A DNA stretch of 64,000 nt from Dehalococcoidia bacterium (GTDB lineage: Bacteria > Chloroflexota > Dehalococcoidia > Bin125): positions 2,496,001 through 2,560,000 of the forward strand of contig OY820591.1 of assembly GCA_963555985.3 (NCBI GenBank), given 5' to 3'. Shown here piece after piece: positions 1 through 64,000 of this stretch. The notes under the pieces are model-generated. The model saw nothing but the letters and a program-made list of their open reading frames with translations, was not told the origin of the DNA and made no database searches. Each line of letters starts with the position of its first letter. Position 1 is the stretch's first letter. The position numbers and the translations under genes were made by a program.

Positions 1-2
1 TG

Positions 3-1946
3 CGCGAGCAGCTTGAGGACTCCAACGAGCGCCTGATCTCCTGGTACCCCGCACACACCGGCAGCGGCCGCTACGGCGACTGGCTGGCCAACAACGTGGA
101 CTGGGCGATCAGCCGCGAGCGCTACTGGGGCACGCCGCTGCCCTTCTGGCGCTGCGCCGAATGCGGCGGCGACACCTGCATCGGCTCGTTCGACGAACTC
201 CGCGAACGGGCCAAGGCGCTGACCGGGATCGAGCCGGATCTGAGCGATCCGCACCGCCCCTACGTCGACGGGATCGAGATCGCCTGCGAAGACTGCGGCG
301 CAGCCGCACGGCGCATCCCCGAAGTCGCCGACGCCTGGTTCGACTCCGGCGCGATGCCCTACGCACAGTGGCACTATCCCTTTGAGAACCGGGAACTGTT
401 CGACGAGCGTTTCCCCGCCGACTTCATCTGCGAAGCCGTCGATCAGACTCGCGGCTGGTTCTACTCGCTCCACGCGGAGGCAGTGCTGCTGCATCGGGCC
501 GAAGCGGTGCCGGAGCCGACCTCCTTCCGCCACGTGATCTCGCTCGGACACATCCTCGATGAGGGCGGCGAGAAGATGAGCAAGTCGAAGGGCAACGTGG
601 TCGATCCCTGGTCGGTGTTGGACGCGCACGGAGCCGACGCCTTGCGCTGGTACTGCTATGTCGCCTCTCCCGCCGGCAACCCGCGCCGCTTCTCCGAGCG
701 ATTGGTGGGCGAGTCCCAGCGCCGCTTCCTGCTCACGCTCTGGAACACCTACGCCTTCTTCGTCACCTATGCCAACATCGACGGTTGGCGTCCATTGAGC
801 AGCACGCCGACCCGTCCAACGGTCGAACTCGACCGCTGGATCCTGAGCGAGTTGCAAGCACTGATCGAGTCGGTCACCGCTGCCCTCGACGACTACGACG
901 CCACGACCGGCGCGCGCCAGCTCGAGGCGTTCGTCGATTCGCTCAGCAACTGGTACGTGCGCCGCAGCCGCCGCCGCTTCTGGTCTTCCGCGCGCGGGGG
1001 TGAGGCCGCCGACCGTGAGGCCAAGGCCAGCGCCTATCAGACCCTCCACACCGTCCTGACCACGCTCGCGCGATTGCTCGCTCCGTTCACGCCCTATCTG
1101 GCCGAGGAGATCTGGAGCAATCTCAGCGCAGGACTGGACCAGGCTGAATCCGTCCATCTAGCCGACTGGCCGACAGCCGATACGTCGGCGATGGACTCCG
1201 AACTCAACGCGGAGATGGCACTCGTACAGCGCGTCGCCTCGCTCGGACGCGCTGCCCGCAGCAGCGCCGGCATCAAAGTGCGGCAACCACTCGCCGGCGT
1301 CGCCGTCGCCGTCCGCAACGCCGATCACGCCGGAGCGGTCGAACGTCACCGCCACACCATCGCCGACGAACTCAACGTCAAGCAGGTCACGCTCGCTGAT
1401 GCCGACGACCGGCGCTACACGATCAAGCCCAACCTGCGCGTGCTCGGCCCTCGGCTCGGCAAGCAGATTCCGATCCTCCGCAACGCCTTGCGCGAGCTCG
1501 AACCCGCCAAGGCCGCCCGCATCGCCCAAGCCGCCGAAGCGGGCGAGCGCGTTGAGGTCGCAGGCATCAAACTGGCGCCCGACGACCTCCTGATCGAAGT
1601 GGAAGCAGGCGCGGACAGCGGCGCGGCGACTGCCGAAGACGAACTCTGCACCGTCCGGCTCGACACCGCAATCAACCAGGCTCTGGCGCGGGAGGGACTT
1701 GCCCGCGAGGTGATCAACCGCGTCCAGAACCTGCGCCGCGACTCGGGGCTCGACCCCGACGACCGCATCCGCCTCCAGCTCACTACCCGGCACGATCAGC
1801 TCGGCGCCGCTCTGACCGACTTCGAGCCGCTGATCGCCGCCGAAACGCTGGCGCAGAGCATCCAACGCGATGAGGCCAACGCCGCCCACCGAATAGAAGC
1901 CACAATCGATGGCGCGCCGCTCACTCTGGCTCTTGAGCGCGTCTAG
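3..1946 (+). CDS. ileS: Isoleucine--tRNA ligase (5' end outside window)
   Basis: DWAISRERYWGTPLP, DAWFDSGAMP, DQTRGWFYSL and KMSKS motifs; the frame is open from position 3. Confidence 0.97.
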   Translation, partial: REQLEDSNERLISWYPAHTGSGRYGDWLANNVDWAISRERYWGTPLPFWRCAECGGDTCIGSFDELRERAKALTGIEPDLSDPHRPYVDGIEIACEDCGAAARRIPEVADAWFDSGAMPYAQWHYPFENRELFDERFPADFICEAVDQTRGWFYSLHAEAVLLHRAEAVPEPTSFRHVISLGHILDEGGEKMSKSKGNVVDPWSVLDAHGADALRWYCYVASPAGNPRRFSERLVGESQRRFLLTLWNTYAFFVTYANIDGWRPLSSTPTRPTVELDRWILSELQALIESVTAALDDYDATTGARQLEAFVDSLSNWYVRRSRRRFWSSARGGEAADREAKASAYQTLHTVLTTLARLLAPFTPYLAEEIWSNLSAGLDQAESVHLADWPTADTSAMDSELNAEMALVQRVASLGRAARSSAGIKVRQPLAGVAVAVRNADHAGAVERHRHTIADELNVKQVTLADADDRRYTIKPNLRVLGPRLGKQIPILRNALRELEPAKAARIAQAAEAGERVEVAGIKLAPDDLLIEVEAGADSGAATAEDELCTVRLDTAINQALAREGLAREVINRVQNLRRDSGLDPDDRIRLQLTTRHDQLGAALTDFEPLIAAETLAQSIQRDEANAAHRIEATIDGAPLTLALERV

Positions 1947-3099
1947 GCGCAGGCTCTTCCGCCTCCTCGGGCGCGAGCGGCGGCTCGGGCGCTCGCGCCA
2001 GGCGCTCACTGCGTTGAGCGGCGCGGCGCTCGGCCCGCGCCTCCCGCGCCGACTCTTCCGCCGTCGCATCCTGGGCCTCCGGACCCTCGTCCGCGACCAT
2101 GCCGGTCACCGCCAGCAGCACCCGCCGCGACCAGGGCGCATCCTCACCGCCGACCGCATCCTCCAACTCGTCGTCGTAGTGCCCTTGCATGATCCGCGGC
2201 CACTCCGACGCGATCTCCGCGCCCAACAGCAAGACGCAGGCCGCCAGATAGACGAAGAAGAGCAGCGCGATCGTCGCGCCCAGGGAGCCGTAGACCGCGT
2301 CATAGTTGGAGAAGTTGCGCAGGTAGAAGGCGAACCCGTGCTTGAGCACTTCAAACAGCGCCCCGGCCACCAGCGCGCCCGCGATCACGTCGCGCACGCG
2401 CGTCTTCAGGCTCGGCACGACCTTGTAGATCACCGTGAACGTGATCACGCTCAGCACGTAGGGCGCGACCACGGCCAGCACATCGACCACGACGTGCGCG
2501 CTCGCGCCGAACGGACCCAGCGCGTCCGAGAGCGTCGTGCTCACGTCGCGCCCTACCTGCAACAGGGCGGTCGTCCCGATCGAGAGCGCCAGCAGTCCGC
2601 CTACACAGATGATCAGTCCCAGATCCACCAGCTTCCCGCGCACGAAGGGGCGGCGGTACTCCAGGTCCCAGGCCGTATCGAGGCTGTGCCGCAGCGCCGA
2701 CATCATTCCCGTCGCGCCCCAGAGCAGACCGAGCACGCTGAACACCCCCAGCGCCGAGCGTCCGCTCGCGATCGGCTCAATCAGCGACTCCAAGTCCTCA
2801 CGCCCGGCCCCGGCCGGCAAGATGTCGACCAAGCCGTCGATCGCGCGCTCGCGCAGCGAGTCGTCGGTCAGCAGCAGGCCGGCAATCGAGACCACCAGGA
2901 TCGTCAGGGGAAAGAGCGAGAACAGCACGTAGTAGGACATCGACGCGGCCAACTGCGGGCAGTGGTCGTTGAGGAACTCGCGCACCGCCCGCTTCGCCAG
3001 CAGGGACAGGTCGGCCCGCCACCAACTCAGGTGCAGCGCCCACCAGCGGTACCAGTGGGATGGGTCAAAGTGGAGTTGAACGCTCTGTGCTCGCCGCAT
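1921..3099 (-). CDS. YihY/BrkB-family membrane protein
   Basis: LAASMSYYVLFSLFP and YDAVYGSLG motifs with multiple TM segments; overlaps the ileS 3' end by 26 bp (convergent). Confidence 0.9.
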   Translation of the reverse strand: MRRAQSVQLHFDPSHWYRWWALHLSWWRADLSLLAKRAVREFLNDHCPQLAASMSYYVLFSLFPLTILVVSIAGLLLTDDSLRERAIDGLVDILPAGAGREDLESLIEPIASGRSALGVFSVLGLLWGATGMMSALRHSLDTAWDLEYRRPFVRGKLVDLGLIICVGGLLALSIGTTALLQVGRDVSTTLSDALGPFGASAHVVVDVLAVVAPYVLSVITFTVIYKVVPSLKTRVRDVIAGALVAGALFEVLKHGFAFYLRNFSNYDAVYGSLGATIALLFFVYLAACVLLLGAEIASEWPRIMQGHYDDELEDAVGGEDAPWSRRVLLAVTGMVADEGPEAQDATAEESAREARAERRAAQRSERLARAPEPPLAPEEAEEPAPRRAQEPE

Positions 3100-3128
3100 G
3101 ACCCCATTATCCGCCCGCGGAGGGTTGC

Positions 3129-4256
3129 GTGATGCCCACTCACCCCCGGCGCATCATCGCCAAGTTCGGCACCAACCTGCTCACCGCCGGCGGCGAGCAG
3201 CTTGATCCGGCCACGCTCGACGACCTCACCCGCCAGATCGCGCAGGTCCGCGCGAGCGGCGCGCAGATCGCCGTGGTCACCTCCGGCGCGGTCGCCGCCG
3301 GACGCGCCCGCGTCGGCGCTCGCGCCGACAGCGCCTCCGTCGCCGCCCGCCAGGCGCTCGCCGCGATCGGACAGGCGCACCTAGTCGAACGCTACGACTC
3401 GCTCCTGCGCCGTTACGGTCTGACCGCCGCCCAAGCCCTGATCACGCGCGGCGACGTGACCGAGCGGCGCGGCTACCTCAATGTCCGCAACACGCTCCTG
3501 CGCCTGCTCCAGTACAACGTAATCCCGATCATCAACGAAAACGACGTCGTCGCCGATGAAGAACTGCGCGGCGGCGCGTTCGGCGAGAACGATGCCCTCT
3601 CCGCGCTCGTGGCCAACCTGATCGACGCCGACCTGCTAATCCTGCTCAGTGACGTCGACGGCGTCTACGACCGCGATCCCCGCCTCGATCCAAGCGCGAG
3701 CCTGATCCGGGAACTCGGCAATCCAGGCGACGCGCTCGCACTCGCCGGCGAAGTCGGCGCTCGCGGACGCGGGGGCATGAGAGCCAAGCTCGAAGCCGCC
3801 CAACTCGCCGCCAGCGGGGGAGCGGATGTCGTGATCGCCTCGGGCCGCGAGCCGGACGCGATCATCCGCATCGCGCAAAGCGAGCCGCTCGGTACTCGCA
3901 TTCCCGCCCAGGCCAGCCATCGCGCCAGCCGCCAGCGCTGGCTGCTGGCCGGCCTCCACAACGGCGGCGGCATCATCCTCGATCGCGGCGCCGTCCGCGC
4001 CCTCCGCGAACAGGGCCGCAGCCTGCTCCCGGTCGGCGTCACGGCCGTGCGCGGCCGCTTCGAGCGCGGCGATGTGATCCAGCTCTACGATCCCGAAGGC
4101 ACAGCCATCGCGGTCGGCATCAGCAACTACTCCGCCGACGAAATCAAGAGGATCGCCGGGCGGCGTTCAGACGAGATCGAGGATGCGCTGGGATACGACT
4201 ACGGCTCGGAGATGGTACATCGGAATAATCTGGCGCTCCTCCCCAGCACCGACTGA
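3129..4256 (+). CDS. proB: Glutamate 5-kinase with C-terminal PUA domain
   Basis: KFGTNLL, VTSGAVAAG, IPIINENDVV, FGENDALSA, GRSLLPVGV and VHRNNL motifs. Confidence 0.96.
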   Translation: MMPTHPRRIIAKFGTNLLTAGGEQLDPATLDDLTRQIAQVRASGAQIAVVTSGAVAAGRARVGARADSASVAARQALAAIGQAHLVERYDSLLRRYGLTAAQALITRGDVTERRGYLNVRNTLLRLLQYNVIPIINENDVVADEELRGGAFGENDALSALVANLIDADLLILLSDVDGVYDRDPRLDPSASLIRELGNPGDALALAGEVGARGRGGMRAKLEAAQLAASGGADVVIASGREPDAIIRIAQSEPLGTRIPAQASHRASRQRWLLAGLHNGGGIILDRGAVRALREQGRSLLPVGVTAVRGRFERGDVIQLYDPEGTAIAVGISNYSADEIKRIAGRRSDEIEDALGYDYGSEMVHRNNLALLPSTD

Positions 4257-4397
4257 GAGTGGGGGAGCCCGCTCCGTTCCCAGTCCCCGACTTGATCGGG
4301 GACCTGCTCCCCCCTCCATAAACCACGACACACAACCCCGAACACCAATTCACTATAGTCATCACAGAACGTTCGTATCACTCAGAAAGGACTACCC

Positions 4398-5249
4398 ATG
4401 CAGATCCACCCCGCCCGACGCCGCCGCGCCCTCCGCGTCCACTACCTCCAACAACGCGGCGACTCGCTCCGCAAGATCGCCGAGCAACTCGGTGTCTCCC
4501 ACACCACCGTCCGCGACGACCTCCGTCTGGTCGAATCCCACTGGAGCAGCATCGCCGCCCCGGCCGCCGACGATCTGCTGCTCGAATCCCTGCAACTGCT
4601 CCAGTTCCGGCTCGCCCTCGCCGCTCGCGACGACGAAGTCGCCCGTCTCTCAGACCGCCTCACGCCGGTCGAGTACCTCCGCGCCCGCGACGCCCAGGAC
4701 GCCCAACTGACCGCGCTCGCGCGCGAGATCCGGCGCACGGTCGGCGAGGTCCACCGCCGCGCCGAGCAGCGCCCGGACCAACCCGACCTCGACGCCGAAC
4801 AGCCGCAAACCCCGGCCGAAACCTCCCAACCTTCCACAGCCTTACAGCCCGAATCCGCGATCTCCAGTGCAGAGCGGGAGATCGTCGAAATTCCGGCCCC
4901 GGAGGAAAAACTTCCTTCCAATCCCATCCAACCCACCCCACCCAACCGCCAGGCCGAAGCAGCGCCAACCCCGGCCGAAACCGCCGAGGTTTCCACAGCC
5001 TTACAGCCGGAATCGACGATCGCCAGTGCAGAGCGGGAGATCGTCGAAATTCCGGCTCCCGAGGAAAAACTTCCTTCCAACCCCCTCCAACTCCCCGATC
5101 CGCCCGCTTACGACGAGCTGCTTAACGAAGTCATCGACCACTTCCCCCAGCTCAAGGGCCAGTCGGAGGAGCAAATCCTCGCATTCCTCGACCAATTCAC
5201 CAGCCCAAACGAGGAACCCATCCAAATCCAGACCGCAGCCGCCGGCTAA
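4398..5249 (+). CDS. Orphan HTH-domain protein with a duplicated low-complexity C-terminal region
   Basis: GDSLRKIAEQLGVSHTTVRDDL helix-turn-helix; RBS AAGGA; TATAGT -10 at 4354-4359. Confidence 0.75.
   Translation: MQIHPARRRRALRVHYLQQRGDSLRKIAEQLGVSHTTVRDDLRLVESHWSSIAAPAADDLLLESLQLLQFRLALAARDDEVARLSDRLTPVEYLRARDAQDAQLTALAREIRRTVGEVHRRAEQRPDQPDLDAEQPQTPAETSQPSTALQPESAISSAEREIVEIPAPEEKLPSNPIQPTPPNRQAEAAPTPAETAEVSTALQPESTIASAEREIVEIPAPEEKLPSNPLQLPDPPAYDELLNEVIDHFPQLKGQSEEQILAFLDQFTSPNEEPIQIQTAAAG
4809..5091 (+). repeat. In-frame 124-bp direct repeat (4809-4932 and 4968-5091; period 159 bp)
   Basis: TPAET..STALQPES.I.SAEREIVEIPAPEEKLPSNP.Q occurs twice. Confidence 0.95.
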
Positions 5250-5286
5250 CTACCCTCCTCTCCCCATGATCGCTCTCCCCCTTGAG

Positions 5287-5427
5287 GAGACCGGTGCAAA
5301 AGTCCCATTTCCGTCATTCCAGGCTTGACCTGGAATCTCGTTCGGAGTTCGGTCTATCTGGTCGGGCGAGATTCCAGCTTTCGCTGGAATGACGAGAGCA
5401 GCGGGAATGCCAATTTGCAAAGCCCTC
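5287..5427. mobile_element. MITE-like element: IS-like TIRs enclosing an inverted pair of CGTC-type REP hairpins
   Basis: GAGACCGGTGCAAAA ... ATTTGCAAAGCCCTC ends; internal CGTCATTCCAGGCTTGACCTGGAATC and GATTCCAGCTTTCGCTGGAATGACG. Confidence 0.7.
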
Positions 5428-5538
5428 CGTAGGCGGGGACAAGGGGGGTCCCCGCTACGCCTGAGCAGATGAGATCGCACGGTCACGGTAAGCACCCCGG
5501 ACATACGCCGCAGCGACGGCACGCAATACCCTCTCTTC

Positions 5539-6417
5539 ATGACCACCCTCAACGACTATCCCGCCTCCCAGATCTACTTCTCCCAGCGACTGCGGCTGCA
5601 CTACGTGGATTGGGGCAATCCCAGCGCTCCGCCGCTGATCCTGGTTCACGGCGGGCGCGATCACTGCCGCTCCTGGGATTGGGTCGCGCTGGCCCTGCGC
5701 GACCGCTACCACGTGATCGCGCCCGACCTGCGCGGTCACGGCGACTCGCAGTGGGTCAACGGCTCCGGCTACGCCATGATCGATTACGTCTACGACCTGG
5801 CCCAACTGGTGCGGCAGAAGCATCTCGCGCCCGTGACCTTGCTTGGCCACTCGCTGGGCGGGCGCATCTGCATCGAATACGCCGGCATCTACCCCGATCG
5901 CGTCAGCCGCTTGATCGCGATCGAGGGCCTGGGGCCTTCGCGTTCGCAAACGGACGAACACTCGAACACCCCGGCGCATCGGCGGATGGCGGACTGGATC
6001 GGCTCGATTCACCGCTTCGCCGGACGCCTGCCCCGCCGCTATCCGACCCTCGAGGATGCGGTCGATCGAATGCGCGAAGCCAACCCCCGGCTCTCGCCGG
6101 AACAGGCGCTGCATCTCACCACCCACGCCGTCAACCAGAACGAGGACGGCACCTACATCTGGAAGTTCGACAACTACGCCCGCTCGCACTCGCCCTATCC
6201 CTTCAACGAGGACGACGCCGAGGAGATCTGGCAGCGGGTGCGGATGCCGACCCTGCTGATCAGCGGCTTGGAATCCGCCGGAGACCCGAACAAAGACGAA
6301 CGAACCAAGTCCTTCCCCCACGCGCAGCGGGTCGGAGTCGCCAACGCCGGCCACTGGGTGCATCACGACCAGCTCGATCTGTTCCTCGATCACGTCGAGC
6401 ACTTCCTGATCCAATAG
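5539..6417 (+). CDS. Alpha/beta-fold hydrolase
   Basis: LVHGG oxyanion motif, DLRGHGDS, GHSLGG nucleophile elbow, AGHWVHHD catalytic His. Confidence 0.93.
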   Translation: MTTLNDYPASQIYFSQRLRLHYVDWGNPSAPPLILVHGGRDHCRSWDWVALALRDRYHVIAPDLRGHGDSQWVNGSGYAMIDYVYDLAQLVRQKHLAPVTLLGHSLGGRICIEYAGIYPDRVSRLIAIEGLGPSRSQTDEHSNTPAHRRMADWIGSIHRFAGRLPRRYPTLEDAVDRMREANPRLSPEQALHLTTHAVNQNEDGTYIWKFDNYARSHSPYPFNEDDAEEIWQRVRMPTLLISGLESAGDPNKDERTKSFPHAQRVGVANAGHWVHHDQLDLFLDHVEHFLIQ

Positions 6418-6705
6418 GAGACTCGTGCGCAATCCTCAATCATCTCCCCCTGACGAGACCGTTGCAAAATCCCCATATCCGTCATTCCCGCGCAGGCGGG
6501 AATCTCGAACCTCTCAAGTCTGAAGCTCTTCCATATCTGGTCGTACCACCGACCTCGCATCGCACGCTCCGCTTCTCCGAGCCCCCAATGCACCGAGATG
6601 GACTTTCCCAAAGCCCTCCGAACGCAGGAATCCATACAACGTGTCGAGTGGGACGTGGATTCCCGCCTGCGCGGGAATGACGGAAATGGGAGTTGCAAAG
6701 GTCTC
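6418..6705. mobile_element. Nested MITE-like element with a 6-bp target-site duplication (CAATAG)
   Basis: Left ends GAGACTCGTGCGCAAT (6418) and GAGACCGTTGCAAAAT (6455); right ends TTTCCCAAAGCCCTC (to 6618) and GTTGCAAAGGTCTC (to 6705); CAATAG at 6412-6417 and 6706-6711; REP hairpins CGTCATTCCCGCGCAGGCGGGAATC inside. Confidence 0.8.
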
Positions 6706-6743
6706 CAATAGCGCTACCGTCTACGCGGAGAGGAATCAGCCGG

Positions 6744-8192
6744 ATGCGGATCAGCCGATCACTCGCGCTCGCCTTGCTGGGCCTGCTGGCGCTCGCCTGC
6801 GCCGCCGGCGGTTACGTGCTCGCGCATGTGACTCAGGGAGAGAACGAAGTGCGGGTGGTCGTGCGACCGCACGAGGACGGCCGGATCGAGGTCGCGCTGC
6901 AACAGCGAACCGAGGGGAACTGGGGCGAACCGCTGAAACCAGAGCGGCGCTTCCTCTCGCCGGAGCGGATCGAACAGCAAGCCGGTCGCTGGCTGCAAAG
7001 TTCGCCGCTCTTGCTCGAAGCGCAGCCCGAACCGGAGCCGCTGCGGATCGGCTTCATCGGCAGCTACACGGGCACGCCCGCGCCCTCGGGCCCCGATCGG
7101 CAGACCGGAGCGGAGTTGGCCGTCGCCCATCTCAACGCGGCGGGCGGGGTCAACGGGCGCCCGGTCGAGTTGGTGGTCGGCGATACCGGCTCCGAGCTCG
7201 AAGTAGTGCTCGCGGAAGCGCGCCGCTTGGTCGAGGAGGAAGGCGTCCACGCGATCGTCGGCCCCGATCGCAGCTCGTTCACGCTGGCGGTCGTGGAGGC
7301 GGTGACCAAGCCGGCCGGAATTCCGACGATCTCTCCTTCGGCTACTTCGCCCCTGCTGACCACCGCCGACGACGACGGCTACCTCTTCCGCAGCATCACC
7401 TCCGACGCTGCGCAAGGGCCGGCGCTGGCGGCGCTGGCGCGGGACGAGGGCTACACGAACGTCGGCGTGATCTTCTTCGACGACGCCTATGGACGAGGGT
7501 TGGCCGAGTCGTTTGAGGCCGCCTGGAGCGATGCGGGCGGGAAGCTGGCGACGGCGCCAATCAACGGCGAGTCGGACTCCTATCTGAGCGAACTGCGAAT
7601 GCTGGCCGAGTCCGGCGCGGAGGTCTTGGTCGTGATCACCTTCGTCAGCCAGGCCGAAATCTTTCTCCGTGAAGCGCTTGAGCAGGAATTGTTCGATCGC
7701 TTCCTCTTCGTGGATGCGACCAAGCGCCAGTATCTGCTTGATGTGATCGGCGCCGAGCACCTGAGCGGGATGAAGGGCACCTCTCACGCGCCCGCGCCTG
7801 AGACCGAGTCGCTGCGGCTCTATCTGGAGGCCTACCGAGCGATGTTCGGAGAGCCGTCGGGCAGCGACTTCGTACCGACGACCTATGACGCGGTGATTGC
7901 CATCGGGCTGGCGGCGGCGAAGGCCGGTTCGACCGACGGAGCCGCGATCCGCGACGCGCTGCCGCAAGTGGCCGGTCCGGGCGGACAAGAGGTGCTGCCC
8001 GGCGCTGCGGGAGTCGCGCAAGCGCTGGCGATCATCGCCCAGGGCGGGGAAGTCGATTACCAGGGCGTTGCGACCAAGCTGGACTGGGACGCGGCGGGAG
8101 ATGTGCCCGCCGGTCAGATTGGCATCTGGCAGTTCGCAGCGGGCGGGATCGAGGAGCTGCGAGTGGTGCCGTTCGATCTGCGGGAGCAGTAA
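6744..8192 (+). CDS. LivJ/LivK-like ABC substrate-binding protein with an extra N-terminal domain
   Basis: LRIGFIGSYTG, NAAGGVNGRPVELVVGDT, ISPSATSP and YLFRS motifs; signal-like hydrophobic N-terminus from ATG 6744 with GGAGAGGA upstream. Confidence 0.9.
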   Translation: MRISRSLALALLGLLALACAAGGYVLAHVTQGENEVRVVVRPHEDGRIEVALQQRTEGNWGEPLKPERRFLSPERIEQQAGRWLQSSPLLLEAQPEPEPLRIGFIGSYTGTPAPSGPDRQTGAELAVAHLNAAGGVNGRPVELVVGDTGSELEVVLAEARRLVEEEGVHAIVGPDRSSFTLAVVEAVTKPAGIPTISPSATSPLLTTADDDGYLFRSITSDAAQGPALAALARDEGYTNVGVIFFDDAYGRGLAESFEAAWSDAGGKLATAPINGESDSYLSELRMLAESGAEVLVVITFVSQAEIFLREALEQELFDRFLFVDATKRQYLLDVIGAEHLSGMKGTSHAPAPETESLRLYLEAYRAMFGEPSGSDFVPTTYDAVIAIGLAAAKAGSTDGAAIRDALPQVAGPGGQEVLPGAAGVAQALAIIAQGGEVDYQGVATKLDWDAAGDVPAGQIGIWQFAAGGIEELRVVPFDLREQ

Positions 8193-8236
8193 GGCCGTTG
8201 GCGGGGCGCAAACGTTCAGCGCCTAGACTGCGCGCC

Positions 8237-9373
8237 ATGAGCGCCCTAGCGCGACCGAGACCGAAATTCAGCTGGTTCGTCCCGATCGACGGCGACGGCG
8301 ATCGGATCGGCTCCCTGCGCGCGCAGCGTCCGCCCAGCTTCGACTATCTGCGCGATGTCGTCCTCAACGCGGAGCAGCTGGGCTATCACTCGCTGCTGAT
8401 CCCCACCCGTTTCAGCAACGGCTCGTTCGATCAGGCCGCGCCGCTCGCGGAGACCTGGACGGCGGCGACGGCGCTGGCGGCGGTCAGTTCGCGCATTCGC
8501 TTGCTAATCGCCGTGCGGCCGGGCTTCGCCTCGGCGGGACTCTTCGCGCAGCAGGCCGCGACCCTGCACGAGCTCTCGGGCGGGCGAATCGATATCAATA
8601 TCGTCCCCGGGGGCATCCAGGGCGACAACGAGCGGATCGGCGCAGCCGTCTCACACAACGACCGCTACGCGCAGGCGAACGAGTTCATTGAGGCCTGTTC
8701 GCGGCTCTGGGCCTCGGGCGGGCCGCTGGACTTCGCCGGCGAGGCCGTGCATCTGCGCGGAGCGCTCTGCGCGCCGCAGCCGTCGCCGCCGCCGGAGTGG
8801 TACCTGGGCGGCGCCTCTGACTCGGCGCTGCGCTTGGCGGCTGAGCGGGCGGACGTGCTGCTCTGCTGGATTCAGCCGTTCGAGGCGATGTCGGCGCTGC
8901 TGGATCGCGCGCGTGAGGCAGCGGCGCGAGCGGGGCGCAACCCACGCTTCGGGCTGCGTACGCATCTGGTCGTGCGCGAGACCGAAGCCGCGGCTTGGGC
9001 GGAGGCGGAAGCGCTGCTCTCGGAGGCGCATCCCCAGGTGATGGCGCAGCGCGCGGCGGCGGTACGTTCGACCGCGATGGTCGGGGCGGCGGCGCAGGCG
9101 CGGCGAGTGGAGGACGATCGCCTCAGCGAGCGCTTGTGGAACGGCATCTCGCGCGTGCGGGTGAATCTGGGCACGGCGATCGTGGGCACACCCGAGCAGG
9201 CGGCAGCGGAGTTGCGGCGCTACTGGGAGCTGGGATTTGATGAGTTCATCCTCTCGGGCTATCCGCATTTGGAAGAGGCGGAGCGGATTGCTCGGGAGGT
9301 GATTCCACTTGTTGCGCCGGACCCCCCTCTGTCCCTTCGGGACATCTCCCCCCGCAATGCGGGGGGAGAGTAG
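8237..9373 (+). CDS. LLM-class flavin-dependent monooxygenase, SsuD/alkanesulfonate monooxygenase-like
   Basis: WFVPIDGD, LIAVRPG, YLGGAS, AIVGTPE and FILSGYPHLEEA motifs typical of SsuD. Confidence 0.88.
   Translation: MSALARPRPKFSWFVPIDGDGDRIGSLRAQRPPSFDYLRDVVLNAEQLGYHSLLIPTRFSNGSFDQAAPLAETWTAATALAAVSSRIRLLIAVRPGFASAGLFAQQAATLHELSGGRIDINIVPGGIQGDNERIGAAVSHNDRYAQANEFIEACSRLWASGGPLDFAGEAVHLRGALCAPQPSPPPEWYLGGASDSALRLAAERADVLLCWIQPFEAMSALLDRAREAAARAGRNPRFGLRTHLVVRETEAAAWAEAEALLSEAHPQVMAQRAAAVRSTAMVGAAAQARRVEDDRLSERLWNGISRVRVNLGTAIVGTPEQAAAELRRYWELGFDEFILSGYPHLEEAERIAREVIPLVAPDPPLSLRDISPRNAGGE
9321..9370. repeat. REP-like double hairpin, family B (CCCCCTCTGTCC..GGACATCTCCCCC..GGGGGAGAG), overlapping the 3' end of the LLM gene
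   Basis: The same motif recurs at 10696, 11482, 13776, 18959 and 34390. Confidence 0.85.
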
Positions 9374-9416
9374 GGACCCGAGCGGCGCGGCGGTCTGCTG
9401 AAACCGGAGGTCTGAA

Positions 9417-10613
9417 ATGGGTTGGCCAATCGACCGTCCGACGGGGCTGACGCACCACGATCCGGCCCGCTCCTGCAAGGGCTACACGCTGATGTGCGGT
9501 CTGGGCGGACAGGATGCGGTGCTGCTCGATATGCAGGGACGGGTGGTTCAGCGCTGGCACGTGCCCGACCGCCGGCTGTTCAACGTCGAGTTGCTGCCGA
9601 GCGGGAACCTGCTGGCGCTGCTCTCGCCGCTCAATCCGCCGCCGCCGCGCACGATCGGCGAGACTACCCGCTTCAATCTCGATCCGGGCGAGCCGCCGGA
9701 CACGTTCAACTTCTTGGGCGGTCACGGCGACGGTCTGCACGAGCTCGACTGGGATGGGAACAGCGTCTGGGCAGTGGAGAATCCGGCGCTGCACCACGAC
9801 TTCGCGCGGATGGCCAACGGCCACACGATGACGCTGGAGTGGGTCGAGATTCCGGACGAGGTCTCGGAGCGGATCCCGGGCGGCGGACACTTGCCCAATC
9901 AGCCGATGCCGCCGCGCATGATCGGCGACGATTTCGTCGAACTCGACGAGCACGGGGCCGAGCTCAGCCGCATCCACCTCTGGGAGGCGCTTGAGCCCGA
10001 GTTGACCCCGATCTGTCCGCTCGAAAATCGCTGGGAGTGGACGCACACCAACAGCGTGGACGTGATGGAGGACGGCGGGATCATCTTCTCGGCGCGCAAT
10101 GTGAGCACGATCGGGATCGTTGATCCGCCCAGCGACGACCAACCGCCAACTCTGCGTTGGAGCTGCGGCCCGCCCGAACTGGCGCATCAGCATCACGCCT
10201 CGGCGCTGGCGAACGGGCGCATCCTGGTCTACGACAACGGTCAGCACCGCTTGCAAGACCTCTGCTACTCGCGGGTGCTGGAGATTGATCCGTCGGACGA
10301 CAGCGTGGCGCAGGTCTTTCAGGGGACGCCGCGAGAGCAGTTCTTCTCGGCGCACATCTCCGGGGTCTGCCGCTTGGAGAATGGCAACACGCTGGTCACG
10401 GAGGGCGCGGCGGGGCGGATCTTCGAGGTGGACGGGCAGGGGCAGGTGGTCTGGGAGTGGGTTAGTCCGTTTCAGGTGCAGCAGCGGGGTGATACGTGCA
10501 ACTGGGTCTTTCGGGCCTGGCGGTACGGGGCGGACTTTCCCGGTCTGGCGGGGCGGGAGTTGGATCACCGTGCGCAGGCGGGGTTCAATCGCTTGTATGG
10601 GTTGGGGGAGTGA
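9417..10613 (+). CDS. Aryl-sulfate sulfotransferase (ASST)-like beta-propeller protein
   Basis: HHDF, WTHTNSV, HQHHA, YDNG, SRVLEIDP, RLENGNTLVTEG..GRIFEV motifs. Confidence 0.85.
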   Translation: MGWPIDRPTGLTHHDPARSCKGYTLMCGLGGQDAVLLDMQGRVVQRWHVPDRRLFNVELLPSGNLLALLSPLNPPPPRTIGETTRFNLDPGEPPDTFNFLGGHGDGLHELDWDGNSVWAVENPALHHDFARMANGHTMTLEWVEIPDEVSERIPGGGHLPNQPMPPRMIGDDFVELDEHGAELSRIHLWEALEPELTPICPLENRWEWTHTNSVDVMEDGGIIFSARNVSTIGIVDPPSDDQPPTLRWSCGPPELAHQHHASALANGRILVYDNGQHRLQDLCYSRVLEIDPSDDSVAQVFQGTPREQFFSAHISGVCRLENGNTLVTEGAAGRIFEVDGQGQVVWEWVSPFQVQQRGDTCNWVFRAWRYGADFPGLAGRELDHRAQAGFNRLYGLGE

Positions 10614-10695
10614 TTGGATTGGGGATGAGCACATATCCAGTGCCGTCATTGTCCGCTCCGCCGCAGGTATGACGGAAGTGGAGACGCGGGTCTCA

Positions 10696-10738
10696 CCCCC
10701 TCTGCCCCTTCGGGGCATCTCCCCCTCAAGGGGGAGAT
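10696..10738. repeat. Family B REP-like double hairpin between convergent genes
   Basis: CCCCCTCTGCCCCTTCGGGGCATCTCCCCCTCAAGGGGGAGAT. Confidence 0.85.
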
Positions 10739-10766
10739 TAGTTCTCTGTATGGGTCATCCGAGGGA

Positions 10767-11357
10767 TCAGCCGGAGCGGGGGACTTTGAGGCGGCGGGTG
10801 GCGATCAGGAGGTCGTGGGTTTGGCCGTCGGCGTCGATTACGTAGTCCCAGAGGACGGCTTCGCGCTGGAAACCGAGGCGGCGGAAGACGGATTGGGCGG
10901 CGGCCTGGTCGAGCACCATGCGGGCGGTGAGGAGTTGCAGTTCGAGCAGTTGGGCGATGGCGTAGATCTCTTCGGCAAGGACTCGGCCGAGTCCGCGGCC
11001 GCGGGCGGTTGGGGAGAGCAGCAGGCGGATTTCGCCGAGGTGGCGGGTCCAGTCGGCGGAGGAGTAGTTGAGGTCGCCCTCGCCGAGCAGTTCGTCGCCG
11101 TCGAAGGCGAGCACGGTGTAGGTGCGCCCGTCGGCGATTTCGCGCATCCAGTCGGCGACGGAGGATTCTTTGGTGATGTCGCGGCGGAGGAAGAGGAGGT
11201 CGTCGGCGGGCAGTGAGCGGGCGAAGGCGAGGATCGTGTCTTCATCGCCCGGGCCCATCAGGCGGAGGCTAATCTTGTGTCCGTCGCGGAGGGAGGCGGC
11301 GCGGGGGTAGCGGACGGCGATGTGTTGCTGAGCTTCAGCGGGGGAGGTCTGGGCCAT
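10767..11357 (-). CDS. GNAT family N-acetyltransferase
   Basis: ARGRGLGRVL acetyl-CoA motif and AAQSVFRRLGF; ATG at 11357. Confidence 0.88.
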   Translation of the reverse strand: MAQTSPAEAQQHIAVRYPRAASLRDGHKISLRLMGPGDEDTILAFARSLPADDLLFLRRDITKESSVADWMREIADGRTYTVLAFDGDELLGEGDLNYSSADWTRHLGEIRLLLSPTARGRGLGRVLAEEIYAIAQLLELQLLTARMVLDQAAAQSVFRRLGFQREAVLWDYVIDADGQTHDLLIATRRLKVPRSG

Positions 11358-11481
11358 GTCGGGGTTGGAGCCTCTCGGATGGGCGTGATCGTTGTGCGAT
11401 GGGGACAGGATACCGATGCGCTCCGCAGGGGCTAGCAACTGGATAACCCTTGCCGGGGGGTCAGTGTTTGCATCTGGGCGG

Positions 11482-11582
11482 ACCCCCCTCTGTCACTACG
11501 TGACATCTCCCCCCGCAGTGCGGGGGGAGAGATAAAGGGAGCTTTCGGATCAGCTCTCTCCCTGCTTACGCAGGGAGAGAGC
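11482..11582. repeat. Family B REP-like hairpin cluster
   Basis: CCCCCCTCTGTCACTACGTGACATCTCCCCCCGCAGTGCGGGGGGAGA plus GCTCTCTCCCTGCTTACGCAGGGAGAGAGC. Confidence 0.85.
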
Positions 11583-11601
11583 GGGGTCGTGCGAGGGAGC
11601 G

Positions 11602-13620
11602 TTAGGTGCGGTTGCCGGGGTAGTCGGGGTGGCCGGTGTCGTACCAGAACTCTTTGCGCCAGTGCCAGCCTTCGCGCTCCCAGACCTGATGGGTAGCGCG
11701 ATAGGGCGCGTGCAGATAGGGCCAGTGGATCGAGGTGTCGATGCCATTGCCCATGACCGAGAAGCCGGCGAAGCTGTCGAGGCCGTAGCGGTCGTCCTCG
11801 CCCAGCAGGTTCCAGGAGACTTCCATCGCCATCTCGCGGCGCGCTTCGGCGTCAAGCGTGACTTTCATCTTCTTGACGATCTCCTCGGTCGGCGGGTGGT
11901 TGTAGTGCTCCCAGTTCTCCGAGCCGCCGTAGACGAGGCGCGCGTTCCACTGTCCGGTCGGGTCGCCCGTGCCAGCGCCGACCCAGATCGGCATGTGTCC
12001 GGGGAAGTTGCCGGTCGCCAACTGGGCGAAGATGGCGTCATAGGGCTCGAGCGCGATGTTGATTTTCACTCCCAGCGCTTCCTCGAACATGTTCTGGTAG
12101 AGCTCGGAGGAACCCTGGTAGAGGCCCTCGAAGATGTCGGCCACGACCAGATCGAACTCGTGCCCCTCCTCGATCCCGGCCGCGCGGATCAGCTCACGCG
12201 CAGTGGCGTTGTCCGCTTCCTTGTCCGGGCCGTAACCCGGCAGCGTGCGCATCGTCTCCTGATCGATCGACCAGCCGTGGTACCAGTTGATGTGCTGGAT
12301 CGTGGACGGTTTGCCGGCGCCGAGGTAGACGAAGTCGATGATCGCGTCGCGGTCCATGGCCAAGTGGAAGGCGTAGGGCACGCGCCGGTCGACCCAGGGG
12401 TTGTCCGGCATTTCCGGGTTGAAGTTGAAGCGCATCGCCAGCGGCAGGACGACGCCGCGCTCGAAGCGGATGTGCTCGGGGAAGTCCTCGGCGATGCCTT
12501 CGATGGCCAAGAGGTTGAGGCTGACTGCGTCGAGGTCGCCGTTGCGGTAGGCCGTCTCGACCGCCGTTTGGTCGCTGATGATGACCCAGGTGATGGAATC
12601 GAGGAAGGGCATCTGCTGACCTTCGAGCGACTTCCAGTAGTCGGGGTTGCGCTCCAGATGCAGGCGGCCTTCCGGCTCGAAGATCGTGGGGATGAACGGC
12701 CCGCAGCCGGAGACTAGATCGACGTTGGTCTGATCGTCCATCCAGTCCCCGTGCCAGAGTTCCATCGCCTCGATTGAGGTCATGAACGAATAGCCCATGT
12801 GCACGGTCTCGAGATAGGTGGCGTTGGGGCCGTCGGTCTTGCAGACCATCGTGGTGTCGTCGGGTACGTCTAGCGAGGCGGTCTCGGCGTACTGGGCCTG
12901 TCGAGCGAAGCGAGAATCGGGCACGCCATCGACATCGAGGGCTTCGATCTGGCGGACGATGTTCGCCTCGGCGTCGCGGGCGGTAAAGAGCCGTCCGCCC
13001 TCGGTCGGGTAGCGATCCCAGAACTTCGCGCCCTGGTCGAAGCGAAAGATATAGGTCTCTTCGTCCGGGATTTCCGGCAGCGAAGACAGGTCCGCTCCAT
13101 AGACCGGTCCGGCGTTGTCGTTGATCTCGACCAAGCGGCCCATGGAGTCGTTGTAGACCTGGAAGGGGTGGGCGAGGTTGGTGCGGTGGGGATCGAAGCC
13201 GTCCCAGTTTGGCGGCGTGTAGACCGAGTAGTTGCCGCCGTACTGTCGCTGGCCGGCATCGGCCGAGACCTGCTGCTGTTGCGCCTGTTGCTGCTGTTGG
13301 GCGGCCTGCTGCTGCGCTTGTTGCTCGGCGGCTTCTTCCTGAGCGGCCTGCTGCTGCGCCTGTTGTTCGGCTTGCTGCTGCTGAGCGGCTTGCTGCTGGG
13401 CTTGCTGTTGTTGGACTTGTTGCTGAGCAGCCTGTTGCTGGGCTTGCTGCTGTTGCTGCTGGACTTGGGCGACTGTTTGCTGAGCGTCGTCATCGTCGTC
13501 GCCGCAGCCGACCAGGGCAAGACCGGCGGCGCCGACGCCGGCGCGTCCGGAGGCGCGCAGGATGGCGCGCCTGCTCATGCGATTGCGCTTCATTCGCTGC
13601 CAGTAGTTTGGGCGTTCCAT
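11602..13620 (-). CDS. Family 5 (DppA/OppA-like) ABC substrate-binding protein; Tat lipoprotein with a Gln/Ala-rich linker
   Basis: SRRAILR twin-arginine motif, LVGC lipobox, ~80-aa Q/A tract, GCGPF, ERNPDYW, PFLDSI and LAMDRDAI motifs. Confidence 0.9.
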   Translation of the reverse strand: MERPNYWQRMKRNRMSRRAILRASGRAGVGAAGLALVGCGDDDDDAQQTVAQVQQQQQQAQQQAAQQQVQQQQAQQQAAQQQQAEQQAQQQAAQEEAAEQQAQQQAAQQQQQAQQQQVSADAGQRQYGGNYSVYTPPNWDGFDPHRTNLAHPFQVYNDSMGRLVEINDNAGPVYGADLSSLPEIPDEETYIFRFDQGAKFWDRYPTEGGRLFTARDAEANIVRQIEALDVDGVPDSRFARQAQYAETASLDVPDDTTMVCKTDGPNATYLETVHMGYSFMTSIEAMELWHGDWMDDQTNVDLVSGCGPFIPTIFEPEGRLHLERNPDYWKSLEGQQMPFLDSITWVIISDQTAVETAYRNGDLDAVSLNLLAIEGIAEDFPEHIRFERGVVLPLAMRFNFNPEMPDNPWVDRRVPYAFHLAMDRDAIIDFVYLGAGKPSTIQHINWYHGWSIDQETMRTLPGYGPDKEADNATARELIRAAGIEEGHEFDLVVADIFEGLYQGSSELYQNMFEEALGVKINIALEPYDAIFAQLATGNFPGHMPIWVGAGTGDPTGQWNARLVYGGSENWEHYNHPPTEEIVKKMKVTLDAEARREMAMEVSWNLLGEDDRYGLDSFAGFSVMGNGIDTSIHWPYLHAPYRATHQVWEREGWHWRKEFWYDTGHPDYPGNRT

Positions 13621-13775
13621 GGGTCTCGCTCCTTCGCTGTACGCGCGCGCAGCGCGTGCATTGTGCTTGTGTGCGGGAGTCTAACGGGATGCTCCTACGT
13701 CATGTAGACGCGGTAGCGGCCGGGTTGCGGGGCCGGATCGAGTTTGCTGTGCTTGGGCTGTTGAGCAGCGGTCGG

Positions 13776-13825
13776 ACCCCCCTCTGCCGCTTCGCGGCGT
13801 CTCCCCCCGCACTGCGGGGGGAGAG
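13776..13825. repeat. Family B REP-like double hairpin
   Basis: CCCCCCTCTGCCGCTTCGCGGCGTCTCCCCCCGCACTGCGGGGGGAGAG. Confidence 0.85.
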
Positions 13826-13880
13826 TGGGAGTGGGATTGGTCGGACCTTATCCGTCGCTGCACGAGGTCTCGGCGCGGTG

Positions 13881-14306
13881 TTAGGGGAGCGGCAACTCGA
13901 CTCCGACCTGTTGGCAGAGGCGGATGATGGTGTCGCGCAGATCGGCCTCGCGCCCGCCGACCTCCCAGGGCCACTCAATCCACCGTCCGGGGTACTCGCC
14001 GGTGCGTTTGTCGATCAGCGCATAGGTCTCGAGTCCGTGCTCCGCCCGCAGGCGGCGCGCGGTCGCGCCGGAGTCGACGATGTCGTCAATGGCGATGTCT
14101 GCGGCCTGCGGTTCGTCGACAACGTTCATGCGTCCCGAACCGGCGAGCATTGCCGCGACGAACAATCCCCCTCGGGGGACGGGGTAGGCCGCGATCCGGT
14201 TGTCGCCGTGGGACTCGCACACGCGGCGCTCAAGCTGTCGCGCCAACTCATAAGCCTCTGTCCACGTCACCTTGATGACGCGGTGGTCAGGGCTTGGAGG
14301 GGGCAA
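13881..14306 (-). CDS. Small type I phosphoribosyltransferase-like protein
   Basis: VPRGGL loop, IAIDDIVDSGATA PRPP-binding motif, WIEWPWE; TTG start 1 bp after the upstream LLM stop. Confidence 0.75.
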   Translation of the reverse strand: MPPPSPDHRVIKVTWTEAYELARQLERRVCESHGDNRIAAYPVPRGGLFVAAMLAGSGRMNVVDEPQAADIAIDDIVDSGATARRLRAEHGLETYALIDKRTGEYPGRWIEWPWEVGGREADLRDTIIRLCQQVGVELPLP

Positions 14307-14307
14307 C

Positions 14308-15462
14308 TCAGTCGCCTCCGCCGGCGGCGGCCAGCAGGCCCACTTCCTCCACCGCGCCGAAGTCGGGGAGGCGGGTGAGGGGTGCGCGCTCGGGCTCCTC
14401 GAAGGCGGGCATGACCTCGCGGGCGAAGAGCTTGAGCGAAGCGAGAATCTTCTCGTGCGGCACCACCTGGTCGAAGTTGATCAGGAAGACCATGCGGTCG
14501 ACGCCGATCTCCTCCCACTGGCGGAGGGCGGCGATCACGGTGTCGGGATTGCCGATTGGGGTGCCCTGCTGGAGCGGGTTGATCACGTCGCCGGGGCGGT
14601 CGCGGAGCTGGATCGCGCTGGCCTGGGAGCTGTAGGCGGGCGAGGGGTAGATGCTGCCGACGCCGACCAGGTGGGCGGCGGCGCTCATGAAGGCCATCGC
14701 GCCGGCCCCGCCGAGCGCCATTGCTTCCTCGTCGGTCTCGCCGGTGTACATCCAGCCGACGCCGTTGACCTGGTTGTTGACGAACTTGCCTACGGGGTCG
14801 GCGTTGCGGATCACGCGGCGGTAGTCGGCGATGCGCTGTTCGTACTGGGCGGGGGTGCCGATCGAGACGCCGAGCAGACCCATGCCGCGCTCGGCGGCCT
14901 GGATCGCGGTTTCGGGGCTGGAGACGGCGACCCACATGGGCGGGTGCGGCTTCTGCACGGGCTTGGGGATGATCGCGCGCTCGGGCATGGAGAAGTACTT
15001 GCCGTCCCAGCCGGCGATCTCGTTCGTCCACATGTGAGGAATGGCGCGGATCACCTCGTCCCACATGTCTTTGGTGTCGTCCGGTTCGACCTGGAAGCCG
15101 CCGAGTTCGGTCCAGGTGGCGGCGCGGCCGGTACCGAATTCGAGCCGTCCGTTGGAGATGATGTCGAGCGCGGCGGCGCGTTCGGCGACGCGGGCGGGGT
15201 GGTTGACCTGGGGCAGGCAGAGCGCGATGCCCTGGCCGATGTGGATGTTCTCGGTCATCGCGGCGGCGGCGGAGAGGAAGACTTCCGGGGCGGGTGAGTG
15301 GCTGTACTCCTCGAGGAAGTGGTGCTCGACTTCCCAGACCTGATCGAAGCCGAGTTCGTCGGCCAGACAGATCTGTTCGAGCGCCTGGTGGTAGACGCGC
15401 CACTCGGAGGTTTCGGTCCAGGGGCGCTGGACGGAGTGTTCGTAGAAGATGCCGAATTTCAT
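14308..15462 (-). CDS. LLM-class flavin-dependent oxidoreductase (LuxA-like)
   Basis: MKFGIFYE, ADELGFDQVWEVEHHF, HPARVAERAAALD, GRLEFGTGR and PKPVQKPHPP motifs. Confidence 0.92.
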   Translation of the reverse strand: MKFGIFYEHSVQRPWTETSEWRVYHQALEQICLADELGFDQVWEVEHHFLEEYSHSPAPEVFLSAAAAMTENIHIGQGIALCLPQVNHPARVAERAAALDIISNGRLEFGTGRAATWTELGGFQVEPDDTKDMWDEVIRAIPHMWTNEIAGWDGKYFSMPERAIIPKPVQKPHPPMWVAVSSPETAIQAAERGMGLLGVSIGTPAQYEQRIADYRRVIRNADPVGKFVNNQVNGVGWMYTGETDEEAMALGGAGAMAFMSAAAHLVGVGSIYPSPAYSSQASAIQLRDRPGDVINPLQQGTPIGNPDTVIAALRQWEEIGVDRMVFLINFDQVVPHEKILASLKLFAREVMPAFEEPERAPLTRLPDFGAVEEVGLLAAAGGGD

Positions 15463-15657
15463 ATCAGTCTCGCTGTTCCTTGGGCGGCTCCCGGCCTGCT
15501 TCTCGACACACGCAGCCGATTGCGCCCAGCGGTTCGTTGACGCGACCCCTAGCTTGCGATCGGGGCGTCGCAGAGATGCTAGCATTCTGCGCGCGCGCCG
15601 GTGAGGAACTCGACCGCCGCGCTCCGGCAGGATTCCAGCGGAGAGGCGCGAGAGGCT

Positions 15658-16518
15658 ATGTCGGTCGCCATCGTCTGTGATTCATCGGTCGATCTGCCCG
15701 CTGCGCTGCTCGCCGAACGGGGGTTGCGCACTGCGCCGGTCGGCTACAGCCTCGGCGCGGTCCACTACAAGCAGGGCGAGCAGACGAGCGCCGATTTCTA
15801 CGACGCAGTGGCCGGCGGCGCGCGCCTGACCTTGACCGGCGTCACCTCCGAAGACTGGGAGGCGGTGATCCAGGAGGCGGGCGGGGATGTCGATGAGGGC
15901 GTGATCTGTCTCTGCCAGGCGTTTGGCTCGTCGAGTCCGTCGTTTGACGCGGCCGAATACGCATCGCGGCGGTTGGAGCATTTTCAGCAACTCGACGTAC
16001 GCATCCACCAGACGCCGCGCTCAACAGCCGGTCAGGCAGCGATCGCGCTGGCGGTGGCGCGGGTCGCGCAGACCGGCGCAGACCGCGCCGCAGTCGACCA
16101 TGCGCTTGATGAAGTCAGTTTCAGCGCCGACATCTTCATGCTGGCGCCGGATGTGGACGGTCTGGATCGTGCAGGCGAACTCTCGGCGGTGCAGTCGGCG
16201 AGCGGGATTGGCTCGCTCGATTTCGGCGTGCCGGTGTTTCGGGCGCGGGATCGGATCAAGGCGGTGGAGTTGGCGGATGACGCTGAGCAGGCGGAAGACT
16301 CGCTGCTGGAACACGCGGCGCGGATCCTGGACGGGCAGCCGGCGATTCTGGTCGTGACGCACGCGCTCGCGCCCGAGGCGGCGGCGCGTTTGCAGGAGAA
16401 GGCAGCGGCGCAGCTCAACGTTGACGAGCTGCACGTGTCCGAACTGGGTCCCACTGTCGGCGGACTGCTTGGAGCCGGGGCGTGGGGTCTGGGGTTCTGC
16501 CAGGCGCCGCCGACGTAA
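15658..16518 (+). CDS. Divergent DegV-family protein
   Basis: IVCDSSVDLP N-terminus and ELGPTVGGLLGAGAWGL C-terminus match DegV; internal ligand motifs are degenerate. Confidence 0.72.
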   Translation: MSVAIVCDSSVDLPAALLAERGLRTAPVGYSLGAVHYKQGEQTSADFYDAVAGGARLTLTGVTSEDWEAVIQEAGGDVDEGVICLCQAFGSSSPSFDAAEYASRRLEHFQQLDVRIHQTPRSTAGQAAIALAVARVAQTGADRAAVDHALDEVSFSADIFMLAPDVDGLDRAGELSAVQSASGIGSLDFGVPVFRARDRIKAVELADDAEQAEDSLLEHAARILDGQPAILVVTHALAPEAAARLQEKAAAQLNVDELHVSELGPTVGGLLGAGAWGLGFCQAPPT

Positions 16519-16576
16519 GGCTCGCACGAATTGAGAGGACGGCCGGGCGTGATCGGCCCGGCGGGAAGGAAGCATC

Positions 16577-17290
16577 ATGCCTGAAGCCGGTTTGATCGAT
16601 AGCACCAGCCTGCCCGCCGTGAGCGCCGAATCGGACGCGGCCGCTCCGCCTTGGGAGATTGGCGAGGCGGTCGTGCAGCACATCACCTATGAGGTGCCGG
16701 TCGCCAATGCGCGGCGCAATTTGCCCGATGTGGTGACGCGCTCCGCGCCCACCTACGGACGGGTGAGCGTGATCGACCGAGCCGACAGTCCGGTGGGGCC
16801 GTACCGTGAGGCGTTGCTCTCGGTCGGTTGCCGGGTGGGGATGATTCCGGCGCTCTATGTCGTGGCGGCGGTGGTCAACACGGAAGCGGCGCGCGATGCG
16901 ATCGCCGCGCACTGGGGCTACTTGCCCACGGTCGGAGAGATCGGGTTCGAGCGCGGGGACGACGCGATCCGGTCGACGATCGATGCGGGCGACGGATTGA
17001 CGGTGAGCCTGCACTCGCCGATCGCGGAGGCGGCGGCGACCGCGATCGTGCGTTATGACCCGCTGCTGGTGGTGCAGCCGCAGGATGGTCGGGGAGCGGC
17101 CTCGGAGATTCCCTGCGAGCACGATGTGCGGCTGGCCTGGCTGGCGCGCGCGAGCGCTCTGAGCTACGAGGGCGGGTCGCGTTCGCATCCGTGGATTCAG
17201 TTGCGCCCGTCGAACGCGATCACGGCGGTGGCGGCGGTGGAGGGTCAGCGGATCGATCCGGCGGCGGCGATTGAGTTGCCGGGCGGGTAG
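16577..17290 (+). CDS. Acetoacetate decarboxylase-like (Adc fold) protein
   Basis: DSPVGPYREA motif and ..HWGY segment; length typical of the Adc superfamily. Confidence 0.65.
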   Translation: MPEAGLIDSTSLPAVSAESDAAAPPWEIGEAVVQHITYEVPVANARRNLPDVVTRSAPTYGRVSVIDRADSPVGPYREALLSVGCRVGMIPALYVVAAVVNTEAARDAIAAHWGYLPTVGEIGFERGDDAIRSTIDAGDGLTVSLHSPIAEAAATAIVRYDPLLVVQPQDGRGAASEIPCEHDVRLAWLARASALSYEGGSRSHPWIQLRPSNAITAVAAVEGQRIDPAAAIELPGG

Positions 17291-17317
17291 GGGCTGTTCG
17301 CATTTGCCGTCCTGCTC

Positions 17318-17414
17318 CGTCATTGCCGCGCTTTGCCGCGGCAATCTCGATGTGTTCCGCACCGACGTCTGTGCTCGACTCGGCGAGATACCCGCGGCAA
17401 GCGCGGGTATGACG
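17318..17414. repeat. Inverted pair of CGTC-type REP hairpins (family C doublet)
   Basis: CGTCATTGCCGCG..CGCGGCAATC ... GAGATACCCGCGGCAAGCGCGGGTATGACG; a homologous doublet lies at 59252-59347. Confidence 0.85.
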
Positions 17415-17523
17415 GTGTTTCTTGGGCGCGGATGTGTGGAAGCAGCGTGGCGGATAGAATTCGGGGCATCGCCCATGCTACGGGCGTCTGCAACGCGCCG
17501 ATGGGCCGTCTCTTGAGTTCTCC

Positions 17524-18942
17524 GTGATCACCCGCCTTCGCAACGCCTACTACGGCTGGTACCTGCTGATTGTCGCCGTGATTGGGATGGCGATTGCTTC
17601 GGGTGTCTCGTTCTGGGTGCTGGGCTACTACGTGACGCCGCTGGAGGAGGAGTTCGGCTGGTCGCGGACGCTGTTGCAGACGGGCATCTCGGTCTCATTC
17701 CTGATTAGCGGACTCGGCTCGCCGCTGGCGGGCAAGGTCGTGGATCGTTGGGGTCCCAGACGGTCGATCATCTGGGGGACGGTGTTTACCTGCGGCTCGT
17801 ACGTGTTGCTGGCGACCACATCTTCGATCTGGGAGTGGTACCTCTATTCGTCGATCAATGCGTTCTTCCGCGGGTTCATGTTCTACATCCCCTTCCAAGT
17901 GCTGATCTCGCGCTGGTTCGAGCGTAAGCGCGGTCGCGCGGTCGGGATCATGGCGATGGGCTTCTCGCTGGGCGTGGTCTTGGTACCGGTGATGCAGCGG
18001 CTGATCGACGATGTGGGCTGGGAGGCGTCGTTCATCTTCGCGGCCGTCATTCTGGCGGTGAGCTTCCTACCGATCGGCTTGTTCGTCGTGCGCGATCATC
18101 CGCGCGATATGGGGCTCGAAGTGGACGGCGAACCGGTACCGGCGAACGGCGCTGCGGGCGGCGCGAGGGTGTTCAGCGGGCTAACCGTGAGCGAGGCGAT
18201 CCGCACCTGGAACTTCTGGGTGATCGCGCTGGCGTTCATGATGTTCTTCTTCGGCATGTTCGGCTGGATGTTCAATGGGACGCCGGTCTTCGAGTCGTAT
18301 GGCATTGCTCGAGAGACGATCGCGCTGCTCATGCTGATCCAGGGTCTGGGCGGGATGATCTCGCGGCCGGCCTTCGGCCTGTTGGCCGAGCGGATCCCGT
18401 CGATTGAATTGGCATCGGTCGGGCTGGCCGCGATCATGGCGGCGGGCATGATCAACTTGCTGATCTTGCACGAGCCGATGCTCTACGTCTCGATCGGGAT
18501 TTTCATCTTCTGCTGGTTCATCGGCTCGGCCGGCGGGCCGGTCTTGGAGCCGCTGATCTTGCCCAAGGTGTTCGGGATGGCGCACTTCGGCGCGATCATG
18601 GGGACGATGTTCATGATTGAGACGATCGGGCAGTTCCTGGTGCCGACCGTTGCGGGGGCGATCTATGACATCACCGGCTCGTATAACTACTTGCTGGTGA
18701 CCTTCATCCTCTGTCTCGTGGCGGGGATGTTCTTCTTTGCGCTGGCGCACTACATTCCGAATCCGCGGATTCCGAGTCCGGTGGTGCGGCCTCGGGTGAT
18801 CATGTCTCGGCTGGTGCGTCAGTTGGTGGCGCGGCCGTTGCCTCAGCAGGCGGCGGGGAGCAATGGGGTGAGCGGGAATGGGGCGGGGCGGGTTGGGGGT
18901 GCGTCGGTGCCGCAGCGGAGCGGTTGGGGCGAGCGGGGCTGA
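17524..18942 (+). CDS. MFS transporter (OFA/MCT-like)
   Basis: GKVVDRWGPRR motif A, WFERKRGRAVG, ~12 TM segments. Confidence 0.92.
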   Translation: MITRLRNAYYGWYLLIVAVIGMAIASGVSFWVLGYYVTPLEEEFGWSRTLLQTGISVSFLISGLGSPLAGKVVDRWGPRRSIIWGTVFTCGSYVLLATTSSIWEWYLYSSINAFFRGFMFYIPFQVLISRWFERKRGRAVGIMAMGFSLGVVLVPVMQRLIDDVGWEASFIFAAVILAVSFLPIGLFVVRDHPRDMGLEVDGEPVPANGAAGGARVFSGLTVSEAIRTWNFWVIALAFMMFFFGMFGWMFNGTPVFESYGIARETIALLMLIQGLGGMISRPAFGLLAERIPSIELASVGLAAIMAAGMINLLILHEPMLYVSIGIFIFCWFIGSAGGPVLEPLILPKVFGMAHFGAIMGTMFMIETIGQFLVPTVAGAIYDITGSYNYLLVTFILCLVAGMFFFALAHYIPNPRIPSPVVRPRVIMSRLVRQLVARPLPQQAAGSNGVSGNGAGRVGGASVPQRSGWGERG

Positions 18943-18958
18943 CTTGGTTGGTGGGGGG

Positions 18959-19045
18959 ACCCCCCTCTGCCTTCGGCATCTCCCCCCGCAAGGGGGGGAG
19001 AGGGGAGGTAGGAAGCTGCATCTCCCCCTTGCGGGGGGGGGAGAC
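18959..19045. repeat. Family B REP-like hairpins between convergent MFS and sufT (possible terminator role)
   Basis: CCCCCTCTGCCTTCGGCATCTCCCCCCGCAAGGGGGGGAGAGG and TCTCCCCCTTGCGGGGGGGGGAGA. Confidence 0.8.
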
Positions 19046-19062
19046 GGGGAGGTGGGAAGGGG

Positions 19063-19368
19063 TTAGAAGATGCCGAGTTCGAATTTGGCTTCGTCGGAGC
19101 ACATTTCGCGGGGATCCCAGGGGGGGGAGAAGACGATTTCGGACTCTACGTTGTCGACGCCCTCGATGGTGGAAGCGGCCTGTTCGATTTGGGCTTTGAT
19201 CATGGGGCCGACGGGGCAGGCGGGGGAGGTGAGGGTGAACTGGATCTTGACGCTGTCGTCGGTAGGGGATTCGACGCCGTAGACGAGGCCGAGGTCGACG
19301 ATGTTGATGCCGATTTCGGGGTCGAAGACGGTTTTGAGGGCTTCGAGGACTTGTTGTTCGCTGGCCAT
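19063..19368 (-). CDS. sufT: DUF59/SufT metal-sulfur cluster assembly factor
   Basis: VFDPEIGINIVDLGLVY, TLTSPACP and FSPPW motifs. Confidence 0.92.
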   Translation of the reverse strand: MASEQQVLEALKTVFDPEIGINIVDLGLVYGVESPTDDSVKIQFTLTSPACPVGPMIKAQIEQAASTIEGVDNVESEIVFSPPWDPREMCSDEAKFELGIF

Positions 19369-19379
19369 GTCGGTGCTCC

Positions 19380-19886
19380 TCAGTTGCTGGTGACGCGGGT
19401 GGGGATGTCGGAGTCGTCTTCGAGGGTATCGCCGGCGGCCCGGGCGAGGGCTTGGTCGAGCACTTTCCAGGCGAGCAGGCCGCATTTGATGCGGACGGGG
19501 AAGCGGGCCACGCCGGAGAGGGCTTCGAGGTCGCCGAGGTCGACCGCATCGAGGTCGAAGCGGTCGTCGGTGAGCATCTGCTGGACGTGTCGGGAGGTCC
19601 GGCGGGCCTGGGCGAGGGATTGTCCGCCGATGGCTTCGGTCATCATGGAGGCGCTGCTTTGGGAGATGGAACAGCCGCTGCCGCCGAAGCCGAGGGCGCT
19701 GACGGCGTCGCCGTCGATCACCATTGAGAGTTGGATTTCGTCGCCGCAGGAGGGGTTGAAGCCTTCGGCGGAAACGGTGGCGTCGTCGCGTTGGCCGCGG
19801 TTGCGGGGGCGGCGATAGTGTTCGAGGATCACGTCGCGGTAGAGCTCGTCGAGGTCGACCGGATTCTGTGCTTCGCGGTTGGCCAT
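19380..19886 (-). CDS. sufU: SUF system NifU-family sulfur-transfer protein
   Basis: LYRDVILEHY, NPSCGDEI, GCSISQSSAS and RIKC motifs. Confidence 0.95.
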   Translation of the reverse strand: MANREAQNPVDLDELYRDVILEHYRRPRNRGQRDDATVSAEGFNPSCGDEIQLSMVIDGDAVSALGFGGSGCSISQSSASMMTEAIGGQSLAQARRTSRHVQQMLTDDRFDLDAVDLGDLEALSGVARFPVRIKCGLLAWKVLDQALARAAGDTLEDDSDIPTRVTSN

Positions 19887-19902
19887 GGGCCGGTGGTCCG
19901 TT

Positions 19903-21165
19903 TCAGCTGCTGAGGGCGGCGGCGCGCTCGAAGCCGAAGTATTCGCCCGCTTCGAGGAGGCCTTCGACGAGGGCGTCGACTTCTTCGCGTTGGTTGTAGA
20001 GATAGAACGATGCTCGTGCGGTAGCGGGAACGTTGAGCGTTCGCATGAGCGGTTGGGCGCAATGGTGTCCGGCGCGGACGGCGACGCCCGAGCGATCGAG
20101 GATGGTGGCGACGTCGTGGGAGTGGATGTCGCGGTAGTTGAAGGCGACGACCGCGCCGCGTTCGGCGGGGTCGGCGGGGCCGTAGATTTCCATGCCCTCC
20201 AGCCGCGAGAGGCGGTCTACGGCGTAGCCGACCAGATCGGCGTCGTGGGCGGCGATCTGGTCCATGCCGAGGTCGTTGAGGTAATCGAGGGCTGCGCCGA
20301 AGGCGATCACGTCGGCGATGTTGGGTGTGCCGGCCTCGAACTTGTGGGGGAGCGCGGCCCAGGTGGATTCTTCGCGGTTGACGACGCTGATCATTTCGCC
20401 GCCGCCGAGGAAGGGATCGAGGTCGGCCAGCAGTTCGCGGCGCCCCCAGAGCACGCCGACTCCGGTGGGGCCAAGCATCTTGTGCGCGGAGAAGGCGATG
20501 TAGTCAGCGCCTAGCTCGGCCACATCGAGGGGGATGTGGGGAGCGCTCTGGGCGGCGTCCAGGATCAGGGTTGCGCCGACGGCGCGGGACATTTCGGCGA
20601 GTTCGGGGACCGGGGTGATCGAGCCGAGCACGTTGGACATGTGGACGACGGAAACGATGCGGGTGGCGGGGCCGATTGCGGCGCGGGCGGAATCGAGGTC
20701 GGGCTGCTGATCGTCGTTGAGTTCGATGAAGCGCAGCTTTGCGCCGCTGCGCTGGGCGGCGAGCTGCCAGGGGACGAGGTTGGAGTGGTGCTCGGCGGTG
20801 GTGAGCACGATTTCGTCGCCCGGTCGCAAGCGCGCTCCGAGGGTGTAAGCGAGGAGATTGAGGGATTCGGTGGTGTTGCGGGTGAAGACGATCTCGCGCT
20901 GGCTGGCTGCGCCGATGAAGTCGGCGGTCTTGGCGCGGACGCCCTCGTAAGCGGCGGTGGCTTCTTCGGCGAGGGTGTGGAGGCCGCGATGGATGTTGGC
21001 GTTGATCGTGGAGTAGTAGGCGCTGAGGGCGTCGATCACGGACTGGGGCTTTTGGGTGGTGGCGGCGTTGTCGAGGTAGACGAGGGGATGTCCGTGCACC
21101 TCGCGGCGGAGGATGGGGAAATCGGCGCGGATCGCCGCCGGATCGAGCACACGGGTGGTGGTCAT
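19903..21165 (-). CDS. sufS: Cysteine desulfurase
   Basis: VYLDNAATTQKP, FSAHKMLGPTG, FEAGTP and VRAGHHCAQPL motifs. Confidence 0.96.
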   Translation of the reverse strand: MTTTRVLDPAAIRADFPILRREVHGHPLVYLDNAATTQKPQSVIDALSAYYSTINANIHRGLHTLAEEATAAYEGVRAKTADFIGAASQREIVFTRNTTESLNLLAYTLGARLRPGDEIVLTTAEHHSNLVPWQLAAQRSGAKLRFIELNDDQQPDLDSARAAIGPATRIVSVVHMSNVLGSITPVPELAEMSRAVGATLILDAAQSAPHIPLDVAELGADYIAFSAHKMLGPTGVGVLWGRRELLADLDPFLGGGEMISVVNREESTWAALPHKFEAGTPNIADVIAFGAALDYLNDLGMDQIAAHDADLVGYAVDRLSRLEGMEIYGPADPAERGAVVAFNYRDIHSHDVATILDRSGVAVRAGHHCAQPLMRTLNVPATARASFYLYNQREEVDALVEGLLEAGEYFGFERAAALSS

Positions 21166-21485
21166 GCGTCCGGGTCGATTCGGATTTCGCCGTCGATGAT
21201 CTCGACGGGGTAGCAGCGGACGCGGCCGATGGCGGGGAGGGTCTTGGCCTGGCCGGTGGTGACGTCGAAGAGGGCGCCGTGGCGGGGGCATTCGATGAGG
21301 TCGCCGTCCAGTTCGCCTTCGCCCAGGGGTCCGTCGTCGTGGGTGCAGCGGTTCTCGATGGCGTAGACGCCGCCGCCGGCGCCGGCTTCGACGTGGCAGA
21401 GGGCGATGCTTTGGCCGTCGATTTCGACGACGCGGGCGGCGCCTTCGGGCAGATCGTGCAGGGGGCCGACGCTGCGGGCGGTCAT
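21162..21485 (-). CDS. Rieske-type [2Fe-2S] ferredoxin
   Basis: CTH...CPRH Rieske ligands; ATGA overlaps with both neighbours. Confidence 0.93.
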   Translation of the reverse strand: MTARSVGPLHDLPEGAARVVEIDGQSIALCHVEAGAGGGVYAIENRCTHDDGPLGEGELDGDLIECPRHGALFDVTTGQAKTLPAIGRVRCYPVEIIDGEIRIDPDA

Positions 21486-22885
21486 GCGGGCGCCCCCGAG
21501 GCGGTCGGTTCAGGGGTTGGTTCGGAGACTGGCTGAGAGGTTGGATCGGGGATGTGGAGCTGGATTTCGACCAGTTCGTCGATCACCTCGCGCAGGTGTT
21601 GGTCGGGGATGCCGTCGGCGATCTCGCTGAGGAAGCCGCGCACGACCATGCGCTCGGCGACCTGGGGAGGGATGCCGCGGGCCTGGAGGTAGAAGAGTTG
21701 ATCGGGATCGACCGGCCCGACGGCGGCGGCGTGGGAGCACTTGACGTCGTCGGCCTCGATTTCGAGTACGGGGATGGGGTCTGCTCCGGCGCCATCGTCG
21801 AGGAGGAGGTTGCGCATGGTCTGGTAGGCGGCGGTCTTCTGGCCTTCGGGTTCGATCCGGATGACGCCGTACTGGACGGCGTGGGAATCGTCGGTGAGGA
21901 CGCCGCGCACGAGCAGGTCGCTGGTCGCGCCGACGCCGGTGTGGTGCTGGCGGGTGACGTGCTCGATGTGCTGGTGTTGGTCTCCGACGAAGAGTCCGCG
22001 CAATTCGGCGTGCCCGCCGGGCTGACCGAGGTTCATGTCGATCCGCTGCTTGTCGAGGTCGGCGCCGAAGGCGGCGGTGGTGACGCGGATGGTGGCGTCG
22101 CGTCCGACTTGGCCGCGCATAGTGGAGATGGCGGCGGTCTGGCGGTGCCAGCGCTGGACGGAGGCGAACTGGAGCTGCGCGCCCGGTTCGGCGATCAGTT
22201 CGACGGAGGCGTGGACGAAGGGGGTTTCGGAGAGTTGAGCGCGGCGGTCGTCGGCGTCGCCGGCGTCGATCAGGGAGAGTTGGGCTTCGCGGTCAGCGAC
22301 GACGAGGGTGTAGTGCCAGTGGTCGGACTCGTGGGTCTGCTGGGTGATGAGGTAGAAGAGCGATTCGGAGATCGCGACGCCGGGGGGGACGTAGCAGAAG
22401 ACGCCTTGCGTCCAGAGGGCGCGGCCGTAGGCGTCGTACTTATCGAGCGGGTCTCCGACAGAGCCAAGCCAGCGCCGGACGAGCTCGGGCTGCTCGCGGG
22501 CGGCGGTAGAGAGGGGCGCGAGGATGACGCCGTTGGCTTCGGCCTGGGGATCGAGATCGGAGGCGGCGACCTGTCCGCCGACTTGATGCACGAGAGCGGC
22601 GTGGGCTTCGGGGGCGAAAACGTGAGCCGGGGCGTGTCCGTTGACGCCGGGTTGGAGGTTGGCGACGCGGGCGCGTCGGGGGAGCCGGTCGCGGGGGGTG
22701 CGCCGCCAGGATTCCTCTTGGCTGCTCCACCAGTCGGATTGTTGCGCCTGTTGGAGAGCGTGGAGGCGAAATTCGCGCAGCCAGTCGGGTTCGTCCAGGG
22801 AGAAGCTGAGTTGTTCGACCTGTTCGGACAGGTCGGGCTCGGGCGAAATTTTTTCGGCGGGTTCGGAGAGTGCGGTACTCGCCAT
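21482..22885 (-). CDS. sufD: Fe-S cluster assembly protein SufD (alternative start 22909)
   Basis: EPDWL, PVLEIEADDVKCSHAAAVG and LFYLQARGI motifs. Confidence 0.94.
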   Translation of the reverse strand: MASTALSEPAEKISPEPDLSEQVEQLSFSLDEPDWLREFRLHALQQAQQSDWWSSQEESWRRTPRDRLPRRARVANLQPGVNGHAPAHVFAPEAHAALVHQVGGQVAASDLDPQAEANGVILAPLSTAAREQPELVRRWLGSVGDPLDKYDAYGRALWTQGVFCYVPPGVAISESLFYLITQQTHESDHWHYTLVVADREAQLSLIDAGDADDRRAQLSETPFVHASVELIAEPGAQLQFASVQRWHRQTAAISTMRGQVGRDATIRVTTAAFGADLDKQRIDMNLGQPGGHAELRGLFVGDQHQHIEHVTRQHHTGVGATSDLLVRGVLTDDSHAVQYGVIRIEPEGQKTAAYQTMRNLLLDDGAGADPIPVLEIEADDVKCSHAAAVGPVDPDQLFYLQARGIPPQVAERMVVRGFLSEIADGIPDQHLREVIDELVEIQLHIPDPTSQPVSEPTPEPTASGAPA

Positions 22886-22913
22886 ATTGTCAGTGTTTTC
22901 TCGTCTCATCTGC

Positions 22914-23056
22914 GTTCGGGCGCTGTTCAGGATGGTTCGTCCTGTTCAGCGGGGGTTAGTCCTGTTCAGCGGGAGCTGTTCGGTTCCGTTCGATTCCGTT
23001 CGGATGCGGACGGGCGGGGACGGGTGGGTTCGGGCGGGTACGGGCAATGACGGGCA
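22914..23056. repeat. Degenerate 10-bp-period tandem array in the sufB-sufD spacer
   Basis: GTTCGGTTCC GTTCGATTCC GTTCGGATGC GGACGGGCGG GGACGGGTGG GTTCGGGCGG GTACGGGCAA TGACGGGCAT from 22978; GTCCTGTTCAGCGGG twice at 20-bp spacing. Confidence 0.7.
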
Positions 23057-24468
<1,412 letters not shown>

Positions 24469-24472
<4 letters not shown>

Positions 24473-25236
24473 GAGGTCAGTACCTCTTCCTTGGCTCGCG
24501 CCATGAACGGTTCGTAGCCGTCGCGCTCGAGGCGCTCGGCGAGGCTGGCGTCGCCAGATTCGACGATCCGGCCGTCGATCAGGACGTGGACGTGGTCGGG
24601 TTCTACATAGCGCAGGATGCGCTGGTAGTGGGTGATCAGGAGGATCGCGTTGTCGTCGGAGTGGAAGGTGTTGATGCCTTCGCTGACGATGCGGAGGGCG
24701 TCGATGTCGAGGCCGGAGTCGGTTTCGTCCATGACCGCGACGAGCGGTTGGAGGAGTCCGAGCTGGAGGATTTCGGCGCGCTTCTTCTCGCCGCCGGAGA
24801 AGCCGTCGTTGACGTAGCGGCGGACGAAGGACTCGTCCATCTGCAAGCGTCCGAGCACCTCATTGAGCAGCTGGCGGAACTCGCGCACGGGGATGTCGGA
24901 ACCTCGGCGGGCGCTGATGGCGCGGCGGAGGAAGTTGATCATCGAGACGCCGGGGATGTCGGTGGGGTACTGGAAGGCGAGGAAGAGTCCCATGCGGGCG
25001 CGTTCGTCGGGGGCGGTTTCGATGATGCTCTCACCGTTGAGGCGGATGTCGCCGCCGTTGATCGTGTAGCGGGGATGTCCCATCAGAGCGTTGGCCAGGG
25101 TGCTTTTGCCCGAGCCGTTGGGGCCCATGATCGCGTGGACTTCGCCCGGTTGGAGAGTGAGCGAGAGTCCGTTGACGATCTGTTTGTCTTCGACGGCGAC
25201 GCGGAGGTCGTCGATCGCAAAGAGCGCTGGGGTCAT
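24469..25236 (-). CDS. sufC: Fe-S cluster assembly ATPase SufC
   Basis: [38 protein letters not shown] and ITHYQRIL motifs. Confidence 0.97.
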
Positions 25237-25270
25237 CCGGCCTCATCTTTCCGTGTGGTGGTACAGGCGC

Positions 25271-25918
25271 TCAGACGGCCTGTTTGACGAATTCGTCTGC
25301 CGATGTCTGGGGCAGGGGAATGATGTAGATGCAGCCGTCGTCGCCCTCGACGACGCGGCCGGTTTGTTCGACCTCGACTCCGAGCAGTTTCTCGATGGCG
25401 AGGCGATCGGCTTCGCAGACGCAGGAGCTGGTGCTGGCCGCGCCCAGGTAGGGGCAGGCGTTGTTGACCAGTTGCAGGACTTCGCCGTCGCGCTCCCAGC
25501 GGTCGAGGATGCCCTCGCTGCGGAGTGCGGTGACGACGTTGTCGACGCGTTCTTCGAGCGAGCCGGCGGCGACCTCGTCGCGGTGGGCTTCGGCGAGTTG
25601 ATCGGCGAGCGCTTCCGAGATCGCGGTGGGCGGCACGCGCAGGCGGACCATTTCGGCGAGCAGGCGCTCGGCGAGTTCGGGGGTGTGGTCGCGGACGGCG
25701 TGGACGCCCTGATCGGTGGCGCGGTAGAGGTAGGAGGGGCGGCCCGGTCCGCGGCGCAGTGCTTCGACCTGCAAGAGTCCCTCGGCTTCGAGCCGATCGA
25801 GGTGGCGGCGCACGGTGGCGTCGGAGATGCCCATTTCGCCGCTCAAGGTGGCGACGGTCGCGCCGCCGAGTTGGACGACGCGCTCCAGCAGGCTCGTACG
25901 AGTTTCGCGTGGTCGCAT
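25271..25918 (-). CDS. sufR: SufR-type winged-HTH transcriptional regulator
   Basis: ISDATVRRHLDRLE, GPGRPSYLY, C-terminal NACPY..C..C Fe-S ligands; AGGAGG RBS; first gene of the suf operon. Confidence 0.88.
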   Translation of the reverse strand: MRPRETRTSLLERVVQLGGATVATLSGEMGISDATVRRHLDRLEAEGLLQVEALRRGPGRPSYLYRATDQGVHAVRDHTPELAERLLAEMVRLRVPPTAISEALADQLAEAHRDEVAAGSLEERVDNVVTALRSEGILDRWERDGEVLQLVNNACPYLGAASTSSCVCEADRLAIEKLLGVEVEQTGRVVEGDDGCIYIIPLPQTSADEFVKQAV

Positions 25919-25982
25919 GTGAGCCTCCTGTCCGCGCGCGCCGGCGATTCGATTCCGGCGATCCATCTTGGCATTTCTGAGT

Positions 25983-26025
25983 TTATCAACATCTCTACGT
26001 GATAATGCAGTCTTTCTAGCTAGAA
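25983..26025. promoter_or_regulatory. Candidate suf operator region
   Basis: AT-rich patch with the inverted repeat TTATCA-N11-TGATAA (25983-26005) and the palindrome TTCTAGCTAGAA (26014-26025). Confidence 0.4.
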
Positions 26026-26055
26026 TTCGGCGGCGCGGGTAATCCGAACGACAGA

Positions 26056-26868
26056 TCACTCGCTGCTCGGGGGCGCGGGCAGGGCGACCAGCACCGGCCG
26101 CTCCAGTTGGGGATGCCGCTGGAGCGCGAAATCGATCCCGAAGATCGGACGCAGCACCGCTGGATCCAAGGCAATTTCGGGCACGTCGCAGATCACGAGT
26201 CGTCCGCGATGGAGTAGAGCCACGCGATCGGCGTAGGCGGCGGCCAAGTTGAGATCGTGCAAGACCGCGACGATTGCGGCGCCTTCCTGCACCAGATCGC
26301 GCATCAGATTGAGCACCAGATGCTGATGGCGTGGATCGAGGTGGGCGGTGGGTTCGTCGATCAGGAGGATTGGCGTCTCCTGGGCGAGTACGCGGGCGAG
26401 CGTGACGCGGGACTGTTCGCCGCCGGAGAGGGTGGGATAGGCGCGCACGGCATAATCGCGCGTATCGGTAAGTCCCATCGCGTAATCGGTCAAGCGAGCG
26501 CCGTGTTCGCGTTCGCCGCGTTCGCCCTCCCAGGGAGCGCGGCCCATGCGCACGACTTCGCGGGCGGTGAAGAGGAAGGGCAAGTGCGCGCTCTGGGGCA
26601 TGACCGCGCGGCGGCGGGCGAGTTCGCGGGGATCGAAATCGGCGAGCGGGCGGTCGTCGATGTAGACCGTGCCCGCGTCGGGGACAACATCGCCCGAAAA
26701 GGCGCGCAGCAGCGTCGTCTTGCCCGCGCCGTTCGGCCCGACGATGGCGACTAATTCGCCGCCATGCACGGGCAGCGTGATATCGCGCAGCAAGTCCTTG
26801 CCGTCCAGTGCGACGGTCACGTCTTCGCAGCGCAGGACGGCGTCGCGGGAGAGGTCGTCCGTAGTCAC
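26056..26868 (-). CDS. hmuV: Heme ABC transporter ATP-binding protein (HmuV-like)
   Basis: GPNGAGKTT, ELARRRAVMPQ, YPTLSGGEQSRVTLARVLAQ and VLHDLNLAAAYADR motifs. Confidence 0.85.
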   Translation of the reverse strand: MTTDDLSRDAVLRCEDVTVALDGKDLLRDITLPVHGGELVAIVGPNGAGKTTLLRAFSGDVVPDAGTVYIDDRPLADFDPRELARRRAVMPQSAHLPFLFTAREVVRMGRAPWEGERGEREHGARLTDYAMGLTDTRDYAVRAYPTLSGGEQSRVTLARVLAQETPILLIDEPTAHLDPRHQHLVLNLMRDLVQEGAAIVAVLHDLNLAAAYADRVALLHRGRLVICDVPEIALDPAVLRPIFGIDFALQRHPQLERPVLVALPAPPSSE

Positions 26869-26906
26869 ACTCTGAGCTTATCGCCTGCTCGGGTTGGGGG
26901 CTGCCG

Positions 26907-28019
26907 CTACCAACCGGCCATCGCCAGACTGCGGCGGGCGCGGTCGATCAGGAAGAGGAAGACGGGCGTCCCGATGATCGCGGTGAGGACGCCGAGCGGC
27001 AACTCGGCGGGCGCGGCGATCGTGCGCGCGCCGAGGTCGGCGCCCAAGACCAGGATCGCGCCGGCGAGGGCGCTCGCGGGCAGCAGGCGGCGGTGATCCG
27101 GTCCTACCGCGAGACGGACGAGGTGGGGCGCGATCAGACCGACGAATCCGACCACACCCGCGACGGCGACGCCCGCGCCGGTGGCGAGCGCGGCGCCGGT
27201 CACGATCGTCAGCTGGGCGCGTTCGACCCGCAGCCCCAGATGGCGCGCCTCGGCGTCGCCCAACGTGAGCAGGTTGAGCGCTCCCGCCTGGCGGATCAGC
27301 ACCGCCAGCGCGACCAGCACCAGCGGTCCCGCCGCCAGCACGTAATCCCAGACCGAGCCGGCCAGACTGCCCAGCAGCCAGGAGACGATATCGCGCAGCT
27401 CGGCGTCGTCGGCGAAGGCGGCGATGAAGCTGATCGCCGAGCCCAAGAGCGCGTTCACGGCGATCCCGACCAGCAGCATGGTCGCCATCTGGCCGCGCCC
27501 GCCGCCGCGCCGGGCGAAGGCGTAGATCGCCAGCGTGAGCACCAGGCCGCCGACAAACGCGGCCAGCGGCAGGGCGAATAGTCCGAGCGTGCTGAGGCCG
27601 ATCACGACCGCCAGCGCTACGGCAAAAGCCGCCCCGCTGGAGACCCCGATCAGACCCGGATCGGCCAACGGGTTGCGGAAGAGTCCCTGCAAGACCGCGC
27701 CGGAGATGCCCAATCCCGCTCCGACCAAGGCGGCCATCAACATTCGCGGCAGGCGGATCACCCAGACCACCGCTTCGTCGCGCTGGCTGTATTCGATTCC
27801 CAGTCCGATCCCGAGCTTGTCGAAGAGAATGCCGACGACGCGCCCCAACTCGACATCGAACGCGCCCAGGATCAGATTCAGCGCCGCCAGGATGACCACG
27901 CCGGCGGTGAGCATTCCCCAGGCTGCGGGCGAACGAATGCGGGAGAGCGGCTCGGCGACGTGGGCGATATCCGGCCGGCGTTTTCGCAGCTGGGCCAGCG
28001 GGCCGCTCGCCATCGTCAC
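26907..28019 (-). CDS. hmuU: FecCD/HmuU-family ABC permease
   Basis: IRLPR, QGLFRNPLADPGLIGVSSGA, GFVGLIAPH and PAELPLG motifs. Confidence 0.85.
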   Translation of the reverse strand: MTMASGPLAQLRKRRPDIAHVAEPLSRIRSPAAWGMLTAGVVILAALNLILGAFDVELGRVVGILFDKLGIGLGIEYSQRDEAVVWVIRLPRMLMAALVGAGLGISGAVLQGLFRNPLADPGLIGVSSGAAFAVALAVVIGLSTLGLFALPLAAFVGGLVLTLAIYAFARRGGGRGQMATMLLVGIAVNALLGSAISFIAAFADDAELRDIVSWLLGSLAGSVWDYVLAAGPLVLVALAVLIRQAGALNLLTLGDAEARHLGLRVERAQLTIVTGAALATGAGVAVAGVVGFVGLIAPHLVRLAVGPDHRRLLPASALAGAILVLGADLGARTIAAPAELPLGVLTAIIGTPVFLFLIDRARRSLAMAGW

Positions 28020-29194
28020 TCCTCCTGCAAGGCTTGCAGATAGGCGCTCAACTCCGCGATCGCCTCCGGCAGGCGCGGGCCGAAGCCGAGCAGGTAGAGA
28101 TCGGACATCGCGATCAGGCGGCGTTCACGCCCTGCGGTCGTCTCAGCCATGCCGGGGATTGCGAGCAGTTCGTCGATCCCGCCAATCACGTCCAGCCCCA
28201 GTTCCATGACCAGATAGACATCAGGGTTGGCGGCGACCAGCGCTTCGGGGGTAAGCGCCTGCCAACCGACGATGCCGGCCTCTGCGCCCGCGTCGATCCC
28301 GCCCGCCGCCTCAATGATCGTCTGGGCTTCGTTGCCTTGACCGGAGACGAGCTGCAAACCGCCGCGGCGAATGTAGATCAACAGTACCCGCAGCGGTTGC
28401 TCAATGTCCTGAGCTTGCGCGAGCACGGCTGACAGCCGCGCTTCGACATCCCCGGCCAGCGCCTCAGCGGTTTCGGACAAGCTCAGGGCCGCGCCAATCG
28501 CGCGAATCTTGATTCCGGGCGCGTCCAAGCCGGTTGGCGTCTCGATGATTAGCAAGTCAACGCCCGCTGCCTCCAATTGCTCCAAGACGCCGGGCGGCCC
28601 GGCCAGCGAATTGCCGATCACGAGCGTAGGTTCGAGGGCGAGGATCGCCTCCACGTTCAGGGCTCCGGCGAAGCCCAGATTGGGCAGCGTCTCGGTGTCG
28701 GTCGGGTAGATCGAGCTGGTGTCGCGCCCGACCAGGAATTCCTGAGCGCCGAGCGCGTAGACGATTTCCGTCAAGTCGCCGAAGAGGGTGATGATCCGCG
28801 TGCCTTCGGGCACTGCTTCGGCGGGCGTTGGATCGGCAACTGTCTGTTCTGCTTGCTCTTGCTCAATCGTTTCGGACGGAGCGCTCTGTTGCTGCGAGTC
28901 TTGCTGCGACGGCTGCGCCGCCTGCTGATCCGGCTGAGCGGATGCGGCGGGCGCCGGCTCTGCTTGCGGTTCGGTTTGCGCCTGTTGCGCCGGCTCCGGG
29001 CTTGGCGCGGTTTGGGCTTGAGATTGCGGTTCGGCGGTCTGGGCGGCGGCTTGAACGGCGGGTTGCGGCTGCGGCTCTGCGGCGTCGGTTTGCGGCTCTT
29101 CACGCTCGCCGCAAGCTGCTGCGAGCAGCAAGATCAGCGCCAGCAGGCTGAGCAAGAGACTCGACCCGGCACGCGCAGCGATGGCTCGTTGCAT
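28016..29194 (-). CDS. hmuT: HmuT-like class III substrate-binding lipoprotein with a Q/A/P-rich linker
   Basis: AAAC lipobox, TEIVYALG, VGRDTSS.YP, LTPEALVAANPD and LLGFGPR motifs. Confidence 0.78.
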   Translation of the reverse strand: MQRAIAARAGSSLLLSLLALILLLAAACGEREEPQTDAAEPQPQPAVQAAAQTAEPQSQAQTAPSPEPAQQAQTEPQAEPAPAASAQPDQQAAQPSQQDSQQQSAPSETIEQEQAEQTVADPTPAEAVPEGTRIITLFGDLTEIVYALGAQEFLVGRDTSSIYPTDTETLPNLGFAGALNVEAILALEPTLVIGNSLAGPPGVLEQLEAAGVDLLIIETPTGLDAPGIKIRAIGAALSLSETAEALAGDVEARLSAVLAQAQDIEQPLRVLLIYIRRGGLQLVSGQGNEAQTIIEAAGGIDAGAEAGIVGWQALTPEALVAANPDVYLVMELGLDVIGGIDELLAIPGMAETTAGRERRLIAMSDLYLLGFGPRLPEAIAELSAYLQALQEE

Positions 29195-29333
29195 CTGTAC
29201 TGTCTCTCCCGCGCCGGAAGCTCAAGCCAACAAGGTTGCCTGCACTGGTATATCACTCAGATTTCGACAGAAACACCAACGGCGATACAGGCTGGGAAGC
29301 TGAGGGTGGACTTGCGATCCTCTCTCCCCGCAA

Positions 29334-29539
29334 GAGACCGATGCATAATCCATGTTCCGTCATTCCCGCGTTCGGAGAGCTTTGCGAAAATTCTCTTGTG
29401 GGCGCATTGGAGTTTGGAGAAGGGGATCGCGCGATGTGAGGTTGGCGGTACGACCAGATTGGGAGTGGTTTCATACTTGGTTGCTTCGAGATTCCCGCCT
29501 GCGCGGGAATGACGGATTTTGGGATTACGCGCAGGTCTC
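29334..29539. mobile_element. MITE-like element (TIRs + REP + conserved core) inserted in a family B hairpin
   Basis: GAGACCGATGCATAATCC ... GGATTACGCGCAGGTCTC; flanks TCTCTCCCCGCAA | CTCAAGGGGGA; homologous in reverse orientation to 6465-6630. Confidence 0.78.
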
Positions 29540-29617
29540 CTCAAGGGGGAAAGGAGGGAGTAGAGCCCGGCCTGGGCGGGAATGAGGGATCAGGAGGAGA
29601 GGCTTTTCGGCGATTTG

Positions 29618-30376
29618 TTAGAGGTGGAGCTTCATGCCGTCGTGGACGGCGGCGACTTCGCCTTTGAAGATCTGCGACGCAGCGGCCGCCGCCGCATCCC
29701 GATCGGCGTCGAACCAGAAGTGGGTGAGCAGCAAGCGCTGGACTCCGGCTTCGCGGGCCAACTCGGCCGCTTGCACGGCGGTCAGATGACCGCGCACGGG
29801 GCCGGCTTCGGGTTCGTCGAGCGTCGCTTCTGCGAGCAGGGTGTCGGAGCCGCGCGCGAGTTCGCAGACGGCCGGGGAGGGAGCGGTGTCGCCGGTGTAG
29901 GTGAGGCTGGTGGAACCGTCGATCCGCAGGGCCCAGCCGGGGATGTAGTGCACGCCGACGGCGCAGCGCGCTTGCAGACCGTCGCCCAGCGCGATCGGGG
30001 CGGCGCTGTCGTACTCGCGCACCTGGAAGACGGTGTGGAGGAAATCGGGCGGGAAACAGACTGCGGCCAGGACTTGGCGCAGCGTCTCGCTGCCGTCCGG
30101 AGGCAGGTAGAGCGCGATCCGCTGCTCGGGGAGACCGTTCATATCGCGGGTAAGACGGAAGCGCAGGGGCAAGAGATCGATGAAATGATCGGCATGCATA
30201 TGGGAGATGATGATCGCGTCCAGATCGAACTGGGGGCGTTCGGCCAAGAGCGCCGAAGCGATTCCATGCCCGCAATCGAGCAGGACGCTGCGCCCGCGAT
30301 CTTCGACGAGATAGCCCGAACTCGCGCCGCCGCCGGGCGGGCAGGCGGCACCCGAGCCCAATACCGTGAGCTGCAT
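29618..30376 (-). CDS. MBL-fold metallo-hydrolase (RNase Z/YhfI-like)
   Basis: LTVLGSG, LLDCGHG, SHMHADH, YTGDT, GHLT and LLLTHF motifs. Confidence 0.92.
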   Translation of the reverse strand: MQLTVLGSGAACPPGGGASSGYLVEDRGRSVLLDCGHGIASALLAERPQFDLDAIIISHMHADHFIDLLPLRFRLTRDMNGLPEQRIALYLPPDGSETLRQVLAAVCFPPDFLHTVFQVREYDSAAPIALGDGLQARCAVGVHYIPGWALRIDGSTSLTYTGDTAPSPAVCELARGSDTLLAEATLDEPEAGPVRGHLTAVQAAELAREAGVQRLLLTHFWFDADRDAAAAAASQIFKGEVAAVHDGMKLHL

Positions 30377-30524
30377 CCGCTACTCCCTGATCGCCCGACC
30401 GTCCCGCATGATCCGGGGGCTGCGCGCGGTATGGTGCGCGTGCGCCTTCGCTCGCCCGATTGGGCTGATCCTACGCACGTAGTTTCGGCGCGTTCTATCA
30501 ACCACGCGCCAGAAGCGAGCGCCG

Positions 30525-30728
30525 ATGCCCGCATTGCCGCCCTCAAACCGTTCCCAGCCCCCCAGAGGACTGTGCGATCGCTGTTCCTTCGCGCGCTTGA
30601 TCGGCAATCGCAGAGGCAGCGTCTTTCTGCGCTGCGGACGACATGACGAAGACGCGAGTTACGCGAAGTATCCGCGCCTGCCGGTATTCGAGTGTCGCGG
30701 ATTCAGTCCGAATGACGAGCGCGAGTGA
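30525..30728 (+). CDS. Small four-cysteine hypothetical protein
   Basis: GLCDRC..RGSVFLRC..KYPRLPVFEC pattern, which I recognise from a widespread family of uncharacterised small proteins. Confidence 0.65.
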   Translation: MPALPPSNRSQPPRGLCDRCSFARLIGNRRGSVFLRCGRHDEDASYAKYPRLPVFECRGFSPNDERE

Positions 30729-30797
30729 GCCGTTCGGCGCGCCTATCCTCTGTGTGCGCAGCGGCCGGCGCGGCTGCGCTCTTGGAGGACGGGATCG

Positions 30798-31910
30798 ATG
30801 GGCACACTCTCGCCGCGCTGGCTGCGAGCGGTCTCCGAGGCGTGTCTGCGCATTCTGGTGGTTGCCGCTGCGCTGATTCTGCTCGGCCTGGCAATGGATC
30901 GCCTGCGCGTGATCGTGCTGCCGCTGCTGGCGGCGATCATCCTGGCGACGGCGTTGATGCCGCTCAAGCACCGGCTGGTGCGGCGCGGGCTGCCCAACAC
31001 GCAGGCGACGGTGGTCGTGGTCGGCAGCGCGATTGCGGTGTTGGGCGCGATCGGTTACGGCACCGTCGAAGGCTTGGCGGCGGATTTCGATGAGCTCGAA
31101 GTCGATATTCAGGCCGGCTTCACGCAGGCGGTGGAATCGGTCGGCGGTTGGTTCGGACTGTCGGAAGAGCAGACGGACGAGGCGATCGACGACATTCTGG
31201 AGGGCATTCGCGGCAACGCGGGGACGGTCGCGGGCGGGCTGTTCTCGGGCGTACTGGTCGCGTTTGAGATCGTCGCGGGCGCGATCCTCCTGGTCGTGTT
31301 GATGTTCCTGATCGTGAAGGACGCGGAGCGGATGCAATGGGAGATCGCGCGCCGGCTGGGGGGCGAACACCGGCACGACTTCCTGCTGCTGACGACGGGA
31401 CTCTGGGAGACCTTGGGGCGCTATTTCCGGGGCGTCGCGATCGTCGCCTTCATGGATGCGTTCTTTATCGGGATTGGCTTGGTGATCATCGGGATTCCGT
31501 TCGCGCTGCCGCTGGCGGTGTTGACGTTCTTCGGGGCGTTCATTCCCGTGATTGGGGCGGTGCTGGCGGGGCTGGCGGCGTTTCTGATCGCGCTGGCGAC
31601 CGAGGGCGTGACGGCGGCGCTGATCGTGGGCGGGCTGGTGCTGGCGGTGCAGCAGATCGAGGGCAACGTGCTCGCGCCCTACATCGTGGGGCGGCAGGTG
31701 TCGCTGCATCCGGCGGTAATCCTGCTGGCGGTGGCGACGGGGGGGACGCTGTGGGGGATTCTGGGCGCGTTCGTGGCGGTGCCGGTGACGGTGATCGCGG
31801 TGGCGATCGTCGACTTCTACACGCGCAGCGGCCAGTACGCGCTGCGCAAAACCAGCGTGACGCAGCGCGAGACCGAGGAGGGCGAAGAGTCCGGTGAGGC
31901 GATCGGGTGA
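30798..31910 (+). CDS. AI-2E family transporter
   Basis: FIPVIGA, VQQIEGNVLAP, LHPAVILLAV and GILGAFVAVP motifs. Confidence 0.92.
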   Translation: MGTLSPRWLRAVSEACLRILVVAAALILLGLAMDRLRVIVLPLLAAIILATALMPLKHRLVRRGLPNTQATVVVVGSAIAVLGAIGYGTVEGLAADFDELEVDIQAGFTQAVESVGGWFGLSEEQTDEAIDDILEGIRGNAGTVAGGLFSGVLVAFEIVAGAILLVVLMFLIVKDAERMQWEIARRLGGEHRHDFLLLTTGLWETLGRYFRGVAIVAFMDAFFIGIGLVIIGIPFALPLAVLTFFGAFIPVIGAVLAGLAAFLIALATEGVTAALIVGGLVLAVQQIEGNVLAPYIVGRQVSLHPAVILLAVATGGTLWGILGAFVAVPVTVIAVAIVDFYTRSGQYALRKTSVTQRETEEGEESGEAIG

Positions 31911-31950
31911 GTCCCAGTTCGCTTCAACGGGGCCGACGCGCCGCGTCCGC

Positions 31951-32973
31951 TCAGGCCAGTAGGAATAGCAAGGCGCTCGCGCCTGCATAGCCGCCGACCA
32001 GCGTCGCTCCTTCGGGAGTCCAGAGTCGATTGTCCGCCGATCTGTTTCTCGTCATTACTCCGACGATCACCACCATCGTCATCAGCACCGCAATCAGGCC
32101 CGAGAGGATATGCACGGTCGACACCGCCGACCAGACCGCGCCGTCGGTGAAGGCGAGATCATCGAAGAACAGGACGATGCCCATGTTGAATACGTTGCTG
32201 CCCAGCACGTTGGTGATCGCCAGGTCGGGCGCATTGAGCCGGAGGGCGGCAAAGGAGGTGCCGATCTCCGGCAGCGACGTGCTGATCGCGAGGAACTGGG
32301 TGCCGACGAAGCTCGCTTCCCAGTGCATCGTTTCGGCGATCTGCTCGCCGGTGTTGGAGAGCCAGACAGCCGCCCCTACGACGACGGCAGCGGAGACGGC
32401 GTAGATCAGCAAGGCTCTGGACAACGACTGTTCACTCCGGCCAGGCTCGGGCGACCGCTCGTCCGCGCCGACGGCCTCCGCTTCTTGAGTCTGCCGATCG
32501 TGCCGATAGATCAGGAACATGGCCGCGACAAAGCCGAGGATCAGCACGATCGTCAGCGGGCTGATGTACCACTCCGAGGTGACTCCGGTTTCGCTGTGGA
32601 TGAAGATCGCTAGCGTCGCGAGCGCGATCAGACCTGCGCCGAGCGCGCCGACCATCACCGATGTGCGCGTGACCGCATTCAGGACCGGACCGTTCTGCCA
32701 GTAGAGGTCGGCCAGGCCGATGATCATGAGATTGAACAGGTTGCTGCCGAAGGCGTCGCCGATTGCCAGGTCGGGCGCGTCGAGCCAGGCGATCGAGCTG
32801 ATCCCGGTGGCCAACTCCGGCAGCGATGTGGCCGTGGCGAGCATGACCACGCCGATGAAGGAGCGTCCCAGCCCGGTCCGCTCCGCCACGGTGTCGGCGG
32901 AACTGGCGAGGAAGTGCGCCGCCAGCAGGATGAACACGGCCGACGCGGCGAACTGGAGCCAGAGCAGTGCCAT
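31951..32973 (-). CDS. Sodium:calcium antiporter (CaCA/YrbG family)
   Basis: Two alpha repeats: ATSLPEL...GSNLFN and STSLPEI...GSNVFN. Confidence 0.93.
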   Translation of the reverse strand: MALLWLQFAASAVFILLAAHFLASSADTVAERTGLGRSFIGVVMLATATSLPELATGISSIAWLDAPDLAIGDAFGSNLFNLMIIGLADLYWQNGPVLNAVTRTSVMVGALGAGLIALATLAIFIHSETGVTSEWYISPLTIVLILGFVAAMFLIYRHDRQTQEAEAVGADERSPEPGRSEQSLSRALLIYAVSAAVVVGAAVWLSNTGEQIAETMHWEASFVGTQFLAISTSLPEIGTSFAALRLNAPDLAITNVLGSNVFNMGIVLFFDDLAFTDGAVWSAVSTVHILSGLIAVLMTMVVIVGVMTRNRSADNRLWTPEGATLVGGYAGASALLFLLA

Positions 32974-32987
32974 CGGCGTCGGTCCTG

Positions 32988-33083
32988 CCCTCACCCCAAC
33001 CCTCTCCCAGAGGGAGAGGGGGCTAACCCAACGTCCGTCTCGTCTGGCGCCCTCTCTCCCTGGGAGAGGGCGAGGGTGAGGGG
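32988..33083. repeat. Inverted doublet of CCCTCTCCC..GGGAGAGGG REP-like hairpins
   Basis: CCCTCACCCCAACCCTCTCCCAGAGGGAGAGGG ... CCCTCTCTCCCTGGGAGAGGGCGAGGGTGAGGG. Confidence 0.85.
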
Positions 33084-33108
33084 CCCGCGCCGGACGCCTC
33101 TTTCGCCG

Positions 33109-34032
33109 CTAGTCCCAGCTTGGCTTGGATGGGGCTGAGGCGCCGCGCATGAGTTCGCGGTCGTGGGGGGCGTTGGCTCGGGCGCCGCGGAAATCGCGGA
33201 AGGGGCCGTCGCGCCACTCGAGGGCGGCCTTGAGACCGTCGCGCTGGACGCGCATCCCCCACTCGCCCGCTTCGGGGCGGTGCTTGGACATGGCTTCGAC
33301 GTCGGTACCGGAGATCATGGCGGTTTTGTAGCCCTGGATTTCGTAGGCGCGGTTGACCGAGCGCTTGGAGTACATCAACAGGTGGTTGTCGATGTGGCCC
33401 ATGCGCTGGGCGAATTCCATGGTGAATTCGTCCAGATCGTCGGCCTGGAGCGCATAGTTGGCCCAGCCCCAGCGGTACATGTCGGCGCCGGAGTGGGGGT
33501 CGCCGAGGTAGGCGAACTCGCGGGCTTTGGCCTGGGGCAGATGCCAGGGCGCCCACATCGCGTCCATCGTGCCCATCGCGCGGACGGGCGGGTAGCCGAC
33601 CTGGCAGTCTTCGGCGATGATGCGGAGGTCACAGGCGGAGGCGAGTTCGGTCGCTCCGGCGAGGCAGTAGCCATGCACCTGGGCGATGACCGGCTTGGCC
33701 AGCTCCCAGATGATGAAGTTGCCCATCACGGCGTGGCGCGACCAGTCGTAGTGCTGGGGGTGGGTGGTGCCGGTGTCGGGTAGTCCCGTCCACTGGTTGG
33801 TATGTGGATGGTCGGGGTCGGGCGAGGGGGCGAGGTCGTAGCCGGCGGAGAAGGCGCGTCCGGCACCCTTGATGATGACGACGCCGATGCCCGAGTCGGC
33901 CTCGGCTTGTTTGAGCGCGTGGAACATCTCGCCGCGCAGCTCATTGGAGAGCGCGTTGAGCTTTTCGGGGCGGTTCAGGGTCACGGTGGCGACGCGGCCG
34001 TCGGTGTCGTAGAGGATGTTGTCGTAGGTCAT
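33109..34032 (-). CDS. Crotonase/enoyl-CoA hydratase family protein
   Basis: TLNRPEKLNAL, AFSAGYDL and KPVIAQVHGYCLAGATEL motifs. Confidence 0.92.
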   Translation of the reverse strand: MTYDNILYDTDGRVATVTLNRPEKLNALSNELRGEMFHALKQAEADSGIGVVIIKGAGRAFSAGYDLAPSPDPDHPHTNQWTGLPDTGTTHPQHYDWSRHAVMGNFIIWELAKPVIAQVHGYCLAGATELASACDLRIIAEDCQVGYPPVRAMGTMDAMWAPWHLPQAKAREFAYLGDPHSGADMYRWGWANYALQADDLDEFTMEFAQRMGHIDNHLLMYSKRSVNRAYEIQGYKTAMISGTDVEAMSKHRPEAGEWGMRVQRDGLKAALEWRDGPFRDFRGARANAPHDRELMRGASAPSKPSWD

Positions 34033-34150
34033 GGGGCGGTCCTTCGAGGCGGTTGGGAGTCGGAATCGAGTATAGGCGCGGGTTTGGAGGCGAAAATCGG
34101 GTGCGATTGGTCAGAAATGCGCAGTTTTGCGGGGAATTCGGTGGAATTCC

Positions 34151-34200
34151 GTCCAGATTTGTCCAGATCTGTCCAGATTTGTCCGGATGAGTCCGGGTTG
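34151..34200. repeat. Five tandem 10-bp repeats (GTCCAGATTT consensus)
   Basis: GTCCAGATTT GTCCAGATCT GTCCAGATTT GTCCGGATGA GTCCGGGTTG. Confidence 0.88.
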
Positions 34201-34389
34201 TTCCACGAAACATCAGTGTGAGTCTGTGCTTGTCCTGAGAAGTCCATGATGTGTTCGGCGGTCATGGCGGGTTCCGTTGGTTGTCGGTTTGGTGTTTGGC
34301 GTGGTCAATCATATATGGACGGGCGTTCTGCGGTGGAGGCAGGGTTGGATGGGTGTTTCTGGGGTCACAGTCTGGTTGGAGGTGGGCGG

Positions 34390-34467
34390 ACCCCCTCTCT
34401 GTCCCCCCGCCTTCGCGGGGGCAGGCTCTACGGGACCTCTCCCCTCGCAGTGCGGGGGGAGAGGGGG
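34390..34467. repeat. Family B REP-like element with a small hairpin nested in its first loop
   Basis: CTCTGTCC[CCCCGCCTTCGCGGGGGCAGGCT]CTACGGGACCTCTCCCC..GGGGGAGAGG. Confidence 0.75.
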
Positions 34468-34521
34468 AACCGCCTTTGGCGAGATCCCCGCAATGCGGAG
34501 AGCTTGTAGCCTGCGGGCACT

Positions 34522-35325
34522 ATGCCTGATCTGACTACCGATACCGCCGTCTTTGAACTGTCTGACCACATTGCGACCGTGACGCTCAACCGTCCGGAGG
34601 CGATGAATGCGCTGGATCCGGATTTGATCGCCTCCCTAGCCGATATCTGGGTTGAGATCCGCGACAACTCCGATATCTGGGTCGGGATCGTCACCGGCGC
34701 CGGCGACCGCGCCTTCTGCGCCGGGGCCGACCTGAAGAAGACGATTCCGACGCGGCCGGGGGCTGAGAACGTCAACTGGCCGGTGTTTCAGCCGTCGTTG
34801 CGGCACACGATTGACGGCGGGATGCAGATTTGGAAGCCGATGATCGCGGCGGTGAACGGGTATTGTCTGGCGGCGGGACTGACGCTGCTGTCGGCGTGCG
34901 ACTTGCGGATTGCGGCGGAACATGCGCAGTTTGGTTTGCCGGAGGTGATTCGGGGGATTGTGCCGACGCTTGGGGCGACGCAGCGGCTGACACGTCAACT
35001 GCCGTGGTCGGTTGCGATGGAGTTGCTCTTGATGGGCGAGCATATTGATGCGCAGCGGGCGCTGTCGGTGGGGTTGGTCAACCGCGTCGTTCCGGCAGCC
35101 GAAGTGATGCCGACGGCTCGGGCCTGGGCGGAGAAGCTGACGGCGGGCGCACCGTTGACGCAGCGGGCGATCAAGGAGGCGGCGGTGCGTGGGTTGTCCT
35201 TGCCGATTGATGAGGGGATCCGGTTGGAGGAGTTGTTGTCGGCGCACGTTCGGAAGACGGATGATTTCAAGGAGGGTCCGCGGGCGTTTGCGGAGAAGCG
35301 GCCTCCGGTCTATCGGGGGAACTAG
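34522..35325 (+). CDS. Crotonase/enoyl-CoA hydratase family protein
   Basis: TLNRPEAMNAL, AFCAGADL, KPMIAAVNGYC, FGLPEV and EGPRAFAEKR motifs. Confidence 0.93.
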   Translation: MPDLTTDTAVFELSDHIATVTLNRPEAMNALDPDLIASLADIWVEIRDNSDIWVGIVTGAGDRAFCAGADLKKTIPTRPGAENVNWPVFQPSLRHTIDGGMQIWKPMIAAVNGYCLAAGLTLLSACDLRIAAEHAQFGLPEVIRGIVPTLGATQRLTRQLPWSVAMELLLMGEHIDAQRALSVGLVNRVVPAAEVMPTARAWAEKLTAGAPLTQRAIKEAAVRGLSLPIDEGIRLEELLSAHVRKTDDFKEGPRAFAEKRPPVYRGN

Positions 35326-35352
35326 GCTCACTACGTCGCTGCCAAACAGCGC

Positions 35353-35660
35353 CATCATACGCGCGCTTGCCGCGGGTATCTCGATGTGGGCAGCATGGCA
35401 GTCGCGTCCGGGTTGGGCGCTTTGGGACCGAGAGTCCTCAGAATGAGACGACGGTGCAGCACTCAGCGAGATTCCCGCGACGGAGCGCGGGAATGACGGT
35501 GTTTGATTTACGCGAAGGTCTCTTGTAGGCACGCTGGAGTCTAGAGGAGCGGATCGCGCGATGTGAGGTCGGTGGTACGACCAGATTGGGAGTGGTTTCA
35601 CACTTGGTTGCTTCGAGATTCCCGCCTGCGCGGGAATGACGAGGCAGTAGTGGGAATGAC
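35353..35660. repeat. Mosaic of CGTC-type REP hairpins, one TIR and the conserved core
   Basis: Hairpins at 35353-35383, 35467-35499 and 35615-35641; TIR ATTTACGCGAAGGTCTC ending 35522; 35552-35641 matches 29425-29514 at 87/90. Confidence 0.82.
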
Positions 35661-35734
35661 GGAAGCGGGCTGTGAGTAGGCCCTAGTCTGTGAGAGACCG
35701 TGTGGGACGGGTTCACGAAGCAGGAGCGAAACAG

Positions 35735-36682
35735 ATGACGATGCGAGTGAGTTTTGGCGCGCAGATTCCGGGGAATTCGACGGACTTTTCGCTGATGCGG
35801 GATGTGGCTCAGACGATGGATGCGACGCGCTGGTCTTCGGCTTGGACGTATGACCACTTTGTGCCTCCGCTGGTGTTTATGGATGAGACTCAGGACTCGT
35901 TGGAGGGCTGGATGACGCTGGCGGCGCTTGGGGAGGCGACGGAGACGCTGATGTTGGGCACGCTGGTGTCGGGGGTGACGTACCGGAATCCGGGGTTGCT
36001 GGCGAAGATGACGGCGACGCTCGATCACAACACGAAGGGCCGTGCGATCCTGGGCTTGGGCGCGGCCTGGCATGAGCGCGAGCACGCGGCCTACGGCTGG
36101 GACTTTCCCGAACTGCGTGAGCGGTCGGATCGACTGGAGGAGGCGACGGCGCTGATCCGGGCGCTGTTCCGCTCAGAGGAGTCGGTGCATTTCGAGGGTC
36201 AGTACTACCGGCTCGATCATGCGCCGTTTGCGCCTCGAGTGCATCCGGATCATGCGGGCGGCGCGATCGAGATCATGATCGGCGGGAACGGAGCGAAGCG
36301 GACGTTGCGCACGCTGGCTCGGTATGGGGATATCTGCAATGTGCGGGGGACGCCGGAGGAAGTGGCCAAGATGATCGAGGTGATTCACGCTCACTGCCGC
36401 GACGCGGGGCGGGATCCGTCGGAGATCACGCTGACGACGGTGATGCGTCCGGCGCTGGTTGTGGAGCAGCACAAGATCGAGCGGTTGCGGCAGGTACACG
36501 GCGCGGAGATGACGCCCGAACAGCAGGAGCGGCTGCCGATCGGTCCGGCGGAGCATCTGATCGGTCTGTTTGAGGAGTATGCGGCGGTGGGGATCAGCGG
36601 GTTTGTGTTTGAGTCGATTCCGAACAATCCGCGTTTGTATGAGCAGTTCGATGCCGAGGTGCTGAGCGCGTTTGACGAGTGA
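35735..36682 (+). CDS. LLM-class, probably F420-dependent, oxidoreductase
   Basis: AWTYDHF, LEGW.TLAAL, GVTYRNPGLLAKM, GLGAAWHEREH.AYG and IMIGGNG.KRTL motifs. Confidence 0.9.
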   Translation: MTMRVSFGAQIPGNSTDFSLMRDVAQTMDATRWSSAWTYDHFVPPLVFMDETQDSLEGWMTLAALGEATETLMLGTLVSGVTYRNPGLLAKMTATLDHNTKGRAILGLGAAWHEREHAAYGWDFPELRERSDRLEEATALIRALFRSEESVHFEGQYYRLDHAPFAPRVHPDHAGGAIEIMIGGNGAKRTLRTLARYGDICNVRGTPEEVAKMIEVIHAHCRDAGRDPSEITLTTVMRPALVVEQHKIERLRQVHGAEMTPEQQERLPIGPAEHLIGLFEEYAAVGISGFVFESIPNNPRLYEQFDAEVLSAFDE

Positions 36683-36696
36683 GGCCGGGGGTCTTC

Positions 36697-36872
36697 CTGC
36701 GCGGGAATCCATCCCGGCGATCTGCGGCGTGGATTCCCGCCCCCTGTTCAGGCCAGGGGCAGGCTGCGCGGGAATGACGGATATGGGGATTTTGCACAGG
36801 CCTCCCTGCGCGGGAATGACGGATATGGGGATTTTGCACAGGCCTCCGTGCGCGGGAATGACGGATATGGGG
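36697..36872. repeat. REP mosaic with a 42-bp tandem unit (REP arm + TIR) x2.6
   Basis: TGCGCGGGAATGACGGATATGGGG-ATTTTGCACAGGCCTCC(C/G) starting at 36765, 36807 and 36849 (last copy partial). Confidence 0.9.
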
Positions 36873-36981
36873 GGGGCGCGGAGTTTCGCAACGGGATCCC
36901 TGAGCGTGCGTCATTCGGGACGCTGCCTCTGTACACTGGGTTATCTGGTAGCCGATCCACTGTGAGGATCAGGAGGAACCC

Positions 36982-39543
36982 ATGAGACTCGCGCGTGTAC
37001 GACTGGTTGGGGTGGCGTTGCTCCTGTTCGCGTTGGTGGGGGCGCTCTTTGCGGCGTGCGGCGACGATGAGGATGATCAGCAACAGGCCGCCGCTCAGGT
37101 TGCGCAACAGCAACAGCAAGAAGAAGCGGCGCAGCCGGCTGCGCGTCCGGCGGCGCAGCAACAGCAAGAGCAGGCGCGGCAACCGGCGGCGCCCGTGTCT
37201 GAGGAGCCGCTGAAGATCGGTTTCCTAGCGGACTACTCGGGCGCGATTGCGGAGTTCGGGCCGGCGATCGAGACCGGAGTGCGGCTGGCGATCAAGCATC
37301 TCAACGACGCGGGCGGAGTTCTGGGGCGTCCGGTGGAGCTGTACATCGGCGACACGGGGCTGAATCCCACGCAGGCGGTGGAAGAGGCGCGGCGGCTGAT
37401 TGAGGTGGAGGGCGTACACGCGATTGTGGGGCCGCTGGCCTCATCGATCACGCTGGCGGTGGCGGAGTCGGTGACTGCGCCGGCCGGGGTTCCCACGATC
37501 TCTCCCTCAGCGACCTCGCCGCAGCTGAGCATCGCCAGCGACAACGATTTCCTCTTCCGCAGCACGGTTTCAGACGCGGCCCAGGGTCCGGTGCTGGCGC
37601 AGCTGGCGGCGGACGAGGGCTACAGCTCGGTCGGGGTGGTGTACCTCAACGATCCGTACGGTCAGGGACTCGCGGAAGCCTTCGCCTCGGCCTGGGGCGG
37701 CGATATCTCGATGGCCTCGATTGAGGACGGGCAAACCTCGTACCTGGCGGAATTGCAACTGGCGGGGGAATACGGCGCCGAGGTGCTGATCGCGATCGCG
37801 TTCCCGACGCAGGCCGAGGTGTTTATCCGGGAAGCGCTGGAGAATGGGCTGTTTGACCGGTTCCTCTTCGTCGACGGGACCAAGAGCCAAGATCTGGTCG
37901 ACGCGATTGGCGGCCAGTACTTCGAGGGGATGAAGGGCACCGCTCCGTCGGCGGGGCCGGAATCGGACGCGCTGCGCACCTTCAATGCAGCCTACGAAGC
38001 CGAGTACGGCGAGCTGAGTCCACTGCCGTTCATCCGTGAGGCGTATGACGCGACGATCGCGATCGCGCTTGCCGCCGAGCGCGCCGGTTCGGTTGATTCG
38101 GGCGCGATTCGGGATGCGCTGCGCGATGTGGCGGCGCCGCCGGGCGACGAGTACATCCCGGGCGCGGACGGCGTAGCGGGAGCACTCGACGCGATTCGCA
38201 ACGGCGACACGATCAACTACACGGGCGCGGCAACGACGCTGGACTGGGACGCCAACGGCGATGTGGTGACCGGCTACATCGGCGTCTGGCAGTACGAGGA
38301 CGGCGGGATCGTCGAACTGTCGGTGACGGCATTCGACCTCTCCGGCGGGGCGGCGGTAGCGACGCCGCGGGAGCCGGCCGCGACGGCTCCGATGTCGGAC
38401 GAACCGCTCAAGATCGCGTTCCTGGCGGATTTCTCGGGTCCGTTGTCAGAGTTCGGTCCGGTGATGCAGACGGGCGTGGATCTGGCTGTGGCGCATGTCA
38501 ACTCGGCCGGCGGCGTGCTGGGGCATCAGGTCGTGCTCGTGCTCGGCGACACCGGTCTGGAAGCCGGGATCGCAGTCGAGGAAGCGCGCCGGCTGGTTGA
38601 GATCGAGGGCGTGCACGGGATCGTGGGGCCGTTGACATCGAGCAACACGTTGCAGGTCGCGGAGAGTGTCACCTCTCCGGCGCAGGTGCCGACGATCTCG
38701 CCTTCGGCGACATCGCCGCAGCTGTCGCTGGCGGACGATGACGGCTACCTGTTCCGGAGCACGATCTCGGACGCGGCGCAGGGTCCGGTGCTGGCGGATC
38801 TGACCAGCGCCGAGGGCTACACCAATGTTGGCGTGATCTACATCAACGACCCCTACGGTCAGGGTCTGGCCGACGCCTTCGCGGCCGCGTTCGAGGGCGA
38901 AGCGAACCTGGTCTCGATCGAGGATGCGCAGGCGTCGTACCTCTCCGAGTTGCAGCAGGCGGCGGATAACGACGCCGAGGCGCTGGTCGTGATCGCGTTC
39001 CCGCGCCAGGCGGAGATCTTCATCCGCGAGGCGTTGGAGCAAGGACTGTTCGATCAGTTCGTGTTCGTGGACGGCTCGAAGAGTCAGGAGCTGATCGACG
39101 CGATCGGCGGCGAGTACCTGAACGGGATGAAGGGCACGGCTCCGACCGGCGAGCCGGATTCGGCCACGCTGGCGGCCTGGCAGAACGCCTACACCGACGT
39201 CTACGGCGAGTTGCCGACGCTGCCGTTCGTGACCGAGACGTATGACGCGGCGATCGCGCTGATGCTGGCCGCGCAGGCGGCCGGTTCGCTGGACGGCGAC
39301 GCGATCCGCGATGCGCTGCCGCGCATCGCCGCGCCCGGCGGGGAAGTGATTATTCCCGGTCCGGAGGGGATTGCGCGGGCGCTCGAGATTCTGGCCGCGG
39401 GCGGAGAGATCAACTATCAGGGCGCGGCGACTACGCTCGACTGGAACGCAGTCGGCGACGTGACCTCCGGCTACATCGGCGTCTGGCAATACGCGGACGG
39501 CGGAATTGAGGAGATTGAGGCGGTCTTCTTCCAGCTCGATTAG
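36982..39543 (+). CDS. Lipoprotein with two tandem LivJ-like substrate-binding domains
   Basis: FAAC lipobox, Q-rich linker, and two full copies of EPLKI.FLAD.SG...ISPSATSPQLS...GYIGVWQY. Confidence 0.93.
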   Translation: MRLARVRLVGVALLLFALVGALFAACGDDEDDQQQAAAQVAQQQQQEEAAQPAARPAAQQQQEQARQPAAPVSEEPLKIGFLADYSGAIAEFGPAIETGVRLAIKHLNDAGGVLGRPVELYIGDTGLNPTQAVEEARRLIEVEGVHAIVGPLASSITLAVAESVTAPAGVPTISPSATSPQLSIASDNDFLFRSTVSDAAQGPVLAQLAADEGYSSVGVVYLNDPYGQGLAEAFASAWGGDISMASIEDGQTSYLAELQLAGEYGAEVLIAIAFPTQAEVFIREALENGLFDRFLFVDGTKSQDLVDAIGGQYFEGMKGTAPSAGPESDALRTFNAAYEAEYGELSPLPFIREAYDATIAIALAAERAGSVDSGAIRDALRDVAAPPGDEYIPGADGVAGALDAIRNGDTINYTGAATTLDWDANGDVVTGYIGVWQYEDGGIVELSVTAFDLSGGAAVATPREPAATAPMSDEPLKIAFLADFSGPLSEFGPVMQTGVDLAVAHVNSAGGVLGHQVVLVLGDTGLEAGIAVEEARRLVEIEGVHGIVGPLTSSNTLQVAESVTSPAQVPTISPSATSPQLSLADDDGYLFRSTISDAAQGPVLADLTSAEGYTNVGVIYINDPYGQGLADAFAAAFEGEANLVSIEDAQASYLSELQQAADNDAEALVVIAFPRQAEIFIREALEQGLFDQFVFVDGSKSQELIDAIGGEYLNGMKGTAPTGEPDSATLAAWQNAYTDVYGELPTLPFVTETYDAAIALMLAAQAAGSLDGDAIRDALPRIAAPGGEVIIPGPEGIARALEILAAGGEINYQGAATTLDWNAVGDVTSGYIGVWQYADGGIEEIEAVFFQLD

Positions 39544-39648
39544 CGCCCGCCGGCGTTCCGGCGCGCTGCATCGAGCGGCACGAGCGGACCCCGCCTGTTG
39601 GCGGGGTTCGCGCTGCCCCATCGGGTGCTTCGCAGTTGATCGCAAAGA

Positions 39649-41049
39649 GTGGAGCGAGTGGTGGAGCGTTTGCGCAAGCGACGGATCAGGCGGTTGTTGG
39701 TTGTCCTCGCGTTCGGGGTATTCGCGTTCGGGGCTGCGTGCGGGGGAGAGGATGCGTCGCCTGCGAGCGTGCGCGACTCTGAGACTGCGCGACAGACGCA
39801 AGCGCAGGAGGACGGCGCCGCGCAAGCGCAAGCAGCGCCAGAGAGGGAGACAGCCTCAGAGGAGCAAGAGGCGAACACAGACGCGGACGGGACGTTGCCG
39901 GAGACGCCGCTCAAACTCGCCTTCCTGCTCGACTACAGCGGGCCGCTCGCAGAGTGGGCGCCGGAGTTGCAGAAGGGCTTTGACTTGGCGATCAAGCAGA
40001 TCAACGAGGCGGGCGGCGTCTGGGGGATGCCGGTCGAGTCGGCGATCGGCGACGACGGCACCAATCCCACGATTGCGGTCGAGGAGGCGCGGCGGCTGGT
40101 CGAGATCGAAGGCGTGCACGGGATTGTCGGCCCCATGTCGAGCGCGATGACCCTGGCCATCACCGAGTCGGTGACCGCGGCCGCGCGCGTGTCCGTGATC
40201 TCGCCGGTGGCGACCTCATCGCAACTCACGCTGGCTCAGGACGACGACTTCCTCTTCCGGGTCTCGCTGGCGGATCGTGTGGAGGGCGTCTATCTCGCGC
40301 AGCTGGCGCGGGAACAGGGCTTTGACAATGTGGCCCTGATCTACCGCGACGACGCCTTTGGGCAAGGGATGGCGAAGGCGTTCGAGGAGCATTGGCAGGG
40401 GACCGTGGAGACGATTGGGATCGACCCCGCGGGGAGCAGTTTCGTCTCGGAATTACAGCAATCCAGCCGCAGCGGAGCAGAGGCGCTGGTACTGGTGGCG
40501 TTTCCGCCCGAGGCGATCCTGCTTCTGCGCGAAGCGTTGGAGCAGGGTTACTTCGACCAGTTCGTGTTTAGCGCCGCCGGCCAGAGTCTCACCTTGCCCG
40601 AAGCGATCGGAGCTGAGGCGCTGGCCGGTATGCACGGCACCTATGTCGCGCCGGCTCCCGAGAACGACTCCTCGCGCGCCTGGGTCGCGGCCTATACGGC
40701 CGAGTACGGCGCGCCTCCCACACGCCCGTATATCAAGGAGGCGTACGACGCCACGATCGCGCTTGCGCTAGCGGCGCAGGCTGCGGGTACGAATGACGGC
40801 GCAGAAATTCGCGATCAGCTGCGCCGGATCGGTTCGGGGCCGGGGCGGATCGTGATTGCGCAAGCGGAGAGTATCGCCGCCGGTCTCGACGCGGCCGCAG
40901 CCGGCGACGACATCGACTACGAGGGCGCGGCGGGCACGCTCGATTGGGATGTCAACGGCGATATCACGCGCGGCTACATTGGTACCTGGCGCTTCACCGA
41001 AACAGGCGAGATTGAGCGAGTCGATGTGTTCGCGTATGTCGCCGACTGA
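39649..41049 (+). CDS. LivJ-like ABC substrate-binding lipoprotein
   Basis: GAAC lipobox; paralog of its neighbours (PLKLAFLLDYSG, EEARRLVEIEGV). Confidence 0.9.
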   Translation: MERVVERLRKRRIRRLLVVLAFGVFAFGAACGGEDASPASVRDSETARQTQAQEDGAAQAQAAPERETASEEQEANTDADGTLPETPLKLAFLLDYSGPLAEWAPELQKGFDLAIKQINEAGGVWGMPVESAIGDDGTNPTIAVEEARRLVEIEGVHGIVGPMSSAMTLAITESVTAAARVSVISPVATSSQLTLAQDDDFLFRVSLADRVEGVYLAQLAREQGFDNVALIYRDDAFGQGMAKAFEEHWQGTVETIGIDPAGSSFVSELQQSSRSGAEALVLVAFPPEAILLLREALEQGYFDQFVFSAAGQSLTLPEAIGAEALAGMHGTYVAPAPENDSSRAWVAAYTAEYGAPPTRPYIKEAYDATIALALAAQAAGTNDGAEIRDQLRRIGSGPGRIVIAQAESIAAGLDAAAAGDDIDYEGAAGTLDWDVNGDITRGYIGTWRFTETGEIERVDVFAYVAD

Positions 41050-41107
41050 GGTTTCGGTTTAAGATCGAACCAGGTTCCGACCGCTTCGCGCAAGGGAATG
41101 TGTCCAT

Positions 41108-42448
41108 ATGCGCCAACTTCGCTCTCTTCTGCTCTTGCCGCTGGTAGCGGTTGTCAGTTTGTGTGTCCTGATCGCCTGTTCGGACGCTGAAGACGAAGCG
41201 GACGCGCAGCCACAGCCCAGCGCCGCGCAAGCGCAGAGCCAGCAAGCACCAAGTCAGCCGGAAGCGGAGCAGGCGGACGACGAAGAGGCGCTGGGGCCGC
41301 TCAAGATCGCGCTGATCGGCGATCTCACCGGCGGGCTGTCCGAGATCGGCGTTGAGATGCGGGACGGATTCCTGCTCGCGATCAAACACATCAACGCGGC
41401 TGGGGGCGTCTTCGGGCAACCGGTCGAGTTCGTGATCGGCGATACGCAGACCGACCCGACGATTGCGGTGGAAGAAGCGCGGCGGGTGATTGAGATCGAA
41501 GGCGCGCACGTGATCGTCGGCGCGCACTCGAGCACGAATTCGCTGGCGGTCGCGGAGAGCGTGACCGGCCCGAGCGGAGTGCCCCAAGTCAGCCCGGCTT
41601 CGTCGTCGCCGCAGCTAGCCGTGGCGGACGACAACGATTTTCTCTTCCGCGCGACGCTCAACGACCGCGTACAGGGTCCGGCGCTGGCCCAACTGACGCA
41701 TGAGCGCGGCTTTAGCAACGTGGGCATGCTCTACCGCGACGACGCCTGGGGACAGGGCATCGCGGCTTCGTTCGAGCAGTCGTTCACCGAGGACTGGGGT
41801 GGGAACGTGGTCTCAATTCCGGTCGATCCACGCCAGACGACGTATCTCTCCGAGATTCAGCAGTCGCTCCGTGAGGGGGCGGAAGCGATGGTCATGCTTG
41901 CCTACGTGCCCGAAGGCGCGATCATCCTGCGCGAATCGATTGAGAACGGGTTGTATGACCAGTTCGTCTTCGGGCCGACCAGCCGCAATCACTCACTGAT
42001 CGAGGAGATCGGGGCGGAGCATCTCGCCGATATGTACGGGACTGCGCCCGGGACCGCGCCCGGGACCGAATCCGCGCTGCTCTGGGAGGCGGCGTTCATC
42101 GAGGAATACGAGCGTCCCTATGCCTACCCCTACACGAAGCAGGCGTACGACGCGGTGATTGTGCTGGCGCTGGCGGCAGAGGCAGCGCAATCGACCGACG
42201 GCGCGGCGATCCGCGATCAGCTGCGCCGGATCGGGGGCGCGCCCGGGCAGCTGGTAATCGCCGACGTGGGCAGCCTGCGGCTCGGTCTGAGCGCTGCGGC
42301 GGATGGTGAAGACATCGACTATGAGGGCGCCGCGCAATCGTTGGAGTGGGATGAGAACGGCGATCTGGAGCGCGGCTACGTGGGGCTCTGGCGCTTCACC
42401 GCCGAGGGCGGGATCGAAGACACGGGCGTGATCCCGTACGGGGAATAG
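41108..42448 (+). CDS. LivJ-like ABC substrate-binding lipoprotein
   Basis: LIAC lipobox; PLKIALIGDLTG and VSPASSSP motifs. Confidence 0.92.
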   Translation: MRQLRSLLLLPLVAVVSLCVLIACSDAEDEADAQPQPSAAQAQSQQAPSQPEAEQADDEEALGPLKIALIGDLTGGLSEIGVEMRDGFLLAIKHINAAGGVFGQPVEFVIGDTQTDPTIAVEEARRVIEIEGAHVIVGAHSSTNSLAVAESVTGPSGVPQVSPASSSPQLAVADDNDFLFRATLNDRVQGPALAQLTHERGFSNVGMLYRDDAWGQGIAASFEQSFTEDWGGNVVSIPVDPRQTTYLSEIQQSLREGAEAMVMLAYVPEGAIILRESIENGLYDQFVFGPTSRNHSLIEEIGAEHLADMYGTAPGTAPGTESALLWEAAFIEEYERPYAYPYTKQAYDAVIVLALAAEAAQSTDGAAIRDQLRRIGGAPGQLVIADVGSLRLGLSAAADGEDIDYEGAAQSLEWDENGDLERGYVGLWRFTAEGGIEDTGVIPYGE

Positions 42449-42492
42449 GACATGATCGGACACCCTCCGGCGAGGGAGAGGAGAGACGCCGC

Positions 42493-43836
42493 ATGACCCG
42501 AATCCAACTCACGCTCGCGCTGATCGCGGCCGCGGCGATCGCGATCTTGGCGGCCTGTTCCGGCGACGATCAGCCTCAGCAGCAAGCGCAGCCCCAAGCG
42601 CAAGTTCAACCGCAGCAGGCGCAAGCCGAACCTGCTCAACAAGCGCAGGCCGAACAACCGCAGACGGTCGCTCAAGCGGACGCCGACGGCGGACCGCTCA
42701 AGATCGGTCTGCTGCTTGACTTCAGCGGCGGTCTGGCCGAGTACGGCAACGAGATGCAGCGCGGCTTTGAGCTGGCGATTACGCACATCAACGCCGGCGG
42801 CGGGGTGTGGGGACAGCCGGTTGAGGTCGTGATTGGCGACACCTCGCTGGATCCGACTCGAGCGGTGGAAGAGGCGCGGCGGCTGGTCGAAGTTGAGGGC
42901 GTCCACGTGATCGTGGGGCCGATCGCCAGCGGCGTCACCCTGGCCGTGGTCGAATCCGTCACCGGGCCGGCCGGGATTCCCACGATTAGCCCCTCGGCGA
43001 CCTCGCCTCAGCTGACGGTGGCGGAGGATCGCGACTTTCTCTTCCGCTCAACGCTTTCCGACAGCACCCAGGGGCCGGTGTTGGCGCGGGTGACGATGGA
43101 GCGGGGCTTCGATAACGTCGGTCTGCTCTACCGCAACGACGCTTGGGGGCAGGGGCTCGCGGGCGCGTTCGCCGACGCCTGGAGCGGCGATCTGGTCAGC
43201 CTCGCAGTCGATCCGCAGCAGGCCAGCTTTCTCGCCGAACTCCAGCAGTCGGCCGCCGGGGGCGCGCAGGCGCTGGTCGTGATCGCCTTCGCGCCGGAGG
43301 CGGAGATCATGATCCGCGAAGCGTTGGAGCACGGCCTCTACGACCAGTTCACTTTCGGCGACGGAGGCAAGAGTCTCGATCTGATCGCGGCGATCGGGGG
43401 CGAATACCTGGGCGGGATGTACGGCACCGCGCCCGCTCCGGGTCCCGAGAGCGAGGCCGGGCGCGCTTGGGAAACTGCCTTTGCGGAGGAGTACGGCGAG
43501 CTGCCGCTGCTGCCGTATGTGAAGGAGACCTACGACGCGACGATCGCGGCGGCGCTCGCGGCGCAGGCCGCGAACAGCGTTGACGGCGGCGAGATCCGCG
43601 ATCAACTCCGCGCGATCGGGGGCGCGCCGGGGGAGATCGTGGTCGCCGGTCCCGAAGGCGTCACCCGCGCCCTCGCCCTGCTCGCGGAAGGCACGGAGAT
43701 CGACTACGAAGGCGCGGCGATCACGATGGAGTGGGACGCCAACGGCGACATCCGCCAGGGCTACGTCGGCATCTGGCGCTTCACGGCGGACGAGTCGTTC
43801 GAGGAGGTCGAACAAGTCCGCTTCAGCTCGGAGTGA
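42493..43836 (+). CDS. LivJ-like ABC substrate-binding lipoprotein
   Basis: LAAC lipobox, Q-rich linker, PLKIGLLLDFSG and ISPSATSP motifs. Confidence 0.93.
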   Translation: MTRIQLTLALIAAAAIAILAACSGDDQPQQQAQPQAQVQPQQAQAEPAQQAQAEQPQTVAQADADGGPLKIGLLLDFSGGLAEYGNEMQRGFELAITHINAGGGVWGQPVEVVIGDTSLDPTRAVEEARRLVEVEGVHVIVGPIASGVTLAVVESVTGPAGIPTISPSATSPQLTVAEDRDFLFRSTLSDSTQGPVLARVTMERGFDNVGLLYRNDAWGQGLAGAFADAWSGDLVSLAVDPQQASFLAELQQSAAGGAQALVVIAFAPEAEIMIREALEHGLYDQFTFGDGGKSLDLIAAIGGEYLGGMYGTAPAPGPESEAGRAWETAFAEEYGELPLLPYVKETYDATIAAALAAQAANSVDGGEIRDQLRAIGGAPGEIVVAGPEGVTRALALLAEGTEIDYEGAAITMEWDANGDIRQGYVGIWRFTADESFEEVEQVRFSSE

Positions 43837-43874
43837 GCGCTCCGCGCGCTTGCCGTACCCGGCTAACGTCACTC

Positions 43875-43905
43875 CGAGATACCCGCGCTTGCCGCGGGTA
43901 TCTCG
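43875..43905. repeat. Family C hairpin between convergent operons (possible terminator)
   Basis: CGAGATACCCGCG-CTTGC-CGCGGGTATCTCG, a perfect 13-bp stem. Confidence 0.8.
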
Positions 43906-44001
43906 CCGTGAGCAGCACGGAGGCCGTGTACAGCTTCGGCGCTCCGGGAGCGGGGCCCCTCAGGCCGAAACGTCGGCATAGCGACTGCCAAGCTGAACGC
44001 C

Positions 44002-45057
44002 CTAGCGCGATGTGAAGACTCGCAGACGCTGCCAGAGACCGGATAACGGACTGCCGCCCGGCTGCTCATCGGGAGCTCGTGAGACGTAGCGGCTGACGCG
44101 GTTGCGCTCTGTGAGCAGTCCCTGTGGACGCCAGAGCAGGAAGACGATGATCAGCAGCCCGATCAGGAGCTGCCGCACCTGGAAGACGCGGGCGCCCAAC
44201 CAATCGGGCAGGCTCTCCTGGATCAGGGGCGTGCCGAACCAGAAGAAGCCCACCACGACCGCGCCGAGGATGGCGCCTCGGTGATTGCCGCTGCCACCGA
44301 CGATCAGCATCGTCCAGACGAAGAAGGTGCCTAAGAGATCGGAGAAGGTGAGCGGGGAGATCGTGCCCTGGCGATGGGCGAAGATGCCGCCGGCCAAGCC
44401 CATCACGAGCGCTCCTAGCACGAACGCGGCCATACGGAACCGCACGGTGTTCTTGCCGGAAGCGCGGGCGGTCTCCTCGTTGTCGCGGATCGCGCGCAGG
44501 GCGCGGCCCCAGGGCGAGGAGGAGGCGCGGGTGAGCAGCCAGAAGACGAAGAGCAGCAGCACCAGCGCAATCGCCAACTCGATCCAGCGGTAGTTCTCGC
44601 CCAGATTGAGCCAGTCTTCGAGGAATCCTTGCACTCCGTTCAAGCCGCGGCTGCGGTTGACCAGACCCTCGACCGAGTTGGCGATGCTGCGCAGGATCGC
44701 AGCGACGCCGATCGTGGTGATGGCGAGGAAGTCGTCTCTGAGGCGAAGGGTGGGGATCCCGAGTAAGAGCGCCAGCACCGCGCCGGCGAGCGCGGCGAAG
44801 ATCCAGCCGACCGGTACCGGCAGACCCCAGCCGGCCACGTAGGATTCGAGTCCCTCGGGCGCGGGCAGGGTGAGGACGGCGGAGACGTAGGCGCCGACCA
44901 TGAAGAAAGCGGCGACGCCGAAGTTGAGGATGCCGGTGCTCCACTGGAGATTGAGGGCAAGGGCGAGGATCGCGAAGATCGCGACCGTAGTGAGGAACCC
45001 GACCGTCCAGTTGACGGCGCCGTCAAAGGTGACGAGGGTGACGACCAGATGCTCCAT
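44002..45057 (-). CDS. livM: Branched-chain amino acid ABC permease (LivM-like)
   Basis: LRLRDDFLAITT, PWGRALRAIRDNE and IVGGSGN..GAILGA motifs. Confidence 0.9.
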   Translation of the reverse strand: MEHLVVTLVTFDGAVNWTVGFLTTVAIFAILALALNLQWSTGILNFGVAAFFMVGAYVSAVLTLPAPEGLESYVAGWGLPVPVGWIFAALAGAVLALLLGIPTLRLRDDFLAITTIGVAAILRSIANSVEGLVNRSRGLNGVQGFLEDWLNLGENYRWIELAIALVLLLFVFWLLTRASSSPWGRALRAIRDNEETARASGKNTVRFRMAAFVLGALVMGLAGGIFAHRQGTISPLTFSDLLGTFFVWTMLIVGGSGNHRGAILGAVVVGFFWFGTPLIQESLPDWLGARVFQVRQLLIGLLIIVFLLWRPQGLLTERNRVSRYVSRAPDEQPGGSPLSGLWQRLRVFTSR

Positions 45058-45072
45058 GCGCGCCGCTCCCCT

Positions 45073-45999
45073 CTAGCGCTCTTGCCCGAAGAGGCCGCGC
45101 GGACGCAGCAGCAGGACGATGATCACGATCATGAAGGGCACGCCGGGTTTGAGCCCGGTGTTGATCCACTGGGTGGAGACCTCCTGGGCGATGCCTACGG
45201 TGAGGCCGCCGACCAGCGCTCCCCAGGGATTGCCGATCCCGCCCAGGACGACTGCCGCGAAGAGAGGCAGCAGCAGACGGAAACCGGCGTCGAAGCGGAC
45301 CTCGGACTGGATGCCGAGCATCACTCCCGCGAGCGCGGCGAGCGCGCCCCCGATGATCCAGGTACCCATGCGCACGCGGTCGGTGCGGATGCCGGAGGCT
45401 TCGGCGAGTTCGGGGTTGTCGGCGGTGGCGCGCATCGCCTTGCCGAAGCGGGTGCGGTAGAGCAACCAGTAGAGCAGCACGGCGGCGAGCAGAGTCATGC
45501 CGACGATGAAGAATTGGTCGGGCTTGACGCGGATGCCGCCGAAGATTTCGATGGCGGGGAAGATGCCCGGGTTGTAGCGGAAGTTGGAAGGTCCCCAGAT
45601 CAGCTGGATCAGGGCGCGGAGCATGATGCTCATGCCCAGCGAGGCGATGGCGAAGACGAAGAAGCCGCTCATGCCCCGAGTCACGGTTCTGCGCAGGCGC
45701 GAGTAGACCAAGCGCTCCAGGATCACCGAAATCAGAGCGACGCCGATCATGGCGACGAGGAGTCCGACGACGAGACCCCAGCCGAAGGAGAGCGAACCGA
45801 ACTGTCCGCCCTGGAAACCGAGATTGGCACCCTCGGAGGAGACGATGAAGAAGGCCAGGAACATCCCCCAGCCCATCTTGTCGCCGTGCGAGAAGTCGGC
45901 CACCTCGAGCACGCCGTAGACGAGCGTCAGGCCCATCGCGCCGAGCGCGACGATCGAGCCGACGATGATGCCGATCGTGACCAGTTGGGCGATCTCTAT
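45073..45999 (-). CDS. livH: Branched-chain amino acid ABC permease (LivH-like); probable ATA start, first ATG at 45936
   Basis: AQLVTIGIIVGSIVALGAMGLTLVYG, TRFGKAMRA.ADN and AAVVLGGIG motifs; homology extends 21 codons upstream of the first ATG. Confidence 0.88.
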   Translation of the reverse strand: MEIAQLVTIGIIVGSIVALGAMGLTLVYGVLEVADFSHGDKMGWGMFLAFFIVSSEGANLGFQGGQFGSLSFGWGLVVGLLVAMIGVALISVILERLVYSRLRRTVTRGMSGFFVFAIASLGMSIMLRALIQLIWGPSNFRYNPGIFPAIEIFGGIRVKPDQFFIVGMTLLAAVLLYWLLYRTRFGKAMRATADNPELAEASGIRTDRVRMGTWIIGGALAALAGVMLGIQSEVRFDAGFRLLLPLFAAVVLGGIGNPWGALVGGLTVGIAQEVSTQWINTGLKPGVPFMIVIIVLLLRPRGLFGQER

Positions 46000-46817
46000 G
46001 ACGCACCGCCTTGATCGCCAGTGCGACTCTCCGCCGCCTCGAGCTCGGCCCGTTCGAGCGTGCGCGCTTCACCGGTCTCGGCGTCCTGCCCGAGGAAGAG
46101 CCGGCCGACTTCGGGATCGGTGAGCACCTCCAGGCCCGTGCCCTCGAAGGCGGTTTCGCCGTTCACCATCACGACGCCGCGATCGGACCAGGTGAGCGCC
46201 TCGGTCGCGTTCTGCTCGACCATGAGGATGCCGACGCCGGTCATGTGGATGTCGTAGATCTGGGCGAAGAGTTCGCCTCTGGCGGCGGGCGCGAGCGCGG
46301 CGGTGGGTTCGTCGAGGCAGAGCATGACCGGATCAAGCATCAAGGCGCGGGCGATGGCGAGCATCTGGCGCTGGCCGCCGGAGAGCCGGCTGGCGCGCTC
46401 GCGGGGGCGGCTTTCGAGATCGGGGAACATCGCCAGCACCTCAGCGATCCGTTGTCGGAGTCCCGCGCGGCGCATGTAGCCGCCCATCTCCAGGTTTTCG
46501 CGGATCGAGAGCGAGGTGAAGACGTTGTTGATCTGGGGCACGTAGCCGACGCCGGCGGCGATCATCTGGGGGGTCGTCCAGCCGCTCACGTCCTCTCGGG
46601 TAAAGCGGCGGCGGCCGTGCTCGTAGGGCAGCGCCCCGACCACGGCCTTGAGCAGAGTCGATTTGCCCGCTCCGTTGGGGCCGATGATGGTCAGCACTTC
46701 GTCCTGGTAGAGATCAAGATCGACGTCGTGAATGATGTCGATCCCGTTGACGTAGCCGCCGCTGAGCGACTCGACTCGCAGCAGCGGTTCGCGTCCGTCG
46801 CCCGCGTCCGTGCTCAT
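45996..46817 (-). CDS. livF: ABC ATP-binding protein (LivF-like)
   Basis: GPNGAGKST, LSGGQRQMLAIARALM and ILMVEQNA motifs. Confidence 0.92.
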   Translation of the reverse strand: MSTDAGDGREPLLRVESLSGGYVNGIDIIHDVDLDLYQDEVLTIIGPNGAGKSTLLKAVVGALPYEHGRRRFTREDVSGWTTPQMIAAGVGYVPQINNVFTSLSIRENLEMGGYMRRAGLRQRIAEVLAMFPDLESRPRERASRLSGGQRQMLAIARALMLDPVMLCLDEPTAALAPAARGELFAQIYDIHMTGVGILMVEQNATEALTWSDRGVVMVNGETAFEGTGLEVLTDPEVGRLFLGQDAETGEARTLERAELEAAESRTGDQGGAS

Positions 46818-47665
46818 GTCCGCTGTCCGCTCAGGTAGGCGGCCTGTACTTCGGGATTGGAGAGCACCTCTTCGGGCGGGCCGACATCGAGCACTCGTCC
46901 CTGCGCCATGACCACGACCGGATCGCAGAGTTGGCGGACGAACTCAAGGTTGTGCTCAATGATCAGGAAGGAGAGGCCGAGCCGATCGCGGAGTTCGCGG
47001 ATGTGCTCGGCAAGCCGCCGCACGAGCGCCGGGTTGACGCCCGCGCCGGGTTCGTCGAGCAGAATCATGCGCGGATCGGGCATCAGCGCGCGGGCCAGTT
47101 CGAGCAGCTTGCGCTGGCCGCCGGAGAGTGTGCCGGCAGAGACGTAGGCCTGATGCGCGAGTTGGGTTTGCTCCAGCACCTCGTGGGCGCGAGCCTCCAG
47201 TTCGGCTTCGCGCCGGCGGACGCTCCAGGGCGCGAACCAGTTGCGCCAGACGGCTTCGCCCAGCTGTTCCTCGCCGGCGAGCATCACATTTTCGAGCACG
47301 GTCATCGATTCCAGTTCTTGCGGGATCTGGAAGGTGCGCACCAAGCCTTCGCCGAAGATGCGATGGGTGGGCCAGCCGGTGATCTCACGGTCGCCGAAGA
47401 AGACCTTGCCGCCGTCGGGTTTGAGGAATCCGGCGACGCAGTTGAAGGCGGTGGTCTTACCCGCTCCGTTGGGGCCGATCATGCCGGCGATCACGCCTTC
47501 TTCGATCTCGAAGCTGGCGTCGTCCACGGCGCGGAGTCCGCCGAAGTGTTTATCCAGTCCCTCCACGCGCAGGAGCACGCGCCGCGCCGCGACCGAGACG
47601 GAGGGGGCTTGGGTGAGGCTCTTGGCCGCCTCAAGGTCCTCGCCGGTGATCGCGCGGGCGCTCAT
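46814..47665 (-). CDS. livG: ABC ATP-binding protein (LivG-like)
   Basis: FGGLRAVD, GLVRTFQ, LDEPGAGVNP, IIEH and VQAAYL motifs; ATGA overlap with the HIT gene. Confidence 0.92.
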   Translation of the reverse strand: MSARAITGEDLEAAKSLTQAPSVSVAARRVLLRVEGLDKHFGGLRAVDDASFEIEEGVIAGMIGPNGAGKTTAFNCVAGFLKPDGGKVFFGDREITGWPTHRIFGEGLVRTFQIPQELESMTVLENVMLAGEEQLGEAVWRNWFAPWSVRRREAELEARAHEVLEQTQLAHQAYVSAGTLSGGQRKLLELARALMPDPRMILLDEPGAGVNPALVRRLAEHIRELRDRLGLSFLIIEHNLEFVRQLCDPVVVMAQGRVLDVGPPEEVLSNPEVQAAYLSGQRT

Positions 47666-48045
47666 CCGGGCGGCCAAGTCATACGGCGGCCGCCGAGCAC
47701 GTGCAGGTGCAAGTGCGCGACGGTCTGGCCGCCGTGCTCGCCCACATTGACGACCACACGCCAGCCGGTTTCAGCTAAACCCTCCTGTTCGGCTACTTTC
47801 TGGGCGGCCTGCATCAAGTGTCCCAGCAGCGCCGGGTCGGCCTGATCGGCCTCTTGTAGTCCCGCGATTCCCACGCGGGGGATGACTAAAACATGCACCG
47901 GAGCCTGGGGGTTGAGATCGCGGAAGGCGAGACAGCGCTCATCTTCGTACACGATGTCGGCGGGCACTTCTCCACGCACGATTGCGCCGAAGATCGTGTC
48001 GGAGGTTTGCTCTTGAGAACTCACGGAGTTGCCGCCTTTGCCCAT
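47662..48045 (-). CDS. Histidine triad (HIT/HinT) nucleotide-binding protein
   Basis: AFRDLNPQAPVHVLVIP and GQTVAHLHLHVLGG motifs. Confidence 0.94.
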   Translation of the reverse strand: MGKGGNSVSSQEQTSDTIFGAIVRGEVPADIVYEDERCLAFRDLNPQAPVHVLVIPRVGIAGLQEADQADPALLGHLMQAAQKVAEQEGLAETGWRVVVNVGEHGGQTVAHLHLHVLGGRRMTWPPG

Positions 48046-48074
48046 CTTGTCGGAGGGCAGGGTAGCCTGTCCGG

Positions 48075-48842
48075 GTGGACGACCGCAGCGAACTCCCGAA
48101 CCTGGTTCTGCTCCGGCATGGGCAGAGCGACTGGAATCTAGAGAACCGCTTCACCGGTTGGGTGGACGTTGGCCTGAGCGAACGCGGGATAGCGGAAGCG
48201 CACAGCGCCGGTGAGCAGATCCGGGAGGCGGGGATCACGTTCGACCTGGCCTGGACATCGGTGCTCAAGCGGGCGATTCACACGCTCTGGATCGTGCTGG
48301 ACGAGCTCGACGCGGCCTGGCTGCCGGTGCATCGGGACTGGCGATTGAACGAGCGCCACTACGGGTCGCTGCAAGGTCTGAACAAGGCAGAGACCGCAGC
48401 CCAGCACGGCGACGAACAGGTGCATATCTGGCGGCGGTCGTTCGACATCCCGCCGCCGCCGCTTGGCCATGATCATCCCGATCATCCGCGCTTCGATCGG
48501 CGCTATCGGGGCATTGACGAGGCTGCGCTGCCCGCTTCGGAATCGCTCAAGATCACGCTGGATCGGGTATTGCCGTTCTGGGAGGCGGAGATTGCGTCGG
48601 CGCTGCGCAGCGGTCAGCGAATTCTGATCGCCGCGCACGGGAACAGTCTGAGGGCGATTGTGAAGCACCTGGACGAAATCTCGGACGAGGAGATTGCGGA
48701 ACTGAACATTCCAACCGGGATGCCGTTGGCGTACACGTTGGATAGTGAGCTTGGCGTGCGCAGTCGTCGCTATCTGGCGGGGGAAGAAGCTGCCGCTGAG
48801 GCCGCAGCGGCGGTCGCCGCGCAGGGACAGGCGACGCAGTAA
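48075..48842 (+). CDS. gpmA: 2,3-BPG-dependent phosphoglycerate mutase
   Basis: [31 protein letters not shown] and LNIPTG motifs. Confidence 0.97.
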
Positions 48843-49022
48843 CCCGTCATTCCCGCTCTGGCTACACTGGATGCGGTGCAACTCCGCCAGTGGCGAGGTA
48901 TTGTGCCATTGGGCGGGCGAACGCTGGCCTGGCAGTCAATCACCAACGTTCGCCCTAGCGCGGGAACCGAGCGAAATTGGGACGGTTCCCGCGCTGCGCC
49001 CCAATCTACCGTGCCCTCCTCT

Positions 49023-49895
49023 TCAGGTCGTCACCGCCTCGCGGTATTGCCGGATCGCGTCGATGTGCTCGTCGATGTTGCCCAGGCCGGCGTTCATGGT
49101 GGCGATGGAGATGTGGCTGGCTCCGAGCTCCTCCCAGCGTTGGGCATGGGTGAGCCAGAGTTCGGGGTTGCCGCCGCGGATCTGAGCCTGCGGCTCGATC
49201 GGGAAACCGTCGGCGTCGCGGCCTTCGTCGCGCAGATAGCCGCGCAGACGCTCGACCATCTCGGCCGAGTCGGCGTTCGGGGCGCCGATCGGGAACCAGC
49301 CGTCGCCGATCTTGGCCGTGCGCCGGAGCTGGAGGTCGTGCGCGCCGCCAAACCAGACGGGGATGGTCTCGGTTGGCCGGGGGCGGATGCCGGCGGCGGT
49401 GACTTTGTGGAACTCGCCCTCGTAGTCGATCACGTCTTCGGCCCAGAGCCGACGCATCAGATCAATCTGTTCTTCCTGGCGGCGGCCGCGGTTGCGGAAG
49501 TTCTCGTTCAAGGCCTCGTATTCGACGCTGTTCCAGCCGCTGCCGACGCCGAGCCGGAAGCGGTTGTCCGAGAGCACCGCCAGTTGCGCCGCCTGCTTGG
49601 CGGCCAGCGCGGTCTGGCGCTGGGGGAGCACCAACACGGCGGTGGCCAATCCCAGCGTGGTGGTCACGCCTGCGATGTAGCCGAGGGTGACGAAAACCTC
49701 GTGGAAGGCGTCCTGATCGGTGTAGGGGCCGGGCAGCTGGTGGACGCGCGGATCCGCGCCGAGCACGTGGTCGTAGATCAGCAGGTGCTCGAAGCCCATT
49801 GCTTCGACGGCCTGCGCGTAGTCGCGGATTGCGCCCGGATCATTGCCGATTTCGTTGGTCGGCAGCACCGCGCCCAAGGTCAGATCGATCGCCAT
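49023..49895 (-). CDS. LLM-class, probably F420-dependent, oxidoreductase
   Basis: YDHVLGAD, FHEVFVTLGY, VLVLPQRQTALAAKQAA and GVGSGWN.VEY motifs. Confidence 0.9.
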   Translation of the reverse strand: MAIDLTLGAVLPTNEIGNDPGAIRDYAQAVEAMGFEHLLIYDHVLGADPRVHQLPGPYTDQDAFHEVFVTLGYIAGVTTTLGLATAVLVLPQRQTALAAKQAAQLAVLSDNRFRLGVGSGWNSVEYEALNENFRNRGRRQEEQIDLMRRLWAEDVIDYEGEFHKVTAAGIRPRPTETIPVWFGGAHDLQLRRTAKIGDGWFPIGAPNADSAEMVERLRGYLRDEGRDADGFPIEPQAQIRGGNPELWLTHAQRWEELGASHISIATMNAGLGNIDEHIDAIRQYREAVTT

Positions 49896-50048
49896 GTGGT
49901 CCTCTTCTCGGGGTCGGGATGGTGATCGGCAGAGTAGCGCCGAGCAGGGTGAGGCGGTCCGCTTCGAGCTCGCGGTCGTTGAGCGGGCGAGGGATCCGGG
50001 CGCTACGGGCGGGGTCGTCGCGCAACGACCGCGAGCCGGGAATGGGCG

Positions 50049-51263
50049 TCAGTTGCCCCGCCTCGCCCTGATTTGTCGGTAGGTCTCGACCACCGACCCG
50101 ACCTCTTCAACAGAGACGAGCCTCGGCTGCACGACGATCTGCCGGAAGAAATCGAGGTTCTCCGCCGGCGTGCCGACGATCCGTTGGGCAGTTGCGAAAT
50201 CGAAGTCGGCCATCAGCACGCCGACGGCCGTCTGGATCGAGGGATAGTCGTAGATGAAGAACAGAAGGTTGTCCGGAACGCCGCTGACGATCAGCGACTC
50301 CAGGTTGAGGCCGGCTGTGCCGACCGGAATGTCGCTGCCAGCCGCGGCCAGGTTGTTGGCGACCTCTACGCCAGTGTCGCTGTTGAGCGTGAGGACGGCC
50401 CCGATGTCACCGCTGAGGGCAGTGGTCAGCGCAGCGACGGGGTTGGCGGCGCTGGCGATGTTGACGCGGATCACGTCGCCGCCGTCATAGGCCTCCTCCA
50501 GACCGTCGCAGCGCTGGTCCAGGCCGATGTTCGTCGCTTCGTGGATGATGCAGACGATGTCACCGCTGACGCCCTGAGCGCTGAACTCAGCGGCGGCGAG
50601 TCGGCCGGCTTGCTGTTCATCGATCGCGACATGGAACCATGAACCGAACTCGTTGGCCCGATCGCCGCCGGAGTTGAACGTGGCCACGTAGACGCCCGCC
50701 TCCGCCGCTTCCTTGAGCGCGGGGCCGACGACGTCCGGATCGGGGATGCTGCTCATGATGATCCGGGCGCCGTCGTCGACGCAGTTGCGGATGGCGGCGG
50801 CCTGGCCGGCGCTGTCGGCTTCTCGGAAGAGGCGCAGGTCGAGACCGTACTGAGCCCTGACCCTGTTGACGACGGTCCCGGAAAGCACCCAGAACGAGTC
50901 GTCCAGGCTGCCGTGCGTGACGACACAGGTGAATGCGCCGTCGGCGTCGGCCGTGGCGGCCGATTCCGCGCCCGGCGTGGCCTCCTGCGGCGCGGCGAGC
51001 TGGACGTTCTCGCTGAAGTACCAGCGATCGGGCGTGGCGTCGGCGCTGAGGAAGCGGCGCTCAGGCGCGTGTGTGGTCCATCCGCCCTCGCCCTGCTCCT
51101 GGACCACAATTTCCGTGCGCCCGTCCTCGAGCACGCGAGCGCCCACGCGCACTTCTGAACCGCTCAGCGCGTCGGCCAGAACGAGCGTCGTCGCGCCGAT
51201 CAGGATGCCGACGATCAGCGCACCAATCACCCGAATGTCGAGTAGTTTGCTGTCCCGTGTCAT
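50049..51263 (-). CDS. Sugar-type (RbsB-like) substrate-binding protein with an extra N-terminal domain
   Basis: VVTHG..DDSFW, VATFNSG, IDEQQAG and IHEATN.GL..RC.G motifs; N-terminal TM segment; GAGGGAG RBS. Confidence 0.82.
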   Translation of the reverse strand: MTRDSKLLDIRVIGALIVGILIGATTLVLADALSGSEVRVGARVLEDGRTEIVVQEQGEGGWTTHAPERRFLSADATPDRWYFSENVQLAAPQEATPGAESAATADADGAFTCVVTHGSLDDSFWVLSGTVVNRVRAQYGLDLRLFREADSAGQAAAIRNCVDDGARIIMSSIPDPDVVGPALKEAAEAGVYVATFNSGGDRANEFGSWFHVAIDEQQAGRLAAAEFSAQGVSGDIVCIIHEATNIGLDQRCDGLEEAYDGGDVIRVNIASAANPVAALTTALSGDIGAVLTLNSDTGVEVANNLAAAGSDIPVGTAGLNLESLIVSGVPDNLLFFIYDYPSIQTAVGVLMADFDFATAQRIVGTPAENLDFFRQIVVQPRLVSVEEVGSVVETYRQIRARRGN

Positions 51264-51284
51264 AGCCGAGTACTCCCTCACTTT

Positions 51285-51385
51285 CTGATCACATTATCAC
51301 TCCTTAAATCACATGAAGTTCATGACATATCCACACAATGAATGCAAGAGAATAGTCACGAATTTATCATGAAGTGATAAAGGGA
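51285..51385. promoter_or_regulatory. AT-rich divergent control region with two palindromes
   Basis: CATGAA-G-TTCATG (51312-51324), TTTATCA-N5-TGATAAA (51363-51381), several TCAC repeats. Confidence 0.5.
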
Positions 51386-51454
51386 CGATGGGGGTAGTTT
51401 GGCGGGTAGCGAGCGTGCGGCATAGGCTCAGGTCAGTACTCAGGAGTTCTATCC

Positions 51455-52510
51455 ATGCCCACACCGCGTCAGTTCTTCCGTCCATTAGTGCTCGGCGCGC
51501 CCGATCCGCCGGCTGAGATTCCGACCTATCCGTCGCGCATGATTCACTTCTTCGATCCGTCGAACGAGCGGATCGCAGCGCGTTTACCGCAGCTCGCGCC
51601 GACGGTGGACATCCTGCTGGGCAACCTGGAGGACGCGATTCCTCCCAACGCGAAAGAGGCGGCGCGGGCGGGACTGATTCGGGCGGGGCAGACGCTTGAG
51701 CTGGGCGCGACGAAGCTGTGGACGCGGGTCAACGCGGTTGACAGTCCCTGGTTCCTGGACGACATGCTGCAACTGACCGAGCAGATCGGCGACGTACTCG
51801 ACACGGTGATGCTGCCGAAGGTGAACGGGCCGGAGGAGATTCGCTTCCTTGACTTGCTGCTGGCGCAGTTGGAGGCTCGGAACGGTCTGACGCGGCCGAT
51901 TCTGATTCACGCGATCCTGGAGACAGCTCAGGGTGTGAGCAATGTGGAGGCGATTGCGCAATCGAGTCCGCGCTTGCAGGGGATGAGTTTGGGGCCGTCC
52001 GATCTGGCGGCGTCGCGGCGAATGAAGACGACTCGGGTCGGCGGCCCGCATCCGGGCTACGTGGTTCGCACGGACGCCGATCCCGCTGATGCGGCGGGCA
52101 CGCGCACACCTTCGTTGCAGGATCCCTGGCACTACACGCTGGCTCGCATGATCGACGCGTGCGCCGCGAACGAGATCTATCCGTTCTACGGACCGTTCGG
52201 CGACTTCTCCGATCCGGTTGGCTGCGAAGATCAATTCCGGGCGGCGTTCATTCTCGGCTGTGTCGGAGCCTGGACGCTGCACCCGAACCAGATTCCGATT
52301 GCGAAGGCGGTCTTCCGCCCGAATCCGGACGAGGTGTCGTTTGCGCGGCGCGTGGTCGCGGCGATGGAGGAGGCGGGCGGTTCGGGCGGCGTCGCGGTGG
52401 TGGACGGAAAGATGCAGGACGACGCGACCTACAAGCAGTGCCGGGTGCTGCTCGATCTGGCGGAGATGCTGGCGGCGAAGGATCCGGAGTTGGCGGAGTT
52501 GTACGGATAG
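51455..52510 (+). CDS. mcl: Malyl-CoA/beta-methylmalyl-CoA/citramalyl-CoA lyase, Chloroflexus type
   Basis: FF.PL.LGAP, GNLEDAIP, ILETAQG, DLAASR.MKTTRVGG, FYGPFGD and GKMQDDATYKQ follow Chloroflexus Mcl along its length, as recalled. Confidence 0.85.
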   Translation: MPTPRQFFRPLVLGAPDPPAEIPTYPSRMIHFFDPSNERIAARLPQLAPTVDILLGNLEDAIPPNAKEAARAGLIRAGQTLELGATKLWTRVNAVDSPWFLDDMLQLTEQIGDVLDTVMLPKVNGPEEIRFLDLLLAQLEARNGLTRPILIHAILETAQGVSNVEAIAQSSPRLQGMSLGPSDLAASRRMKTTRVGGPHPGYVVRTDADPADAAGTRTPSLQDPWHYTLARMIDACAANEIYPFYGPFGDFSDPVGCEDQFRAAFILGCVGAWTLHPNQIPIAKAVFRPNPDEVSFARRVVAAMEEAGGSGGVAVVDGKMQDDATYKQCRVLLDLAEMLAAKDPELAELYG

Positions 52511-52515
52511 CTCGC

Positions 52516-55308
52516 TTATACGGCGCGTCCGCGTGAGGCGGCTTCTTCTTCGGCTTGGCCGGTCAGCCAGCGGATGATTCGGGTAGAGAAATTGCTGAGC
52601 AGCCACTTGCCCGCGATGGCGACAGCGCAGGCGACGAGCACGATGGCCCATTCGGCGGCGGAGAGCGGGCCGAAGTCGAAGAAGCTGCGCAGCGTCGGCG
52701 TGTAGAGGGTGAGGATGAAGATCCCGAGCAGGGCTGCGCCGAAGAAGGTGACGAGAGCGGGCCGCATGAGGTTGTCGCGGGTGGCGCCCTGGTAGCCGAT
52801 CACTTCGACCATGTAGGCCAAGCCGACGATGCCGATGGTCGTGGAGACCAGTGTGCGCGCGTCCTCAACCGGACGGCCGAGGATGCCCTCGGTCAGGAGA
52901 TGCACGCCGACAGCCGCGACCGCCAAGGCAATCGACGCCGGGATCGCGAAGCGCATAGTCGAACTGAGGAAGTCGTGGCCGGCCGCGCGCGGCGGCTTGG
53001 TCAGGGTGATGAACACGGCCGGCACGCCCAGCGTGAACAGCGCCGTGAGCGAGCCGTGGCGCGGCAGGAAGGGGAAATCGAGGCTCATCATGTTGGCCGC
53101 GAAGATGATCAGGAAAGCGTAGAAACTCTTGGTGACGAACAGCTTGCTCAGTTGCGAGGCGTTGCCGAGCACGTTCTGCGCCACCTCCGAACCCTTGACC
53201 AATGCCTCGAACGAGTCGTTGCGCAGCACGATCGCAGCGACGCCCTTGGCCGTGGCCGTGCCCGACTCCATCGCCACGCCAACATCGGCCTGGCGCAGGG
53301 CGCGGACATCGTTGGCGCCGTCGCCGACCATGGCGACGTAGTGGCCGTTGGCCTGGAGCGCGGCGACGATTCGTTCTTTCTGCTGTGGCGCGATCCGTCC
53401 GAAGACGGAGTTGTCCTCGACCGCCCGTTGCAGCTCTTCGTCGTCCATTGCGTCGATGGCCGCACCGGAGATCAGGCCGCCCTGGAGGCGGATGCCGAGC
53501 TGATAGACGAGGGCGGCAACAGTGGCGGGGTTGTCGCCGCTGATGATCTTCGGCTCGATCTCGAGTTCGTGCATCATGCGGAAGGCGTTGGCGATCTCGG
53601 GGCGGAGCTCATCGGCGACGGTGACGAGAGCGACCACGCGCATTTCGGGCAGTTGATCTTGTTCAGGATCGGGAAGCGAGGCGGCTTCGGCGAAGACGAC
53701 GCCGCGCAACCCCCGCTGGGCTGCGAGCTCATACTCCTCGCGCAGGGCCGACTCGTCCTCGCCATCGCTGGTCAGCAGGCGTTCGGGCGCGCCGAGGACG
53801 AAGACTCGTTCCTCCGCACCCAGCCGCATCCGCGCGGCGCTCCAGCGGCGTTCGGAGTTGAAAGGCACGCTGGCGGTCAGGGCTGCGCCGTTACTCATCG
53901 GGGCTAGGGCCGTCGCCAGCGCTTCGGAGGTCTTGTTGTTTTCGACCGTCGCCAGCGCAAACGCCCCCAGCCAGCCGCGCAGCGAGCGGCCCTGTTGGGC
54001 CCAGCGAACATCGTCGACTTTGAGCCGGTTGGCGGTGATCGTGCCGGTCTTGTCGAGGCAGATCGTGTCGAGGTAGTTGAGCGCCTCGACCGCCGTGTTG
54101 TCCTGCACGATCGCGCCCATCCGCGAGACCCGCAGCGCGCCGACCGCGAAGGCGACGGTGAGCCCCAGCAGCAGCCCATCGGGAACGACCGAGGTCGCCG
54201 TTGCGATCGTGTTCTTGATCGCCACTGCGAACTCGCGCCCTTCAATTGAGTACGAGATCAGCAGCAGCACGGCCAGTACCGCTGTCGCAACCAGGAGTCC
54301 CCGCAGGATGCGGCGGAATCGCAGTTGCAGCGGCGTTTCGGTCCGCTTCAGTTGACGGGCGTCGCGGGTCTCACGAACGGCGCGCGATTGGTCGCCGACG
54401 CGATCGGCGCGGTAGTAACAGGAGCCGCCGGTGCAGAACGCGCCCGATTCGAGCTCTTCGCCCGGGCCGCGGCGGACGGAGCGGGATTCACCGGTCAGGA
54501 TTGATTCATCCAGTTCGGCTTCATCCCAGATGATCGGCCCATCGGCGACCACCTGATCGCCGGCGCGCAACAGGACCAGATCGCCTTCGACGACTTCGGT
54601 CGCAGGGATGACCATCTCGACCCCGCCGCGGATCACCGTAGCGGTGGGAGCAGTCAACGCCACGAGGTCGCGCAGCTTGCGCGTCGCGCGCAGTTCCTGG
54701 AGCGTCCCGACGATCACGTTGGCGAGCACAACCATGCCGACGAAGCCCGCGTCCTGGAGGTGATCGCCCTGTCGGTCGACGATGCCCAGCCCCAGCAGAA
54801 TCCCGATCAGCCCGAACAGCACCGTGTTGAAGTAGGTGAAGACGTTGGAGAGGACGACATCAAGGTCGGAGCGCTGGCGGCTGGTGTCGCGGTTGACGCG
54901 CCCGTCGAGCACACGCTCGGCGGCCTGGGCTGCGCTCAGACCCTCAAGCGGCGGCGGCGCGAGTTGGGGAGCTTCGGCAACCTCTTGATCGGGAGCGGCG
55001 AGCGGCGCGGCGACCGCTCCGTTCGCTTCGGCGCTATTGAGCGGAGGCGGCGCGGTCTCGGGAGCGGTCAGGGGCGAGGGCGCTGCTCCGCCGCTGAGAT
55101 CGACCTCAACGCCTTCGGCGGCGGCGTAGGGGTCGGGGAGTTCAGCGCCGGTGGCGCGGCTCTCCTCGATCCGTTCGAGCAGGGCAGTGGCGGCGTCCAG
55201 CGCTTCGGGGTGGAGTTGCGGCTGCCCTTCTTCGAGGGCGGCCAAGTCGAAGAGCAGGGCGGGTTCCGGCTCTCCGAAGTCGACGAAAGCTGGATCGCGC
55301 ACGCTCAT
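52516..55308 (-). CDS. P-type cation-transporting ATPase (CtpE-like)
   Basis: DESILTGES, VPDGL, CLDKTGT, ISGDN and MVGDGAND motifs. Confidence 0.92.
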   Translation of the reverse strand: MSVRDPAFVDFGEPEPALLFDLAALEEGQPQLHPEALDAATALLERIEESRATGAELPDPYAAAEGVEVDLSGGAAPSPLTAPETAPPPLNSAEANGAVAAPLAAPDQEVAEAPQLAPPPLEGLSAAQAAERVLDGRVNRDTSRQRSDLDVVLSNVFTYFNTVLFGLIGILLGLGIVDRQGDHLQDAGFVGMVVLANVIVGTLQELRATRKLRDLVALTAPTATVIRGGVEMVIPATEVVEGDLVLLRAGDQVVADGPIIWDEAELDESILTGESRSVRRGPGEELESGAFCTGGSCYYRADRVGDQSRAVRETRDARQLKRTETPLQLRFRRILRGLLVATAVLAVLLLISYSIEGREFAVAIKNTIATATSVVPDGLLLGLTVAFAVGALRVSRMGAIVQDNTAVEALNYLDTICLDKTGTITANRLKVDDVRWAQQGRSLRGWLGAFALATVENNKTSEALATALAPMSNGAALTASVPFNSERRWSAARMRLGAEERVFVLGAPERLLTSDGEDESALREEYELAAQRGLRGVVFAEAASLPDPEQDQLPEMRVVALVTVADELRPEIANAFRMMHELEIEPKIISGDNPATVAALVYQLGIRLQGGLISGAAIDAMDDEELQRAVEDNSVFGRIAPQQKERIVAALQANGHYVAMVGDGANDVRALRQADVGVAMESGTATAKGVAAIVLRNDSFEALVKGSEVAQNVLGNASQLSKLFVTKSFYAFLIIFAANMMSLDFPFLPRHGSLTALFTLGVPAVFITLTKPPRAAGHDFLSSTMRFAIPASIALAVAAVGVHLLTEGILGRPVEDARTLVSTTIGIVGLAYMVEVIGYQGATRDNLMRPALVTFFGAALLGIFILTLYTPTLRSFFDFGPLSAAEWAIVLVACAVAIAGKWLLSNFSTRIIRWLTGQAEEEAASRGRAV

Positions 55309-55370
55309 AGTTCCAGTTTAGGCACTGCTTATGGAGCGTGGTGGGAAGATTGGGGTGGGTTGAGGGGTTG

Positions 55371-56240
55371 TTAATCGTTGAGGGCTCGTTCGAGTCCGGC
55401 GAGGCGCTCGGCTCTGGTAGCGGCGCTGCGGCCGCGCAGTCCCTCGATCGCGCTCCAAGTGATGACGAGCACGAAGAGCGCGGCTTGAGTGAGCACGACG
55501 GTGGCGCCGGAGGAGACATCGACGAACCAAGAGATGTAGACCCCGACGAAGCCCGTCAGTACGCCCAGGACGACCGCCAACAGGAACAGGCGTGGGAAGG
55601 AATCGGTCAGCATTCGCGCCACTACGGGCGGGATCACCAGCGCCGCTGCAATCAGGGTCACGCCCAGGATCTGGAGCGAAGCGACAACGGTCGCCGCGAG
55701 CACCAGCGCGAAGATCGCATCGACCCAGCCCACTGAGATGCCGTAGGACTCGGCGACATCGCGGTCGAAGGTGATGAACACGAGCTGCTTCCAAAAAATG
55801 AACAACATCGCGCCGATCAGGATGATCATGCCGATAATCACGTAGAGGTCCTGGGCGGTGATGCCCAGGATTTCGCCAAAGAGGGCGGCTTCAAAGTCGC
55901 GCGTGAAGCTGCGCGAACGCGAGATTACGGCGACGCCGATCGCGAACGCGGCCGTCGTGATGATGCCAATCGCGGCGTCGCCGCCGATCTGCCGCCGGCG
56001 CGCCGCCTGATTAATCAGGAAGACCGAGAAGGCGCCCCAAACGCTCGCGCCGAGGAAGAAATTGATGCCGAGCGTGAAGGACACGACCGCGCCGCCGAAG
56101 ATGCTGTGAGCCAGGCCGTGGCCGATATAGGCGAGACGCCGGAGGATAACGAAGACGCCCACTGCCGCCGTCACGCCGCCGATCAGGGCAGCGGCGATCA
56201 TCGCGCGTTGCATGAAGCCATACTCGAACGGTTCAAGCAT
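55371..56240 (-). CDS. Zn/Mn ABC transporter permease
   Basis: FMQRA, GHGLAHS.FGG, LFGEIL and LVIP motifs; ABC-3 family. Confidence 0.92.
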   Translation of the reverse strand: MLEPFEYGFMQRAMIAAALIGGVTAAVGVFVILRRLAYIGHGLAHSIFGGAVVSFTLGINFFLGASVWGAFSVFLINQAARRRQIGGDAAIGIITTAAFAIGVAVISRSRSFTRDFEAALFGEILGITAQDLYVIIGMIILIGAMLFIFWKQLVFITFDRDVAESYGISVGWVDAIFALVLAATVVASLQILGVTLIAAALVIPPVVARMLTDSFPRLFLLAVVLGVLTGFVGVYISWFVDVSSGATVVLTQAALFVLVITWSAIEGLRGRSAATRAERLAGLERALND

Positions 56241-57102
56241 GGCGCTTGCCGGATTTATCGCGATCGAGCAGGCCGAATTCGGCCTTGAGCCAGGTCAACT
56301 CGTCGTGCGCTCCCGGTTGCTCTTCCGGCGCCGGCAGGACGTAGGTCTCGAGGCCCCGTTGGATCACCAGCATTGGCTGGCCGTAGGCGCGCTCCAGGAT
56401 GTCCGATTGCAATACCTCGTCCGGCGCACCGTCGGCCAGGACCGTGCGCTCGCCGAGACAGATCAGGCGGGGCAGATGCGAGGCGACGCCGGTGAGGTCG
56501 TGCGTGGTGAGGACGATCGTGACGCCGCCCGCGTTGAGTCGGATCAACTCGTGCATGATCTCGTGCCGGGTCTTGATGTCGACCCCGGAGGTGGGTTCGT
56601 CCAGCAGCAGCAGGTGAGGCGAGCCGACCAGGGCTCGGGCCAGGAAGGTGCGCTGCTGCTGACCGCCGGAGAGGGCGCGGATCGAGCGGTGAGCATACTC
56701 GGCGATCCCGAGCTGCTCCATCACCTCGTGCGCGCGGGCGTGATCGCGGCGGCTGACCCAGGGCAGCCAACGGCGTGTGCGCCAACGGCCCAAGAGCACG
56801 ACCTGCTCGACCGTTATGGGGAAGTTCCAATCGACCGTCTCCACTTGCGGCACGTAGCCGACCCGCACCTCCCCAGCCTGGTTGTCACCGAAGGCAAAAG
56901 TACCTGCGTAGCGCTCCATGTCGCCCAGGAGCGCGCGCAGGAGAGTGGTCTTGCCGCAGCCGCTGGGACCGACGATGCCGATCATCTCACCGCGCCCGAC
57001 GGTGAGGTTGAGGTCGCGCAGGGCGACTTCGCCGTCGTAGCCGACAGCGAGGCCGCTGAGTGTGGCGAGCGGCTCACCTAGCTCGGATTGGACGGCTGCC
57101 AT
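56233..57102 (-). CDS. Zn/Mn ABC transporter ATP-binding protein
   Basis: GPSGCGKTT, GYVPQ..VDWNFPITV and LSGGQQQR.FLARAL motifs. Confidence 0.93.
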   Translation of the reverse strand: MAAVQSELGEPLATLSGLAVGYDGEVALRDLNLTVGRGEMIGIVGPSGCGKTTLLRALLGDMERYAGTFAFGDNQAGEVRVGYVPQVETVDWNFPITVEQVVLLGRWRTRRWLPWVSRRDHARAHEVMEQLGIAEYAHRSIRALSGGQQQRTFLARALVGSPHLLLLDEPTSGVDIKTRHEIMHELIRLNAGGVTIVLTTHDLTGVASHLPRLICLGERTVLADGAPDEVLQSDILERAYGQPMLVIQRGLETYVLPAPEEQPGAHDELTWLKAEFGLLDRDKSGKRHA

Positions 57103-58079
57103 GTGTCGGAAACCTCGAATCCATCCAACGCGCCGGGGTCGCCGCCGAGGGCGGTCACCATCGTACGCACATTTTCGACCATCATTGCGACCAGCGTGTT
57201 GTTGTCGTCTCCGGGTTCGCCGGGCAGATCGTCGTCGCGGAGCGTGGAGACCTGCACCGCCCCGGCTTCCTCAGCGATCGTTTGCAGGACTTCGCTGGGA
57301 AAGACCTCGGAGCCGAAGATCGCGGGCACACCCGCTTCGCGGACTTGAACAATCAGTTCCCTGAGCTCGCGCGGCGATGGCTCCGAGAAGTCGGAGGGCT
57401 GGATCGCGCCGATCACTTCGAGTCCGTAGCGCGGGGCGAAGTAGGGGAAGGAGTCGTGATAGGTGAGCAGCTTGCGGTGAGCGGGCGGGATCGTGGCGGT
57501 CGCTTCGGCGATTGCTTCGTCCAAGGCCCAGAGGCGCTCGGCGAGGCGCTCGCTATTGGCGCGGTAGTAGTTCGCGGCATCGGGATCGAGCTCGATCAGG
57601 GCGTCGCGGACCAGTTCTGCGTACTTCACGGCCAAATGCGGCGCAGTCCAGAGGTGCGGATTGGGACTGCCGCCGGAGCGGGGAAAGGAGAAGTCGTAGA
57701 CGTACTCGTCGGGCGTGACGGCTTGATCGGCGAGCAGGAGGATGGGCGCGTCTTCGGCACGGTTGGCCTCGGCGAGTTCGAGCGTGGGCAGTTCCAGGTT
57801 GAGACCATTGATGACGATCAGGTCGGCGCGTTCGATCTCACCCGCAGCCGACGGCGGCGGATCGAAAGTGTGGCTGTTCACGCCTTCGGGTACCAGTCCG
57901 ATGACTGAGACGCGGTCGCCGCCGACGTTCTCGACGATGTTGCGCAGCGGGGCGACGGTGGTGACGACCATGAGGCGGTCGTCGTCCTGCTGAGCGGGCG
58001 TGTCCCCGTCTTCGCTACAAGCTATGAGCAGCAACCCGAACAGGACGGCGGCGATCAACGCGACCGCAGGCAGGCGCAT
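57078..58079 (-). CDS. Zn/Mn cluster A-I substrate-binding lipoprotein
   Basis: LIAC lipobox, NSHTF, NPHLW and YHDSF metal ligands. Confidence 0.93.
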   Translation of the reverse strand: MRLPAVALIAAVLFGLLLIACSEDGDTPAQQDDDRLMVVTTVAPLRNIVENVGGDRVSVIGLVPEGVNSHTFDPPPSAAGEIERADLIVINGLNLELPTLELAEANRAEDAPILLLADQAVTPDEYVYDFSFPRSGGSPNPHLWTAPHLAVKYAELVRDALIELDPDAANYYRANSERLAERLWALDEAIAEATATIPPAHRKLLTYHDSFPYFAPRYGLEVIGAIQPSDFSEPSPRELRELIVQVREAGVPAIFGSEVFPSEVLQTIAEEAGAVQVSTLRDDDLPGEPGDDNNTLVAMMVENVRTMVTALGGDPGALDGFEVSDTWQPSNPS

Positions 58080-58126
58080 GATTGACTCGCTTCCTGAGCA
58101 GGGAGGTTATCTGGGTTGGGTTGGTA

Positions 58127-58142
58127 TTGCAATCAATTGCAA
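58127..58142. promoter_or_regulatory. Candidate metal-responsive repressor operator
   Basis: TTGCAAT-CA-ATTGCAA (7-2-7 palindrome) ~47 bp upstream of the metal SBP start; the regulator identity is unknown. Confidence 0.55.
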
Positions 58143-58266
58143 GAAGCGGGCAGCTTTCGTTGCAGGCGGATGGGTCGGCGTGCTGGGCTCGCTCTATTCC
58201 CTGCTTTCGCGGGGACAGGCAACTTCGTGACATCTCCTCCCGCAGTGCGGAGGCCCCAGGCGACTC

Positions 58267-59190
58267 CTAGACAAGCCCGGGGCGAATTTGGTTGCGCGGG
58301 AAGCCGCCAGCGGCGAGAGTCTTGGGCCAGACCTCGAAGAGAGTGTCGATGTCGATCAGAGGCTCGTCGAAGTGGAGGTGGCGCTCGAGCACCGGCTCGG
58401 AGAAGAGGGAGATGCGGTGGCCGCTGGCTCCGAAGACGCGGCCGTTGGCCTCGTCGCTCTGGTCGGAGGCGAGCCAGGCGACGATCGGGGCGACGTTCTT
58501 GGGGTCGCGGGCGGTTCCGGCGGCGGACTCGCTGGGTGCCGGGCCTTCCTGAGCGACTCCGCGTCCGCGGTCGGTCATGCGGGTGGAGGCGCCGGGAGCG
58601 ATGCAGTTGGTGGTGACGCCGTAGCGCGAGAGCGCGCCCACGTTGGAGCGCATCAGGCCGAGCTTGGCGGCGTGGGCGGCGGAGTAGTTGGGCTGGCCGG
58701 CGGCGCCGCGAATACCGGCGTCGGAGGTGAAGTAGACGATCCGGCGGTGCTGGCCCTCGCGGTTGGCGCGCCAGTAGATCGAGGCGAACTTGGTCGGCGC
58801 GAAGCAGCCCTTGAGGTGAGCGCGGACGAGGCCGTCCCACTCGTCTTCGGTCATGTTGAAGATCATGCGCTCGCGCAGGATGCCGTGAGCGCAGACCAAC
58901 ACGTCGAGACCACCGAACGAGTCGAGCGCGGTCTGGATCATGTTTTCGGCGGTGTCCATATCGGCGACATCGCCGACGAAGGGAACAGCTTCGCCGCCGG
59001 CGTCGCGGATTTCGTCGACAATCGCTTCGACTTTGGAGGCGTCCATCCCGAAGCGGCCCTCAACGTCGAAGCCGGTGTCGGCGACGACGACTTTGGCTCC
59101 CTGTTCACCGAAGACGCGGCAGAGGTTGGAGCCGATGCCGCCGGCTCCGCCGGTGATGATGCAGATACGGCCTTCGAGGTGCTTGGCCAT
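58267..59190 (-). CDS. SDR family oxidoreductase (atypical active site)
   Basis: TGGAGGIG, LDVLVCAHGILR and GQPNYSAAHAAK motifs. Confidence 0.92.
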   Translation of the reverse strand: MAKHLEGRICIITGGAGGIGSNLCRVFGEQGAKVVVADTGFDVEGRFGMDASKVEAIVDEIRDAGGEAVPFVGDVADMDTAENMIQTALDSFGGLDVLVCAHGILRERMIFNMTEDEWDGLVRAHLKGCFAPTKFASIYWRANREGQHRRIVYFTSDAGIRGAAGQPNYSAAHAAKLGLMRSNVGALSRYGVTTNCIAPGASTRMTDRGRGVAQEGPAPSESAAGTARDPKNVAPIVAWLASDQSDEANGRVFGASGHRISLFSEPVLERHLHFDEPLIDIDTLFEVWPKTLAAGGFPRNQIRPGLV

Positions 59191-59251
59191 GATGGTGCTC
59201 CTAGCGTTTCGTCTGTGTGTTTCGGAATGTCCCCACTGCCTTCCCGGCCCT

Positions 59252-59347
59252 CGTCATTGCCGCGCTCCGTCGCGGCAATCCGCCGTGTGCGGCACCAACG
59301 CTTGTACCTGACTCGGCGAGATACCCGCGGTAAGCGCGGGTATGACG
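59252..59347. repeat. Family C REP doublet
   Basis: Homologous to 17318-17414, including the spacer ending GACTCGGCGAGATACCCGCGG. Confidence 0.85.
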
Positions 59348-59404
59348 AAGCAGTGGGTGCGTGGATGACGGCGCTGCATTGGCTTCCAGAGGGGAGGGAA
59401 CGGC

Positions 59405-60319
59405 TTAGGGGAACTGGCGCGGCGGCGGGCCCATGCCTTGCAGGGAGAGCGTTTGCGGGATCAGCTCGAACAGGGTGTCGATGTCCCAGTAGGGTTCGAC
59501 GTTCCAGATCGTCTGCTCCCACTCCATCTCTTTCCAGATCGTGATCTTGCCGCCGGTGGTGCCGACCACGCGGCCGCTGATCTCGGCGCCGGCGTCGGAG
59601 GCGAGGAAGGTCACGGCCGAGGTGACATTGGCCGGGTCCATCATCGTGCCCGCTGCCGAGAGGCTGGGCGCGTCGCCGCTCTGGTCGACCTCGCGGCCGC
59701 GGTCGGTCATGCGCGTGGACGCGCCGGGGGAGATGCAGTTGCTGGTCACGCCGTAGCGTTCGAGCGCGTCGGCGTTGGAGAGCGAGAGGCCGATCTTGCC
59801 GGCGTGAGCGGCGGAGTAGTTGGGCTGCCCCGCCTCGCCGCGCACGCCGGCGGAGGAGGTGAAGTAGATGATCCGGCGGTTGCCCTTGTCGCGGTTGGCG
59901 CGCCAGTGGATGGAGGCGAACTTAGTTGGCGCGAAGCAGCCCTTGAGATGGATCCGAACGAGTTCGTCCCATTCCTCCTCGGTCATGTTGAAGACCATGC
60001 GCTCGCGCAGGATGCCGTGCGCGCAGACGAGGATGTCGAGGTCGCCGTAGGTCTCGATCGCGGTTTGGACGGCGCGTTCGGCAGTGTCCATATCGGCGAT
60101 GTCGCCGGCGATCCCGGTCGCCTGTCCGCCGGCGGCGGTGATGCCGTCAACCACTGCGTCCACCTTGGACGGGTCCATCCCGGCCCGCCCCTCGACATCG
60201 AAGCCGGTATCGCAGACGACGACCGCTGCGCCCTGTTCGGCGAAGACGCGGCAGATCTGCGAACCCATGCCGCCGGCGCCGCCGGTCACTAGCGCCACTT
60301 TGCCGTCGAGATGTCCCAT
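59405..60319 (-). CDS. SDR family oxidoreductase, tandem paralog of 58267-59190
   Basis: TGGAGGMG, LDILVCAHGILR and GQPNYSAAHAGK motifs. Confidence 0.92.
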   Translation of the reverse strand: MGHLDGKVALVTGGAGGMGSQICRVFAEQGAAVVVCDTGFDVEGRAGMDPSKVDAVVDGITAAGGQATGIAGDIADMDTAERAVQTAIETYGDLDILVCAHGILRERMVFNMTEEEWDELVRIHLKGCFAPTKFASIHWRANRDKGNRRIIYFTSSAGVRGEAGQPNYSAAHAGKIGLSLSNADALERYGVTSNCISPGASTRMTDRGREVDQSGDAPSLSAAGTMMDPANVTSAVTFLASDAGAEISGRVVGTTGGKITIWKEMEWEQTIWNVEPYWDIDTLFELIPQTLSLQGMGPPPRQFP

Positions 60320-60384
60320 GCTGCGCTCCCGTCATTGAGAGATTGAGATTCGAGAGTGAGGCTAGGCCTCGGCGGCGGAATGGG

Positions 60385-60825
60385 TCAATCGATTGGCGGC
60401 TGGACGGTGAAACCGAGGGCGTCAGCAGCTTCAGCCTGTCGGCGGTCCCAAGTGACGAAGGTCAGTGAGTCAACCGAATCAATCCCCAGAGCGCTGGCGA
60501 CCTGCACTGCATCAGCACCGGAGAGGGGAAATTGCGACAAGAGCTCTGCGCCAGCCAGGATATATGCGTCGTCCACCGATACTGTTTCGAACCTGGACCA
60601 GACGAAGCGAAGTCTTGCGAGGGCTTCACTCAACTCCTGCTCATCGATCTCGTGATTGCGAAACCGACGCGCAAGTGCAGAGTGAGCTTCAACGTAGGAC
60701 AGCATGCTGGTAATCACCAAGTCGTCGCCGGTGTAGATCGAGAGAGCGAGGTCCGCACCGTCCTCATCCCGAAGCACCAACTTGACGAGGGCGCTGGTGT
60801 CGAAGTAGCTCCCTGATTGTGTCAT
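60385..60825 (-). CDS. vapC: VapC PIN-domain toxin
   Basis: YFDTSALVKL, YVEAHSAL, LSGADAVQVASA and FVTWDRRQ..AA..LG motifs. Confidence 0.92.
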   Translation of the reverse strand: MTQSGSYFDTSALVKLVLRDEDGADLALSIYTGDDLVITSMLSYVEAHSALARRFRNHEIDEQELSEALARLRFVWSRFETVSVDDAYILAGAELLSQFPLSGADAVQVASALGIDSVDSLTFVTWDRRQAEAADALGFTVQPPID

Positions 60826-61118
60826 TCACAGCGTTCGCAGCGACACCGACCGAGGGCGCACATGAGTTCTTCATTCGTCATTGGCTTCCCGAGCGGCTTC
60901 CAGCTGCGGATGATTTCGGCAAGTTCTGCCCGATCCCGAGCTCCTCGATAAGGGGGATCGACCAGGCCACGGTTGTACATCTCTTCCCAGACCGGATCCG
61001 GCTCCTCGTCGCCCCAGTCGAGCGGTGGGCGGGGCAACTTGATCGGTTCGCCCCTCGCTGGCTGGCGGATCACTTCCGATGCTGCCTCGTCGCGGTCCAT
61101 TACACGCTCCCACGCCAT
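60822..61118 (-). CDS. Putative antitoxin (degenerate Phd-like N-terminus, Cys-rich tail)
   Basis: Small acidic ORF with an ATGA overlap on vapC; TACACT -10 six nt before its ATG. Confidence 0.72.
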   Translation of the reverse strand: MAWERVMDRDEAASEVIRQPARGEPIKLPRPPLDWGDEEPDPVWEEMYNRGLVDPPYRGARDRAELAEIIRSWKPLGKPMTNEELMCALGRCRCERCE

Positions 61119-61148
61119 GCGGTCAGTGTACCGAAGTCGAAGTACGGA

Positions 61149-61853
61149 TCATTCAGGCACAGCCAAGCGATCAGCATACGACTGCGCATAGAGGCTCCAA
61201 CTCGCGGCATAGACCGACAGACCCAACTTACGCGCCACGGCCAGCGAGGCCAGATTCTCCCAGCTCGTGCTGTACAACGGGATCCGCCCGGATGCCCGCA
61301 CCGCTGCGGCCTAGGCAGCTGTCACCCGCGCGGCCAGGCCCTGCCCGCGATACGGCTCCGCCGTCTCTAGGCTCGCTTCCGCTGCCTCATCTGTGCGCCT
61401 CGCGCAGCCGCAGAGACTCACTGCTTGACTGTCCACCAGAATCGCGGCCATCGGCGTGCGACCGGGCATCTCCTCCGACGTCCAGCCGCCAAAGTGACAC
61501 GCCAGCAGCGACGCATCGTCGATCAGCCCGACGTCGCTCGGCGCATCGATCTGATCGGGGAACTCCAGCGCCGGACCTGAAACGAGCTCGCCGCCTAACA
61601 GATCGCGATAGCGCTCGGCGAAGCGTGGCGGCTCACGCCAGTCTTCCAGCCGTCGCTCCTGCGCCGCCAGCTCGTCTATCTCTTCTGCAAGATTGGGGGC
61701 GACCCGTGCGCCGACCGCCCAGACCACCTCGCTTCGTCCGCGAATCAGCGTGAACGACGGCCCTGTTGCCGGCTGCGGCTCTCGGGTCGAAACGATTCGT
61801 CCCGCCCGATCGAAGCAATACAGCGTGCGCAGATGCAACGAAGGACTGCTCAC
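61149..61853 (-). pseudogene. GNAT acetyltransferase interrupted by an in-frame TAG at 61311-61313
   Basis: The frame continues after YRGQGLAARVTAA* as AAAVRASGRIPLYSTSWENLASLAVARKLG...; TGG (Trp) is expected at the stop. Confidence 0.85.
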
Positions 61854-63322
61854 GCCTGGCCGAGCCAGCCTGGATCGAGCAATCGGCGCACTGTTTCGAC
61901 TGCCTCCGTCTTGTCGTAGCGGAGGTAGGACTGGGACTTGGAGACTTGCTGGTCTCCGAAGAAGAAGCGCTCGTAGAGTTCCTGGCGACCCGCGAACGAC
62001 GTACCCACCACATCCCAGGCGAGCCGGAAGAGCGGCACCTTGTCGATGTCTTCCTCGATCATGTCGGCGGCGCCCTTGAAATAGCGCTCAACCGCTGGCC
62101 CGACCGCCTCGGTGATCGCTGCCATGTTGGCCTGCGAGGGCGCGGCCATGAAGTTGCTGCCGCCGATCTGCTTGATGTGGTCGATGATCTGCACGTAGTA
62201 CTCGGGGAAGAGCCGCAGTCCGGCAGTGATCGCGTTGGCGTTGCAGTACCAGACGCCGTTGTCGGGATTCTCGACTGCGCCTTCGACTGCGGCGATCGCG
62301 ATCGACTCCAGGGTCTGGAGCATCGTCACGATCTCGCCGAGGCGAATCTGGACGTTGATGAACGAGTTGGTCTGCGCGTTCTCGGCGATCAGGTGCGCCA
62401 GCCCCAACAGGAAGCGGGTCTTGGCGACATTCTTGACGATCACGTGGTGACCCAGCGATTCCTGGAAGCGCATGGCCATGAGCACACTGTTATGGATCCG
62501 TTCGTCCTCGAAGTCGAACACGTTCTCCCAGGGGACTTCTACATCGTCGAAGACGGCGACAGTGTCGATCTCCTCGAAGCGGCTGGAGATCGGGTAGTCG
62601 CGGGTGGAGCGGGCCGGATCGAACGAGTCGCGGCAGACCCAGTGCAAACCCGGTGCGTCGACTGGAATGGTGAAGCCGAGCGCGTACTTGAGCTCGGTTT
62701 CGCCCTTAATGATCGGCAGACCGAAGGAGACGTTCTCGTCGGAGAAGGGGGCGAGCGTGCCCAGCACCCGTGATCCGCGCACGATCACGCCGTCGGCGGT
62801 GCGCTTGACGATGCCCGCGTTGAGGTAGGGTTCCTGCTCGCCCAGTGGCGTCTTGCGGTCGATCTGGGGCGTGACGAAGGTGTGGGTGAGGCAAACGTCG
62901 TTGCGGCGGCAGTGGTCGAGGATGGCGACGGTGTGCTCGCCCAGCTCGGGGTCTTGCTGTCCCCAATGATGCGCAGCGGCGGCGACGCCGACCATGGCAG
63001 CGTTCATGTAATCGGGCGCGCGTCCCAGTTGTCCGCCGGTGTGTTCGGCCCAGGCGGCGAAGGCGGCGCCTCGCTCGCGCAGATCCTGCTTGGAGCGGGG
63101 CACCTTAAACGAGAGATGCGAGCGCTCGCCGTCTTCGTCTTCGTAGGAGATCAGATCGCGGACGGCGGGATCGCACTGGAAGTCGTAGTAGCCGGCGATC
63201 GTGCGGGCGGCGTTGGCGAAGCCGGGCGCGCTGCTGACGTCGTCGACCAGCGCGCCGTTGTGCCAGATACGGCGGTTATCCTGCAGCCCGGCCAGATAGG
63301 CCGCGCCGTCGCGCATCGCCAT
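61850..63322 (-). CDS. HpaB-like flavin-dependent aromatic monooxygenase, oxygenase component
   Basis: GRAPDYMN, THTFVTPQIDR, DYPISSRFEE.D, FDDVEVPWENVF and FAGRQELYERFFFGD motifs. Confidence 0.93.
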   Translation of the reverse strand: MAMRDGAAYLAGLQDNRRIWHNGALVDDVSSAPGFANAARTIAGYYDFQCDPAVRDLISYEDEDGERSHLSFKVPRSKQDLRERGAAFAAWAEHTGGQLGRAPDYMNAAMVGVAAAAHHWGQQDPELGEHTVAILDHCRRNDVCLTHTFVTPQIDRKTPLGEQEPYLNAGIVKRTADGVIVRGSRVLGTLAPFSDENVSFGLPIIKGETELKYALGFTIPVDAPGLHWVCRDSFDPARSTRDYPISSRFEEIDTVAVFDDVEVPWENVFDFEDERIHNSVLMAMRFQESLGHHVIVKNVAKTRFLLGLAHLIAENAQTNSFINVQIRLGEIVTMLQTLESIAIAAVEGAVENPDNGVWYCNANAITAGLRLFPEYYVQIIDHIKQIGGSNFMAAPSQANMAAITEAVGPAVERYFKGAADMIEEDIDKVPLFRLAWDVVGTSFAGRQELYERFFFGDQQVSKSQSYLRYDKTEAVETVRRLLDPGWLGQA

Positions 63323-63334
63323 TGGACGATGCCT

Positions 63335-63898
63335 CTAGTCGCCGGAGCCGGGGGCGGCGAAGACGGGGGTAGGCTCGTCGACCAGTGCGGCCTCGCCCTC
63401 GGTGGGCAGAACTTCGGCGTAGTTGAGCGCGCCGTTGATGTCGGCTTCCCAGTCCTCGCGCGGGAGTTCGTAGAGCACCTCAATGCCGTGACCGTCGGGA
63501 TCGTTGATGTAGACCGAGTGGGTCATGCCGTGGTTGATGCGCAGGTTGAACTTGACGCCCTTGGCCTGGAGGAAGGCGATCTGCTTGAGCCAGGAGTCGC
63601 GGTCGGGATAGTGGACGGCGAGATGGTTGAGGCCGGGCCGCCTGGGAGCCATCGACCAGTCGCCGGATTCTTCCGATTCGCCCATGATCTCGGCGAGGGC
63701 AAGGTCGTGGTGGCTCTCGGAGAGTCCGTTGTAGAAGCGCATCTTCATCGGGCGCTCCTCGCGGTCCTTGAGCGAGCCGATGTGGCGGAAGCCCATCACC
63801 TCGGTCCAGAAATCGTGGGCGACTTCGATGTCGCGCACGTTCAAGACCAGGTGATTGACGCCGACGGGGGTCATTGCGCGGTCGGGAGCGTCGGTCAT
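63335..63898 (-). CDS. VOC (glyoxalase/extradiol dioxygenase) family protein
   Basis: NHLVLNVRD, HHDLAL, GLNHLA and HGMTHSVY.NDPDGHGIE motifs. Confidence 0.9.
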   Translation of the reverse strand: MTDAPDRAMTPVGVNHLVLNVRDIEVAHDFWTEVMGFRHIGSLKDREERPMKMRFYNGLSESHHDLALAEIMGESEESGDWSMAPRRPGLNHLAVHYPDRDSWLKQIAFLQAKGVKFNLRINHGMTHSVYINDPDGHGIEVLYELPREDWEADINGALNYAEVLPTEGEAALVDEPTPVFAAPGSGD

Positions 63899-64000
63899 AG
63901 TTCCAACCCTTCAGCCAGTCTGAGTCGATGGCTGTCAGTGTACCGATTGGGTTGGCGGTGCGGGGATCGGGAAGAATTTCGCGGGCTTGGGGCGGATCTT

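Follow-up and report, generated by a model that had tools for sequence, protein, structure and literature searches.

Gene-less miniature elements with IS1106/IS1182-type ends and hairpin-loop insertion sites in a Dehalococcoidia genome

The repeated intergenic sequences in the window (a 64,000-nucleotide stretch of the main contig, C1, of a Dehalococcoidia assembly) are gene-less miniature inverted-repeat elements (MITEs, non-autonomous transposons), 133, 141, or ~165 bp long, and parts of them. Direct repeats abutting such elements consist of a hairpin loop plus its closing pair, and repeat length tracks hairpin geometry. The explanation preferred here, which is considered reasonably probable, is that these are hairpin-homing MITEs with ends of the IS1106 (IS5) or IS1182 kind, moved in trans and later recombined. 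The overall interpretation offered by the original prediction, in which a transposase encoded elsewhere mobilizes REP-containing cargo into hairpin loops, is partly supported.

The repeated end motif is genuine. In the window, GAGRCCNNTGCAAAA is matched eight times at ≤2 mismatches, on the forward strand at 5287, 6455, 29334, and 29375 and on the reverse strand at 5413-5427, 6691-6705, 36790-36804, and 36832-36846; shuffled sequences gave a mean of 1.66 and at most five matches, and none of 100 shuffles reached eight. The remaining four predicted ends (6418, 6618, 29539, and 35522) also exist, each with three mismatches. Those at 29539 and 35522 belong to a TIR sub-type, GAGACC..CGC[AG]TAA, which is present 32 times on C1, and a further sub-type, GAG[AG]C[CT]GATGCATAA, to which the end at 29334 belongs, is present 10 times there. 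The whole assembly contains 55 exact copies of GAGRCCNNTGCAAAA, 139 at ≤1 mismatch, and 281 at ≤2 mismatches, and C1 alone has 260 ends, of which 49 are exact; the 15-nt TIR consensus is GAG-RCC-N-TTGCAAAA. None of 20 relatives has the motif. The junctions quoted in the original prediction are all correct: GGTCTC adjoins CTCAAGGGGGA both at 5287 (on the reverse strand) and at 29539, the arms termed family B at 6455 and 29334, and those termed family A are at 6618, 29375, 36804, and 36846, with CCGTCATTCCCGCG immediately inside the ends. The intergenic placement also holds, as each of the five window loci falls between long ORFs according to ORF lists rather than gene calls.

On C1, 43 adjacent left/right end pairs lie <300 bp apart and fall into size classes of 132-134 bp (n = 12), 140-142 bp (n = 12), and 163-168 bp (n = 9). 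They are short, non-coding, and multicopy in discrete sizes, with TIRs inverted at both ends and target-site duplications, as expected of MITEs. Mean copy identity by class is 93% (the 141-bp class), 80%, or 68%; the copies have diverged, and activity probably belongs to the past. About 10 nt inward of the TIR lies an NTS-type hairpin (CGTCATTCC-CGC-N4-GCG-GGAATC or a variant), mostly at both ends and in class B at one end only. Since the spacing between this hairpin and the TIR is constant in MITEs from several phyla, the hairpin belongs to the element itself: the supposed REP cargo is an NTS/Ssn-related (NTS/dRS3) hairpin and was not captured.

The first locus opens with a target hairpin that has been split, of which the left half is present (5273..5286; 5′ arm CTCTCCCCC, loop TTGA, and closing G), and intact CTCCCCC-TTGA-GGGGGAG hairpins are found downstream of other copies of the neighboring gene. 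Next comes a 141-bp class C MITE (5287..5427, forward strand; TIRs 5287-5301 and 5413-5427), one of 12 copies with a mean pairwise identity of 93%, whose interior holds two inverted NTS-like hairpins of the variant ATTCCAGG/ATTCCAGC. Its right flank (5428..5461) reads C, GTAG, GCGGGGAC..., the 3′ half of another hairpin family; the two flanks disagree (TTGA versus GTAG), no duplication is present (k = 0), and the junction is read as recombinant. The second locus begins directly past the stop codon of ORF 5539-6417 with a solo left-end module (6418..6454, forward strand), in which a degenerate TIR (GAGACTCGTGCGCAA) leads into a CTCCCCC arm followed by TGA-C. The adjoining 164-bp class B MITE (6455..6618, forward strand) has a TIR and NTS hairpin (CGTCATTCCCGCGCAGGCGGGAATC) at its left end and a TIR with three mismatches (6604-6618) and no hairpin at its right end. 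It occupies the hairpin loop (CGAAC GCAGGAAT) of the next fragment, the right part of a 133-class element (6619..6705, reverse strand; from the loop and 3′ arm through a spacer and an NTS hairpin to the right TIR at 6691-6705) whose left part is missing. The junction 6618/6619 is spanned by a Logan contig with 0 differences.

At the third locus, a solo left-end module (29334..29374, forward strand; TIR sub-type GAGACCGATGCATAA, NTS 5′ arm CATTCCCGC, loop GTTC, and G) holds within its NTS loop a 165-bp class B MITE (29375..29539, reverse strand), inverted relative to the 6455 copy. Its flanks are GTTC and TCAA, with no duplication, and it is followed by C, TCAA, and GGGGGAAAGGAGGGAG (29540..29556), which make up the 3′ half of a hairpin of the CTCCCCC type; the junction string at 29539/29540 equals that at 5287. 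The fourth locus comprises a right-end module (35470..35522, reverse strand) with an NTS-like hairpin of 6-nt loop and a TIR sub-type (reverse complement GAGACCTTCGCGTAA), and a class B core without TIRs (35547..35641, reverse strand; NTS hairpin 35615-35641), which is common to 6455-6618 and 29375-29539. The fifth starts with a degenerate remnant (36684..36762, reverse strand) bearing two NTS-type hairpins, one of whose loops holds a 23-nt mini-hairpin (CCTGCCCCTGGCCTGAACAGGGG, reverse strand); the same loop insert is present at C1 963317, 999119, and 3135002. It continues with two tandem 42-bp solo-end units (36763..36846, reverse strand; 36763-36804 and 36805-36846), each made of a TIR, NTS 5′ arm, and loop and differing solely at the first junction, and with a third, partial unit (36847..36875, reverse strand) that lacks a TIR and consists of the 3′ arm and head of the NTS. 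As no nested right ends follow 36763..36846, this arrangement points to tandem duplication, not nesting.

With regard to the insertion sites, the context CC[CTA]GC-N4-G (a hairpin 5′ arm and 4-nt loop) precedes 113 of the 260 C1 ends and 35 of the 49 exact ends, versus 334 of all 129,496 GAG sites (0.26%), an enrichment of the kind that the original prediction implied. Perfect direct repeats abut the GAG...CTC termini in 11 of the 43 elements, with lengths of 6 bp (C-N4-G) in nine, 7 bp (CTCCACG, 5-nt loop) in one, and 5 bp in one; shuffled partners gave 1.63, 0.02, and 0.03, respectively. Loop identity across the element (11/43) compares with 10,000 shuffles that averaged 2.0 and never went above nine. 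The rebuilt empty sites have perfect 7/7 arms in seven of the 11 cases, and in seven of 11 the rebuilt 20-mer exists intact elsewhere on C1, 1 to 40 times each. The 141-bp element is found in three different hairpin families, and the target families that are not NTS-like include GTCCCCGC-N4-GCGGGGAT and CTCCCCC-TTGA-GGGGGAG. Insertion into hairpin loops, originally proposed for two families, is borne out, with duplications on the flanks, for three or more families whose arms are unrelated.

A second MITE-bearing genome (G023) contains 42 ends (2 in a reversed-pattern control) and shows perfect duplications of 9, 10, and 9 bp within ATACCCGCG-loop-CGCGGGTAT hairpins, with flanks beyond the repeat that likewise read ..CCCG and CGGG... 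The hairpin-defined variable repeat length is based on 10 cases here and three in G023, just four of which differ from 6 bp. In a Magnetococcales MAG, a related MITE has ordinary 4-bp repeats in non-hairpin DNA, which indicates that hairpin homing is not superfamily-wide.

[quoted passage not shown] This reading would accommodate the 25 of 43 elements without flanking repeats, the inverted loops in some flanks at two G023 loci (L173 and L192), and five copies of one junction with a common outside flank, which are copies of a larger segment. It is also in keeping with a haplotype contig of 97.6% identity in which one 41-bp unit is missing and a hybrid unit stands in its place; this sole haplotype difference found is an unequal-crossover product. 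Against it stand eleven precise duplications at the same termini, far over the shuffled expectation, one 141-bp element in three hairpin families, empty sites that rebuild to perfect hairpins intact elsewhere, and clean 4-bp repeats in ordinary DNA for related MITEs of another phylum. The elements without repeats, together with the 42-bp tandem units that resemble products of unequal crossing-over, indicate that much of the mosaic reflects post-insertion recombination. Nested insertions, as predicted, exist at 6455-6618 and 29375-29539. The proposed comparison of filled and empty alleles, run on haplotype and public-run contigs, revealed no polymorphism of a whole MITE in ~200 kb of second-haplotype contigs or among the public-run contigs listed.

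It had also been suggested that sequence inside the ends guides target choice. This suggestion gained no support, as no co-variation between inside and outside was detected among 45 ends: the outside loop equaled the inside loop 6 times, against 6.06 expected, and the arm showed no excess. Mutual information between TIR positions and the loop gave P = 0.74, 0.09, and 0.03, values that are uncorrected and derive from non-independent copies.

The ends are TIRs of insertion-sequence type, as predicted. The exact 15-mer ends IS1106-like remnants: the terminal 15 nt are identical to those of IS1106 (ISNm1106; Neisseria, IS5 family), and GAGACCTTTGCAAAA, which fits the consensus and occurs in this assembly, is found 10 times in one Neisseria gonorrhoeae chromosome (control, 0), where it adjoins a 149-aa ORF matching DUF772 (3.5e-12), with IS5 family as the best NCBIfam match (1.8e-15). 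A related TIR, GAGTCCCCTG[AC]AAAA, ends a 2,105-bp IS1182-like element (L086) in the Magnetococcales MAG; its 604-aa transposase matches PF13751, PF05598, and PF01609, and the best NCBIfam match is IS1182 (1.5e-53, below the cut-off). In a Neisseriaceae genome (G024), the TIR of the MITE agrees over its first 12 nt with that of a PF01609 element of 1.2 kb in the same genome. Duplications measure 6-10 bp here and in G023, 4 bp for the Magnetococcales MITE, and about 4-5 bp for L086. It was reported that IS1106 prefers intergenic spaces with REP sequences (PMC1525189); unlike the present elements, the gonococcal IS1106-like ends inspected are not followed by the NTS hairpin (the TIR-plus-NTS junction occurs once in the gonococcus versus 10 times in another Neisseriaceae genome), and here no transposase is found and insertion is precisely into hairpin loops.

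IS1272, of the IS1182 family, is described as targeting stem-loops of unrelated sequence by 'structure-dependent transposition' (Wan et al. 2017, PMC5678879), and variable repeats and palindrome targeting are ascribed to the family in the same paper. The likeness extends to the any-sequence stem-loop target and to the TIR pattern GAG-N5/6-TG-N-AAAA on IS1182-like L086. However, according to that account IS1272 deletes or replaces the stem-loop without duplication, although its authors model duplication of the loop or stem-loop as alternative outcomes, whereas the MITEs here duplicate the loop and closing pairs, are gene-less, and carry target-like hairpins in a genome with no IS1182-type transposase. 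The likeness to IS1397 and ISKpn1 (IS3 family; palindromic units of enterobacterial BIMEs) lies in homing into REP-type hairpins; these belong to another IS family, with other ends, and are autonomous and without the target hairpin. Their duplications are of 3-4 bp. Both are cited as experimentally supported cases of REP homing (PMC1525189).

No matches to PF01609, PF05598, or PF13751 were obtained in this assembly (96.4% complete), and ends 400-3000 bp apart enclose no IS, with ORFs judged by eye. Among 30 PF01609 loci in five MITE-bearing genomes, none is an autonomous element with exactly these TIRs plus NTS, and all 40 ends in the Magnetococcales MAG form MITE-sized pairs. Lacking such a transposase, the elements of this genome look orphaned.

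It is very unlikely that multi-copy gene cassettes of this genome, encoding a 283-aa helix-turn-helix (HTH) protein or a 120-aa protein with a terminase-large-subunit homologue, supply the mobility. The HTH gene adjoins the first window locus and has at least six copies in the genome; in five of six copies it is preceded by that half of a class B MITE which bears the hairpin (the NTS and the class B core), with a recognizable TIR in four of those, and inverted ends enclose the copy at C1 999119-1000521. Five full copies exist of the terminase homologue (phrog_2, 5.8e-23), which contains a nuclease of RNase H fold. Nevertheless, the TIR pair does not as a rule bound the cassettes, and identity among their copies is 87-90%, in contrast to the MITE classes; Pfam shows no catalytic domain in the HTH protein, and the terminase homologue is single-copy in MITE-free relatives. 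The idea that the elements are REPINs moved by a REP-associated tyrosine transposase (RAYT), suggested by the inverted doublets of a REP-like hairpin, a layout typical of REPINs, is close to refuted: Y1_Tnp (PF01797) has 0 matches in the genome, with the control positive in 6 of 14 genomes, and movement of the RAYT/IS200 type is not known to involve DDE-type TIRs or to leave duplications at the flanks.

A further candidate is suggested by the hairpin itself. NTS is the substrate of SsnA single-strand nucleases, which were reported to cut 3 nt upstream of it (Nat Commun 2025;16:2388, PMC11893778). At ≤1 mismatch, the criterion of that paper, NTS (CGTCATTCCCGCGMAVGCGGGAATCYRG) has 75 matches on C1 (1 exact), four of them in the window, and two gonococcal records each have at least 40 places that match the NTS part of 29333-29540 at 88.6%. 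A TIR precedes 112 of 274 CGTCATTCC heads, or 158 with a wider TIR pattern. Two small single-domain GIY-YIG genes resembling ssnA are present at C1 84725-85015 and 2090339-2090626 (PF01541, 6.9e-16 and 1.9e-14; 50% identical to a Neisseriaceae homologue; a weak unrelated NCBIfam match only), each flanked by its own inverted hairpin variant, and the variant of the first is that of the 141-bp MITE class. Homologues occur in all five other MITE-bearing genomes searched (E-values 7.8e-43 to 2.3e-5), mostly between inverted hairpin pairs. The MITE hairpins would be the kind of site bound and cut by SsnA-type nucleases, whose role in mobility is putative.

It is conceivable, albeit unlikely, that SsnA-type nucleases mobilize the elements by cutting extruded or single-stranded target hairpins, NTS-ssnA-NTS being the autonomous form and the MITEs gene-less derivatives. 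The Ssn paper itself remarks that NTS-ssnA-NTS resembles an insertion sequence (PMC11893778). The words MITE, TIR, and IS1106 do not appear in its main text. The same relative cut on each strand's hairpin would also give a geometry-dependent repeat length. However, the published cut would fall ~23 nt inside the MITE, neither at the GAG...CTC termini nor in the loop (PMC11893778). In addition, the ssnA units at six loci have no TIR, some target hairpin families are not NTS-like, and the TIR belongs to DDE-transposase elements. GIY-YIG enzymes of this type are not known to carry out transposition. What distinguishes the MITEs from the Ssn system is that their hairpins sit behind a transposon TIR and also act as insertion targets.

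Similar intergenic arrays, with hairpins interleaved with 40-150-bp repeat modules (dRS3 and RS) and variable between strains, are known as NIMEs, and their hairpin form, ATTCCC-N8-GGGAAT, occurs 182 times in this assembly. In contrast to NIMEs, many hairpins here are split by insertions instead of flanking modules, and many modules resolve into TIR-bounded elements with flanking repeats. NIMEs are stated to be absent outside Neisseria (PMC1797815), whereas the host here has 65% G+C and the closest MITE-bearing matches are Chloroflexota MAGs.

In the preferred explanation, a DUF772-DDE transposase supplied in trans, and not now resident in this genome, would have moved the MITEs. As their anatomy shows, the target is a short GC-rich hairpin or cruciform rather than a fixed sequence, with both strands joined ~7 nt into the stem, directly behind ..CCCG; joints at this depth on both strands duplicate the loop and closing pairs between them. 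Homologous recombination among copies may afterwards have produced flanks that do not match, solo ends, and the tandem units of 42 bp. Because each MITE brings its own NTS-type hairpins (mostly two; one in class B), every insertion would offer fresh targets for nested insertions, and MITEs that carry hairpins and enter similar hairpin loops would thus pile up into intergenic mosaics.

Chance is excluded as the source of the end motif, which is genuine: with at most two mismatches it has eight matches in the window against 1.66 expected, a number reached by none of 100 shuffles. Four further ends of the original prediction, at 6418, 6618, 29539 and 35522, are present as three-mismatch variants when read directly, and those at 29539 and 35522 belong to one sub-type with 32 occurrences on the main contig (C1). 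Every junction string that had been quoted was correct on direct reading, and a real system had been seen and mostly read correctly. Over the whole assembly (3.33 Mb, G+C 65%), the motif occurs 55 times exactly, 139 times with up to one mismatch, and 281 times with up to two.

Alignment of 139 ends gives an end module of approximately 50 nt, which is comprised of GAGRCC-N-TTGCAAAA, about 10 nt, and then CGTCATTCC-CGC-N4-GCG-GGAATC, a hairpin (stem 8 bp, loop 4 nt). The ends pair in inverted orientation at discrete spacings, and the 43 adjacent pairs shorter than 300 bp on C1, which are MITEs, include lengths of 132-134 bp (n = 12), 140-142 bp (n = 12), and 163-168 bp (n = 9), with within-class mean identities of 93%, 80%, and 68%. 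The window carries a 141-bp copy (5287-5427), two copies of ~165 bp (class B; 6455-6618 and 29375-29539), two tandem 42-bp solo-end units (36763-36846), and several additional solo ends. A search of window positions 5200-6800 against Rfam returned zero matches at E values up to 1.

By its sequence, the hairpin inside the ends is the Neisseria Transformation Sequence (NTS), which contains dRS3. At the published criterion (at most one mismatch), C1 has 75 NTS matches, and the NTS part is 88.6% identical to gonococcal DNA at 40 or more places per record. A search of a plasmid collection yielded no annotated element, only matches of NTS type in records of Neisseria, Sphingobium, Photobacterium, and Azospirillum. 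SsnA, a small enzyme of the GIY-YIG type, was reported to act on the NTS in single-stranded form, cutting it 3 nt upstream of the head of the hairpin, and the arrangement NTS-ssnA-NTS was likened to an insertion sequence (PMC11893778); the words MITE, TIR, and IS1106 are absent from the accessible main text of that report. The source assembly has two ssnA-like genes, each located between copies of its own hairpin variant, one of which is the variant of the 141-bp MITE class. An NCBIfam search of its GIY-YIG proteins yielded no family name. Homologues of these genes occur in all five other MITE-bearing genomes searched, and those inspected have hairpins on their flanks and no TIRs. On C1, 112 of the 274 CGTCATTCC heads lie behind a TIR (158 with a wider TIR pattern), and the TIR-to-hairpin spacing is constant over Magnetococcales, Nitrospirota, Desulfobacterota, Chloroflexota, and Neisseriaceae records. 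It follows that the hairpin belongs to the MITE superfamily as an integral part and is not captured cargo, against the earlier view that REP-containing cargo is mobilised. Every new copy gains fresh target sites from its hairpin.

With regard to the insertion sites, the context CC[CTA]GC-N4-G directly precedes 113 of the 260 C1 ends (35 of the 49 exact ones) versus 334 of 129,496 GAG sites generally, which bears out the proposed enrichment at hairpin flanks; a C[CT]CCC arm precedes 16 further ends. Targeting of unrelated hairpin families was likewise anticipated correctly, and the arms at insertion sites fall into three or more families (ATTCCCGC, GTCCCCGC, and CTCCCCC among them). Perfect direct repeats abut GAG...CTC in 11 of the 43 complete elements: nine are 6 bp long (C-N4-G, i.e., the loop and its closing pair), one is 7 bp long (CTCCACG, from a hairpin with a 5-nt loop), and one of 5 bp is located in non-hairpin DNA, with shuffled-partner expectations of 1.63, 0.02, and 0.03 for 6, 7, and 5 bp, respectively. 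The left and right loops are identical in 11 of 43 elements; over 10,000 shuffles, the average is 2.0 and the highest value 9. When the element and one copy of the repeat are taken out, the rebuilt empty sites have 7/7 complementary arms in seven of the 11 cases, and the rebuilt 20-mer occurs intact elsewhere on C1, 1 to 40 times, in seven of the 11.

A second Dehalococcoidia genome (G023), a complete chromosome, has 42 ends versus two in the reversed-pattern control. Its MITEs (175-201 bp) share the TIR of the source assembly, have a different inner hairpin, and occupy ATACCCGCG-loop-CGCGGGTAT hairpins, where three have perfect repeats (9, 10, and 9 bp); one further pair has one mismatch in the repeat, and two pairs have an inverted loop. 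Outside the repeat, the DNA in both genomes ends with ..CCCG and restarts with CGGG..., from which we infer that on each strand the joint falls approximately 7 nt into the stem, with the repeat length set by the DNA in between (13 perfect cases, four of them not 6 bp). In a Magnetococcales MAG (40 ends; the source of 18 of the 59 loci in the cross-genome search), a related MITE has plain 4-bp repeats (AAAG, ATTA, CGTT, and AATT) in ordinary DNA.

Ten small contigs of the assembly (C2-C11) are second-haplotype versions of parts of C1 with 95-99% identity, which explains its 7.5% contamination figure; contig C3 corresponds to window positions 46159-57207, and several inter-haplotype breaks are gene replacements of 1-3 kb. 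In the haplotype comparison, resolved except for four long break regions, the two versions differ in one repeat only: the shorter allele lacks a 41-bp unit, and the adjacent unit there is a hybrid of both, the product expected from unequal crossing-over. No flanking repeat is present in 25 of the 43 elements, including the 141-bp copy in the window, and their arms often come from two different families. The tandem units in the window are identical to each other and show no nested right ends. Recombination therefore explains the solo ends, the tandem units, and the junctions whose flanks do not match. Of the nested mosaics originally proposed, nested insertions do exist, at window 6455-6618 and 29375-29539. 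NIME-like mosaics (NIME, the neisserial intergenic mosaic element of dRS3 and RS repeats) exist outside Neisseria, contrary to a 2007 statement in the accessible part of PMC1797815.

The suggestion of end-encoded target guidance finds no support. Among 45 ends with both an outside and an inside hairpin, the two loops are the same six times versus 6.06 expected, reverse-complement loops match twice versus 1.8 expected, and arm identity shows no excess. Comparison of the variable TIR positions with the loop gave P = 0.74, 0.09, and 0.03, values that are uncorrected and derived from non-independent copies.

The kinship of the ends can be traced in other lineages. The sequence GAGACCTTTGCAAAA, present in the source assembly, has 10 copies in an N. 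gonorrhoeae chromosome and none in the control, and five of these ends are followed by a 149-aa ORF with DUF772 (3.5e-12), whose best NCBIfam match is the IS5 family and the next IS1182, both under cut-offs because the gene is internally deleted. ISNm1106 is listed as an IS5 family member preferring REP-bearing intergenic spaces in the accessible part of Tobes and Pareja (PMC1525189). The first 12 nt of the TIR-plus-NTS MITE of a Neisseriaceae genome are also those of a PF01609 element of 1.2 kb found there. The Magnetococcales MAG contains a 2,105-bp element with the TIR GAGTCCCCTG[AC]AAAA, encoding a 604-aa protein with PF13751, PF05598, and PF01609 domains (best NCBIfam match IS1182, 1.5e-53, 182 bits with a cut-off of 270). 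According to the accessible text of PMC5678879, the targets of IS1272 (IS1182 family) are stem-loops of unrelated sequence, and its authors' cruciform model has loop or stem-loop duplication among the possible outcomes. The anatomy of the present elements fits an IS1272/IS1182-type enzyme. Loop duplication was proposed there as a model only; duplications are present in the sequences of both Dehalococcoidia genomes. Known already are MITEs whose ends are of IS1106/IS1182 type, hairpin targeting that depends on structure, and the NTS/Ssn hairpins. It is new that the elements bring their own target type, that the repeat length tracks hairpin geometry, and that NIME-like mosaics are present beyond Neisseria.

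The missing transposase is the weakest link of this account. A search for an autonomous IS with the same ends had been suggested, and none was found in the source assembly (96.4% complete, 7.5% contamination), which has no match to PF01609, PF05598, PF13751, or PF01797, or at 30 PF01609 loci of five MITE-bearing genomes, none of which has the MITE TIR (GAGRCCNTTGCAAAA); one IS1182-like element among the 30 has a related TIR. Sixteen end pairs of the source assembly are 400-3000 bp apart; four of them are MITEs containing an IS30-like insertion, and the ORFs in seven further intervals are ordinary genes, as judged by eye. Filled and empty alleles of whole MITEs were also looked for. The 16-mer searched for is missing from 20 of 20 relatives, which makes an orthologous comparison impossible; no MITE gain or loss is seen in the second-haplotype contigs (~200 kb); and four public runs, in which the region is split at its repeats into short Logan contigs that cannot show absence, gave no empty-site bridge among the matches listed. 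With no transposase, diverged copies, no 16-mer in relatives, and no gain or loss between haplotypes, the elements look orphaned, left over from activity in the past.

Some other sequences have also been observed at hairpin or palindrome sites. A 1,032-bp IS30-like element (338-aa ORF; HTH_38 3.5e-15, weak rve 3.4e-4) has ten copies on C1, at 129565(-), 260956(-), 1543431(+), 1955909(-), 2308130(+), 2797641(+), 3015341(+), 3036554(-), 3117167(+), and 3136765(+), none of them within the window. Nine of the ten interrupt NTS-type hairpins at the identical position of the 3' arm (..GCGGGAA|IS|GGGAAT..), apparently with a 5-bp repeat, and contig C8 has an uninterrupted hairpin where C1 has the copy at 2797641. 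In G023, a 1,340-bp end pair was rejected as an autonomous partner, being a MITE with an IS110-family insertion. At L196 of that genome (C1 3225800-3229300; locus positions 889-2085, minus strand), a gene for a 398-aa transposase, assigned by eye to the IS110 family, lies in a MITE of the same TIR family, another insertion sequence homing into these repeats. The NTS loop also has a second type of occupant, a 23-nt mini-hairpin (CCTGCCCCTGGNCTGAACAGGGG, element strand; window 36731-36763; C1 963317, 999119, and 3135002). In the Neisseriaceae genome (G024), an IS5-family element and TIR-plus-NTS MITEs adjoin the palindrome TTTCAGGC(A/T)GCCTGAAA (loci L068, L073, L078, and L155-L159), and a 7-bp direct repeat (GGCAGCC) accompanies one copy of the IS5-family element; homing into palindromes may be a common trait of this element group.

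A multi-copy gene and a multi-copy cassette of the source assembly were also noted. A 283-aa protein with an N-terminal helix-turn-helix (sub-threshold Pfam matches only) and Pro/Glu-rich repeats is encoded at window 4398-5249 (+); its gene has at least six copies with 86-90% nucleotide identity, plus weaker ones. Upstream of five of the six lie an NTS hairpin and the core half of the class B MITE, preceded in four of the five by a recognisable TIR, and class B may therefore have arisen from a longer element by deletion, or gene and upstream MITE may have been copied together. The cassette has two genes, for a 120-aa acidic protein and for a 472-aa protein homologous to the large subunit of phage terminase (phrog_2 5.8e-23; Terminase_3 and Terminase_6N above cut-off), and occurs in five full copies that are 87-89% identical (C1 664751-666518, 107383-108801, 1688614-1690032, 1952779-1954197, and 2029180-2030598) and five fragments. 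The copy read has metabolic genes on both sides and no adjoining phage genes; one or two copies occur in four of 12 same-family genomes, and the gene for the 120-aa protein alone has about 15 more copies (72-77% identity).

A tentative joint reading, to which we give rather less than even weight, is that NTS/dRS3-type hairpins spread across phyla as subterminal hairpins of IS1106/IS1182-type MITEs, which in some lineages integrate in a cruciform-directed manner. In such a reaction, both strands would be joined at a fixed distance from the stem base, and the duplication length would be whatever lies between the two joints. Each insertion would create new targets, giving a self-seeding transposon that builds NIME-like arrays, on which Ssn nucleases might act as host control or as a helper. 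IS1106/IS1182-type ends, IS-attracting REP-like hairpins, and Ssn-cut NTS hairpins are here parts of one structure. The elements are natural instances of structure-dependent transposition that duplicates the loop, their duplications of 6, 7, 9, and 10 bp tracking hairpin geometry, and they offer a concrete, testable vehicle for the so far unexplained expansion of NTS-type repeats. If the matching transposase is found, they would provide a simple system for a DDE enzyme that reads DNA structure rather than sequence.
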